NCBI GenBank assembly: GCA_964187785.1
Contig: OZ076409.1
Coordinates: 64,542,001-64,606,000, forward strand
From: Amphiscolops sp. MND2022
Taxonomy: Eukaryota
Reading direction: 5' to 3'
Length of the DNA: 64,000 nt
This document shows positions 1 through 64,000 of the stretch, piece by piece. The stretch's first letter is position 1; each line of letters begins with the position of its first letter. The translations under genes were made by a program, and so were the position numbers. The notes beneath the pieces are model-generated. The model worked only from the letters and a program-made list of their open reading frames with translations. It searched no databases and had not been told where the DNA came from.

Positions 1-40
1 ACCATCTTTGAAGCCTGACAAGTAAAGGATTTCTGAACTA

Positions 41-126
41 GGCTGAAATTCCGACTTATTCCGACTTGGAAATTATTCCGACCAAATTCCGACTGGTCGG
101 AGAAATCCGACCAGTTGGTCAACCTG
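41..126. mobile_element. Probable right end of a hAT-like MITE whose left end lies outside the window or is lost
   Basis: Repeated TTCCGAC subterminal motifs, a perfect 10-bp hairpin at 92-115, and a terminus GGTCAACCTG (reverse complement CAGGTTGACC, a CAGG-type hAT-like end). Partner TIR and TSD not visible. Confidence 0.4.
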
Positions 127-157
127 TCTTAAACTTATTGCCTTGACTGGAAACATA

Positions 158-654
158 AACAAGCCGGGACCGGCCCAAGTCGGCGCTATATCTACGGCTC
201 AAAAATAGCAAAAAGACCTCAATATGTCAAAGTATTGGTGAGTTGGGGACCATTTCATGAAAAATTTTTTTTTGGAAAAAAAGTCTCCCAATGCCGAAAA
301 AACAAAGGGTGGACTCTTTGGGGGTTTTCAACGTCCATTTTGTCGCAAAACATCAAAAAATTGAAGGGGGACCCTTTGGGGCAACATTTTTTTCCGGAAA
401 AAAGTCTCACAATCCCGAAAAAAAACTGAAAGGGGGGACCCTTTGGTCTCGCCCGGTATGGTACGTTACGCGGAAAAACAGGAAAAACCTTTTTGGTTCA
501 GTTCGCTAGGCCAAATGGTGCAATTCGGTGCAATAATATTTTGTAGAACTTTTGTAGAACTATTTTGCTCAGTTCAGGTGGTCTTGAAAAAAAACACTGA
601 CGAAAAGCCATGACTATAGTCGACTCTTTTCTAAAGAAAAGCGCCGACTAAAAA
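158..654 (-). mobile_element. Non-autonomous DINE-1/HINE-like element, family A (strand given in HINE orientation)
   Basis: Head AACAAG-GCCG-GGAC-CGGC hairpin followed by AGTCGGCGC; tail hairpin TAGTCG...TTTTCT-AA-AGAAAA-GCGCCGACTAAAAA, whose 3' arm is the inverse of the head motif. No TSD, A/T-run flanks. Confidence 0.75.
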
Positions 655-819
655 TCATATGGGAATCCTTTGGCGAAAAATGAAAAATCTCCTAAAGGAG
701 TCGCAGTGCCGAACAAAACCCTAAAGGGTATCCCTTTGGTACCATATAGTTTTGACGACACGGTAGAATAACTCGAATAGAAAAGTACCCTTTGAAAGCC
801 TTAGACCTTAGAACATCTA

Positions 820-1815
820 AACAAGACGGGAACATGTCAAGCCGACGCCCTACTAAGGCACAAAATGCGCAAAGGTTTTAAAACATGCTCAGGGCTTTTT
901 GTATGAAAAATTCAGAAAAAAGTGTCTATACACCCAAAGGGAGACTACATAAAGCGTGGACCATTCAGTGTGAGAAAAACAATGGCGAAACTATCGAAGG
1001 TGGAACCCTTTGGGCTTTTTTTAACGTGTAATTCGTTGCAAAACATCGAAAAATTCAAGGGGGCCTTTCGAGACATCTAAATATTCTCGAAAAAGTCTCA
1101 AAGTCGAAAGAAGCCGGAAATGGCCCATATTGGCGCCATATCTAAGGCTCAAAAATAGCAAAAGGACTTCAAAGTGTCTAAGTATTCTCTTCTAAAGCAC
1201 CTCAAAACGCCAAAAGTTGGACCGGATTGGCGCGCCAGGGGAACGCTTTGAGATTTTTCTTCCCTTCTGTCGCAAATCATCAAAAAATTGAAGGGGGACC
1301 CTTTGGTGTAAAAAATTTTTTGAAAAAGTCTCATAATTCCGAAAAAAAATGAAGGCGGAACCTTTGCGGAAATTGTTTTTGTCGAAAAGTCGCACCATGC
1401 CGAAATAATGAAAACAATTGAGAAAAAAATTTCCGAAAGTCTCCGGTAAGTCGCATAGTGCTGAAAAATGTAAAAGGGGGACCCTTTGGGATTTTTTGAA
1501 CGTCCATTCTGTTGCAAAATATCAAAAAAATTGATAGGAGGGCCCTTTGGAGATATTAAAAAATTGCGAAAAAAGTCTCAAAGCCGAAATTACATGCACA
1601 AAAAAAATTGGTCAAGGGTGAGACTCGAACCCACGTCCTTCTGCTTAGCAGACGTCAAAAACTATCCTAATTAACTTCTATGCTAAGTGGCAGTAGAAGT
1701 TACAAGTGGCAGTTAGTGGACGCAGCTTATAAAGCTTATGAAATCTGTCACTTCGTTGGTCTTAAAAAGTCACTACTATAGTCTGCGTTTTTCTACGAAA
1801 AACGCCGACTAAAAA
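820..1815 (-). mobile_element. Family A HINE-like element(s): two heads (820 and ~1109), one tail, tRNA-like module at 1609-1653
   Basis: Same head, body (AGGGGGACCCTTTGG, AAAAGTCTCACAATGCCGAAAA blocks) and tail motifs as the other copies. Confidence 0.7.
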
Positions 1816-2670
1816 TCAGAAAAGCAATTTCCCTGCTTTTGAAATTTCGTTTATTTTTCTTCAGAATTTCCCGGCTTCCAATGAAGACTTTCAGCAATGA
1901 CATTCTATGCTTTGAATGATTCGAGTGAAGCGGATTTTCGTATTTAGCTATTCGTGTCGAGGACCGATGATCTTTGCCAAAATTTAGCACTATTTTGCTA
2001 TTTATATTTTAGTTTTGTACGACCGGAGAAAAAAATTCCCGTTCCCGAACGAGTATTAAATATCTTCCAGTTTGTCATTTTTTTCCTCAGGAGTCATTTT
2101 CCTGGGGGTTTTCGAAGAGCAAAATCCGCGCAATCTCTCAAATAACGACTCCTATTACTCAAACAAGTAATTAGCTTTGACATGTGATTTAAACGCTTGA
2201 AGCTTCGCCACTTATCGGTTGCAACGCTTAACTTCATTCAGCTAATCGCTTCAGAGGTTTCGCTGAAGAAAAGTTGAATTCTGGAAAGCTTCACTTCGAT
2301 GTCACAATCAAAAATTGAACGTTTTCCAAAACAAACAAGGCAGCAAAACTTACTTTTACTCCACTGCTGCTTCATGAGTTCTTTCTTGCTATCCAACGTA
2401 TTCAGCAACGGATTTCACGGTATAAGCTCTGAGTAAAAACTTCTTGCTTCTTTTAGTTCGCATTGGTGAGAATTGGAATCGGTGATGGTTGCTCCGCTTT
2501 TAGGAGAATGGAGTCACTAACGCTTATTTTTGCACTTGCGCTTTTAGTACGTAAATAACCGATGACGTCACAATGTATAAGGATAGTCAACTCAAACCTC
2601 ATCTTATTGAGACCCCATCGTGTCTTGTCTCAAACTATTCAATCAGATCCCCCAGTAATTTATTAAATTG

Positions 2671-3038
2671 AACAGAGGTCGGCGCCCCCTCAAGGCTCAA
2701 AATGCTCCGGGTACTTCTCAGCTTTAAAGAACTGCCTTTGAATATTTCTCATCGCCAGAGTTGAACAAAACGATAAAAAGGGAGTCTCCTTGGGCTTGAC
2801 GAAGCCTTATTCTATCTTTCAAAAATGCAGTCTCACAGTGTCAAAAATAACCCACATATGACTTGAAACCCAAATAAATATGGAAGGTTCGCCCCTTTGT
2901 ATGATTGTAGCATTTTGAACTTTTATGGTAACTTCGAAAAAACTTAGAATTTATAAAAACTGTTGAAAAGTTAATGAAAAAAAAACGACGAAAAGTCAAT
3001 TATAGTTGCGTTTTATTTCATAAAGCACCGATTAAAAA
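2671..3038 (-). mobile_element. Degenerate family A copy
   Basis: AACAG-AGGTCGGCGCC...AAGGCTCAAAA head and TATAGTTGCG...AAAGCACCGATTAAAAA tail. Confidence 0.55.
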
Positions 3039-4599
3039 GTTTATTTACCGACAATGATAGCTGATATTTTTTAAGCAGGCTTTGTATTTCAATAGCTCGC
3101 CAATTGAGCTCCTTTGAAAAGTTGTGAGGTTCAAAACTCTGACTTCATTAGCTTAGATTTTCACGGATTTTTTGTGGGAAAAAGACAACTAAGTTTTTGG
3201 AAATTATTTTTCCATAATAACGCCGAATAGAATTCTAAATGCAAAAGTAGTAGGCTCAATGGTCTCTGTGTAAAGTGAGTCTAGCCAAAATTGGATCGAA
3301 ACGTCAGGTTTTGCCAGCGCAGCCTGTAACAAAGCACCGATAGATGCAATCAAAGCACTCCATTTTCATAAGTACCCATAGTGTGGAATTTGTTAATAGA
3401 AGCCGCTATTTTGTACGGAAATACGGCTAGTAATGATGTCATGGCAAGATTAAAATGCGGAGTCAAGCCTTAAAATGAGAACAGGTTAGCCAGACTGGTC
3501 AGTACAGTTAGTGTGGATGGAGACAAGGCGAAGAACAGACATGACATGTTACTTTTGTCTAATTACTGACTGACCTTTGCTATAATTTCCGATTCTGAAA
3601 CATTCAAGAACAACAAACTACCAATGTTCAATACTATACATATACTATACTGTACATATGTGCAATGTTGCGTTGTTAAAAAATCAGCTGTTCAACCATT
3701 TTACCATCGAAATTTTTAAAACCATTGATTGAGAAATTTTGAAGCTATAAAGTAGTTTTTTTTAACCACTGGGAATTAACAATTTTGGTAGTCCCGGAAT
3801 AATCAGTAGCCAATGAGTGTTTCTCAAGAGTTTCAGTAGAGTGTGGAAATTTAAGGTGTAAAATGTTTCTTAACTCAGATTGTCAATTGTTCTGGAATTC
3901 CTGTACTCGACAAAATTTTCGCGCTCGAAAACCAACTTTCACAGTCGCATTTTTCTAGTGAACACCTGTTGCAGTGAATTGACTCGTACACTGAGAATCA
4001 TGTGTTGTGTTTTTGGTGTATTTTCCTTTGGTGTATCGACTGTAAAAAATCAAGTTTTTGGAAATTAATCAAAATTTTTAACATTTTTGCCAAGTTCATT
4101 GGTAAAAGTCTGTTTCGTATGTCAACACATCATCTCATATTACGAAGAGAACATCCGTTCCACTTATCCAGAATTAGCCGGCGGAAGATCTCCAGAACTA
4201 GATTTTTGATCTTTCCTTCCAATTCTTTTTCTCGCCAGAATGTCAGGATCATTTCATTCCTTACCGAGTTCGAGCTTTTATACTCATTTCGGAAGCCAAT
4301 TTTTCCGAGTAAATCGTATATTTCGAGTAAATCGGTAGTTTGTTATAAAAAAAATCAGTGTATTCCGGTACAGTACATGTACCGACGTCAATTCACTGAC
4401 CTGTAGTAAAACTTGGTTGAATTTAACCACAATGTTTAACCATTAGGTCAACAAAATGTGTCTAATCATTGGATAGTGTTCCTTATTTCCCCTTAGGTAC
4501 ACATTGCTTCGTATACCCAACACGAAAATACCTTTTTTTAAAAAAAAAAGTCTTGCACGAAGAAAAGAATTCAGAATGGTTACGAAAACCTATAAGATT

Positions 4600-4907
4600 G
4601 TATCTGTAGCTGTTTTGACACTTCCAGCAAAAACGGTCCTGATTTTTTCGTATTATTGATCAAAACAGCCAAAATTCACGCCAGGAACAAGCAAAAATCG
4701 TATAGAATTGACCTATTTTAGTACAAATTCTTTCGGCAACAAAATAAAATTAGCAACTTTAAATGTTAATCCATGTGAAAGAGAGAATTATGACGACATC
4801 AAATATTTTATTGGACCAAAATCAAAATTCAATAGCAAACCATGTCGATATAATGGTATTTGAAGCTTGTTTCTTATTTCCCAGAGGCCGCTTGGGGGAA
4901 TAAGAAA
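4600..4907 (-). repeat. Unclassified dispersed repeat with a second copy at about 21320-21570 (+)
   Basis: The reverse complement aligns by eye with 21320-21570 (GGAAATAAGA.ACAAG...CAAATACCATTA..TC.ACAT...TTTTGGTCCAAT.AAATA.TTGAT). A hairpin GTTTCTTATTTCCC...GGGAATAAGAAAC lies at 4868-4907. Confidence 0.55.
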
Positions 4908-5526
4908 CATGACCCGACTTTTCAACCATACAGTTAAACCATTTAACTAATTACTTGTTGAATAGTGTAACTCTGCATGTGGATATTAGTATGACACTTT
5001 TCTGGAACTTTGAAATATGACTTGAGCGCTCTCAGCAAAAGACGTTGCACCGCAGAATGAGCTAATTTACAACATGTATTCAGTGTCTCAGTCAGAAAAA
5101 AAATAGGCTACCTTTAGTCTGAGCGGGAGCGATGCAATTCTAAAGATAGGTCAAACTGAAATTACAAATAATTCCTGGCATCGAAAAGCCCTAAAAGCTT
5201 CGATTCTTGTATTCAATCAAAGTTTTTAAAACATGTTGATGACGTATTTACTGAAACAAGGTGAGAATAAACTGAAAATGGAAACCTTCTGGCAATAAAA
5301 AGGAAAACATGGTGTCCTCATTTTAAATCGAGTAATGCATCCACAAATAACAAATGCATCCTTGATATTTGAAGATTATAATAGCAGAAGCATGAAGAAT
5401 TGAACAAGGGAAGGAAAGTGATTTTTGATAGACACAAATCAAATCGCGAATAATGTTTTTTTTTCTCACGACATTGCAACACCTATTTGTCCTAAAAGGT
5501 GGAAAGAGCTTTATAATACGACGTAC

Positions 5527-5706
5527 GAGGCGAAGCCCATTTTGGTGAACTCGAGAGTAGAAGGCGATGATCCGAGACACACTCCATCATGGTCGTCTAA
5601 GTCAGCAGTTTCGAGGTGGTTTCCTCCTCCTCCACTCTCGGGAGGCCATAGATGAGTCTGGCCGCCAGCAGGTATTGTTGCAAACTTGATCTCGAAGGTA
5701 TACGAA
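5527..5706 (-). CDS. Candidate internal coding exon of an unknown gene
   Basis: GC-richer open frame (YTFEIKFATIPAGGQTHLWPPESGGGGNHLETADLDDHDG...) ending at a GTACGT donor; acceptor uncertain. Confidence 0.3.
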
Positions 5707-6358
5707 CTATTCAATTATTATATTCTACACATTTCATAAATGGAATCAGAAAACTGATATCTCAGCGTCTTTTGAGAAAAACCAATCTAGTTTGAAACTC
5801 AAGGGAGTTCTTTTGGCATGTGGAAAGCAGAGCTCAACGACAAAAAAAGGTTACCAATACATCCCATATCATTTACCAGCACGCTCATTTCACCCCACAA
5901 TTTAATTGTTCGGTTCCACGTCAGTACCTCCTAAGTAAAAATTCCAAAGTTGAAATCTACGTCAAAATTTCTTAAATGGAATGAAATCAAAATATTGGTT
6001 ACATGACTCGGCCTTCCTCCTTACAGGGCACTTTGCTCCCCTCCGGGTCGGCTTTCATCGAAACCAGTCGCTTGCTTCGTTTCGGCATTTAGGGCACTAC
6101 TGTTGCGTGAATGTTGTTAATAATCATTATTCTGCAATTTAGATTTTGTTTAGGAAACGTTTGAGGAAGAAATTTTAACTCAGAGATTTTCACCTAGCAG
6201 ATAATAAATAACCTGATAGAACTTAACTTGAGAGATTTTGACCTGACATCAGTTACTCCAATGCGTCTCAGATTACTCACGGCAAACACCGAAAGACAAT
6301 TAACTGCCAATGTTATGTGCGAAATGTTCTTTTCAATGTATTCAGTACGCGCGGTTCC

Positions 6359-7567
6359 TTTTTAGTCGGCGCTTTTCTAGTGCAAAGAGCCCGACTATTA
6401 CAGTGGCTAGTCTTTTTAGTCGGCGCTTTTCTAGTGAAAAGAGCCCGACTATTAAGTGGCTAGTTTTTGGTCGGAGCATTTTAACAAAATTAGCCCGACT
6501 ATTACAAGGGCAAGTTTTTTTCTTTTTTTTTTCGTCAGACCACAGAATGTATGCGTAGTGGACACTTTTTCTAGAACCACTAAACTACTGGACCGGCAAG
6601 CGGAAACGCATCTAAGTTAGTGCAAAGGGTCCCCCCTTTTGTGTACTCAATTTTTAACGTAAGATACAAAACCGGACGGGACTACATGAGCCCCCTTTGA
6701 ATTTTTTTCGGCACTGTGCGACTTTTTTTCGATTTTTTTTGTCGGCAAAGGATCCCCCTTCAAATTTTTTGATAATTTGCAGCAAACTGAAGTTTCAAAA
6801 AGCCCAAAGGGTCTCCCCTTTCTAGCTTTCTAGCTTTTCGGCACTATGAGACTGTTTCAAAATTCTCATTTTTCGCTTTTTTCGAAAATTTTTTCAATGT
6901 CTCCAAAGAGTAATGTCTCCCCCCTTCAATGTCTCCAAAGGGTCCCCCCTCAACTATTTTGATATTTTGCAACAAACTGGATTTTGAAAAAATCGAAAGG
7001 GTCCCCCCTTTAACAAATTTTTGAAAAAAATTGCGCTTTTTTGAGCCTTAGATATAGCGCCGACTTTAGACCTCATCGTGTATGTACCACTTTTTAGTAC
7101 AGACTTTACTCGGTTCACGGTGAACCCAGCAGTCACGGGTTCGAGTCCTTGCTTTAGCCAGAAACTTTTTCGATCATTTGCGAAAGCGGACGAGACTAAA
7201 GGGTCTCCTGTTTCAATTTTTTCGGCACTGTGCGCCTTTTTTCGAATTTTTTTTTGCATGCGAAGGGTCCCACCTTCAAGTTTTTTTTTGATATTTTGCA
7301 GCAAACTGAAGTGTCAAAAAGCCCAAAGGGTCTCCCGTTTTAAGTATTTCGACACTACGAGACTGTTCAAAATTCTAGTTTTTTTAAAAGAAACTTAAAC
7401 AAAAATTCGAATTTTTGTCTCCAAAGGGTCCCCCTTCATTTTTTTGATATTTTGCAACAAGCTGGATTCTCAAAAAGCCCGTAGAGTCCCCCTTTTTACA
7501 GGTTTAAAAAAATTTGCGCTTTTTGAGCCTTAGATATAGCGCCGACTTTAGACGTTCCCGTCTTGTT
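6359..7567 (+). mobile_element. Family A HINE-like element with triplicated terminal hairpin and tRNA-like module at about 7100-7170
   Basis: Begins TTTTTAGTCGGCGCTTTT (three ~55-bp units) and ends GCGCCGACTTTA-GACG-TTCC-CGTC-TTGTT. An internal remnant of a second end lies at about 7040-7072. Confidence 0.75.
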
Positions 7568-7686
7568 TTGCTTTTCAAACTATGTCTAAACGAAACATGT
7601 CTCGGATATAATTGAAAACTGACTTTTCAGACGACAAACTAGATCGAAACAGTAAATAATTCTGACAGCTCAGATAACTAAAGCCG

Positions 7687-8010
7687 TTTTTAGTCGACAC
7701 TTTTGAAAAAAATGCAATTTCATAAATTTTATTTGGCCGTTTGGCCTAGCGGTCAACTCAAATTTTCAGACCTGGTGACGGCCTGAAGAGCAGGAGTTAT
7801 GGCTTCGAGTCCCGTACTAAACCAAATTTTGTATGCTTGCAAAAGTAGAGGAAATACCAAAGGGTCCCACCGTTTTTTTCGGCATATCCGGCTTTTCTGA
7901 TTTCTTTTTCCAACCCAAACCCTTGACTTTTAGCAGAACAAGGGCATTTTGCAAGCATAGAGGAGCACCTTAGAATTTTTCGGCACTGTCGAAGACAATT
8001 TTTAAATAAA
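7687..8010 (+). mobile_element. Partial family A copy carrying an A-box/B-box module
   Basis: TTTTTAGTCGACACTTTT start; A-box-like TGGCCTAGCGG at 7742-7752; B-box-like GGCTTCGAGTCC at 7801-7812; family A body blocks follow. Confidence 0.55.
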
Positions 8011-8688
8011 AGTTTAGGAAAACAAAAAAGTTTTGGAACATTGGTGTATGTTCCTTCCATACAACCCAAAGCATTGGAATCCTAGACAAGCAAATCAAAC
8101 AAGTTACTTCCGCGGTATCTTCTGGAGAGTCTTTTAAACCAAAAATGACAATAATTGGTCATTTCCACTTTAAAAATAGGCTTTCCAGGGCACACTATTA
8201 TTTCTGCTTTAATCTTTCATTAATAATAGAATCATATCTGGAATACCAATACACTCCTGTTTAATCAACATTTAGCGCACAATTAATCACTGTAGCAGTT
8301 TATACCGCCTTTAAATCTCGGACTAAAGCAAATATAACTACTAAGAGTAGACGAAGTTTCGAATTCGCATTTGAATGCAGGCGAAGCTCTCCTCGAACGA
8401 ATAATTAACACACATTCGCTTCATCTCAATAACTCGGCGTACAAAAGCATAATTATGAACACTCGCTCGCTTCATCTCAATGACGTCAGCCTACGAATGC
8501 GTAATTACCACTCGCTCGTTCCATCGCACGAGAATTGAAATGTCGTCAGCAGCTTGAGAAATTTAATTCTCACGCTTATAGTCACTGCCGAACACTATCT
8601 AAAATATTCAGTATCATGCGAAGAATTTTACTGAAAAAAGGGAGACAACTTGAGGTTTCAATAGTATTTCTGCTATCGCAGAAATAAT

Positions 8689-10000
8689 AACAAGACGGGA
8701 ACGTCTGAAGTCAGCGCTATATCTAAGGTTCAAAAAACGCAAAGTTTGTAAAATTGTAAAAGGGAGGACTCTTTCGGCCTTTTGAAAATCCAGGTTGTTG
8801 CAAAATATTTTGAAAATGAAGTGGGAACCCTTTGGAGACACTTTCGAATTTTGAAAAAGTCTCATAGTGCCAAAAAATTCAAACGGGGATACCCTGTGGG
8901 CTTTCATTAGAGTGCACAGGCAAGCCTTATTTGCTCAAAGCGCAACATAGTGCGTTCAATATCTCGGATTCCACAACCATAGCTTTAACCGTGCAAAATT
9001 TGCAAATTACGTCATTTGTCCCGGATTCCACGGATTTAGTCGTGGATTCCAGTAACAAATGCTTAGCTGTACGAACTGTCGGCATGCAGCGGTGTCCCGG
9101 ATTCCACAAAAACGTAAGTTTTGCGAAATGAACCAATCAGATTGCAGAAATCATAAATTTCCTGGATTCCACGACTTTATGCTTGACGCGATACGCGGCA
9201 TCTCTTCTTTAATTAAATTCAAGTGGTAGACTGAACAAACATAATATTATGCACTACTTTTCGTATATTAATTCAAAATGATTCAGACAATCACACCAAT
9301 ATCACACAAAATTTTTGTATTTTCAAGTTTAGTACCGTTTTGAACAAACTGCCAGATCATCACAATCTGCCATTATTTGAAGACATGCTTCATTTTTGGT
9401 ACCAGTCACGAGTATCTCTTCGTACTTCTTGGATTTTTCGTGTCAATCAAAACAAATTCCTTTGATATAAGATTGAATTAATATAAAATGATTATTCAAA
9501 ATGAGCGGACCAATCAGAGAGCAGCGGCAAAAGTGTCATTATAGCAGCAGTATTGGCGTGGAATCCAGGACAGGCACTGTCGTGGAATCCAAGAAACGCT
9601 TAACATCAAAGAGAAATTTTGTCCTGGATTCCACGACTTTTCTCAATTTTCGTGTCCCGGATTCCACGAAAAGCAGCGAAAAGCTTGCCTGTGCACTGTG
9701 ATGTTTTGAAACTTCAGTTGGCTGCAAAATACCAAAAAAAATTGAAGGGAGCCCCTTTAGAGACAAAAAAAATCGAAAAAAGCCGCTCAGTGCCGAACAA
9801 AATTCAAAGGGGGGCCCTATAGTCCCGTCCGGTTTTGTATCTTGAGTTAAAAATGAAATAAATGAAAGGGGGACCTTTTGCACTAACTTAGATGCGTTTC
9901 GGCTTGCCGGCCAGTAGTTTAGTAGTTCTGTAAAAAATCCACTAAGCATACATTCTGTTGCCTGACGAAAACAAACAGTCACTGTAATAGTCGGGCTTCT
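8689..10000 (-). mobile_element. Family A copy interrupted by a TIR element
   Basis: Head AACAAG-ACG-GGAA-CGTC at 8689; body resumes after 9698; truncated tail GTCACTGTAATAGTCGGGCTT at about 9978-9998. Confidence 0.65.
8910..9698. mobile_element. Non-autonomous TIR element (MITE), possibly Tc1/mariner-pogo type
   Basis: Perfect 15-bp TIR AGTGCACAGGCAAGC (8911) / GCTTGCCTGTGCACT (ending 9697). At least 8 internal GGATTCCA(C) motifs in both orientations. Flanks TA/TG (degenerate TA TSD, uncertain). Confidence 0.7.
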
Positions 10001-10206
10001 TTCCTTTTAAAGTATACATATATATAAAAATTGAATTAATATAACTCCAGAAACATAAGAAATATAACTGAAGAAAAATGAGAGTTAAAAAAATTAATAT
10101 AACTCCAAGAAACGTTATGTTCGGAGATTGGGTATACGTTATATTCGGGATGCGTTAAATCCGGTATGTGGTTATGTTATTGTCGAAGGGGACTCTTATC
10201 ACTTTT

Positions 10207-10348
10207 TGTTATTTCTTCGTTTATATATTTACAATAAACGTTGACTTGTTTCCACCTTCATCTTGCTTTAATATCATTCATTTGTTACTTTCAGATATAG
10301 TTGACGTTGTGTTTTAATTGAGTGTTATCACAAGACAAGTTTTTATCA
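10207..10348 (+). repeat. 5' LTR (142 bp)
   Basis: TGTTATTTC...TTTTTATCA, contains AATAAA; identical to the 3' LTR. Confidence 0.95.
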
Positions 10349-10350
10349 AA

Positions 10351-10364
10351 TGGTAGCAGGATGA
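10351..10364 (+). promoter_or_regulatory. Primer-binding site for initiator tRNA-Met
   Basis: TGGTAGCAG-GATG two nt after the LTR, matching the complement of the metazoan tRNAi-Met 3' end (TGGTAGCAGAGGATG, recalled) apart from a 2-nt gap. Confidence 0.8.
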
Positions 10365-13300
10365 GCCGATCTACGAGTTATCGCAACCCACCCCCTCTGA
10401 CAGATGGCATGAGCTACGACACATGGACCAAGGAATTGAAAATCTGGCAAGCTGTCACAGATTTGGAACCAGAAAAACAAGCACCCGCAGTTGCGTTGAC
10501 CCTACCAGGCACTTTCAGAGAAGTAGCGGTTGGAATCCCGTTGGAGAAACTGCAAGGTGCAACTGGAATGACAGAGTTGTTGAAAGTAATGGACGAAAAT
10601 TTCAAGAAAGAAAGCGTGGACACATCATTCGAGGCATATCGAGAATTTGAAGCTGTGCGTGGAACAAAAAGCAATGTCATAGGCTACATACAGGAGTTCG
10701 AACGCAAATACAACAAGATCAAAGCCCTGAAAATGGTCTATCCTGATGAAGTTCTTGGGTGCAAGATGTTAGACAATAGCGGTTTGGACAAGCTCGAGAA
10801 ACAAATGCTCCTGACATCGGTAAAAACTTTGAATGTAGATGAAATCAAGGCTGCAATGAGGCGCATTTTCGGATCCGTTGTCGGTAACATAACGGACAGC
10901 GAAGTCAAAATCAAATTTGAGAACGAAGCTTTTGCAGCTGGAAAATTCCACAGGGGACATCCAAGCACTAATCGATTTTACAGAGACAGGAGTAAAAGCG
11001 AATCGACAAGCACGAGTGACCGACCTGCTCCCAACAAGAAGTTGAACCCAAAGAACAAATACGGGAAAACAACCAAATGCGCTATCTGTCAATCCATCTA
11101 CCACTGGGCTCGTGATTGTGAGCATCGCGAAGAAGAAAACACAGTTTTTGAGGGCTCAAAGGAAGAATCAGAAACAACGGAGAAGCCCAAAGAAGGTTTC
11201 GTGTCTTTTGCTTTGACAACAGGAAACAAACTGCTAGAAGAATGCAAAAATTCTGCCCTGTTGGACACTGGTTGCACACACTCCGTCTGTGGATCAAACT
11301 GGCTCGATATTTATGTCAGTAACTTGACCGAAGAGGAACGAGAATCAATTGTCAGTCGCGAAAGCTCAGGCTCCATCGTATTTGGCGATTTGAAGAAACA
11401 GCCGACGTTTATGGAAGTAACTTTCCCGGTATCTGTACTGGGCGTAAAAGGAACGCTCACCTGTGATGTTCTTGAAGGCAATTTGCCGTTACTCCTCAGC
11501 AAAGAAGCGATGAAAAAAGCCAAGTTCAAGATCGACCTGGAAACCGACGAACTGAAAGCTTTCAACAAGACGCTGAAGCTGAAATCTACCAGCTCTGGAC
11601 ATTACATCCTACCTCTCATCGAGCGGACAGAACAAGTTTTTCATGTCGCACACGATTACCGAGACAGCAAAGTCCTTGCCAAACTTCACAAGCAATTCGC
11701 GCATTGCTCCCCTGAAGCTCTCGTGAAACTGATCCGAAATTCTGGCCATGAAGTAAGTCGCCAATTGATTGAGAAAACGCTAGAAGCTTGTCAAGCTTGC
11801 AAGTCTGCGAAACGAAGGAACCCGAAACCAGTCAGTAGTTTGCCACTGGCAACACGATTTAATCAAGTAATTTCAATGGATCTGCATCAGTTACAACCTG
11901 GAAAGTATTATCTGCATATCATCGATCTATTCTCACGCTTCTCTGTCGCGGGAATTCTTCATGACAAAAAGAGCACAACGATAATTGAAATTTTCCTTGA
12001 TAGATGGCTGTCCATCTTCGGCAAACCTTCCGATGGTATCTTTACAGACAACGGTGGCGAATTCAATAATCGCGAATTCAGAGATCTCTGTGAAAATTTG
12101 GATATAAAATGTCTAACATCCGCCGCATACTCACCATTCAGTAATGGGATTTGTGAAAGACACAACGGTACTCTCAGTCTGATGCTGGAGAAAGTCAAAC
12201 AAGAGTTTCCGACACTCTCAGACCAAGCTTGCTTATCATACTGCTGCCAGGCCAAAAATTCGCTCTACAATAACAAAGGATTCACGCCATCTCAAATAGC
12301 AATTGGAGCATCACCTTCATTGGCTCCGATTATGGACAACACACTTTCTTCTTTAGACGGAGTATCCATTTCCCAAACTGTGAGTGCGCACATCTCAGCA
12401 CTGAACAGCGCAAGGAACGAGTATTTGAAGGCTGAATGCAGCGAACGACTCAGAAAAGCATTAAAACACAACGTCCGACCTTCAAGTATGGTTTGTTCTG
12501 GAGATGAGGTGTTTTACAAACGAGCAATTGACAAAAAGTGGCATGGACCGGCTCGTGTTATAGGCACTGACAGCAGTATAGTCTTTCTCAGACACGGGGG
12601 CAGTATTCTGAGAATTCATCAATCTGACGTTCAGCTGACAGACTCAAAAAACGCGTTTAGTGAAGCAGTGCCGTGTAATCGAACAGAGAACGCCACTACC
12701 GAATCATATGAACTAACAGAAGAAGACACTTGTGACTCTGATGACGACGCTCCCAAAAAAGCCAGAACAGAGACAGTTGAAAGCAACGAAAATGAATGGA
12801 CGGACGCAACACATGGTGTCACCACTACAGATACAGTGTCAGAGTTCAAAAACACTGGCGATAAACGCCCTCGTAGAAACGATATTATCAAGTTCAGGCC
12901 TATGGATAAAAACCTCGAAAACGAATACGTGGCGAAAGTATTGAACCCAGCAGCGAAGAGAAGCGGTGCTTATCCGAACTCTTGGAATATCGAGTACGTC
13001 ACTCCAACGTCACTCCAAGGCCAACTCGCAAATATAGACTTGAAACGGGATGTTTCGAGCTGGGAAAACTACGAGGAGATGACCAATGAAGTCTTTGTCA
13101 CAGCTGGTGAAGATCCCAAGTCTTTCGAATCTGCCAAACAAGACGAATTGAATTCATGGAAAACATATGGCGTTTATCGCGAAGTCAAAATTTCAGGACA
13201 ACCGCTGATTTCAACAAAATGGATCACATCACTGCGAGACAATGGAGACGGGACGTACAAATCTAAAGCTCGGCTAGTTGTACGCGGATTTGAAGAAAAT

Positions 13301-14587
13301 GCTCTCGAAAATCCATATAAAGAGTCTCCAGTGGTTGGACGGGAGCTGATCAAACTGTTTCTCAGCATTTCAACATTGAAACGTTGGAAAATTAGGTCAA
13401 TTGACGTGAAAACGGCCTTTCTCCAGGGAAACAGACTGGAGAGACAACTGTTTATCAAGCCCCCAAGAGAAGCCAATTGTTCCTCTGATACCATTTGGGA
13501 ATTGCTGAAACCCGTCTACGGTTTACAAGACGCCTCCGCTCTCTGGTACAAGCGTGTGCGCTCAGACCTCGTGGGAGTCGGATTCGAGCCCTGCCCTTAC
13601 GAACCAGCTCTGTTCTGTTATAGAAATGAGAAACAAGAGTTGATTGGCATAGTTGTTCTACACGTGGACGACTTTTTGTTCGCTGGAACAGATGAGTTCC
13701 ACTCCAGAGTTATGCCCAAAGTTGCCTCTCTGTATACAATTGGCAAGGAGAACGAGTGCCCTATGAAGTTCACTGGTCTTAAAATTGCTGAATCCGAAGG
13801 CGGTTTCACAGTTTCACAAGAGGATTTCATCAAGGAAATCAATATTCACGATGTCAGTGACATCAAGTCCGACCAACCCCTCGATTCAGCGGGAATCTCA
13901 ATCCTAAGACAACTTCTAGGACAATTACAGTGGGTGGCTAGTCAATCAAGACCAGATCTGAGCTTCATAGCGAACTCTTCTGCGGGAGATCTCAAAAATG
14001 CTGACGGAAACCGGATAAAAACAGTAGCGAAAGCTCTGCGGAAACTGAAATTCTCTGACCAAAATACCATCCATTATCGCTCGTTTCCTGAAGAACCTAA
14101 CTTGTGTCTCGAAATCTACAGCGATGCATCCTTTCAAAACTTAGCAGACGGAGGCTCACAAGCTGGATATATCATTTTCTTGACGGACACAATCTCAAAA
14201 ATTTGCCATCCCCTTTGCTGGGGATCTAAAAGAGTGAAACGAGTCGCCAGAAGCACCCTTGCTGCGGAAACTATGGCTCTTCAAGATGCGTTAGACGGGG
14301 GGATCTTCATTTCGGAAGTCTGGAGATTTTTGATGAAAGAAAGCCTTGAAACAGTAGCCTTTGTGGACAATAAACAACTCTATGAAAGTGTATATTCATC
14401 AAAATGTGTTCTAGAGAAGCGACTCCGTGTTGAAATCAGTGCAATCCAAGAAATGATGAAAAATAGAGAGCTAACGAAGCTCACCTGGGTCCCTACAAAC
14501 ACACAGCTAGCGGATTGTCTCACGAAAAAGACGTCCGAGGCCAAAAACTTGACGAATGTGCTTAAACTTGGCAAAAAATGTGCTTAA
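10361..14587 (+). CDS. Copia gag-pol polyprotein (~1408 aa from the first ATG)
   Basis: Zinc knuckle CAICQSIYHWARDC; protease LLDTGC; integrase HKQFAH...CQAC with ISMD, FTDNGGEF and GICERHN; RT KARLVVRGF, DVKTAFLQG, LHVDD; RNase H YSDAS and QLADCLTK. No stops. Confidence 0.97.
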   Translation: MSRSTSYRNPPPLTDGMSYDTWTKELKIWQAVTDLEPEKQAPAVALTLPGTFREVAVGIPLEKLQGATGMTELLKVMDENFKKESVDTSFEAYREFEAVRGTKSNVIGYIQEFERKYNKIKALKMVYPDEVLGCKMLDNSGLDKLEKQMLLTSVKTLNVDEIKAAMRRIFGSVVGNITDSEVKIKFENEAFAAGKFHRGHPSTNRFYRDRSKSESTSTSDRPAPNKKLNPKNKYGKTTKCAICQSIYHWARDCEHREEENTVFEGSKEESETTEKPKEGFVSFALTTGNKLLEECKNSALLDTGCTHSVCGSNWLDIYVSNLTEEERESIVSRESSGSIVFGDLKKQPTFMEVTFPVSVLGVKGTLTCDVLEGNLPLLLSKEAMKKAKFKIDLETDELKAFNKTLKLKSTSSGHYILPLIERTEQVFHVAHDYRDSKVLAKLHKQFAHCSPEALVKLIRNSGHEVSRQLIEKTLEACQACKSAKRRNPKPVSSLPLATRFNQVISMDLHQLQPGKYYLHIIDLFSRFSVAGILHDKKSTTIIEIFLDRWLSIFGKPSDGIFTDNGGEFNNREFRDLCENLDIKCLTSAAYSPFSNGICERHNGTLSLMLEKVKQEFPTLSDQACLSYCCQAKNSLYNNKGFTPSQIAIGASPSLAPIMDNTLSSLDGVSISQTVSAHISALNSARNEYLKAECSERLRKALKHNVRPSSMVCSGDEVFYKRAIDKKWHGPARVIGTDSSIVFLRHGGSILRIHQSDVQLTDSKNAFSEAVPCNRTENATTESYELTEEDTCDSDDDAPKKARTETVESNENEWTDATHGVTTTDTVSEFKNTGDKRPRRNDIIKFRPMDKNLENEYVAKVLNPAAKRSGAYPNSWNIEYVTPTSLQGQLANIDLKRDVSSWENYEEMTNEVFVTAGEDPKSFESAKQDELNSWKTYGVYREVKISGQPLISTKWITSLRDNGDGTYKSKARLVVRGFEENALENPYKESPVVGRELIKLFLSISTLKRWKIRSIDVKTAFLQGNRLERQLFIKPPREANCSSDTIWELLKPVYGLQDASALWYKRVRSDLVGVGFEPCPYEPALFCYRNEKQELIGIVVLHVDDFLFAGTDEFHSRVMPKVASLYTIGKENECPMKFTGLKIAESEGGFTVSQEDFIKEINIHDVSDIKSDQPLDSAGISILRQLLGQLQWVASQSRPDLSFIANSSAGDLKNADGNRIKTVAKALRKLKFSDQNTIHYRSFPEEPNLCLEIYSDASFQNLADGGSQAGYIIFLTDTISKICHPLCWGSKRVKRVARSTLAAETMALQDALDGGIFISEVWRFLMKESLETVAFVDNKQLYESVYSSKCVLEKRLRVEISAIQEMMKNRELTKLTWVPTNTQLADCLTKKTSEAKNLTNVLKLGKKCA

Positions 14588-14959
14588 ACTTGTTCCCATG
14601 TGTTTGTGCGCATTTCCTAATATATTCATGTTATTGAATTCTTGCTCGAACGTTTTATTAAAACATGTGCAGTATTCATTCTATAATGTATGCATTTAAT
14701 AATCATTCCACTGTGCACGCAACTGACTTCTGTTCATTTTTATACATTATTCAAACATGTGCAGCTCTATAATGTATGCATTTAATAATCACTCCACTGT
14801 GCACGCAACTGAATTCTGATTACGTAACGTAGCCAACAATAACGTCAGTCTAAATTACACATGATGTGTTCACTCATTTCTGTGAGCTAATGTGCACTCA
14901 TTTCTGTGCACTTCCTTCCCGCACACGAAGCATCCAAACAAATCACAAACGAGGTAGTT

Positions 14960-15101
14960 TGTTATTTCTTCGTTTATATATTTACAATAAACGTTGACTT
15001 GTTTCCACCTTCATCTTGCTTTAATATCATTCATTTGTTACTTTCAGATATAGTTGACGTTGTGTTTTAATTGAGTGTTATCACAAGACAAGTTTTTATC
15101 A
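14960..15101 (+). repeat. 3' LTR (142 bp)
   Basis: Identical to the 5' LTR; preceded by a weak purine tract AAACGAGGTAG. Confidence 0.95.
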
Positions 15102-15123
15102 CTTTTTACAGTTCGAATGTTGT

Positions 15124-15472
15124 AACAAGACGCCCGCTAAGCACCGGGATATTTTCCCCCCTTTTCGCCTTCATCACTTGAGCCATCGCTATTTTGGGAG
15201 GGGAATATGATCTAAATAATAAGATCTAAAATTTAAAGATTTTAGATCTTGTTCCCTTTAGATCTTATTCCCGTCCTGAAATTTTAGATCTTATTCCCTT
15301 TGGATCTTAATCCCATTTTTGACTTTAGGTCTTATTCCCCCTCCTACTAAAATAGTCAAGTAACTAAATAGTCAAGTGATGGAGCGTGGAGATTTGGCAG
15401 AATTTGGAAAAAAAAACGCAACACAGATGATGATTTTCCTCCTCATTGAAAATGTGGGTCGGAAAATAAAAA
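15124..15472 (-). mobile_element. Non-autonomous HINE-like element, family B
   Basis: Head AACAAGACG-CCCG-CTAAGCAC-CGGG-ATATTTTCC; central GGGAATAAGATCTAA-type tandem repeats; tail hairpin ATTTTCC...GGAAAAT. Homologous to 33753-34391 and 55464-55881. Confidence 0.7.
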
Positions 15473-16003
15473 TGTAGATGGCAGAAAGGGGTTTTGCAAA
15501 AATTGAACAACTTTTGGTAAAACTATTTTGGCTAGTTCAGGTGTATCGAAAAAAAACTGACGAAAAGCCATGACTATAGTCGTTCTAAAGAAAAGCGCCG
15601 ACTAAAAACACTCAATGTGATATTTTCTTCCAACATACTACTGTAGTTATTTGGCAAAAACAAAAACTCTTTGTGCTTTGATTGATCTGTACAGTAACAA
15701 TCAACTATTTTTGCCCTATTTGCAAAGATTGTTTCGTTTTGAAAATTGGCTATTTTATCATATTTTCAAAATCGGCTGTTTGGTCTAGTTTCAAATGGGA
15801 TGTTTTGTCCCGCTCCCCAGAAAAATCACCTCTGATGGCAAACCTTGACAAAGCTGAGAGATTAAGTCGGTGAAATGAGCGCACATCGGAAAATTACTCG
15901 TACTATATGTATCTTTAAAGATATATTGACTTCTCTAAAAAAAGCACTAGAGCACCAAAAATTTCAACTCCAATTATCAACTTTTGAGAAAATTTTGACC
16001 TAC

Positions 16004-16291
16004 TTGTTGGATATTCGTTGCTAAAATAGTTCAAGAAAGATGCATCCAAACTTTTCATGGAGACAGTAGTTTGCAATAATCCCTTGTCGTTGTCCATGTT
16101 GGTAACTCGGATACTGGGAAAATTGGAAGATGACTTGCTGCTACTCAGACTGTCTTCTATGCACTCCAATTGCAGCAAAGTGCCTCTCCTTGAACTGAGA
16201 ATGGACGACAATGATTCAGAGAGATCCCCTCCCCCACTTTTGAAAGATAATTCCGAGAATTCGTCGACATCTACCGCAGGGACAACTTCTG
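16004..16291 (-). CDS. Candidate internal exon, Ser-rich disordered protein
   Basis: Open frame EVVPAVDVDEFSELSFKSGGGDLSESLSSILSSRRGTLLQLECIEDSLSSSKSSSNFPSIRV... bounded by CAG acceptors (16292 or 16289) and a GTAGGT donor at 16003. Confidence 0.4.
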
Positions 16292-17107
16292 CTGTTCATG
16301 AGTGCGGTTGAGAAAGTTGGATAGATTGGGACGCCGTCAAGTTATAAAGGTTATTATAGATTATGAGTACGACCACTGGGTTTATTTGTAACAACTCAAC
16401 TAGCAAGCCGCGATTCATCATTTTATAAAAGCGGTTGATGAACTATTGAGGTGTAATCTAAAAGATTTGTTTGGATAGAAAAAGGGCACAAATTCGTGAG
16501 AACATTTCCGAAGTTGAAGTTCAACTCAGGACCTGCGCAACCTCTAACGCCATTCCCAATCTCTAATTCGTAATTACTGGGGTCATTTATCTTATTGGAG
16601 ACAAGAGAAAAATTGAAATTCTACCACTCGGAAGCATAGAAATAAATGATCACGAATTCTGAATTACAAAAATAGCAAAATTTCAAATGCATATGAAACA
16701 TTTCGATACATATATAAGATTACCGAAATTAGAATAGGCCATCGAGGCTCAGAAACGTTACAAAACCAAACAAGGCTCAAAAAATCATCTATCATTCACA
16801 CAAATTTTCTGGAAGAAATCATTTTGAAAAATATTTTTCGCTGTCGATAAGAGTGCCTCGCATAGCTGCTAACAGAAACAAAAAACAGGAAACAACAAAT
16901 GATAGTTTGGAGGTGTTCAACAACTATGAAAGAACCCTTGTCTGAAAAGAAAGATTGTATTATAAAAAAATACAACCAACGAAAAATTAAATTTCTCAGG
17001 GATCATTCGTTTCTTGTATAACTTATAATTCAGGTCTCAGAAGAGTTGTGTCTCCCAGAAAAGGGTGAATGCGTTAGAGCATCATTAGCACTGCGAGTAC
17101 TAATTTC

Positions 17108-17622
17108 AACAAGACCCGAACGTCTCAATTCGGGGCTCCGCTTAAGGCTCAAACAGAACCAAGTTTTCAAAAAATGCTCATTTTCAAAGAGATCGAAAAA
17201 CACTTTTCTCTGACTGAAATCATCCAAAAATGCCAATTTGGCAAAGAAACTAGCTCAGTACCGAAAACTCGAAAAAGGAGCCCTTTAGGCTCTTTGAACG
17301 ACTTTTTCGAGAAAATGAAACACAGGGAAAACCGAGAGGGGGCCCTTTGGTGAAATGAGTTTTTCTCGAAAAGTCGCACAGTGCCGAAAAACCTCAAAGG
17401 GCATGCCTTTTCCTACTTTCTATTCTTATTGGTGTTTCCATTAGTGGTCCTGGATATGAAATGGTCCTAGATACGTTTTAGACTAAAAACATTTTAGACA
17501 TGGATGATATCAAGCCACTGAAAAAGTTGAACGAAAAAGTGGACTATTCAGTGTGACTACTGACAAAAAACTTGCCTCTGTAAGAGTCGGGCACTTTTTG
17601 TTACAAAAGCGCCGACTAAAAA
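17108..17622 (-). mobile_element. Diverged family A copy
   Basis: AACAAGACCCGAACGTC head; tail GTCGGGCACTTTTTG-TTA-CAAAAGCGCCGACTAAAAA. Confidence 0.65.
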
Positions 17623-19210
17623 GGAAACCATTTCTTAGAAACTACCCGAAAGTATGAATTCTAAAGCTTGAACGAAAATTTAACGGAATTCCGGCAACGA
17701 TCATATGGAAACAAATTACGAGTGAACCTACAAAAATTGGGATGAAAAGCAGTTATGATACTCAAGTTTTCTTTGCCAGATAAAAAGAGCAAAAATATTT
17801 AATACCAGGCGGATCAGCACCCATGAACGCTACCGTTTTCTGTTTTCTTCGAATGCCCCGATTGTTTCTTTTTCTTCGTCATTGGTGTGAGTTTTTCGAT
17901 TGACCGCAAATAGCCTGGGGCCATTGAGATGTCATGTGCAAGAGACAATAATATTGGGTATAATAAGAAAACTGTAAGAGTAAGTATTAGACTAAATTGA
18001 AAACAAATGGTTCAAATTCGAAATCTTTAGCGACATTTGATTCAAAATGATCCAAGTTCAAAGAACAAAAGGATTGATCGAAAGTACAGAACGAACAGAA
18101 AGACTGATCGAAAGTACGACGAAACGTGACATATCTTGATGTTTGTTGAGATAGTTTCAAAGCAGAGATGAGTAGTCTTAATTCAAACCAAAACTTTCCA
18201 TCCGTGAAGGATGAAAGCAGCTCGAATTTAACTACTCATCAATCAAAGGCCATACATCTCGGTAGTCCACAGCGGTGGTCTCACAAAATCTCAATAGGGC
18301 TGAAACTTGTGGCGGAGATTCTCAGTGTTGGTAGAACCGAAATTCCAGTTTGAGATTAACAACTGCTTTTGGCAAATGAATCGAGAAACATTTGAAGCGA
18401 AAGCATGTCTCATTTACTACTGACAGAAATGTCAATATTTACAAACTTAGATAAATCATTATAATTAGATCAAACTTTGAAACGTTTCGCAAAGTACAGA
18501 AATGCCTCCTCTGAATTAGGGATTCAACATCAATGTTTGACTGATTCCTCCGATTAGAATAAACACCGTTTGTAGAAGTTTATTCAGCCGATATTGTAGA
18601 CCTTCCGAAAATTACATGTACAACACAGTTTCACCATTGACCCTGTATGAACAACAAATGGTGCAATGCTTGGTTTCAAATGCTAAATGGTAAGAATAAA
18701 GCCATTTCTTAAATCAGCCAGATTTGAGGGCGTTTGTCATATACATCATTAAGTTCAAACTCCGCGATTTGCTAAAAACAGAATCTCCAAATTTGGATGG
18801 ATACAAATTTAGCCTGGTTTGCCCTCCCGGTGATTAGCCAGCGCTGAGTCATTAGCCAGGTGAGAGGGGAGGGAGGTAATTGAACAGATATCAGCCAAGA
18901 CAGACAAAGATTATTTGGAGTTAAATTACCATTTACGGCCCTTAAATAGCCACTTAATGTTCTTTCATTCAGGCACTTATTCAGTATCACAGTCGAGTTA
19001 GCAATATAAATATGTACGCTTTGTATGGAGACATGCCAAATTAGGTGAATGTTGAAATTCTTCATCAAATTTGAACATGAAAATTTATGATGAACCCAAC
19101 AAACTTATTATGATAGGTGTATTCGAATTGATCTATAATCAAATTTCCAGAATTCTTTGAAGACACTCCAGAATTAGAGGAGATATCTTCATTCCGAAAG
19201 ATAGAGTTTA

Positions 19211-19540
19211 TTATTTTCCGTCCCCACAAATTATTGTGTAGGGGGATAACCATCTGTGTAGCGAGTTTTTCCAAATTCTGCCGAATCTCCACTTTATTTG
19301 TCCATTTAAGTACGTGGATATTCTAATCAACATGGCCCCGTTGGCAGTGCGTCTTCATGGCAGACAGAAGGTCGTGGGTTGGGTGGTTTCACTAAGGGGG
19401 AGGCGGAGGTTCAAAAAAACGCCCCATTTGTCCCAGCACGCTATATTCGGACTTTTGACGTTATATCAGAAGTAATTTGCGTTTTACTGAGGAGGAAACG
19501 GAGATCCAAAAATATTGCGCTATCTCCGACATCCAATTTT
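19211..19540 (+). mobile_element. Partial family B copy with satellite unit and tRNA-like fragment
   Basis: ATTTTCCGTCCCCAC...TTCCAAATTCTGCCGAATCTCCAC matches the family B tail; 19400-19530 matches the 33830-34250 satellite; CAGAAGGTCGTGGGTT at about 19365-19380. Confidence 0.5.
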
Positions 19541-20814
19541 CTAAACATCCAATTTGTTGCAAAAAATTGAACGGAAGACCTTGTGGAGACATTAAATACT
19601 CTGGAAAAACGTCTCACAGTGCCAAAAAAATTGAAAGGTAGTCCGAATTCGGTTTTGTATGTTACGTTGGAAAAGGAAAAAAATGAGACGGAGAGGGCCG
19701 TTGCACCAATTTAGATGCGTTTCCGGTGCGTTCGTTTAGTTGAACAAACTGAACAACAGCGGATATTTAATTACTGTGTCAAATTACACCACCTTCGATA
19801 CTTCTCGTACTAAAAAACAAAACTGCTAAGCGTAAAATTCTCAAAGAGACTTCCATGCATCAAAATTTCAATCAAGCTGCCTATAAAATGCATCCTAAAT
19901 GTGGCCAGAATTCCAAGACACGAAGTTTTGCAGGTTTCATCAAGATTCCATTCAAATTTTGGAAGCAGCTGTGAGCTCAATAATTTTACCGCAATGTCAA
20001 TGCAAATAAACTTCAGTCACATTATAAGTTTCATTCCTCAAGACGAAAAGTGTTTCTGTCAACTTCAGTGATGGCAGAGAAAACCATCTGCCATTTTACG
20101 TTAAAATTGGCTTGCTTTACATGCTTCCCACTAATGGAACTCCTGTCACTGAATATAGCCATTTTCAGTAGAAATTGTCGTAGCTAAAAGCAACATAGCA
20201 AAACGTCGACATTAGAAAAGTCCATTTTACCCGTGTCCGGACAATAAAGTTCCGAAAAATTCGGTCACAGCAAATAAGTCCCAAAAGCAAAACTTAGGTC
20301 CTAATCAGCAGGCAGGACTGAAGGACCCTTTTTAAAGACAGAAGCGGTTTTACTAAAATGTACGTGCAAAATAACATTTAAATGTAGGCCCATGTGCGGC
20401 ACAGTAATTTATCTGCTTCGGTTAACAATAACAAAATGTTCAGTTTTCAGTATTAAACATTTATGCGAAATAACTATACCCATTCAATTAAGTATATAGC
20501 GCATAAATAATTACTGTGTGAAATTACACCACCTTCGATTCGTCTCGTACTAAAAAATAAAACTGCTAAGCGTAAATGACGTTTCTCGTTCGTATTCGAA
20601 TACAGGTGAAGCTCTCGGCGAACGAATAATTGAAACTCGCTCACTTGATGTCAATGAACAATGCATACAAATAATTAATACTCGTTCACTTCAACGGGAT
20701 TTGAATTAACTAGCAAAAGACTTGGAGTAGCGGTGTCTCACTGCTGCCAAAATTGGCGAAAAAAGTGGGACGACAGAAGTCTGGAAATAAAAGATGACAT
20801 TTACTTCATTTCAG

Positions 20815-21140
20815 CTTTAGCAGAAAATTTAAGAACAGTCACTGACATTTTTACAGATGAATCAAGACTTTCAGACCATACGTTGACGACTTTCGGTCGT
20901 CCTCGTATAGGCTATAATTTAAACAAGAGAAGACGCCCATGGTATTTGATAGATATTCCACAAAGTTCATCCATGATCAACTGTTATCCAGTTTTGAAAA
21001 ATCTACCCCAATTAATGACAACACCAATCGAGGTAACAACACCTGTTGAAATCCTACAGTCGGTGATAGAGAGAAGGATGCTGCGTAAAAGTGCAAACCT
21101 TACCTGGGTGGATTTTCACAAAAATGTTAAGCCAGCGTAG
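20815..21140 (+). CDS. Candidate terminal coding exon of an unknown gene
   Basis: Strong acceptor TTCATTTCAG at 20805-20814 followed by about 107 open codons (LAENLRTVTDIFTDESRLSDH...NVKPA*). No recognisable domain. Confidence 0.3.
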
Positions 21141-22515
21141 TTTCTGTCTCTTGTTCAACGCTATGTTTCATCACACGAAATGCAGTTGACTTTTCAATTC
21201 TTGAGGTAGCAAAGAGAACGTATTGATTGATAGTTGCGCTATCACTACTACATTACAAAGAACTAGACTGTTGAAGAACATAGAGCGGACCATGTATTCA
21301 ATCCCCCCCCAGCGGCGACAGGAGGAAATAAGACACAAGGCTCAAATACCATTACGTCAACATCGTTTGCGTTGAAATTTTGGTCCAATGAAATAATTGA
21401 TCTCAACATAATCCTATCCATTACATTGATTGTCAGTTAAAAGTTGCTCATTAGATTTTATCACGGAGAAAATTTGCGTTGAAATAGGGGCCTTTTATGA
21501 AATTTTAGCTTGTTCCAAGTGTGAATTTCTGCTATTTTGGACAATCATATCAAAAAATTAGAATACATTTTTTGCCTGAAGTGACAAAACAGTTCTAGAG
21601 ACAATACTCTAAGTATTTACATTCATATAATATTCTCTGAATAGTGAAATAATTTTATTCAAGAACAAATGGTGCTTTCGTGTCGTGGGGGGATTGAACA
21701 CATGGTCCCTTGTCTCAAAAGTCTGCGGTTAAGTTCGCCTGAGCACGTACCACAAGTGCGTGGTCCGTTTTTATGGGGCCGTTACTGGCACTGTAAGGAG
21801 GCTCTTCAGCTTGCAGCGTTTTGACACCTGATCTCTTATTTTTTATTATCTTCACAGACTTATTCACTTCTCTGTATTATGGGCACATACAAGCTTATCA
21901 ACAGAACCAATTTTTGGTTTCATTACGCACGGTCCTTTCTACAAGACTTATCAGAATTTCATTACCACAAGCGCGTTGTAAGAACAACCATTCCAGAATT
22001 TTTGCAACTTCATTTCCATTAAACGTTTGTGGCAAAAAAAAATGTTATTGGTCTCTGTGTTTTCAAGTATCAGACTCACACCTCGCACAGCTAACGAAAA
22101 TAGAGCTTGAGATTCGAATTTCGGTTCGCATGTTTACGAAAACAACAACGCCTGTTCATGCTTATTTATAATTTATAGATCGGTCAAACTCCATGTTTGC
22201 TCATGTAGCTAAATCAATGTTGAATTGGAAATTAAAATTTAAGGGGTGTGACTAAACCGCCGATGATTCCGGTGTGGTGTGCATGTCATGGCCAATGCAT
22301 CTGTTGTGATAAAACCAAACGGACATTTCCAAACGAATAATTCCGTTCAATTCAATGTCAAGTGAATCGCATTGCTCATGCTAGCGAATGTTGTATAGTT
22401 TGAACAATACAGTACATCAGCTAACATGAGCATGAAATATTAGTTGGAATTGATTCATTTCATTTGCCTGATCTTTTCCATTAATTCCAAACCCCACAGT
22501 AGGTGCTGAAGAATT

Positions 22516-23937
22516 AACAAGACGAGAACGTCTAAAGACGGCGCCATATCTAAGGCTCAAAGAGCGCAAAACTTTTTTGGAAAAAAACTTGTAATTTTTG
22601 AAAAAATATTTCTTTCAAAAAAAGTCGCATAGTGCCGAAAAATGTAGAAGGGGGACCCCTAGGGATTGATTAACATACATTCAGTTGCAAAATATGAAAA
22701 AACTCGAAGGGGGACCCTTTTGAGACATTAATTTTTTTTTCGAAAAAAAAGTCTCACAGAGCCGAAAATACTCTAAGGAGGGCGTACCCTTTGGTCCCTT
22801 TGAGTTTCTTAGATGATGTAAAAATACTACTTCGCAAGCTTTTGCGCCAGTATTTTAAATTTGCTAAGTAAGAATTGTACGATTTTAAGATTGTAAGAAT
22901 TGTAAGAAAAGTGGACCGATCAGTGTGAGGATTGTAGTCTGAAGAAACAAGCCGGGAACGGCCCAAGTCGGTGCCATATCTAAGGCTCAAAAACAGCAAA
23001 AGGACTTCCAAGTATTCTCTTCTACGGTACCGGAAAAACCCAAAAGTTGAACCGAATTGGCACACCAGAGGCGACACTTCGAAATTTTTCATCCATTCTG
23101 TCGCAAATCATCAAAAAAATTGAAGGAGGGGCACTTTTGATGAAAAAAAATTTTTTTTAAAGTCTCACAATGCCGAAAAAACTGAAAGGGGGGACCCTTT
23201 GGGATTTTTCAACATCCGTTCTGTCGGAAAACTCCAAAAAAAATTGAAGGGGGTGCCCTTTGGGAAATTTTTTTTTCGAAAAAAAGTCTCACAGAGCCGA
23301 AAATACTCTTTGGTCCCTTTGAGTTTCTTAGATGTAAAAATACTACTTCGCAAGCTTTTAAAGTATTTTATTTAAATTTGCTAAGTAAGAATTGTAAGAT
23401 TTTAAGATTGTAAGAAAAGTGGACCGATCAGTGTGAGGATTGTAGTCTGAAGAAAAAAAAAGGTCACTGCTATAGTCGGGCATTTTTCCTTAAAAGGAAA
23501 ACGCGCCGACTAAAAAACAAGACGGGAACGTCCCAAGTCGGCGCCATATCTTAGGCTCAAAAATATTCAAGGAACAACTATTGGAAATATTTGGAAAAAA
23601 ATTATTTTTTTCCAAAAAAAAGTATTTGGTAAAAAAGTCGCACAAATGCCGAAAAAAAACCCAAAAAACCCTTTGGTCTCACCTGTACTTTTGGAAGCAT
23701 TAAAAAAGTTATGGTTTAGTGCGAGAATCGAACCCACGCTCTCCGGCTTGGTCGAAGATGGAAGATGAACAAATATGAAAGATGAACAAATTGTAAGAAA
23801 AGTGTAAGAAAAAATTGTAAGAAAAAACTACTCACTGTAGAGTCGGGCTTTTTTCCTTAAGGGAAAAGGCGCCGACTAAAAACAGTCACTGCTATAGTCG
23901 GGCATTTTTCCCTTAATGGAAAAGCGCCGACTAAAAA
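22516..23937 (-). mobile_element. Cluster of three family A elements (heads at 22516, 22946, 23516; tails ending about 23516, 23882, 23937)
   Basis: Canonical heads with GACG/CGTC or GCCG/CGGC hairpins, a head-to-tail junction at 23501-23530, and a tRNA-like module at 23712-23750. Confidence 0.8.
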
Positions 23938-24250
23938 CACCTTTACCACAAAGATGGGATTTGCACAATGATCTCTAGTTACAGTTAGAGATGAAAACAC
24001 ATTGATTTTTTTCTATTTTTGGGTTGGGGGAGGGGGGTTGAAATTAGGGTGTAGGGTAGATGGCATACAGCATTTGCTCGAAAACAGCCGCCTCTCTAAT
24101 TTATTGGTTGCTGCAAAAAAACTCTGCAGCAATTTTAGTTGCAATGAATGTTGCATCCAAACTGTTCATCTTAGCCAACTCAGCCCTCCTAATATTGAGT
24201 TTTTCAACATGGCCGATTTAGCTCATAATTGGAATAAGTGAAAAATAATT

Positions 24251-24735
24251 AACGAGACGAGAATGTCTCAAGTGAGCCCCCCTTCAAAAACAAAACTCTG
24301 ATCAATCTCAAAAGGCCAAAAAACCTGAATGAGACACTGGAGCCATTTTTAAAAACCTATTTTTTGAGAAAAAATGTCGAAAAATTTGCACAGTGCCGAA
24401 AAACCTAAAGATGAAAACCCAACATCTTTGCCGAAGTTAAAACAGAGGGGAAACTGAAGGTGAAATAAAAAATTTCGGAAAAGTCGCACAGTGTCGGAAA
24501 AAGTCAAAGGGAGGACCTTTGGATCCAATCAAGATTTGCAAACATTAAAATTTTGGTAATGGGCGGGATTCGAACCGACAACCTCCTCCTGGAGAAGTGT
24601 GCATCCAAACCACTAGGTCAAGAGGCTGAGTGAACAAAGTCCGTTACAAATGTGTACCATTCAGTGTGAGGTCTGTGGTCTGACAAAAAACTTGTCACTG
24701 TACAGAGTCGGGCAGAAAAAGCGGGGACTAAAAAA
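24251..24735 (-). mobile_element. Diverged family A copy with a tRNA-sized A/B-box module (24554-24626)
   Basis: AACGAGACGAGAATGTC head; tail GTCGGGCAGAAAAAGCGGGGACTAAAAA. Confidence 0.6.
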
Positions 24736-25377
24736 GAAACCAAAAGATTGAGTTCTTTCAAAATTAATTCATGTGACAAGATACTTTGGCTAAGCTCGAT
24801 TTTGTGCTGTTTTTGTATTCTGCAATTCCATTGTCTTGTGTGCGAGGAAAACGGCGAAAGGAAAAATTCTACAGATAATGTAACTCATTCTCATTTTAAC
24901 AAAACGAACACAGTATTTACTGGAAAATGCTGAAGAGTGATTAAGGGAAAAAGAGTGAATTATAATATGTATAGATCAGCTAACGAATTGTGGGGCAATT
25001 AAATATCTTTCAATACTTGATAAAATTTCTCAAATACAAAATTACTGCGAAGTTGTATGATTAAGATGCATTCCCAATGCAACCGATTAGATCTGATCGA
25101 GATTGAAATTTACCTGCAAAAACATGTAAAAGGCCTGGCAATTTCAGAACATGCCAATCTAATTAGGGTATACATTTATTAAATCGTGAATTTGACCATC
25201 TAGTCGTTTTCAATGGCACGGGAAAGGAACGGTCTCGCATTGCATGTAATGGCCACAAAAACGAATCAAGCTGAGAAAGTTAGCTTCAAAGTAGTAAATT
25301 TAAATGAAGAAAAAACACTGATATATATAAAAAGTCAAAAAATCACGGTATTGTATAACAAACAATGAAAAGCGAAC

Positions 25378-25645
25378 CTTTCATTTTGGACGGAAGAACC
25401 GGTGGCATGGAACATCGGCGCGGAGCGTGCAGGTAATCAATAGCCTGGGGGTGTAATGTGTTGTAATTCACCATGAGGGTGGGGGGCAGAAGAGCGGCCA
25501 TTCTACAGGCCCCGCCCCCTCTGGGAGACGACAGGGTGCCACAGCCACCATTTTTGACACCATTCGGGCCAGTAACAGCAGCAGCACCACAGAGATCTCC
25601 CACTTCATCAACTATTGTTGTCTCCCCTAACATTCTCATGGGTGG
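25378..25645 (-). CDS. Candidate internal exon, Gly/Pro-rich
   Basis: GC-rich island with open frame PPMRMLGETTIVDEVGDLCGAAAVTGPNG...PPVLPSKMK between a TAG acceptor (25646) and a G|GTTCGC donor (25377). Confidence 0.35.
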
Positions 25646-28600
25646 CTATTTTATAGGAGCCCCGACACAACAAAGGTGACGATGACGTGTCAAGAAGGGT
25701 AGTAGCCACCAACAAAGAATAGTGATAATGATAATATAGTAAGGTAGCAAAGTCTACGTTTTATTATAATAAAAGTAATAGTAAAAATAAGTTACACAGT
25801 CTATAAAACGCGGGAGAAACACGGCTTTGCAGACCACTTTTTGCGAGTATTGGTATTATGTGCAAAAATTCTGCTAGTTCAAGCGGCTCTTAATAATGAT
25901 AAAAAACGCAGCAATAAAATCGACGGAAAGAAGAATTAGAAAGCAACAATCTGCCACTAATTACACGCCAATAAATTATGTTAACTTCCTTTTTTTCGTA
26001 GAAATATCTTTTTTCATATCGTTCGCCCAAAACATGAGCAGGCAATTCGCAAAAACGGGGAATAGAAGAATATTTCCTCAAGCTACCAAGTAGCACAATA
26101 ATGCACGAATGGAGGAAGGGAGAGATAATTATAAAAAGAAACCACTGCTGTTCATCTTGATTGTTCTTAGTTTGATTTTTTTTTTCGAATTGAATAATTT
26201 AAATTATTCAATTCGAAAAAAAATCAAACTAAGAACAATCAAGATGAACAGCAGTGGTTTCTTTTTACATTGGTGCCTTATCAACTTCACTGGATCTCAG
26301 CTTTAACGTCAACTTCTCTTTTTTTCTATCAGCCAAAAAAGATAAACCAAAATTTTGGAGTCAAAAATAAACCATCAATTTTCAGTACGAACGGTCCTTT
26401 CATCAGCTTTTCTTTTTACAGCGACTGCGTGGGACTGAATTGAGGAAATTCCCCTCAGGTAATAATTTGGTGGACATGATTTTCTTTCCACAAATGACGA
26501 GCTATCACATTTGGGGAGCCAACCTTGAAAAGGAGACTAAAATTGTCATTTAATGGAACTAATCTTTGGGAGTTTTTGAAAAGGTAAAAAAACCATTATA
26601 TTGATTGATATATATCACTACTCCAATGACGTAATTTCGAAGACCGGGAATAAATTAAATCTGTACTAATGGATTTTGAAAGTTAAAAAATTAGAAGAAA
26701 ACCTTAAGTGTTAAGCTGAACATAAACATAGGATGCAATCAATCAAATGCATTCAATTGACAAAAACCAATGGCTGTGAAATTAGAATTTGTATCAGTTT
26801 CACCAAGGTGGAAAAACATCGCCTGTCGGGAATTTCGGTAAAAAATTGCGGAAGAATGGTAAGTGCGTCATAGCACTTTCAAATGTTACTTCATCCCCAG
26901 TGAACAGAGCTGAGATGAAAATGTATATTAAAGCGATTACGTCATTCTTTGACGGTAACTGCTTTGAATTCAGCAGTTAAATGCCGAAGGTTTTTCATCT
27001 TGATTTGCAGGGGGTGGCATAATGGCCGTCGTCCTCACCGTGTAGCAGCGTAATAATATTCCTGCTTTGTGCGATACACATCTAGCCTCCACCGCGTCCA
27101 TTGAAAAAATCACCGACCAGAAATCACATGAAAAAAAAACAAAATTCCATTTTCTGCAAAGCTGGAATTTTCATTATTCGGAGTGTTACCAAATGGGTAA
27201 CCAGCTGAACAATACAGGGATTTCGAAATTAGGTTGAAAATGAAGAAATTAGGCCATGGCTGGGTAAAGCAGTATGTCCTTTGAATTATTACATTAAACA
27301 GCACTACAATACTAATAACAGCGTATTTTAAAACACACGCGGGAAAATCCAGTAGAAAGTAGCGAAATGGGTGCGGTGAAAAAAGTGACGCGCCAGATTT
27401 TTTCGTCTAGGGAAATAATTTGCAGAGACTTTTTAGATTAGATTGCAGACAGAAATTTATTACCTAATTAGGAATAGGGGTGATGTAGTCTAGCCCAGAC
27501 GACAGAATAATGCGAAACTTCATTTATTCTGACAAACGCATGTCGAAATGAGTGTGCCATCGTTAGGCTTCAAGCGGAAAGTTTTACACCACCAAGCGGA
27601 TTTTTTCAAAAAAACTTCACTTGAAGCCGCAAAGCTGTGAAAGATTGTTATTTCAATAATAATAACCAAACTGACGTTGCAAAAACAAGATTGAAATTTG
27701 GAAATTGATTTTTGGAGCTGTCACAATTTTTGTTCCAGATATACAATGACGTTAAGCCGGAATGCAACGTCATTCTAAACGCCCAAGAGGTCAATTAATG
27801 AATTTATATCACGTCGATCGAAGCTTACAACTAAGAATGCCGTTGACAGAGGAAATAAGATTAGATAGCTTCCTGTTTGAAAAGAAATGGAAAACTTCAA
27901 ATCCCACAGAAAGCAACGTAGAAGTTATCAAAAGCACACTTTTGAGCAAATCAGTAGAGAACAGCTCAAAGTCGGCGCCCAGAGGAAAAAGGAAAACAGC
28001 AACTGGCATATCGGCCGCCCTATCATATCAGTCTTCGTCGCATTCGTACCTTGTCTTAAAAGTGAATTTACTTTAACCGTCTGGCGATTTTAGTCTTACC
28101 TGAAAGCGCCTACTGAAAACACGGTTAGATAAAATACAGAGTAGAATTAGATCCGAACTAGCACTGATTATTGTGGAAGTTCGGAGAAAAGTTTTGAAAT
28201 CAAAGGGGTCGTAAAGTTGGTTAATGAGTTTAGAGAATTTTTCGCGACATGTTTGAATCTAAAGACATTATGCTAGCTGATCAGTATTAGTATGTGTACG
28301 AAAACCTTTACCTTTGCAAAAGTTATGAAGGAATCGAACAAAACACGCATATACGAGAATGCAGCAAATTCTGATCGCGAAAATTTTTATAGCTCGAAAA
28401 AAATGAAGCCATGAAGAAGAATTACCGTTTCAGAGCTCAATATTTAATAAAGTATAAAAGCATCTACTGCGAGAAAAGTCAACGTTTCTTCCATTTTGGA
28501 CTTAAGTTAATTCAGTTGTTTTCTAATTCATGGTTCACGCAAGTGTTGTAGAAAGGCAGTGCAAGTCTTCTTAGAATACTAAAACTATTTACTGCGATTA

Positions 28601-30079
28601 AAAAAATACAAAGTAAGATCAAAACAGTCAAAAACGTTTGATTGTGGATAAAAACAGGCGTAGGTTTATTTCAAGCGGACTTCGTGACAAAAAAAATTCA
28701 TAAAAAACAGAAATTGGTTTAAAATTATCACGCGACGCCGCAACTAGCAGAAACTGAAATGAAAGGTAAATGCCGAACAAAAGAGCCATATGGTTAGTTT
28801 GAGGCGATAAGCTTTCATGTTTTTTTATTCAAAAGATTTTTTTAAAAAAACGTTGAAAATAGGTTCCAAGAGCATGAAATATTTGATAACATTGAACGTC
28901 AGGAGAACTACCAACCGCGTCATCAGAAACACAAGCACAAGGCTCTACAGAACCGTACTCGATTATTTAAACACAAGATATCAGCAATAGACAATATCCG
29001 TAAACAGTCTCATCTCATACATGAAGCCCTAAGAACGAATAACTGAAACCTAGACAGTAGCTTTTCTAATGTCTCGTTTAAAACATTGGACATGTCTTTA
29101 CGAACAACATGGTTTGTAAAGAACACTAAACGAGCAAACGAATAATGAATGATATAAGGAATAACCATTGCCAACCGAAGTGTTGAAAACACTGGATACC
29201 TCAATTAGAACTGAATCAAAGCCTGGTTTCTACTCAAAACGGCATTGTACTTTCCAACAATCTAGACTGTACCGTGCTTTCTCTACTTCCACAAAGTAGT
29301 GCTTTAGTAAAAGCCATTTTCAGTTTGATTTCTTTGGCAGTACAGCGACAAGTTAGAAAAATAACCAAAAGAAAGGAATTGATATGCATTAGTAACAATA
29401 ACAACTAATCATGATTCACATTCACGGTAAAAAGTTATTCGAAAGAGTATTTCTTTTTTGGTACTCATTCTGGTTCTTTCATCTAAACTGTCGCTGCAGT
29501 GAAACGAATTTTTGATACAGACTCGAGGAGCCAGTTTTCTCATTATCAAAGAAGCTATTGCTTTATTGAGAGGAACTCTGAAAAGGTAAAACATGAATCG
29601 TAATTCCTTATATTTAAGCATGTTTTCACTGTCCAATTCCGTTGGATTTCTGGGACGTTATGTAAAAAGTCTGAGATTCTCGGAAAATCCATCCGGTGAC
29701 ACACTACATTATAAGAAAAGCTTTTGATAGCGAGAAAAAAACAACTGACAAAGCTGGGCACAAAACTGACAATAAGAGTAGTTCAATATCACAGGCCTCT
29801 TTTCGCCAGATAATCCCCTTTTGCAGGTGCGTCAGATTCCGGTCAAATGAACTGCAGCACCTTTTCATCTTTTTTGAATTGAACATATTCACTCAAATAT
29901 TTCTTCGAATGTTCCAAGGAAATAAACTGTTTCGTTTAATTTACTATTGAATCGATGACGTCCAAAAAGAAACAGCGAACTACGCCCTTTGTCAAAGTTT
30001 TTTGCACACTTCCGATTGTTTCGCACCATGTTCCGGCAATGAAAAAGTATCGTCAGAAGCCCTAAATATGATATGATTC

Positions 30080-30911
30080 ACTCGTGTTGCATGCAGTTAA
30101 CGTAACAGCAGAAAAACCCATCTTGTGCAGCAGAAAACATCAAAAAAACGAAAAATTGAGAAACTGTCTCCAATTTTCAAAAAAAATGTGTCCGGCGTGC
30201 CGCATAGTGCCGAAAACACTAAAAAGTTCTCTATACTCGCAAAACTTCGATAAAGGGGGGCTTCGATGAAAACATTCGAAAAAAGTCGCTTAGTTCCGAA
30301 AAAACGCTGGTCTTAAAAACAGGAAACGCTAGATCCGGTATACGTAATATCCGGAATTCGTTATAGCCGGTGTGCTTTAAATCCGGTATGGGTTGTGTCG
30401 CTATATCCAGAATACGTTATATCCGGTTTGCGTCAAAAAAAATCCAAAGGGGGACCCCTTTATAACATTGAAAAATTCTCTAAGAAACGTTATATCCGAT
30501 ATAGTTTACAGCTTATAAAGCTTTCGGAAAATGTCGCATAGCGCCGAAAAATGTAAAAGGGGGGGACCCTTTGGGATCTATTAACATACATCTTTGGAGA
30601 CATTAAAAAAATTTAGAAAAAAGTCACCGTGCCGAAAAAAAATTGAAAGGGACTCTTTAGTCTGATTTGTAGGTTACGTTTAAAAAAGTAAACAAATGAA
30701 AGGGGGCCCTTTGCACTAAGTTTCCACTGGCTGGACTTAGCTGTAGTAGTTTTAGTAGTTTCTGTAAAATGTGGACCTTTCAGTGTGAGGTCTGTGGTCT
30801 GAAAAAAGGGTGACTGTAAGAGTCGGGTATTTTTCCTTTAAAGGAAAATGCGCCAAGTGAAAAAAGCCAGTGCCATAGTCGTCTCTTTCTACGAAAGCGC
30901 CGATTAAAAAA
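30080..30911 (-). mobile_element. Family A copy (head not resolved) with internal CCGGTAT/CGTTATATCC microsatellite
   Basis: Body blocks and tail CATAGTCGTCTCTTTCTACGAAAGCGCCGATTAAAAA. The microsatellite resembles 10110-10185, the Copia insertion site. Confidence 0.55.
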
Positions 30912-31192
30912 CACCGGATTTCATGGAAGAATTAACTTCCAAATAACATCAATTTTCTTTTCAACTTTACCGCAATCTACGTTTACATTATGAACCAACA
31001 ATTTGAAAAGACTTAATTCTGCGTAAATATCTAAGTGAAAACATGTGAGCATAAAGTTGTCGTTGAGTGAAACTTTAATTTAAAAAATCAACAAAAAACC
31101 TTTCAAGTTACTTTTGGTCGCCAATGTCACAATTTTACAAGTCGTGAATTCCTAGTTAGAGTCAATGACGGTTTGAGTAGCATACAAATTTC

Positions 31193-31565
31193 GGTGTCCG
31201 GACATTACGCCCAAGGACATTACGCTCAAAGCGGACATTACGTCCAAACGTAAATTACGCACAAGGACATTACGATAATGTAATCAGCATATTCACACAT
31301 ACCCCTAGTGCCCTAAATGCAGGAGCGAAGCGAAGCGGAGCGACGTGCCATATGGCCATGCCTCAATGTTGCTACTTGGCGAAGGGAGCGAAGCGACCGA
31401 GCCATACAACAAATATGTAAACCTCTTCAAATAATAACCTGAAAATAATCGCTGCTATTCGCTTTGAATAGCTCAATTTCCTTGGGCGTAATTTCCGTTT
31501 GGGCGTAATTTCATTGGGCGTAATGTCCTTGGGCGAAATGTCTTTGGGCGTATTGTCCTAGAACC
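31193..31565. mobile_element. Foldback/Mutator-like MITE (373 bp)
   Basis: About 80-bp imperfect TIRs built from GGACATTACGCCCAA subrepeats; exact 9-bp TSD ACAAATTTC (31184-31192, 31566-31574). Confidence 0.85.
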
Positions 31566-32130
31566 ACAAATTTCCACTCTCAAAAACAATATAAACTTTT
31601 TTCCAAACAGTCAAATGTGTCTTCGTAGAAAGTGTCTTGCAGAGCGCAAGAGCAAAAACGGCAACTTAGTTAGAACTGATCCCATTCACTTTAAATTTGA
31701 CGGAGCGACTATTCAGCCGCGCAAGATTTACAATAAGAGACAGTCGAAAAGAACTCTCCTGTTCATTTTGAAATGCTGCTTCTCTGTGCACGTTTTGCAC
31801 GAACGATAATTTTTTCCTCGTACAAAAAAGCACGTTATAATATTTAATATAGTTTTATTGGTCAAGAACAAAGTGAAAATATTTACATTTTCCAAAAATA
31901 ATACTTGAATTTTTTCACATCCCTGGAATGAGACTTTAATATTACGGAACACGGAACTTTTCAGAAAAAGCTTAGGAAAAAAAGGAAAATTTTCACTCAG
32001 TGAACTGTTCCATACGAAACAGTGTAGAGTAGCACCTTGGCATTATAATTACGTTGGCATTGCGAAGCGACACATTTGTTCCCCAAAATCAGTGTGCTTC
32101 CATAATTCTTACTCCCATTAGCTAATTCCA

Positions 32131-33494
32131 AACAAGACGGGAACGTCCAAAGTCGGCGCTATATCTAAGGCTCAAAAAGCGCAAAGTTTTTAAAATATAC
32201 CCAGGACGTACTTATGAAAAGCTCAGAAAACAGTTTCAAGACAGCCAAAAGGTGCCTTCCATGCTCGATAAGAATGGGAAACAACTTTTCCGCCAAATGG
32301 GAATAAAAAAAAACATTTTTGAAAAACTTCAGATTTTTTTCTTTCAGAAAATGTCGCATAGTGCCGGACAATATAAAAGGGGGACCCTTTGGGGTTTATT
32401 AACATACATTCTGTAGCAAAATACACACAGAGGCGAAGCCGTGCTTCGCAAACACTTGCGAACTTTTGAAGAAAACCAAATAAGCAATATCATACGGAAA
32501 ACCAAGGGTAGAAGGAGATTAAAATTTCATCAATTTTACAGCGCCAAAAAATACCCGAAGGGATACGCGTAAGTCTCGAAAACCAATCTTCCCCAACTGA
32601 AAACAGCAAAAAACCCATTCTTTCTCAACGGAAAACCTTAAACAGAAAATAGAAGAGAAAAAATTCAAAATTTTTCGAAAACATTTTTGATGGTCTCCGG
32701 TAAGTCGCGAAGCCTTGAGGAGTCCTCTCGCAAAACGTTTCGTTTCTTGTAAAAATTGAGCAGGGGCTTCGGTGAAAACAAATTTTAAAAAAGTCGCAAA
32801 GAAAAAAGATCGGTCTTTAAAAAAAGGGTCTTTTAAAACTAAAAATTGAGAAAAAATTTTCCGAATTTTTTTGAAGTTTCCGCTAAGTCGCATAGTGCCG
32901 AAAAATGTGAAAAAGGGACCCTTTGGGATTTTTTAACATTCGTGCTCTTGCAAAATATCAAAAAAATGAAAGGAGGACTCTTTGGGGACATTTAAAAAAT
33001 TTCGAAAAAAAAGTCTCACAAAGCCGAAAAAAAGTCTCACAAAGCCGAAAAGTCTCATAATGCCGAAAAAAGTCAGAACCTTCTGCTTCTGTGAAAAAAT
33101 TAGCGCATACCCACGGGTTCGAACACGAAACCTCTGGGTTGAAAAGCAAGCATCTTACCACTAGACCACGAACGCGTGAAACGTGCGAGTTGCCGCGTGA
33201 AATCAGAGAGTTGTCGCGCGGAAAAAAAAGCACCCGCACTTTCCCATAACACTTGCTTATCGCAAGTGTAAAAACATACTCGAAGGGGCGACCCTTTAGT
33301 CTCGTCCGGTTTTGTAGGTTACGTTGAATTTTTTTTAAATGACCCTGTGCACTAAGTCTCCGCTGGCCGGATTGGCTTTAGTAGTTTCTGTAAAATGTTG
33401 ACCTTTCAGTGTGAGGTCTGTGGTCTGAAGAAATAAAAGGGTCACGGTAGAAGTCGGGCACTTTTCCTTGAAAGGAAAATGCGCCGACTGAAAA
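32131..33494 (-). mobile_element. Composite family A copy with tRNA-like module at 33103-33175
   Basis: Canonical AACAAG-ACG-GGAA-CGTC head; tail GTCGGGCACTTTTCCTT-G-AAAGGAAAATGCGCCGACTG. Confidence 0.7.
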
Positions 33495-33752
33495 TAGTCG
33501 TCAAGAACTAACAAAAAAGATATTCAAGATTAGCACACGCTATTTTCAGGCTATAGAAGGGGTAGAAAGTGAAACTGCTGCCCTGCATAGCCGCAAACTT
33601 TTATTCTTATACATTCAAGCCTGGATTCGAGCACGGATTACTCAATTTGAATTTGAATATCGAATTGTATATTTCTACAATTGAACGTAGTTTGCAAAGT
33701 GGTAATGGCGTTTTCCACTGTTTGCTTTGAAAGTAGTCACAGGTTGTCAACA

Positions 33753-34391
33753 AACAAGACGCCCGCTATGCACCGGGATATTTTCCGCCTTCAATTGGCT
33801 AACTATAAACACTTAATCAAAAATTTACCTCCTCCTTGGTAAAACGCAATTACTTCGGATATAACGTCAAAATCCGGATATAGCGCAATAATTTTGAAAG
33901 TCCGCGTCCTCCTTAGTAAAACAATTTACTTCGGATAAAACATCAAAAGTTCCAATATAGCGTGCTGGAACAAATGGAGGCGCACTTTTTCGAACATCCG
34001 CCTCCTCCGCAGTGAAACGCAATTTACTTCGAATATAACGTCAAAAGTTTGGTAATAGTGTGCTGGGACAAATGGGAGCGCACTTTTTCGAACCCCTGCC
34101 TCATTAGTAAAACGCAATTAGATCGGATATAACGTCAAAAATTCGGATATAGCGCAATAATTTCGAACCACCGCTTACTCCTTAGTGAACGGAAATTTAC
34201 TTCGGATATAACGTCAAACGTTCGCATATAGCGTGCTGGGACAATTGGGAGTAAGTAACTACATGTGACTAAGTAACTAAATGTGAGTAAGTAAATGGAG
34301 CAAGTAAAATATGGAGATTTGGCAGAATTTGGAAGAAACGCAACACAGATCATGATTTTCCTCCCCCATTTTTGTGGGCGGAAAATGAAAA
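33753..34391 (-). mobile_element. Family B copy with central tandem-repeat array (about 33830-34250)
   Basis: Head AACAAGACGCCCGCTATGCACCGGG; subterminal inverted repeat ATTTTCCGCC (~33780) / GGCGGAAAAT (~34377); about five 75-95-bp units containing TTCGGATATAACGTCAAAA. Confidence 0.7.
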
Positions 34392-34750
34392 TCAATTATT
34401 CAATTAAAAATTCAGCATTACCTACATAGCTCACTAGCTGTTGTGTTTATGGCTTGTATGCAGTATAATAACAGTATCAAACTAGAACTTGAATTGGAAG
34501 ATCATCGAAATTTAAACAAACAGTCGGATCTGCGTGAAAGATTTTTCGGTTGGGCAACAATTCGTCCCGAGCGACGATTCGTCCCAAATTCCAAAAAGCG
34601 ACAGTCTCAAGCAACATTTCGTCCCATTTTGAAAAGGCGACAATCCGTCCCATTTGTAAAAAGCGACAATTCGTCCCAAATTGTTTAATTGATCAGCTAA
34701 TTAACAACCTTTTTTGAAGATTGAAATTAAAGAATTAAACAAATAGTTCT

Positions 34751-35695
34751 AACAAGCCGGCACCGTCCCAAGTCGGCGCCATATCTAAGGCTCAAAAATA
34801 GCAAAAGGACTTCAAAATGTCTTCAGAAGTATTGAATTGTTGACCCTTTTATAAAAAATTGCAAAGTCTCACAATGCCGAAAAAAACTGAAAGGGGGGAC
34901 CATTTGGGATTTTTCAACATCCATTCTGTCGCGAATCTCCAAAAAAAATTGAAGGGAGGAACCCTTTGGGAGAAAAAACATTTCCCGAAAAAAGTCTCGC
35001 AATGCCGAAAAAAACTGAAATGGGGGGACCCTTGGTCTCGTCCGGTATCGTATGTTACGCGGGAAACCTTTTTGGTTCAGTTCCTTGGGCCAACGGGTAC
35101 AATTTGGTGCCTTCTTAAAATTTTGTAGAATTCTTGAGGTAGAACTATTTTGGTCACTTTAGGGCAGAGATGACCATAGCTCGAAATTCTATTATAGCAA
35201 TGCTATATTAAACGCTATGTTACTAAAACAGCAGCAACTATTATAGCGGCTATATGAACATATATGGAATTTCTATAATAGAAATCTATAATTGCCGTTA
35301 TTATTGATCAATCATATCTCTCGATGAGGTTGGGTACCTCTCGATGAATAGAAGAATGAGAATTTTGCCTCGAAATTTGAAAACTAGACTCATCGTTGAA
35401 TGTTATAATAATAAGTTCATAGTCTTCAATGTTTCGTTATTTTTCAAAAAAAATTTCAACTGTTTTCTCCTTAGCTGACTACCCTAGATGGGCGCAAGGA
35501 TTGAAGCTATAATCATACTATTGACAAAAATTGGATCTATAATAGAATTCTATTTATTTTTAATTAATAGGAAAAGCTATAATAAATTCTATAATCAATG
35601 ATTATAGGGTCATCTCTGCTTTAGGGTATAAAAAACACCAACGAAAAGCCATGACCATAGTCGACTCTTTTCTCTAGAAAAGCGCCGACTAAAAA
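34751..35695 (-). mobile_element. Family A copy nested in the foldback element
   Basis: Head AACAAGCCGGCACCGTC and canonical tail ending GCGCCGACTAAAAA. Confidence 0.75.
35165..35618. mobile_element. hAT-family MITE (454 bp)
   Basis: TIR CAGAGATGACC / GGTCATCTCTG; exact 8-bp TSD CTTTAGGG; repeated CTATAA/TTATAG subterminal motifs. Confidence 0.9.
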
Positions 35696-36588
35696 TAGAA
35701 ATGATTGAGTATTGCATTTTAGTCTTGAAATACTGAAGAATGTGAAAGATGATTATTCAGTTTGCCCAAATAAGGTCCTATCAATTGGTGTTAATGGTTG
35801 GTACACCTGCCTCTAAATTGCAGCTTTTAAATTTGGGACGAATTATGGAATCTTCAAAATGAGACGAATTAACACTGGGGACGAATTGTCGCTTTTTGCA
35901 ATTTGGGACGAATTGTCGTTTAGGACGAATTATCGCTTTACAAGATTTTGCGGTTGCGTTCCTTAGTTCTGGGCACTATGTCGGATTTAACCAGCGGCTT
36001 AGTAATCGGTTAAACAATTCGGTTAACAAAATGGTTTGTTAATCAGCTCACAGATTAGTTTATCAGACTCTAGCTCAACCGAATAATGCCATGGATAAGC
36101 ACAGGGACCTGCGAGGGAATTCGAAAAACTTGTTATCACTGAATGGTTTTCGTGTCAAAATTTGGGTCCACGTCTAAAATGGTCTAGATGTATCTGAATC
36201 ACTTTTGAGTGGTGAAATCGGTTAATTATGTTAAACTATACATCGCCATTAGTTAGGAAAGAACTAAGGTTTTTGTTGGTGGAACTCAGCAATTTGAGAC
36301 CACAAAGTTTGGAACTATGAACCCGGGAAAAGGTGATAAAATAGGCATCTCGAGATATTTGGTATTGCGAAAGTCAAACTTGATAACACCATTAAGCCTG
36401 ACTTCTAAAACCGCTGCTATATTCGAATCTACACAATCCTGTTCGCCTTTACTGCAAAGAAACCCAGGAGTAAAAGAACTTTAGAACAGAAGAGTTTTTC
36501 AGAACGGTATACTAACTTTCATCCTGAAGAAATCAATATGAAGCTTCTGAAAGATGTCTCATACCAATAAAAAATTGGGTATACTCAC

Positions 36589-36750
36589 GGGAAGGAACTG
36601 ATAATGTCCTTTTAAGGGAGTCGTGGGATCGCAAAGAGCCTTGTGAGTGCATCTTGTTGGGAGTGAGCTTTCAACAAAGGTCTCGGTTGTCACAGTGTGC
36701 CCAAAACTACTTATACGAATGATTCTTTTTTCTAAGTTTAAATTATCCAA
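36589..36750 (-). CDS. Candidate exon (54 codons) of an unannotated multi-exon gene
   Basis: TTTTAG acceptor, phase-0 start LDNLNLEKRIIRISSFGHTVTTETFVESS..., consensus GTGAGT donor; phase-compatible with the exon at 37914-38205. Confidence 0.5.
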
Positions 36751-37565
36751 CTAAAAGCACAAACTAACCTGACTATTATTATCATCTTGCAAGTTTTTTT
36801 GGGTTCAAACAGTTATCTCCACTGAAAGTTGGTACTAATCAATAATATTCTGCTTGTTTTGCGTCCTAAATCAAACAGCGATTCCGGAATTAGGCAACGA
36901 AGATATCTTGCACAACGACTCGGGCCTATTTTACAACAGGGATGTCTGAGCATGGTGAGCTATTGTTCATAAGATCCTAAAAAGTTCTAACAAACATTTC
37001 AGGAGGTCTCAAAGGTAATGTTTTTGGCTCTACGCTCCAATTTTCCAAACGAAAACTTACTATTGTGGATTATTTTCAAAATTATATTCAATTTCTACAA
37101 CAAAATTTTCATTCTATTTGCTATGATGTTATAAATTCACAAACAGCTACCAATTTAACTAATTTTAGTCGGTGCTATATTAGATATAGACCGAATATTA
37201 CAGTGAACTTTTGTGGTTGGCGCAATATGAAATGTCGCCCGAGCATTTTAGTGGCTTTTCCATCGCATTTTAAAATCTATTCGGATTCAACATTTTTGAC
37301 TGAGAACTAAAAAGTAAATAGCGGCCCCGCTATGAAAATGTTTCATCTTTACTTGATCTTCAAATCTGGGACAATTTTCGGCACTGTGCGACTTTTTCCG
37401 AATTACTTTGTTCAAACCAAAAGGTCCCCCTCAACAAAGGGTTAAGAAAGTCTTTTAGAGTTCATTGAATTAGAATTTTCTTTAAGATGACACCTGAGCA
37501 TAGTTGAAAATTAAATCTTATGCGGGGTGCCAACATATAAGGGGTGCTTCAACAAAGAGCTTCTT

Positions 37566-37638
37566 AAGACGAGTCTAGTGGGTAGAGTATGTACTTCCCA
37601 AAAAGGAGGTCGTCGGTTCGAACATGACCAACGCACCA
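37566..37638 (+). pseudogene. Degenerate tRNA-Gly(TCC)-like sequence with encoded CCA
   Basis: D-loop-like GTCTAGTGGGTAGA, loop CTTCCCA, GGTTCGAAC B-box, and 3' end CCAACGCA+CCA. Acceptor and anticodon stems do not pair. Confidence 0.5.
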
Positions 37639-37913
37639 ACGCCGAACGTTATTCATTTTTTTTTTCAAATTAAACCAAATTTCTCCATATGAACTCCTCC
37701 ATACATCTGATAAATTATTCTCATCTTGGAATATTTTTGAGCCTTCAGCGGTAAAATTCAAAAAGTGGGAAAAGAAAAAATAGGGCTATCTTTCTGTTAA
37801 TTAAAGAACTTCACCATGGCAATGAATTGTTCGGAAAAAAACAAGAAGAAAAAAGGGCCTTAATTGAACTCAAAACAAAAACCTCAATGATGAGAACCCT
37901 AGACAACCGATAC

Positions 37914-38205
37914 CTTTAATTTGAATAAGCTATTTCCAACCTCACAACTGTTCCCTGAGTTAACGCGGTCGGTGGGAATCAAAAAGTTGCTGGAGCGTCT
38001 ACTGCAATCGTTGAAACTCAGAGAAGAGTTTGAATTTGATAAATTGGGATTTGAGGGGGGAGACTTGGAAATGAAAATAAATGGAGCGTGGACGGGGGGT
38101 AAGGAAAAGGTCTTGCAAACAGAGAGCAGACCCCTTTCTACTGGATGCACATGTGGATTGTTGTCATGGATATTATTGCGACAATATTGTTGTTGTTGAC
38201 TGAGC
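37914..38205 (-). CDS. Candidate exon (292 nt), Gln/Asn/Ser-rich
   Basis: Polypyrimidine acceptor CTTTTACCTTACCAG, open frame LSQQQQYCRNNIHDNNPHVHPVERG...GNSLFKLK, GTATCG donor. Confidence 0.5.
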
Positions 38206-38673
38206 CTGGTAAGGTAAAAGTGGAACGGTTAGAGAGCGATTCAGTTGGATCAGGTGCCGACAGACAATTTAATTTCAAACACAACTTCACAAGGTAACGT
38301 CTGATAACGCTAGTGCAAAGTAGCAAAAACAAAGGGAGTCTTGGAATGGCGATGTATTTGTTTTCGTATTATAGTATTCAAAAAACGTCATACAATTTCC
38401 TCCTCACTGAAAAAAAAAGAGCACCCCGCAAAAAGAGATACATATACAAAAAAGGAGAAAATAATGACGACCTTTTCAATTTATGCATTTTCCTTTGGGA
38501 AGTTAGCATTTCCTGAGATTTTCCTAACATTTCCTAAGATTTTCCATGAAGATGAAGTAAATACCCACAAAAGTAGCGGCAATTATTTTATCAAGAGAAA
38601 TTATTTTCAATGTATTTTTGTTGTGAATTTTGAAGGAGCTCGGCACCTGGCATGTAATGGATGTTTGAACAAC

Positions 38674-38800
38674 CTGCAAGATTTCGTCATTATGATGTCA
38701 TCTTTATTCATAATGACGTCATCTGTCCTCTCGTTGACGTCGCCAAAGCAATCAGAATTTTCATCATGATCCTCCGAGGTGAAATCGGAACTACTGGAAT
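38674..38800 (-). CDS. Candidate acidic exon of the same gene
   Basis: Open frame SSSSDFTSEDHDENSDCFGDVNERTDDVIMNKDDIIMTKSC; a phase-2 donor (38673, or alternatively about 38646) fits the phase-2 start at 38205. Both donors are weak. Confidence 0.35.
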
Positions 38801-39087
38801 CTTTGTAAGTCATATTTCCCAAATTCATTGCAAAAGATAACCATAAAGTTATTAAATAAGGAAACAAAATCCGGTCGTTGCAAAGCGAAGTTGATTAATT
38901 TAAAACGGAAATATTGAATGCGAGTAGGTAATTACTTCCTAGTTCAAAGACGGGTCTTGGATGGTTTCGATTATTGTGAATAGGACTAATTGAAACCATT
39001 TGATGTCAACAGCTTAATTATCATTTCTGAGGATGTACTGAGAAAATCGATTGAGAGTTTATTCCTTCGAAAGAAATTTGTGCCAAT

Positions 39088-39443
39088 CAGGGTTTTGACA
39101 CAGCTAATTAGCCATTTAGCGGCCGCTCAGGAGCTTTTAGCGATTTCATTAGCGGTTCAAACTAGCGGTAACTGATAGAATGTCCAAATCTAAGATTTCC
39201 TCCGAATAAACTCGGAGTTTCAAAATGAATTTCAAAAAAAAATAACTCTTACCCTTGTAAAACACACACAGTATAAAAAAATTCGATGTTTTTCTTGCAA
39301 AACTAAATTAGGCATCATTCAATTTTGAAAAATACTTGAAGTCAAACATTTAATTGTTTAGAAGAAAAGGTTTTTCAGCGAATGAGCGATTTTTAAATTA
39401 GCGGTTCAGCGATTAGCGGAAAGATTTAGCGGTCAAAACCCTG
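39088..39443. mobile_element. hAT-family MITE (356 bp)
   Basis: TIR CAGGGTTTTGAC / GTCAAAACCCTG; exact 8-bp TSD GTGCCAAT; multiple TAGCGG subterminal motifs. Confidence 0.92.
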
Positions 39444-41523
39444 GTGCCAATATTGACACGATGAGGTACGTTCCTTGAGATCACCAAAACTGAAAAATTC
39501 TTCCTTTGTTCACATGCACGTGTCATTGAAATAACAAATCTTCACTGACTAATTCTGTGAAACTGTTGGCAAGGTCAAAAAAGATGAGCCATTTGCAAAT
39601 TATCAAATTACTGTACCGTTTCAGGCGCTTAGCGGGCATTTGGAATTTGGCGAACTATAGGTCAGCGAACAGTTTTTATTCCTTAGCTGCAGGTAATACT
39701 TATATTCAAGAAGGCATTCGAGAGTGCGTTCAAGAAAAGTCATTAGTTTAAAAAAGTGGTTTCAGCGAAAACAATTAGATATAGATGTAACAGGCGAAAC
39801 TAATCTTTCTCTGCTTAAATATTTACAATGTATAATAGATGTACAATTCCCAAAACAAGAGGACCGTCTGAAGATTCACGTGCAGTACTAATGAAAATCT
39901 TTCCTGAAGCTGAACTCGACTATTATCCCAGTTATAAAAGCTAAGTCGCTATCTCTCTATTTCGTAATCAAAATTCTCAGCCAGTTTGTTTAACCAATAG
40001 AAAACATTGAAGTATCGGTCATGCTTCAGATTTGCTGTTTGTAAAAGCTGCCAAGAGAACCAATATTCTGCATGATGAAACAATTTTTGAAGAAATAATA
40101 AAGAAGAGAAAAACTAAGAGAGAAGTAATTTTCTAGACATCTTCCAAGTCAAAAAGTATTTTTGGATACAGAAAGAAGTAATTAAATAAGATAAAAAGAA
40201 AAAGACGTGGGGTTTTCCTCATTTTAGCGAGGAAAAGAAGTGGAACGAAAGGCAGACAACATGATTGGCAAGTTCCCATTTCGACTGACTTTGACGGCTA
40301 GGTGACTTCGAGGTAAAAACTTGGAAGAGTCTTGAAAGCTTCATTACATACAGTTGGGTTGCAAATAAAAACAAAAAGCAGGAAATGTCACTTAATGGCC
40401 TTTTCCTCTTTACTTTTCCTGTTTCGAAGTGACGCCGAGACGCAAGCCCTTGGCATTAGGTGTTGGTGCCCTAAGGAGATGGGTGTCGTTTTCCATTTGC
40501 ATTCAAATTGAGGTAATTGCATTCACGTTTAAACTTGGCAGAGAGCCAGTTGCAAATTTGGTCTGCAGCATTAGAGCCGAGTTTGAAATTACTCAACTTA
40601 GTGGTAGTATCTATTAAACAATGAATACATGGGCAACAGTACTCATCAAGGGAAAAGATGTGACAGTTGGTAACTGGGAAAAGCCCTCTTGGGCTGCTTA
40701 AAAGTTGCAGACCTAATTTTACTTTAAATATCGTCAGCACAACTTCAAAAATGTTTCAACCTTTCCAATATTTTGAAAATACGTACGACTGAATTCTCCA
40801 AGTTAAAATTTTCATTACAACTGCTAAATCGTTTAATCTCCCTAAATATTTCCTTATATGATGTCTCTGGGGTAATCGATAGTTTTCATTGCATGGGTTG
40901 GAACATTTCGGAAAAAACTACCTTTGGGCGTCCAAATTGCAATTAGAGAAATAACTGAAATTCTAATTAAAATTGTTAATGAAAACTGTCACAATAGTAG
41001 ACCTGGGAAAAACGGCAAATGATTACAGCAAAATTAATTTGAAAGTTCACAGCGACAGTAAGACCCGATTAAAACGTGAAAGATACATATAAAATGAAGA
41101 TTACGTATCTTCTATACTTTCAATTCTCCCGGTATCAATGCCTCGGGCTTGATATTCTTCATCCATTGGGAGCAGGGAAAATGAATTGGACCGAATTCGG
41201 TACAATTTCGGCAACACAGTACTCTTAAGCTCATTTACACGTTGTTCTGATACATATTGGTTACGCTGAATGAACAATTTCGACATAAATCCTTCACATT
41301 TTTCAAAAAAGGACAAGCAGAACAAAGGGTAAAATTTTCAATTGCATATACCAATTTTGAATTATAGCTACACGTTTGTACACATAATGCTCATGTCAAC
41401 AATTAGACCTATAATCACATCTTTGAGGTTGTTCACAATTTGAATACAGTCTCTGCTGGAATTTGAGCTAAAACAGCTTGAAGTCTCAAGTAAATGGCTC
41501 AGATTCACTCCGTATTCTCTTGG

Positions 41524-41649
41524 TCATCCGTTTCTGATGACTTGGATGAATTCCCAGTACGAGAGAAGTCCGTCGCCATCTTTGTCTCCCACTTTGATCA
41601 TTTCCGCCGCTTCTTCATCTGAAATGTTCTCACCCAACATCGCCATCAC
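41524..41649 (-). CDS. EF-hand (calmodulin/troponin C-like) gene, last exon
   Basis: TTATAG acceptor; VMAMLGENISDEEAAEMIKVGDKDGDGLLSYWEFIQVIRNG*; contains EF-hand 4. Confidence 0.9.
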   Translation of the reverse strand: MMAMLGENISDEEAAEMIKVGDKDGDGLLSYWEFIQVIRNG

Positions 41650-42105
41650 CTATAAGTTACAAGTTATTAAATACGGAAGGGAAAACCTGACCAATTTTCA
41701 ATACCATTGACTGTTCAAAAACGATGTTAAGAGTCGGTTGGACTTTCACTCTTAGAAATAACTTCAAGTTTCATTCTTCAATTTCACAAGGTGGGCGCGC
41801 CAACCACGAAGTCAGCCGGCTGTTTTTTTGAGACATTTGTAGTTCGGAGAAGCTCCTTTTTGCATTCGAAAAGACCCCTTGAAGTTTTTCGTTACTGTGA
41901 AAGTTTTTAGAATTTACACAAGAACATCCATCCTTTAAGAACATTCAAAAACAGCCTTAAAGCACATACAAAAAGGAGCTTTTCCGAACTAGAAATGTCG
42001 CCAAGTCTTTGCGCTCGTTCCCGACTTGTTTTCTGTGAAAATTGTCTTCTTCCCTCGTTTCGAAACGTTTAGCAACAATGACAAGCCTGATTTATACTGA
42101 CATTC

Positions 42106-42638
42106 AACAAGCCGAGAACGGCCAAAGTCGGCGCCATATCTAAGGCTCAAAATTTAAAAGGGGGACCCTTCGGGCTTTGTGAAACTCCAGCTGGTTGCAA
42201 AAAAATTTGAAAAAAATTGAAGGGGGACCCTTTGGAGACATGAAAAAATTTCCCGAAAAAAATTTTTTAATGAGATTTTTGAACAGTGTCACAGTGCCGA
42301 AAAAATGTAAAAGGGGGGACCCTTTGCAATTTTTTGACATCCATTGTGTTGCAAAATATCGAAACAAATGAAGGGGGACCCTCTGATGCAATCCAAAAAA
42401 CTTCAAAAAAGTCGCATAGTGCCGAAAAAAGTGGGGCTAAGGTGGGATCTTTGGACGTCTGTTTTGTTTTTTCTTTTCGTTTTGGACGCGCTTCTGAGGT
42501 TGGAGTTGTTGGGGTTTGAAGTTGTTGAGGTTTAAAGTTGTTGAACAAATGAACAAAAAAGTGGACCTTACGCGTCTAAAAAAAACTACCCACTGTAATA
42601 GTCGGGCACATTTTCTACTAAAATGCGCCGACTAAAAA
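42106..42638 (-). mobile_element. Family A copy in the last intron of the EF-hand gene
   Basis: Head AACAA-GCCG-AGAA-CGGC; tail GTCGGGCACATTTT-CTACT-AAAATGCGCCGACTAAAAA. Confidence 0.75.
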
Positions 42639-43377
42639 CTCAACTGGCATTCAAAGATTTCGTAGTATCGGCATTTTGGATCTTTTTTAGAGCCTTTCGG
42701 CACTTTTTTCGGCCTTTCGGAGAAAAATTATCTCGATCAATTCATATTCTACGAATTTATATTTTGGTTGTTGAATTCAGGAAAAATTCTATTTTTGAGG
42801 ACAAAATTGGAAGACGATCGAATTTGGAAAACGTGGCTGAGAGATTAATTTTTCTTTATCAGCGGCTGATTATTCCCACGCAGCTGATTATTTTTCGGTC
42901 TTGTGGAACTGATGAAAGTTTTCTCAATGTCTGTGGAATTTTAACAATAGTGTCACTTCGCAATTTAAAAACCTTGGTTTTTAACCTTGTTTTATCTTCT
43001 GTCATTCTGCAACGTCCACTTTTGTTAATTTTCATAAATTAAACGAAAAAAAAACAAATGTCGGACACATTTTCCTACAAACGCTGACTAAAAAGCAGTT
43101 GAGATACTCCTATGTAAACAAAACATTCTGGGAAGGACAGAGCGATCAATAATAGAGCATTACATAGAAAATGACGAAACAACTCAGTGGAATATCTCTC
43201 CTTATTAAAAATGCTTCCAAAAATCACACTATCATATTTGAACGCAATGAGCGAATGGAAGAAGGAAATTTAAATGACGGACAAAAGTTCGTTAGGAAAG
43301 GTAAACTACAGAAAGCTTCTATGCAACAGAGAATAGTTAATCGTGTAAGTCGTTTATAACCACAGCAACGTTATACA

Positions 43378-44065
43378 AACAAGCCGGGACCGGCCCAAGT
43401 CGGCGCCATATCCAAGGCTCAAAAATAGCAAAAAGACTTCCAAGTGTCAAGTATTCGTTTACAGTAGTCGAAAATCGATAATTTTTCGAAATTTTTTTTT
43501 GAAAAAATTACATACTAAAAAAATGGACCGAGTGGCGCGCCGGGGCTCGCTACCGCGAGCCCCTGGCGCGCTAACGTCTCACAATGCCGAAAAACTGAAA
43601 GGGGGGAGCCTTTGAGGTTTTTCAACATCCATTCTGTCGCAAAACATGAAAAAATTGAAGAAAAAATTTTTTTTTATTTTCGGGATAAAATCTCACAATG
43701 CCGAAAAAAACTGAAAGGAGGAACCCTTTGGGATTTTCCAACATCCATTCTGTCGCAAAACATCAAAAAAAATGCAGGGGGGACCCTTTGAGGAAAAAAA
43801 ATTTCGAAAAAAAAATCCGAAAAAAAATGTCTCGCAGTGCCGAAAAAAATTGAAAGGGGGGACTCTTTGGTCTCGCCCGGTATGATATGTTACGCGGAAA
43901 AACAGGTAAAACCATTTTGGCCCAGTTCGCTAGGCCAAATGGTGCTATTTGACACCATAATATTTTGTAGAACTTTTAAGAACTATTTTGGTCAGTTCGT
44001 GTGGATAGAAAAAAAAAGAGTCACTATAATAGTCGCGTTTCACTTCATGAAGCGCCGACTAAAAA
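43378..44065 (-). mobile_element. Family A copy in the same intron, with an extra GC-rich hairpin
   Basis: Head AACAA-GCCG-GGAC-CGGC; tail TAGTCGCGTTTCACTTCATGAAGCGCCGACTAAAAA. Confidence 0.75.
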
Positions 44066-44165
44066 TATACTGAGTCCTTCGATTATAACGTCATCATTCC
44101 TACTAGGAAATGATAGTATCCGCCTGAGGCTGTCCTTATATCCGGATCAGAAGCAATTAGATGAC

Positions 44166-44379
44166 CTGTCGCAGCTCGTCTGGAGAAATGTAGTTGTCGC
44201 AGTCCTTGTCAATGACCTTGAAAGCGTCCAAGATCTTCTCCTCGTTCTGTTCCATCTCCGTGATCTTGCGAGCCATCATGCCCAGGAACTCAGCGAAATC
44301 GATTTCCCCATTCCCATCTTCGTCAGCCTCCGCCACAATCTCCTCCAACTCCTCCTCCGAAGGGTTCTGGCCCAGATTT
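44166..44379 (-). CDS. EF-hand gene, exon with EF-hands 2 and 3
   Basis: TGCAG acceptor; (R)[38 protein letters not shown]...[15 protein letters not shown]; GT donor at 44165; phases match both neighbouring exons. Confidence 0.92.
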
Positions 44380-44790
44380 CTGCACGCCAAAATTTGACAG
44401 GTTCAAACAATATTCTCAGTGGAATTTCACGTAATCCAAACATTTTCAAACACTCAGCATTCACTCAATATGCACAGAAAAAGTCCGATTGATAATGAAA
44501 GTTCGTTTTTGAAAAAAGTTCTGAAACGTTCGTCGCTTTTATCTCTTGAAAATTAAAATTTTAAAATTATTGAAGCCTGAATTGGATACATAAAATCTCA
44601 AGGATTAACAAAATGGGAAAAACAAAAGTTCCCGTGATTGCATCGAGATATTGGGGGAAAATATGGCGTTGTTGCTATCACTGTCTCTTGAAAATGCAAC
44701 CAAAAAGCAAAAATTCACAACATGGCATCACTACATGAAAGTGGTGTTGTGTCTAATGTACTTGGAAAACTAGATCTAAGAAGCACCCAC

Positions 44791-44938
44791 CGCAGAAGAG
44801 ATCCCAACTCATCCAGATCGATCGTTCCGCCTCCGTCCTGATCGAACTCCATGAAGGCCTCTTTGAACTCTGCAATGTTGTCATCCGTGAATTTGCTCCT
44901 CCACGGAAAGTGGTCGATATTGTACGCATCCCCCATTG
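44791..44938 (-). CDS. EF-hand gene, exon with EF-hand 1
   Basis: TTATCAG acceptor, (A)MGDAYNIDHFPWRSKFTDDNIAEFKEAFMEFDQDGGGTIDLDELGSLL(R), GTGGGT donor at 44790. Confidence 0.92.
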
Positions 44939-46192
44939 CTGATAAATAATCCCCCTACTTCTATGCTTCTGTTAGTCTCCACAAGGTCAACGGTAACCGG
45001 ATGGGTGATTATGTCTAATTGACCATTTGAATTATATTCAGATGGATAATCGACTAGTTTTAGTGTGAGAAAAGTGATATTTTCTTATTCGTGAATTCAG
45101 AAAAGCAAAGACGACAGGATAACCCAAGAAAAGCAAATTAAACAGAAAAAGATTTCGAACAAATTTGCCAGAAAAATCATCGTTCTATATTGAAAAAATT
45201 CAACAGTTCAAGATTACTGTACACGTTAACATACAATATCAACGGTCGCACATTGGAATGTTAGACAGATGTTCAGATAACCACACATGGCAAAAGTTTC
45301 ATAAATGAAAATCTTGTTTACCGCGAAAACATCAAAAAATACAAATATTCAAATGATCAAAATTTGAATATTATTTCGAATCTTAGTCCACCACAGTGAT
45401 TCAAACAATTACCAACCAGAATTGAAACAAAGCTAAAGTGAACAATTGCTTGGTTAACCTTCTTCGCCAAATGTTTGACTTTTCTTGACGCCAGGAGAAA
45501 GTTGCCAAAGCAAAAACGCGCTTAAACGTTTAATAAAATGGGAAATTTGGCAAGGAAAAAAGTCATTTAAATAAATTGAAAAAATGGTAGAGCGGAAAAA
45601 GAAAGATGATACCGTGTATCAGAAACAAAGAAGTTGCTTATTATGAATTATAAGAAAACTACATTTTAATCTATATTGAACCGATTGAGCATCAAAAAGA
45701 ATTAATCCCCAGAAAAGGAGAAAAATCTGCCAAATAAAATATATGACGGTACTCAGAATTTGTCTTCTCCGTTACCCGTACGATATACATATCCTAGTTA
45801 GATATGATTGAGACACATCAAAGTTTATAAGATACAATTTAAGACGATACAATATCAATATAGGAGTCCCAGATTAAAAATTCAACATAAAATGCATAGC
45901 ATCTGTAATTTGTATAAATAGAAATGAACTAGCTACTTATTTTTTTATTACCTGAGATTTGATTTCAAAACTTAGTCCAAAATTACCATCCAAAGATACT
46001 TCAAAAAGGCACTTTAGGGTTGCACGAAGCTGACTTATTAAGAAAAATAGCAAAATTCAAATCATTTCATAACTATAGATTTATTTTAATGAATGATTTT
46101 ATTACAATTCTCCGTATTACGAAAGAAGCAAAAAGAAATGGTCATCACTACTGAGACATTAATAATGGTGTACTATTTTCATTAAAACTAAC

Positions 46193-46424
46193 CATGAGCC
46201 TCTTTGGCGGGTAAGCTGGACAAATTAATCCCAGGAGGTAAAGATGTTCTCCATTCACGAGTATTTTTATTGCTGTTCTTCTGCGCTTCCTCGGCTTCTT
46301 TTCGAGAAGCTGCTTTATTCTTTGTCCCTCCGTGATCAGCCTTGTCTCCGGCCTCATTTACGCTCGCTTCTTTGATCTTGCTGCTCCAGGGAAGAGTCAC
46401 TGATTTGCTGCTTTTCGAACTCAT
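46193..46424 (-). CDS. Probable first coding exon of the EF-hand gene (77 codons, basic and disordered)
   Basis: ATG, open frame MSSKSSKSVTLPWSSKIKEAS...KEAH, then G|GTTAGT donor in phase 1, which joins CA|ATG at 44938 in frame. The four exons sum to 720 nt (239 aa plus stop). Confidence 0.65.
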
Positions 46425-46789
46425 CCTGATAAGTTTAGGAGCAGAGAAGTGGGAATATTATGGCTGTTACAAGTACAGCAATTCGGTTCATGTGTAAATG
46501 AAGTCATCGTTACCAACCATTAAACTAACTCTGGAAAATAAAGATATATAACAGCATTTTGACATCGCTATCTCTTCCGCTAACTGTTGAACCGATACTT
46601 TCTAAATACACGTTTTGCACTTCAAATGAAACGAATCGTACATTCAAATAGAACAAAGTAACTCCATTTATTAAAACATGTTTTTAAAACATGCCCTGAA
46701 AAAAAGTGTCGAAACACCTAAAGGGTGCTTTCCGTGCTCGGAAACTGCCTCAGAAGTTCGGATAGAGCGAGCTGAGACAAATGCGAGCA

Positions 46790-46985
46790 CTTTTTTCGAT
46801 CATACGCCTCCTCCTCAGTAAAACGCAAATTACTTCGCATATAACGTCAGAAGTTCGGCTGTAGCGTGCTGGGACAAATAGAAGCGCTTGTTCTCGAACC
46901 TCCGTAGTAAAACGCAACTAGGTTCGGATGTAACGTCGGAAATTCGGATATAGCGCTTCACTTTAGATATTACGTAAAAATTCGG
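46790..46985 (+). repeat. Isolated units of the family B central tandem repeat
   Basis: AGTAAAACGCAA...TTCG.ATATAACGTCA.AA.TTCGG.T.TAGCG matches 33830-34250. Confidence 0.6.
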
Positions 46986-47039
46986 ATAGTATTGAAAAAA
47001 AATTATTTGTGGATATCTATTGAGAAAACCTAATATCAG

Positions 47040-47544
47040 ACAAAATTTAGAATTTGCAGCAGTCTCGTAGTGCCAAAAAATGAGAAAGGGGGACCTTTTG
47101 AGATTCTTTAACATCCATTCTGTAGCAAATTATCAAAAAATTGAAGGGTCATTAAAAATTTTCGGAAAAAGAAAATCGAGTTTTGAGCGGTATCATAGTG
47201 CCGAAAAATCTAAAAGGGCGAACCTTTGAAAATTTTTAACATCAATTCTGTGGCAAAATATCATAAAAACGGAAGCGGACCCTTTGGAGACAAAATTTGA
47301 CAAAGCCGAAAAAAGGATAAAGTCTCAGAGTGCCAAAAATCGACAGGAGGGGAGGGAACCTTCTGCTTTGGGACGGTTTTGTATTTTCTGTCGGAGGCAT
47401 TGGATGCGTTCAAAATCAAGTACTGGGTACTTATGGTAAAAATGCAGTATGCACAAAAGCTTACTATTCAGAGTTCGACTGACAAAAAACTAGTCACTGT
47501 AATAGTCGGGCTTTGTTCCTTGAGGAAAATGCACCGACTAAAAA
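47040..47544 (-). mobile_element. Family A copy (head not resolved)
   Basis: Body blocks and tail TAGTCGGGCTTTGTTCCT-TG-AGGAAAATGCACCGACTAAAAA. Confidence 0.55.
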
Positions 47545-48392
47545 TAGCTATACCGGAAGTACAAATGGAACAGGTGAAAATCAAATTGAACAAACGTTTT
47601 CCCATTAGATTTTTTAAACATATTAACAGTAGTGATAACTCGAAATTCATACCACAAAAATTCAACACAAGATGAATTGAGACGTTGACTAGCTCGTCGG
47701 AATGGAGATAACTTCCTGTAAGTAGCGAGAATTTTTAGTATAAAGAAAATTAAAGCCTACAATATTGTGAAAAACGAGTCGAAGTCTCAAAGCCGAGGGG
47801 GGAAATGACGATGTGTAGCAGCAATGTTAGAGTAGAAACCTGTTGAGACCCTGGAAACAAGGCTGTTCAAACAATAATTGTCATTACATTATTTGACATT
47901 ACAATAACTGCATTTATTGATTCTGGTTAAAGCTACTAATGCAATAAATGAATGCTGGCGTTCCAGATAATGCTTCCGTTATTGACCTTTAATGAAATTT
48001 GAACCAATAATATTTCAGCAAATTTGAATACCGCTCAACAACAGTACAGTTGACTTGCGGTATTAAGTACGCGCAGTATTACGTAAGTCTCAGCTTACGT
48101 ACGAAAACAATTCCAGACTACCGAATCAAGCAAATTAAGCAATGAAAATTCGGTTATTACGTACCATCGCTATTAAGTAAATTTCAAAACAGTCTATTGA
48201 AGCAAGTATCCAAAAGGAATTACTACATTGTTTCAAAGCGGTTACAGCGTAACTTCCAACACGTAACATGATAGAATAAATTATAAATGGGCTGCTAACC
48301 GATTGCCAGCTAATATTCAAATCGACAAATTACGCGTGCTTTTATTACAAGCTAATTATACAAACTAAATTGACAGCATATACATCTGTTCT

Positions 48393-48719
48393 CGGGGCCT
48401 ATCACTAATGTAATGTCATTATTAATGGACCCTTACATTCATTGAATGCTAAAGTTGAAAACTGGTTCACATTAAATGCATTATCATTGAATGTTCAATT
48501 ATGCAGAGGTAAAGAGTTTTTCAATTCTTCTTTCATTAAATATGTCCTGAAAAACAGAAATTGAAACGACAGACTATGCGTGAGGTCCTAGTGATTCGAT
48601 TTTAGACACCTTTGGTTCTATACCATGAAGACAGACTTCGGGACAAATTTTTGTGTTAAAGTATGCATTTTAATTAATGTCATTTAATGTGATACACATT
48701 ACATTAATGGTAGGCCCTG
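48393..48719. mobile_element. hAT-family MITE (327 bp) nested in the outer element
   Basis: About 23-bp imperfect TIR C(G/A)GGGCCTA(T/C)CA(C/T)TAATGTAATG; exact 8-bp TSD TCTGTTCT. Confidence 0.9.
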
Positions 48720-48764
48720 TCTGTTCTGAATTAAGAAATAACCGGCATATTTTAAATCTCTAGA

Positions 48765-50178
48765 ATGGGCCGCGACCTGTCTGTGGGAGCGTTGTTTCGT
48801 CCCTTCCAGGCGGAAAAGAAGTTTGGGAATATATTGCAACTTGAAACAAAACCAGATGTAAACCATGTGGATAACTCATGGAAAGCGTGTCTCGAGCCAA
48901 AGTTCTTGCCAAACAACATGCCGAAGGTGCTAAGCATCAAAAACAAATTCAACTATCTCTGCAACGCGACGAACTTACTTGGATTCGACGGCTGAAAATC
49001 AAACCGGCAACGAATTTTTTCGCGATTCAACGAAATGTTTAATTGAATCAACATCCCACTAAGCAAAGTTGACAATCCACACTTCAATGGCTTTCTAGAA
49101 AAATTTTGTCGAAATGCAGCTCCTTCTCGCTCCACCCTTCGAAAATGTTATTTGAAAAAGGAATATGAAGATCAAATTGCCATTATTGAAAATTCTGTAG
49201 AAATACAAGATTTCTTTATTGTCGTTGACGGATGTACCGACAACTTTGGCAGATTTATCGCGGGTGTCATGGTGGGAATCCTAAATCCTGAAATATACTC
49301 TCACCCACATTTATTTGAACTAGTTGAGCTTGAAAAAACCGACGGTGCTACAATTTCTCAGCTTGTGAATACATCGATTTCTAAATTATTTGAAGGAGAT
49401 GTACCATACGAAAAATTCAAATTGTTTCTCACTGATTCAGCATCATATATGTTATCTGCAGGTGCAAATTCAAAAGGTTTGTACACCGAAATGCTACATG
49501 TTACATGTGCAGCCCACGGTGTTCAGAGGTTTGCTGAGGAAATTCGGGAAAATCATGATCTAGTTAATCAGTTTATTTTTCTGATGAAGAAAACTTTTGT
49601 AAAATGCCAAAGGAGAAAACGATTGTCACTCGATGGAACACCTGGTTGAATGCTGCCGCATATTATTGCGAACATTTGAGGTAATTCAAAATTTTATTTT
49701 GACTAACCTAAAAAGCGAGGAATCCGCGTCAATATCGTCTTTGCAAAAATTATTGCAGAAGCCAGAGTTGCCATTGCAACTAGTATACTTTGGCCAGTTT
49801 AAAGAGGTGTCGGAGTTAATTGCAACATTACAAGGCCAACTGGAACTGGGAACATCCACAAAATTGATCGAAAATTTTCAAAACTCACATGAAGGCCCAA
49901 ATCGAACAAAGTTTGATGCTGTGCTAAAGCGAAGCCCTGACTGGAGCTCAATGTCTGCAATTGGCAATGTATTAGGAGAAAAAACAGAAAACTCTACATT
50001 TCTGTGTTCTATGTCACCGGCCACAATATTGAACTTTAAAAACGCTCCAATTGTGACTGTTGACATTAAACGCTGTTTCTCTGGGCTCTCAAGAGTCCTT
50101 ATTCCGCAAAGAGAAAGACTTACCTGAGAAAATTTGAAATATCTTCTTATCGTTGAGTGGAATAAAAGTTCTAATTAA
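48765..50178 (+). pseudogene. Decayed CGGBP-type hAT transposase
   Basis: NIPLSKVDNPHFNGFLEKFCRNAAPSRSTLRKCYL, IVVDGCTDNFGR, LFLTDSASYM, HVTCAAHG, and C-terminal NAPIVTVDIKRCFS...*ENLK. Frameshifts and an in-frame stop. A hAT-like right end AAAAATCCTACCCCTG ends at 50267. Confidence 0.8.
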
Positions 50179-50532
50179 TTTGCATATTTTTCAACATTTT
50201 TAATATTTTATTCACATAATTTAGTACATATTTTAAGTATTTCAGTTACATAAAAATCCTACCCCTGGTCATTATTATTGGACCTTACATTCATTAAATG
50301 TGAATGTTAAAAACTGTTCCACATTAAATGCATTAATTATCATTGAATGTTCAATTATGCAGAGGTAAACCCTTTTTCAAGTCTTCTTCTTTCATTAATT
50401 AACAAAAAATTGAAACAAATTATGCGTGAGATCCTAGTGATTCGATTTCAGACACCTTTGGTTCTATACCATGAAGACAGAATTCGGGGCAAATTTTTGT
50501 GTTAAAAGATCCGTCAAGTCCTAAATTGTGCA

Positions 50533-51787
50533 GGAAACAGATTTTCATGGCTAGAATGGACAATTATGAACGGGTTTTCATTCAATTTCGTAAAAAATCA
50601 GCTTAATCGGAAGTATACTAATCTACAACCCATTTGCCGTATTACGCTGGTAAAAGACATCGAGAATTTAACCCGTAAAGTAGAAACCAAGATATCAAAA
50701 GATCTTCCAGAAAAATTTGGTTTGTTTTTGGACGGCTGGTCTGACATGGGAACTTCGACCCATTATATGGCAATATATGCCATTTTCGCTACTGATTCGT
50801 CGTTGCTAGCTTTCTCGCCCCTCGAAAATGAAGAAGACTACACCGCTCGCTCACAGGCTGAATTCATACATTCAACTTTGACTATTTTTCAAAAAGACAT
50901 CCGAAATATTGTTTCGATGATTGGTGACAATGAACCGAAAAACGCAAGAATGGCATCCGATATGGACATTTATTTCATTGGTTGGTACAGCCACAAACTA
51001 AACTTAGCAGTTCAAAAGTTTCTGGAGCCATTTGGAGGAACATTGGGAAAATACATAATTTGATGCTAAATTAAAGCGATTGAAAAAACGAGCAGCATTG
51101 AGACGCCATACTCAGTTATCGCCAATATGCTTGAACGAAACGAGATGGAGTTCCACATTTAACATGTTGAACAGGTTTTTTGAGTTGAAGGATTTTATTG
51201 ATGTATCTGATCCTGACTTGGCACCTCGTATTCCTAGTGCTTCTGAAACCATGATAGTTCAAGACCTGTTCAAAAACCTAAAAATCTTTGAGTCAGTATC
51301 AAAAAAACTACAAGAAGCGTCTGTCACAATGCTCGAAGCACGTATATTGTTTGATTCGCTTCTTGAACGCTTTCCTGGCCTCGACTACTACATTTTGTCT
51401 GGTATCAATGGAAAACCTGTAATGAACAGAGCTACTGAATTTGAACTGGCGGTATGGAAAGCCCTAGAAGGAAATATGCTGAAATCGAATGAAAAAGCAA
51501 TTTTAAGTGTTTTTCAAATAGAAGTTTGTGTCGTTGAGAATTATTCGACAAAAAACAGTTTTGCGGATGCTGTATTGGCCAAAAAAGCAAAATGTGAAAC
51601 ATTTGACCTGAAATGGATTCCTCCCACTTCAAACAAAGCAGAGCGTCTCTTCAGTCGAGTAAGTCATATTTTCACGGACTACAGAAAAAGCCTTTCTCCT
51701 ATCAATCTGGAAGCGCAAATAATCCAAAATGTCAACAAGAAACATTGGAACGTTTTCACAGTTCAAGAAATTATTTATTCGAATTAA
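50533..51787 (+). pseudogene. hAT-like transposase of a second type, frameshifted near 51050-51075
   Basis: RFSWLEW, KFGLFLDGWSD, MIGDNE, IGWYSHKLNLAV, NETRWSSTFNMLNRF, and dimerisation-like WIPPTSNKAERLFS. Confidence 0.85.
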
Positions 51788-52629
51788 AAATAAAAATTGT
51801 CAATGTCAATCAATAATTGTCAATATAAAACAATAATTGATGTGTTTTTGTGTGTGGTTCAATAATTGCAATAATTGCATTTATTGATTGTTTATGTTTT
51901 GTTTATGGCATTAATTGATTGTTTTGATCTATAGTATTGTCATTACAATAATGAACAGCCTTGCCTGGAAAGCATCAGTGCATGAATAAGAGCCGTAATG
52001 TCGGGCAAAACCAAAGTTTGCATTAAAACACCTTCCAATGCAATTGAAGGAGTAGCCTACACACTAAAGCTAAACCGTGATTGACGCGCTCAAAGATATT
52101 GATGAAGAAAATGAGAATGAGTCCTGATGTAGTAAATGTTATGAAAATCTACATCGATGAATTTTGCTGCAATATCCATTTGACAAGGATTTCTGGCAAT
52201 TCCAAAAAGAACGATGTGTCAGATTTTCGTCACCTCCAACTGGCAAACATTTTAGCAATCTTTTTGAAGGAACTCTGCCAATAAAGCATTTGCTAAAGTA
52301 TTCACTTTTCTCAACCTTATTGAAAACATTTTCATACTGCAAAGCATCTTTCAAAAACCTGCTCACAGAAAATCAAGATGTATTTATCTATCCTTGGCTA
52401 ACTTCCGATTTTCGAAAACGGTTGTTATCATTGAGCGATCAAGATTTGCAATTAACTCGGACAATTGTAAATCATGGCAAAATCACACCTTGAAAGATGT
52501 TACGCGTTATTTTAATCAAGAAATTTAACTCTAAATATTGCTATAAATTTTAATTTATGTATGTTTTATCGAATATTCATAATCTGTTCAATTTTATTTT
52601 CACTTCGATTTGATTTTCCGGAATGGCCA

Positions 52630-53195
52630 TTTTTAGTCGGCGCATTTTCCTTACAGTGACCTTCTTTTCTTCAGACCACAGACCTCACACTGATCCGTCC
52701 ATTTTTTACAGAAACTACTAAAACTACTCAGGCCAAGTCCGGCCAATGCAAACTTAGTGCAAAGGGAACCCCTTTCATTTTCAGTTTTTTAACGGAACCT
52801 ACAAAACCGGACGAGACTAAAGGGCCCCCTTTCAATTTTTTCGGCACTGTGTGACTTTTTCGAAAAATTTTTATGTCTCAAAAGGGTTCCCCTTCGAGAT
52901 TTTTTGATATTTTGCATTAGAATGTATGTTAATAAATCCCAAGTGTCCCCTTCCACATTTTTCAGAACTATGCGGTTTTTCGAAGGAAAAAATCCCAAGT
53001 TTCTTCTCCAGAAAATTTTTTTTTGTTCCCAGTTGGGGAAGTGGTTTCCGAGTCTTATCGAGCATGAAAGACACCCTTTGAGTGTCTCGAAATTGTTTTC
53101 TGAGCTTTTCATAAATACGTCTTTGGCATAGTTTGAATACTTTGGGCTTTTTGAGCCTTAGATATAGCGCCGACTTTAGACGTTCTCGCCCTGTT
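52630..53195 (+). mobile_element. Family A copy
   Basis: Starts TTTTTAGTCGGCGCATTTTCC; ends GCGCCGACTTTA-GACG-TTCT-CGCC-CTGTT. Confidence 0.75.
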
Positions 53196-55463
53196 AACGT
53201 TAGTTCTATTGAATTTTTTGTTCTATTTGAAACTCGCTTTGTTCTAGTTGAATCGCAAGAGGAGAAGTAACTTTGTTAAGTCCTTTCTTCCATATTTTGT
53301 AGATTTCGTGGGAGAATAGCATTTTGGGACTCCGTTCATGCTTGAGTAGTTTATCAGTTGCCACTTAATTGAACCGCTAATTAAATCGCGGATAAATTTC
53401 AGAGCAGCCGCTAAGCCGCTAAATAGCGAAAACGAAACTCTGGTATAAAAAGAAGCATTTAAACGTTTGTAATCGTATTGCGTGGTGTCATAGCAAAAGC
53501 ACTGCATGGCGGGGACGATACATGGCATGATAATGGTGAGAAAAGCTTATAGTAAGAGAAACTTCAATAGAACGTCATGACATCAATTTTAATTGCAAAA
53601 AATTCCGGAATGAAAAAATAGCGGAAAGAGCGCAAAAATGTAGACTAAAAAAGTCATTCAAATATTATACTATACGTCTGAAGCAAACAAGCAAAGTAGT
53701 CTCTGATTTTCCAGTTATGAATGAAAAGGAAAAGTATTATCATAGAACGTAAGCTTGAGCAATAAAAGCAGAGAAAAGGCTTTGTTCAACTATGAAGCAA
53801 TTAGAATTCCAGAATATAAAGACAAGTAAGTAAAAACTGTTTCAGATAACCTAATACTATAATCACGGACTACAAAATAGCCGAGGTAAACACCGCGATC
53901 ATTCAGCTTCTTCTGTTTCTCAAAATCTGCAGTCGATGCAGCATCATCAATAGTACCCGTTAGGCACTTGAACTCCCATAAAAATCGGCTTCAGAATTTT
54001 CAAGCGTGCGACAGGCGAGTTTCCAATCAATTACCAATGTTGACGATCATGCTACTGTTTCAAGATTATTTCCACGAAAAATTGCACTTCTATAGCAGTA
54101 TACATAGACACGTAAAAACAACTCAACGGCACTGTTTGCCATCTAGCATCCTTTTTTATGCTTGATGCTGAATTTCACTTACTCGAGGAACACCATTGGG
54201 TTGAAAAATCAAAACCATTGCAAAGTGAACCGACGTCATACTCCTGGAAAATTTTGTTCCAAAGAGTGGTTTTTAATGAAGTCGGTATAGTATAAATGTG
54301 AAGCAGACTATTATAGTGCTTCCCATCGGATATTTAAATGACCTAGCAGTGGGGAAAATGTATACAAAAACGAAACATTCTACATGCAGAAAGATGTCGT
54401 ACTGGTTAAATCGATAGGTCGAGGGTTCGATGCCAGGCCCATACCAGTTGTTCAACACCTTTGACGCTCCTTTTGTTGCTTCTCGGCCTTCAAGCAGCGC
54501 ATCCAATCATGCCCTTTTTGGCTTTTCATCATTCAGACGAGATTCAAAATTTTTCCATTTGCAACTAATTTGAAATAGTCATAAGGGGGCACAAGTCAAC
54601 CGATACCAGTACTATCATTTTCCGCATTACAGTATTTGGGCGGAAAGGCGGCGCCCCGCCTGAAGTCCGAAAATCATGAAGTCGTTCGAATTTGCTGGTA
54701 TACTGTTGTTTTTCAGAAATTTCAAAAATCACAGTGCCGAATACTTCAAGAAGGGGACAGTTGGACTTCTCTCTTTCCAATGTGGTTGGTGAAAATATCA
54801 AAGAATTCAAAGCATTGACAAGACATTAAAAAAATCAAGGCCAGAAAAAGATGGGAAGAGAAGGCCTTCTAGAGAATTGGCCGAAGTTGGAAAAGTTTAC
54901 AACAACCGAATAAGTTGTATTAAAAATTATTTTAGGTTATATGAGTTGAAATACTTGGCGTACAAGCATTCCAAGTTCCGCCTGACAAGACACAAAAAAC
55001 GCTATTTCCGAATTGATTACGTTATATCTGGGTTATGTTACTTTATACATAAGGTACTCGAAAACGTAATTTGTAAAATTCAATGTGAAAAAAAATAGAC
55101 CTGAGCAAGTTTTGAACCTTCGGCTTGCCTGGGTCCAACCACAAGGCCTTAAAGCCTCATACCTGACTTTCCAGAAAAATTGTCCATTACGAAAACGCTG
55201 AATCAAAACCGAATTCCAAATATATAATTTGAGAGGCTGAACAAAAACCAATTGACCATTTGAAACTTGATCAGGACCCTCTTCTTGAACTTAATTTTCA
55301 GTTTCAGTAAAACTAAAAATTATGAAATACTGGATACACAACGAACTTGGGCAATATTTTCCTGTTAAAAAATTCCGATTTAAAAGTCTCTTCTGTGTTC
55401 ACTGAATCTCAAAAAACTTTTTCATAGGAGTAAGGGATTATTAATTGAATTTTCAATTTGATC

Positions 55464-55881
55464 TTTTTATTTTCCGACCCACATTTTCAATGGGGGAGGA
55501 AAATCATCATCTGTGTTGCGTTTTCATTTTCCGACCCACATTTTCAATGAGGGAGGAAAATCATCATCTGTGTTGCGTTTTTTTCCAAATTCTGCCAAAA
55601 CTCCACTTTGTACAACTCCACTCCACTTACTCAGTCTCCCTGCTCAGCCTTCATCCTTCATACTGAGATGGGAATAATATCTAAAGTAAAAATGGGATTA
55701 AGATCTGAAGGGAATAAGATCTAAAATTTCAGGACGGGAATAAGATCTAAAGGGAATAAGATCTAAAATCACTAAATTTTAGATCTTATTTAGATCCTAT
55801 TCCCCTCCCAAAATAGCTATGGCTCAAGCGATGAAGGCGAAAAGGGAGGAAAATATCCCGGTGCTTAGCGGGTGTCTTGTT
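55464..55881 (+). mobile_element. Family B copy with duplicated terminal hairpin
   Basis: Two tandem ATTTTCCGACCC...GGAAAAT units, a GGGAATAAGATCTAA array, and the end CCCGGTGCTTAGCGGGTGTCTTGTT. Confidence 0.75.
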
Positions 55882-56879
55882 TCTCAGTGAAGCTTTTCGG
55901 GATTGGTTCCTATGGACACAGTAAAGTTGCACTTGGCAAAGACATTGAACAGGATATTATTCGTGAAATGTTTCCAGACGCCTTAAAGAATCAGACATCT
56001 AGTAGCCACAATGGTTTGACAAAGAGCGAATAACGGAACAATATAACCAAAATGCATCTACAGATTTGAAAACTAGTTCATGCATATATGATTCCAACAT
56101 GGCAAACTGAAAAAATACATTTCCATGAGAAACTTTTTGTCTCATGCAAATGTATGTTTTCAATTTGCCAAATTTAGCAGGCAGATTAGAATCCACAGGA
56201 AGAACTCTACGGAGCAGGAACCACCAAACTTAGCTTCCGTTTAGTTAGAATTACTTTAGATCCTTGTACAACCTGAAACTATTAGGGATATAATTTTCAA
56301 ACCCGCAACCTGCCAAATTATGAATAAAATCATGCAAAACATATCCCTAGAGTTGTCTTAGCGTTCATAGTTTCCGAGAAGTTGTGACTACTCACATAAA
56401 TAAAGCCGATGTCTCTCTGTAATTCGGAGATTGGCGATATTCGGGTGAACAGCTTTAAGAATGGAAAGCATAATTGCTTTCTATAAAACAAGAAAAAAGC
56501 GCGCTGTTTCAACAAAATGTCAGAATTTCTCGTAAGATATCTGCAAGCGTCTATGCTGCTCCAATTTCAATGTGAAAGTGTCACTGGTAATCTTAGCCAG
56601 ATGCTCAATTGGTGTTCCGTGTAAGTTGGCTCAATAAGCGAAGTTGTTCCGAAAAAAAAATTTGTCAAGTCTCGGTTTCTTGGTTTTCATGCATCCGTAA
56701 CTGTAATCGTCTGGCGGTCATTGTCCTGACTAAAAGCGTCGAGTAAAAACATTAAAATGACAAAGTCAATTTTCGTAAAGAAAATTCGACCGATTTTGAT
56801 AGATTACCCAATTTTTGAGCCCAACATATAAATTCTGCTCAAATTTGAGTAACTCGAATTTCCTGAATTTTCTCTTTAG

Positions 56880-58121
56880 CACCTTTAACCAGCAAAGTAG
56901 ATAAAATTCAAAAAAAAACTTTTCTCAGGCAGTGCTCCGACTTTAAAACCTGAAGGCTTTTGAATACAGGTTAGAGGTTCAATTCCAGGCACATGCTCTT
57001 CTTTATTCGAATTGCAAAGCTTTACGACACTGGGGGCTCCCATCTTTGTGTTTTTTGGCACTGTATGAGCATTTTTCATTGCACAAAAAATTCCCCCGTT
57101 GGTAATTTTAATTTTTCATGACAAAAAGATTTTTCAAGCATAAAGGATTCCCTTTGATTTTTTCGCCACTGTCCGACTTTTCTCAAAATTCAATTTTCCA
57201 AAAGGGTCCGTTGGTTTTTTGATATTTTTGGATAGAAAAAGCGTTTCCAAGCCCAAAAACTCCCTTTCCCTTTGGGTTTTTTTTCGACACTGCAACCTCT
57301 TAAAAAATCCAATTTTCCAAAATGGCCACTTCGGTTTTTTGACATTTTTGAATAAGCCCTGTTTTTTCAGTTTGGTTTTTAAGCCCTGAAGTTTCAGTTT
57401 GGATTTTTTTCGACACTCCAAGATTTATGAAAATTTTCACAATAACTGTTCCTGGTCATGTTCAAGAGACTTTTTTCTTCATGAGCGGGTGCCGATTTAT
57501 GTCGTTCCCGGTTTGTTCAATCAGAGTATTGTAATACTGCAGTAGTTCCTAAATTCATAAATCTACCGATTAGAAATTAGTAACGGATGGAGCCCAGGTC
57601 TCCGCCTGACAATTAGTGGAACTGCACAAAACCTATGCGAATGTCCTCTCAATACTCAGAAAACTACTGGAATACTTTTCGGTAGAACACTCATCTTTAG
57701 AAAATCGTCAGATCGAGTGGCTTTTCAAAGAAGTCAACTATATGTAATCTTTTTAGTCGACTAATTATAGGCGAATTTTAATTGAATTCCACTGCGTTTA
57801 CGTCGGTTCGAATTCTGCAACGCAATAGAAAAATTTTATGCTTGCAAAAAAGGTCACCCTTTGTTTTTTTTCGGCACTGTGCTATTTTTAGAAAAAATTC
57901 AGTTGGTCAAAGGCTACCCCTTCACTTTTATAAAGGTTTTCGACTAGAAAAAAAAACACTTTGCTAGCTTAAAGCTCCTTTTTTGCACTATGGATCTTTT
58001 TCCGCAGACTGTAAATTTGATAAGAATTTTCAAAATAGTGTCCCTTTGCATTTTTCAAAAAAAATTTGCTGTTTTGGAACTTTGAGCGGCTAAAGACGAC
58101 TAGGGCCATTCCCAGCTTGTT
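56880..58121 (+). mobile_element. Two diverged family A copies (ending 57517 and 58121)
   Basis: Ends GTCG-TTCC-CGG-TTTGTT and GCCA-TTCC-CAGC-TTGTT; start TTTTTAGTCGAC at about 57750; B-box-like GGTTCAATTCC at about 56978. Confidence 0.55.
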
Positions 58122-58838
58122 TCATGGAGTACCGATTAAAAATTACAGGTTTCGTAGAAACGTTTTTACCGCGAATAAGGACTTCCTGTTGCCTATTATG
58201 ATACTTCACTTTCCATAAAGAACTATCCATAAATAATTTAATTAATGAGATTACAAAAAACAATCTGTAATATAAATAACTAACTATTCAAAGGATAATG
58301 TAAAAGAGCTAAAACGCAATAGCGAAAAATGCAGTAATATGAATATTTGCACCATTTTAACTAATTGTGCTCATTGGAGTGACAGGTGGACAAACATAGG
58401 TCAAATAAATCCGAGCACTCACAAATGAAATTTCCTTGAGCAACGGAAATTTCCTTTCATTAAATTCCACCATCAGCAGGAAAAGCATTACCTGTTGTGA
58501 AGGATATTAGATTTTGGGGAAAACTACAATACTCATTTGATGTTTTTAATTTCAAGCTTTGAAAAAAACGTAGACTTCACTTCCAATTTCCTTTCCATGG
58601 AAGTAAGATGAACTGGTACGTTTTTACCAGAAACTGTTGAAAAATACAGATAATGTGAGAGGAAAACCAAAGAATTTTTCGGTAGATTTTGACAGCTCAT
58701 AAGTTTTACTGGACTTGAAATTTATCATATTTTAGAATCAAGTACTAAGGAAGGCCATATATTCAGCAGAGCCATCGTAAGGATCCGTCCAAAGATAAAA
58801 TATTCAGAGCAATATATTGCACTTTATAAGAGAACGGA

Positions 58839-59344
58839 TTACATAGGAGCGTCTGAACAGTCCGATTCAGTGCGGGTAGGTAGAAGTTTAGTTCTCAACT
58901 GTGAAGACTCTTTTCTTGATCTGAAGGGTTTCAACTTCTTATAATTTCTACATTTTTGAGAAAACTGTCTTTTAGAGCCAGTTAGAAACAGTTGAAGTTT
59001 CCGAATTTCTCTGGACAAGGCTGGTTTTTTCAGTTTAGAGCTAGTTGATTTAGCATATGATTCACTGTTTTGGTCACACAGGCAAGGCTCCTCTGGAAGT
59101 CGGAAGTGGGACGGTCTCTGGCTAGAACATCCACAGAGTTCAATTGTGATTTCCGGAGGATAATGGTGGACCCCGGACCCGATAAGACCTATATAGTCAC
59201 CTTCCAGGTATTTGAGGTTGCTGGGAATCCGTTTTTGGTCAGGTCTCCAGAGTTTGGTTATGTAAACTGCTCCAAACAGGAGGAAAAGGATGCTGGATAG
59301 ACAGACTATTGACCAAAAACCGTCTTCTTCCTGCAGTCCATGAC
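58839..59344 (-). CDS. Probable terminal exon of a membrane protein (absent from the ORF track)
   Basis: TTTCAG acceptor, then 167 stop-free codons: HGLQEEDGFWSIVCLSSILFLLFGAVYITKLWRPDQKR...DCSDAPM*. One hydrophobic helix followed by basic residues. Confidence 0.6.
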
Positions 59345-60329
59345 CTGAAACAAGATTCCAGATTTTACATCAATCATATGAGCAAACACTGAGATCTTAC
59401 TTCGTAGCACGTATCCAAGAAAACTTCAGACCATATTGGAGATTGTAAAATCAGAGCATTTCAAAAATTCCATTAAATATCAATATCGCAAAAAATGGAC
59501 CGAAAATAATAAGTAAATTTCAAAGAAAGTGACAGTTGAAATTGTGACCTTTTCTGAATGCAACTATGTGAAAATTCTAACAGGTATGGCATTTCATTTG
59601 TAATACAGTCAATCGCAATTTGAAATCAAACAACCATGAAACTGAATCTTCCTTTTTTCACCCATAATCGGAGCATTCTGACTAACCCAAAGATATGATA
59701 TTAATGTTGCGATTGAACAAATTTATTTGCTGCATATGGTTATTGATCGAAGTGTTCTTCTCAGTTTCCATTTCTATCACTTTAGACCAATAGAAATCAC
59801 GTGCAGATAGCTCTGGATGACGTCATAAAAACTAGAAGACTCCTGAGGTTCAGCGGATTGATGATTATGCTGTCAGCTCAAACACAAGACGTCTAGACTC
59901 AAAGTTCTGATTGACCGCACTCGACGAACCGCCCATGTTCTCTAGAAGCAGAAAAACAACATTGATCTCTCTTAGCATAAACGTTTTACTTGAGTTCACG
60001 AACAAATCCTTCAATCCAAATTTTCCGTTTCAACTGATCGAATCCACATACTGAAAACTTTTAACATAACGACGAGTTCTACACAAAAAAACTGGGACAA
60101 TTCCGAATGAGAAACATCTTTGAAGTCGTGCAAAAACATTTATACACTACTTCTGCATAAACATTGCCTGGAAAAGAATCAAAATATTGAAACCACTTAA
60201 ATCAATCTGGGCGTAGTTAACTCCGAATACACCCAATGCTGAAAAACGATCGAACGATCTAAAAATCGGTCAAAGTACATCTCGGCAGTTTTCCAGTCAA
60301 ATTAACTCAAAAATGCAGCAGAAATGATC

Positions 60330-61110
60330 AACAAGCCGGGAACGGCCCAAGTCGGCGCCATATCTAAGGCTCAAAAATAACAAAAGTACTTCAAAGTGTC
60401 AAGTATTCTCTTCTACAGTACCCGTTTGAGGAAAAATTGAAAAAAAATCCGACTTTTTTGAAATTTTTTTGAAATCCGATTTTTTTTGAAAAATCAGATT
60501 TTTTGAAAAAATTTTGGTCATGGCGGGACTCGAACCCATGTCATTCTGCTTGTCAGACCTCGAAAAAGCCGTAGTGGCCAAGTGGCAGTGAAGTAGTGTG
60601 ACACAGTTTAGTTAGTGCCGGTTTAGTGCCAACTTATAAAATTTATAAAATCTGTCAGTTCGTTGGTCTTAAAAAAAAGTCACTACTATAGTCTGCGTTT
60701 TTCTTCGAAAAGCGCCGACTAAAAAAAGTCACTACTATAGTCTGCGTTTTCGAAAAGCGCCGACTAAAAAACCGGGAACGGCATAAGTTTAACGCTCAAA
60801 AATAGCAAAAGGACTTCGAAGCGTAAAGTATTCTCTTCGATAGAATTCGGAAAACCCTAAAGGTGACCCTTCAGTCTCGTCCGGTATTGTATGTTACACT
60901 AAAAAAGGAACAACTATTATAGTTCAGTTCCTTGGTCCAAATGGCATAATTTGGTCCCTTAAAATTTTGTAGAACTTTGTGTAACTATTTTGGTCAGTTG
61001 ATATGGATTGATAAAAGTCAATAATATATTCGCATTTCACTTCATGAAGCGCCGACTAAAAATGAGTCACTATAAAAGGCGCGTTTCACTTCATGAAGCT
61101 CCGACTAAAT
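60330..61110 (-). mobile_element. Head-to-tail family A dimer with multiplied tails and tRNA-like module at 60515-60560
   Basis: Heads at 60330 and 60771 (truncated); tails ending about 60727, 60770, 61062 and 61110. Confidence 0.75.
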
Positions 61111-61236
61111 ATCCGGGGAAAAGAAAAGTATCATTTGAATTCAGTAATTTTTCATTACAAATCCCAGTGGCTGCGAGGTCGTTTATGACAATCCGTGGCA
61201 TTAGGACAACAATAAGTTATGGTTCTCATGGAAATG

Positions 61237-61622
61237 TGTCAGTGACTGTGGTCGAGCGGCTGATCTGATTTTGTTTTAGAGACATTTTTAGTTTTGTAGA
61301 ACTTGTTTTATTCGAATGCTTAATTGGGTAACTTCTCCTTTGCTCAATTCTCTAACTTTTAGAAAGAATACAATTTTGGGTAGAAAGATTTGTTTTATTG
61401 TAGCGATAAAGAAAGTTAGATTATGATGAGATTAATTTAATTTAGTACAGTTTAGTTAGTACAACAAGTTCTCGGTCTGTCCGTTTTACTGATCCGCTCG
61501 TCCACCTTCTTCTTTGGTCCAGCGTGTTGAGTTGTGATTGGCTGGCATTGTGATTGGTTGTCATCTGTACTTCAACGAAATTTTGTTGTTAATGTACACT
61601 TGTCCATGACGTTCTCATGACA
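61237..61622 (-). repeat. 3' LTR (~386 bp) of the env-bearing element
   Basis: On the minus strand: purine tract AAAAGCGGGGAG (61634-61623) directly followed by TGTCA, AATAAA signals inside, and a TGACA end at 61237. The second LTR is not in the window, so the far boundary is inferred. Confidence 0.7.
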
Positions 61623-62523
61623 CTCCCCGCTTTTAAGAAGAGGGAATGTCCCGGGTAGTTGAAGTGTTTCAGGTGGTGATGACGAGGCGGCGACATAAAA
61701 CAGAAGAACGATTAATCTACCGAAGTTAACCAAGCAAAGCCTACACAGATGCCCAAAAAAGAAGTTACATATGACATAGAGAAGTAAAGTTAGAAGAAGC
61801 CTCAAAAAGAAGAGAGCAAGACAAAGGTCCTGCATGATAACATGAAGTGCGATGCATGAAAAGGCGAAAAAAAGGCCAGTTACAATAGAAGGCCAGTGAA
61901 GCAGAAAGGGTGGCTTATTGACACAAGCAAAAGCCTGGCGATAAAAGCGTGTGGTTAGTGACTGTATTGTTGAAAGAGCAAATATTTTAACACGAGTAGA
62001 CCGGATGGTCAAAAGAGCGGCACGTGTCAACGCGCGCACTACTCAAATTGTTTGTTTGACATTACAGATAAAGGAGTGAATGCTATGTTTGCTAGAGGAA
62101 ACGTGTGCGGGCAAAGTACACAAAAAGGGGCGAAGAGCAAGAAACAATCTATTTGCCAAAGTATGCAGTGAAAGAAAAGTATGTTGCGGTTATCCAGATA
62201 ATGATGAAAAATTAAATATGAAAATGTACGTGTAAACAGCAGCAGCAATCTCGGAACAAACATTATTCAAGAAAAACACATATGAAGGATGGCAGCAACT
62301 GACTGTGACTCAGCCAGCTACTCAAGGAAGTTGTGGCGCATTCTTCCAATTAAGGAACTGTAGAGGTACAATATACAAAAGGTACCGTAGCAACGAGGCA
62401 CACAAAGTTCCTAGTCCTAAGAAGGAAGGAGAGTGACCTTTACAGGAAAGATCTCAAAAATGCCGTTCGGCATAACGAGGGCGGGGCGGTGGAGGGTCAG
62501 GTTGCAGAGCTAGAAAGCACCTG

Positions 62524-64000
62524 TCACGCCAAACAAAAGTCATCATCGCGTAAGCATGGAATGTGTTCGGCGGGAACATGAAAAGTTGGTTGGAGTGTAA
62601 TTTTATGAGTTGGTTTATTTTCCTTAGCTTTCAGGAGATGAGTAAATGGCATGAATTTATGTAAGCTATGGTAGCGATGAAACAAGTACATAAAAAGCAA
62701 ATGTAACAGCATAGATATTATGAAGCTACCAAGTCCAAGTATGATAGTCATCTTCAGGGTGGACGTTTGTGCGAGTCTTGCTTGTATGGGCTGTTCTAGT
62801 TCAACCATCTGCATTGCAATGGGCTCAGCCAGAGCGCGAAGAGCTTCTGGGCTTTGGGCAGAAGTCGTCGGCAAGTATTTAATCTCTTGCTTCATGGTTC
62901 TGAGAAGATCCAAATTAGCAGACGATTTGGTGTTGTATGATGGCAATTTGTCCAAAGGCGGCAAGGTACTGAGAATGTTGGCCAATGGAGTCGGAAGATC
63001 GACATGGATTTTAATAGACGGCATCTGAGAACACGTTTGGAGATCAGACCGAATGTACACATTAGGTCCACGAATTTGGCGGCCACAGGCGAGTGTGAGA
63101 ATGCATATACGGCAGCCCGGGTAGACATTTGTGGAGAGGTGCGTAGTGTCGTTAAGGTCTGACTCACGAAGCTCAAAGTCAGGCGAAGCAGAAAGGATGA
63201 GCCAAATTCCAACTTCAAATTAAGGGCTCGTTCGGAAACCGGCAAAGCATCGGGTCGGAAGTCACAGAACTTCATGGCTTGTACTAAGTTCCCAAAGAAC
63301 AAAAGGGAAAGACATGAGGACCAAAGACCTTCTGTCGCTAAGCCATGATGACAGATACTATATCGGGTGGAGCCAATACAACGTGTTAAATCCAAGCTAG
63401 AAATGAGAGCAATCTCTACCATCCTCTGAAACGGCCAAAAAATCCGCTTCTAGATCCCAAATCATGGCATCGTCAGCGTCGGCTTGTGGCATCGGGATCG
63501 GGATTGCTTCATAGAGGGTCATGACGGTTTGTCGAGATGCCAAAGGAATTGACATCGTTAGGAGAAGGCCCTCTGGAAGAGCAACGACGTCCTGCAATAA
63601 TCTCGCCTCATAATAAGACAAAGCTTCATGCGGCGGTATCGCTAACTTCAAGCGATCCAGGGCTTTGTTTTGGATGGATTGTACCACTGAAATGACCTCA
63701 TCAAGAGAAGCACGATCCAGCAAAGACATGGGAATGTATTGGTTCAGGAGAGCCGGGATGCTGTTGAGGAGGTTGAGCCGGTAAGCAAACAGGGCAGCAC
63801 GATATGACTTGACATTGGAGTAAAACAAAGACAGAAGTGAGGCAATCGTGTCAAAGTTGAAATTTATCTGTTGACGCGTGAAGAGGAATTGGTCACAGTT
63901 CCTCATCACGTGGATGTCATCCCGAAAGGAGGCCATCTGTTGAGTGATGACACGCCAATTGTCATTTTGGATTTCAGCCATCTGCTGCTGTAACTCACGG
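62524..64000 (-). pseudogene. Envelope-like glycoprotein of an LTR retroelement, with two frameshifts; 5' part beyond the window
   Basis: Three overlapping frames join into one protein: helical region, Cys-rich segment (CIGSTRYSICH, SSCLSLL, GCRICILTLACG), and a C-terminal TM helix TIILGLGSFIISMLLHLLFMYLF. It lies upstream of the PPT and LTR. Confidence 0.75.

What the first reader, a model, noticed from the sequence alone, without database searches (positions are those of the whole stretch)
1609..60560. Helitron-like non-autonomous family carrying co-oriented tRNA-like Pol III modules
Seen: T-arm/B-box modules lie inside family A copies at 1609-1653(-), 7130-7170(+), 7742-7830(+), 23712-23750(-), 24554-24626(-), 33103-33175(-), about 56978(+) and 60515-60560(-). 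All eight point from the subTIR/T-run end toward the hairpin-CTTGTT end. Three have a clear A-box (TGGCCTAGCGG, TGACCTAGTGG, TGGTCTAGTGG) and most are followed by a T-run. The modules differ strongly from each other, and acceptor stems do not pair where a 5' half is visible. Knowledge: A/B boxes drive Pol III in tRNAs and SINEs; DINE-1/HINE elements move as DNA and I do not know them to need such a promoter. Inference: a SINE-Helitron hybrid in which tRNA fragments were captured, perhaps repeatedly (1609 resembles the tRNA-Val 3' half ACGTCTGCT...GCAGAAGG..TGGGTTCGAG, 33103 resembles tRNA-Gly, both from memory), and kept in one orientation for Pol III transcription or TFIIIC binding.
Basis: partly seen in the sequence, partly recalled or inferred. 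Interest (0 to 1): 0.75.

Follow-up and report, generated by a model that had tools for sequence, protein, structure and literature searches.

The report
tRNA-derived cargo inside rolling-circle transposon passengers
The tRNA-like pieces are real and sit, always in the same direction, inside an abundant protein-less rolling-circle transposon (HINE) family, but they look like decaying captured tRNA genes that the element does not need in order to spread.

Summary
Observation confirmed and extended. All eight modules exist. I found a ninth at 37568-37638(+) and three A-box-only remnants. The exact B-box motif occurs 5 times against 0.54 expected.

The host repeat meets the structural definition of a HINE, a non-autonomous Helentron:
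- 5' T-run plus palindromic subterminal repeat
- inverted 3' subterminal repeat
- covarying 3' hairpin followed by TTGTT
- no target-site duplication in 36 copies
- head-to-tail junctions

The modules are inherited parts of subfamilies with thousands of copies. They are not separate SINE insertions. There were at least two captures in the window: one old, decayed lineage and a young tRNA-Glu(TTC)-like cassette. A third, tRNA-Met-like, lies in a related 230-bp element elsewhere.

The Pol III or TFIIIC function reading is not supported:
- No module reaches Rfam's tRNA threshold.
- Several modules carry internal T-runs or lack an A box.
- The youngest subfamilies have lost the B box (99-100% identical copies) or have no module at all (96-99%).

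Co-orientation follows from common descent. It is also helped by a polarity I measured genome-wide: HINE 5' ends abut the terminator T-run of tRNA-like sequences 58 times in sense and 3 times in antisense.

No RNA data exist for this animal. The scan noted the same thing earlier on other DNA of this genome (s1-193581).

The parts
1108..1815 (-). Complete HINE copy (M1 subfamily)
   Evidence: The 5' end is TTTTTAGTCGGCG with a hairpin, and the 3' subTIR and terminus are present. The subfamily has at least 4032 candidates at 90-94% identity.
1609..1692 (-). Module M1. It has a decayed 5' half, an internal TTTTT, a short hairpin, a T-arm and an acceptor 3' strand, and is followed by T8.
   Evidence: It is homologous to M8 and to the L039 module beyond the T-arm (z 10-25).
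6359..7567 (+). Composite HINE. It has three tandem 5' hairpin units, an internal 3' end truncated at 7071, then a 5'-truncated copy joined at an AGAC microhomology.
7101..7162 (+). Module M2. The B box is perfect, there is no A box, and a T-run follows.
   Evidence: The same module sits in a standard copy in L035.
7733..7826 (+). Module M3, a full-length 94-nt tRNA-like sequence. The A box has 1 mismatch, the B box has 1 mismatch, and there is an internal TTTT. It lies in a 3'-truncated copy starting near 7686.
   Evidence: It is homologous to L012 and L046 (z 10-28). The subfamily has at least 716 candidates at 76-87%.
23516..23937 (-). Complete HINE copy (M4 subfamily) with two 5' hairpin units
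   Evidence: The subfamily has at least 2954 candidates at 83-92%.
23712..23750 (-). Module M4. Only the T-arm and the acceptor 3' strand remain; there is no A box.
22516..23515 (-). Two further copies joined head to tail (22946-23515 complete, 22516-22945 5'-truncated). Neither has a module.
   Evidence: The junction CTTGTT|TTTTAGTCGG lies at 23516/23515.
24554..24626 (-). Module M5, 73 nt. The A box has 1 mismatch and the B box is perfect. The acceptor does not pair. It lies in a 3'-truncated copy running from 24735 down to about 24260.
   Evidence: The subfamily is old, with at least 688 candidates at 70-80%.
32131..33494 (-). Complete HINE copy of the young M6 subfamily
   Evidence: The subfamily has at least 2109 candidates at 95-96%.
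33072..33278 (-). A cassette of about 207 bp that is absent from collinear relatives. It consists of 102 bp of upstream flank, the tRNA-like gene and 31 bp downstream including T6.
   Evidence: Alignment A1. There are no flanking direct repeats and no A-tail.
33103..33176 (-). Module M6, a tRNA-Glu(TTC)-like pseudogene with a cloverleaf
   Evidence: ARAGORN calls it at 95% thresholds. Rfam tRNA gives 21.4 bits against a threshold of 29.
37163..37760 (+). Old, 3'-truncated HINE copy carrying the ninth module
37568..37638 (+). It has decayed A and B boxes.
56950..56998 (+). Module M7, the weakest. Its B box has 1 mismatch. It lies in a degenerate copy recognisable only by body units downstream.
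60330..60771 (-). Complete HINE copy with two 5' hairpin units (M8, M1-type subfamily)
60515..60600 (-). Module M8. The B box is perfect, there is an internal TTTTT, and T6 follows.
43378..44065 (-). Complete copy of the youngest subfamily. It keeps only an A-box remnant at 43915-43938. The same remnant is at 491-514 in copy 158-654 and at 35070-35093 in copy 34751-35695.
   Evidence: The subfamily has at least 1921 candidates at 99-100% identity.
42106..42638 (-). Complete copy of a young subfamily with no tRNA-like module at all. Copies 17109-17622(-) and 52630-53194(+) also lack one.
   Evidence: This subfamily has at least 2740 candidates at 96-99%. The 52640-52900 backbone has at least 5494 candidates.

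Best explanation
Family A is a non-autonomous rolling-circle element of the Helentron-associated (HINE, DINE-1-like) kind. It is presumably moved in trans by the Rep-helicase of Helentrons that this genome holds.

Its cis signals are:
- a 5' T-run followed by a palindromic subterminal repeat hairpin
- a 3' inverted subterminal repeat followed by a 4-bp covarying hairpin and TTGTT

The tRNA-like modules are captured host tRNA genes carried as cargo.
- One old capture gave most modules: 1609, 7130, 7742, 23712, 24554, 60515 and probably 37568 and 56978. It has since lost the A box, been internally deleted or acquired internal T-runs in different subfamilies.
- A second, recent capture put a roughly 207-bp fragment, a tRNA-Glu(TTC)-like gene with its own flanks and terminator, at another place in the backbone (33072-33278).

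Co-orientation is inherited within each lineage. Between lineages it is favoured by the way these elements integrate. They land in T-runs with their own 5' T-run on the same strand. Pol III terminators behind tRNA-like sequences are therefore natural landing sites, and the tRNA ends up upstream and in sense.

Shown here: the anatomy, the inheritance, the decay, the dispensability and the polar juxtaposition.

Inferred: mobilisation by Helentrons, the capture route, and that the B boxes are not used.
For: HINE architecture:
- The termini were read in 8 copies.
- The 5' hairpin folds with z -3.6 and -6.7.
- The 3' stem covaries between GACG/CGTC and GCCG/CGGC.
- None of 36 delimited copies has a TSD of 2 bp or more, and the 5' T-run varies from 2 to 7.
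- The genome has 152 Rep-domain matches with open frames up to about 2600 aa.

The modules are inherited:
- Each module region recurs with its flanks in hundreds to thousands of places.
- The 30-copy consensus includes the module.

Lineages:
- Homology extends beyond the T-arm among M1/M8/L039 and among M3/L012/L046/M4/L004/M5/L032.
- M6, L021 and a genuine tRNA-Met stand apart.
- The cassette is an insertion relative to collinear relatives.

Decay:
- Rfam tRNA scores are 21.4 bits for M6 and 25.0 for L021, and nothing for the rest. A real tRNA-Met scores 66.2.
- M1, M8 and M3 have internal T-runs, and M2 and M4 lack an A box.

Dispensability:
- The subfamily that lost the B box has copies 99-100% identical.
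- A module-free subfamily is 96-99% identical.
- Only about 7 of 23 complete copies sampled carry a B-box module.

Polarity:
- B box, 13-18 nt, then a HINE 5' end occurs 58 times genome-wide.
- The antisense arrangement occurs 3 times (p 3e-14).
- The two terminal motifs are about equally common.
Against: - The autonomous partner with matching ends was not retrieved.
- No RNA or ChIP data exist, so Pol III or TFIIIC occupancy of the intact B boxes is not excluded.
- The B box is the least substituted stretch among 30 M4-type copies: 2 of 300 sites against about 2.5% nearby. This is marginal and post hoc.
- The T-arm is also the best conserved part between lineages, 0.76 against 0.51-0.61. That comparison is biased because the modules were found by their T-arm.
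- All 3 independent captures are in sense. This is what the rival predicts too.
- The step from juxtaposition at a terminator to internal capture is not shown. The window's modules are not followed by a 5' hairpin.
Confidence: 0.75

Rival explanations
1. One reading: the module is a functional Pol III promoter or TFIIIC (B-box, ETC-like) site. Selection on the master copies retains it in sense orientation, for example as a chromatin boundary, or because an antisense Pol III complex would block rolling-circle replication.
For: - B boxes are perfect or off by one in 7 of 9 window modules.
- The B box has the fewest substitutions among 30 copies.
- There were at least three independent acquisitions, all in sense.
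- The M6 subfamily, with a near-intact gene, is young.
Against: - The youngest subfamilies have no B box (99-100% identical copies) or no module (96-99%).
- A boxes are lost, terminators are internal and no module reaches the tRNA threshold.
- Three sense events have p of only 0.125.
- The polar T-run targeting explains the sense orientation without any function.
- The conservation tests are biased or marginal.
Confidence: 0.13
2. The modules are heads of ordinary tRNA-derived SINEs that inserted independently into HINE copies.
For: The sequence is tRNA-derived and has A and B boxes. The genome holds several tRNA-like repeat types.
Against: - Flanking direct repeats do not exceed shuffles, and there are no A-rich or LINE-like tails.
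- Module and flanks are one unit of each subfamily consensus.
- The position in the backbone is fixed.
Confidence: 0.02
3. Family A is itself a retroposon: a SINE whose 3' hairpin mimics a LINE tail, with the tRNA part as its promoter.
For: A hairpin lies a few bases from a fixed 3' end. Copy number is very high.
Against: - The module lies 100-330 bp downstream of the 5' end and is followed at once by a T-run terminator, so the 5' hairpin and the body would not be transcribed.
- There are no TSDs in 36 copies.
- The subterminal inverted repeats and exact head-to-tail junctions fit DNA-level rolling-circle elements.
- Most copies lack a promoter.
Confidence: 0.03

Closest known systems
HINEs / DINE-1-like non-autonomous Helentrons (Thomas et al. 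2014, PMC4067079; oyster Cg_HINE, PMC7492417)
   Same: - terminal T-runs of variable number
- a 5' subterminal repeat with its complement forming a palindrome
- an inverted 3' subterminal repeat followed by a stem-loop close to the end
- no target-site change
- repeated internal units and clusters
- very high copy number
   Different: - The 3' subterminal repeat lies about 20 nt from the end, not 38-60.
- The internal units are dispersed and diverged, not a clean tandem array.
- About a third of copies carry a tRNA-derived module. I found no paper describing that for HINEs.
Host-sequence capture by Helitrons and Helentrons (end bypass, filler DNA)
   Same: Foreign genomic fragments are inserted in the element interior without TSDs and then amplified with it. 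One composite has an internal 3' end that lacks its hairpin (6359-7567).
   Different: The cargo is a Pol III gene with its terminator, not a fragment of a protein-coding gene. The capture route was not reconstructed here.
tRNA-derived SINEs
   Same: tRNA-derived sequence with A and B boxes, in thousands of dispersed copies.
   Different: The module is internal, not at the 5' end, and is followed directly by a terminator. There are no TSDs and no LINE-type or A-rich tail. The element moves as DNA.
Bivalve pearl / DTC84 elements, reported with 'incomplete' Pol III boxes (PMC3879986)
   Same: HINE-type elements in which authors looked for box A and box B and found only partial matches.
   Different: There the boxes were judged absent or incomplete, with no tRNA homology shown. 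Here the tRNA derivation is clear: cloverleaf, anticodon loop and T-arm.
Elements that target Pol III genes (yeast Ty3, Dictyostelium TRE; from general knowledge)
   Same: Insertions accumulate next to tRNA genes with a fixed polarity.
   Different: Those elements recognise Pol III factors upstream or downstream of the gene. Here a plain preference for a T-run on one strand is enough to explain the pattern.

Membership tests
HINE (non-autonomous Helentron) | 5' end with a few Ts, then a subterminal repeat within a few nt, often palindromic with a nearby complement | tested here: met
   TTTTT then AGTCGGCGC occurs in 15 places in the window. The hairpin with its complement folds with z -3.6 and -6.7.
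HINE (non-autonomous Helentron) | Inverted copy of the subterminal repeat near the 3' end, followed by a short stem-loop 8-35 nt from the terminus | tested here: met
   GGCGCCGACT is followed by a 4-bp stem and TTGTT. The stem covaries: 25+ copies have GACG/CGTC and 11+ have GCCG/CGGC. Its folding energy alone is not significant.
HINE (non-autonomous Helentron) | No target-site duplication; insertion in T-rich sequence; variable number of terminal Ts | tested here: met
   None of 36 copies has a TSD of 2 bp or more (1.2 expected by chance for 2 bp). The 5' T-run has 2-7 Ts. 5' ends abut T-runs behind tRNA-like sequences. No empty sites were examined.
HINE (non-autonomous Helentron) | Central tandem repeats or microsatellite | tested here: inconclusive
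   Repeated body units are seen by eye and by self-BLAST. TRF reports only the tandem 5' hairpins and one 21-bp array.
HINE (non-autonomous Helentron) | Autonomous Helentron (Rep-helicase-endonuclease) with the same termini | not tested
   Rep domains are present (152 matches). Earlier scan notes claim such partners; I did not check them.
Canonical Helitron | 5' TC, 3' CTRR, insertion between A and T | tested here: not met
   The ends are a 5' T-run and 3' CTTGTT.
tRNA gene (Rfam RF00005) | Score at or above 29 bits, with a cloverleaf and pairing stems | tested here: not met
   The best in the window scores 21.4 bits (33114-33175). The others score nothing at E 10. A control tRNA-Met scores 66.2. 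The modules fold no better than shuffles (DNA parameters).
tRNA-derived SINE | tRNA-related head at the 5' end, with A and B boxes driving transcription of the whole element | tested here: not met
   The module is 100-330 bp inside the element and is followed by a T-run within 1-18 nt.
tRNA-derived SINE | Target-site duplications and an A-rich or LINE-derived 3' tail | tested here: not met

The most novel reading that the evidence does not exclude
The tRNA-like module with its T-run is not neutral cargo.

One version: TFIIIC bound at the B box protects master copies from silencing, or avoids head-on conflict with rolling-circle replication.

Another version: the module's terminator makes each copy a landing pad for further HINE insertions. 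This family would then build its own safe-haven targets, which would explain the nested and tandem arrays and the repeated sense-oriented acquisitions.
Probability: 0.12. Interest if true: 0.7.

Novelty: new member of a known kind. Interest (0 to 1): 0.38.

Why it matters
The finding is a clean, very abundant example of a rolling-circle passenger family that has picked up Pol III genes several times. It therefore seeds an animal genome with tens of thousands of B-box motifs.

It gives a simple, testable reason why tRNA-like sequences and HINEs travel together and in one direction: polar integration into terminator T-runs.

For annotation it is a warning. These modules are neither tRNA genes nor SINEs. 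B-box or TFIIIC motif scans in this genome will be dominated by them.

Tried and rejected
- **ARAGORN with introns allowed and thresholds lowered to 80-90%.** It gave hundreds of calls, and shuffled sequence gave half as many. I kept only the 95% result.
- **A regular-expression T-arm scan.** It was swamped by T/A palindromes of the body units. I replaced it with an nhmmer profile.
- **More copies of each subfamily, donor tRNAs and Rep-bearing elements.** I did not try to get those letters another way. Donor identity and the autonomous partner therefore stay open.
- **RNA evidence.** No RNA run is on record. The four runs laid are DNA contigs of one sample and show only that the repeats are very deep. 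Their many joints come from other copies and gave no clean empty site.
- **Conservation of the B box between lineages.** I rejected this as evidence. The modules were ascertained by that motif, and their T-arms resemble unrelated tRNAs as much as each other.
- **The 'encoded CCA' idea.** Rejected. The CCA is acceptor positions 71-72, or 72 alone, plus the discriminator and the next base. It is not a 74-76 tail.
- **TRF** did not find the body units as arrays.
- **Rfam matches to miRNA families at 26135-26264.** These are a long perfect hairpin unrelated to this finding.
Full report
**Observation**

The window is AT-rich animal DNA (36-42% G+C). ARAGORN at default settings and Rfam at gathering score find no tRNA in it.

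- The exact B-box motif GGTTCGANYC occurs 5 times against 0.54 expected. No shuffle out of 100 reaches 5.
- A T-run follows 8 of the 9 modules within 18 nt.
- I found a ninth module at 37568-37638(+).
- Three copies keep only an A-box-like remnant, at 491, 35070 and 43915.

**The host repeat**

I read copies on both strands and profiled them with nhmmer. This gives one architecture:

- A 5' T-run is followed by AGTCGGCGC and its complement. They form a hairpin present in 1-3 tandem units. It folds with z -3.6 and -6.7.
- A short conserved block follows, then a variable zone, then repeated body units.
- The 3' end carries the inverted subterminal repeat GGCGCCGACT, a 4-bp stem and TTGTT.
- The stem covaries between GACG/CGTC and GCCG/CGGC.
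- In 36 delimited copies there is no target-site duplication of 2 bp or more. The 5' T-run varies from 2 to 7.
- Copies join head to tail exactly, as at 23516/23515.

These are the published hallmarks of Helentron-associated elements (PMC4067079; PMC7492417). They are not those of canonical Helitrons.

The genome has 152 matches to the Helitron Rep domain, with open frames up to about 2600 aa. I could not fetch their flanks, so the autonomous partner is untested here.

**The modules belong to the element**

Each module region, searched with its flanks against the whole assembly, recurs many times as one unit.

| Type | Query region | Candidates (at least) | Identity of top 40 |
|---|---|---|---|
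| M4 | 23700-23960(-) | 2954 | 83-92% |
| M1 | 1560-1820(-) | 4032 | 90-94% |
| M6 | 33030-33300(-) | 2109 | 95-96% |
| M3 | 7680-7900(+) | 716 | 76-87% |
| M5 | 24480-24740(-) | 688 | 70-80% |

- The consensus of 30 M4-type loci includes the module at full conservation.
- The modules have no direct repeats of their own beyond what shuffles give, and no A-rich tails.
- This rules out independent SINE insertions.

**How many captures**

I excluded the T-arm and scored local alignments of the flanking 70 and 50 nt.

- M1, M8 and the L039 module are linked with z 6-36.
- M3, L012 and L046 are linked with z 10-28.
- M4, L004 and M5 join that group through the shared downstream block (z 5-17).
- L032 bridges the M5 5' half (z 6-8) and the M1-type 3' half.
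- M2 sits at the same backbone position in a standard copy.

These form one old lineage.

M6 is different. Alignment with two collinear module-free copies shows a block of about 207 bp inserted after the first body unit (33072-33278). It holds 102 bp of foreign upstream flank, a 74-nt gene and its T6.

- ARAGORN at 95% thresholds draws it as tRNA-Glu(TTC), with 6 of 7 acceptor pairs.
- At that threshold there are 3 real calls and 0 in shuffled sequence.

A third capture lies outside the window. A 230-bp element with its own 5' palindrome and a hairpin-CTTGTT end carries a module with these properties:

- Rfam scores it at 25.0 bits.
- Its 5' half matches a genuine tRNA-Met that I held (z 10.9).
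- The element has at least 4004 candidates, with sharp boundaries.
- A copy of that family without the tRNA part is at 55464-55882.

**State of the modules**

- A real tRNA-Met scores 66.2 bits. M6 scores 21.4. The old lineage scores nothing at E 10.
- M1 and M8 have TTTTT, and M3 has TTTT, between the A-box and B-box regions.
- M2 and M4 have no A box.
- The acceptors of M3 and M5 do not pair.
- The modules fold no better than shuffles.

They cannot give functional tRNAs, and most could not give a full-length Pol III transcript. Intact B boxes could still bind TFIIIC. That is untested.

**Dispensability**

- The subfamily that has lost the B box and keeps only the A-box remnant has copies 99-100% identical to the window copy.
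- A subfamily with no module at all is 96-99% identical.
- The module-free backbone from which M6 arose has the most candidates, 5494.
- Of 23 complete copies in the window and in 200 kb of random genome, about 7 carry a B-box module.

The module is therefore not needed for spread.

**Orientation**

Every module in a delimitable copy is in sense. Within a lineage that is inheritance. Three independent sense events have p 0.125.

I tested a mechanical cause using genome-wide pattern searches.

| Arrangement | Total matches | Matches at gap 13-18 |
|---|---|---|
| B box, 12-35 nt, then HINE 5' terminus (sense) | 77 | 58 |
| B box, 12-35 nt, then reverse complement of HINE 3' end (antisense) | 14 | 3 |

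- The reversed-pattern control for the sense search gives 0 matches.
- A gap of 13-18 places the element's T-run right after the discriminator base, which is the Pol III terminator. The excess there is significant against a uniform gap (p 3e-20).
- Sense against antisense at that gap gives p 3e-14.
- The two terminal motifs are about equally frequent in my sample, 89 and 80.
- The matched acceptor sequences are diverse, so these are many separate events.

HINEs thus integrate into T-runs with fixed polarity. This leaves tRNA-like sequences just upstream and in sense. The next step, internal capture by end bypass or template switching, is inferred. The composite at 6359-7567, whose internal 3' end lacks its hairpin, shows that such joins happen.

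**Tests of constraint**

- Among 30 M4-type copies the B box has 2 substitutions in 300 sites, against about 2.5% nearby. This is marginal and post hoc.
- Between lineages the T-arm is 76% identical against 51-61% for the flanks. The modules were found by that motif, and their T-arms are as similar to unrelated tRNAs, at 70-77%.
- Both tests are inconclusive.

**Expression and literature**

- No RNA run is on record for this organism. The four runs that hold the stretch are DNA contigs of one sample.
- I found no paper describing tRNA-derived modules in HINEs.
- Bivalve pearl and DTC84 elements were reported to have only incomplete Pol III boxes (PMC3879986).

**Earlier notes of this scan**

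These are unchecked AI notes on other DNA of the same genome.

- s1-193581 describes the same phenomenon and reaches the same 'inherited cargo' reading.
- s1-151876 and s1-151893 describe the HINE layout and claim full-length drivers.
- s1-189798 describes the 230-bp element.

I reached my reading before seeing them, and I tested the points above independently. The claim of full-length drivers I could not test.

**Verdict**

This is a real, well-defined feature: a new member of a known kind of transposon, with unusual but probably passive cargo. The functional Pol III or TFIIIC reading remains possible at roughly one in eight.

Noticed in passing
genome-wide: HINE 5' ends sit directly on the terminator T-run behind tRNA-like sequences 58 times in sense against 3 in antisense. 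This is a polar integration preference that I have not seen described for Helentron-type elements.
   Followed up: partly
window 55464-55882 (+); L021:1071-1300 (-): A second rolling-circle-like family. It has a 5' palindrome (TTTTCC...GGAAAA, duplicated in the window copy) and a 3' hairpin CCCGG...CGGG followed by YGTCTTGTT. The 230-bp form elsewhere carries a tRNA-Met-like module and has at least 4004 candidates. The window copy has other filler instead.
   Followed up: partly
window 26135-26264: A near-perfect 130-nt AT-rich hairpin. It matches several plant miRNA-precursor models on both strands, below their thresholds (72.8 bits against 83). It is probably a palindromic repeat, not a miRNA.
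   Followed up: no
window 10322-14587 (+): An intact 1421-aa open frame that looks like a Copia-type Gag-protease-integrase-RT-RNase H polyprotein.
   Followed up: no
window 49152-51787 (+): A run of open frames (165, 164, 165 and 235 aa) that look like pieces of a hAT-type transposase broken by stops or frameshifts.
   Followed up: no
whole window: Family A copies are strongly biased to the minus strand. 13 of 16 exact 5' termini and 17 of 18 terminus-like 3' motifs are on the - strand. This is partly due to tandem arrays; otherwise it is unexplained.
   Followed up: no
L002-L030 (M4-type loci): Most M4-type copies are followed directly by the same 5'-truncated second unit, which ends in its own CTTGTT. 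A two-unit composite was therefore amplified as a whole.
   Followed up: partly
L002-L030 alignment: CpG sites in these copies are not more substituted than other sites (about 2.9% against 2.4%). This hints at little germline CpG methylation of these elements, or at their youth.
   Followed up: no
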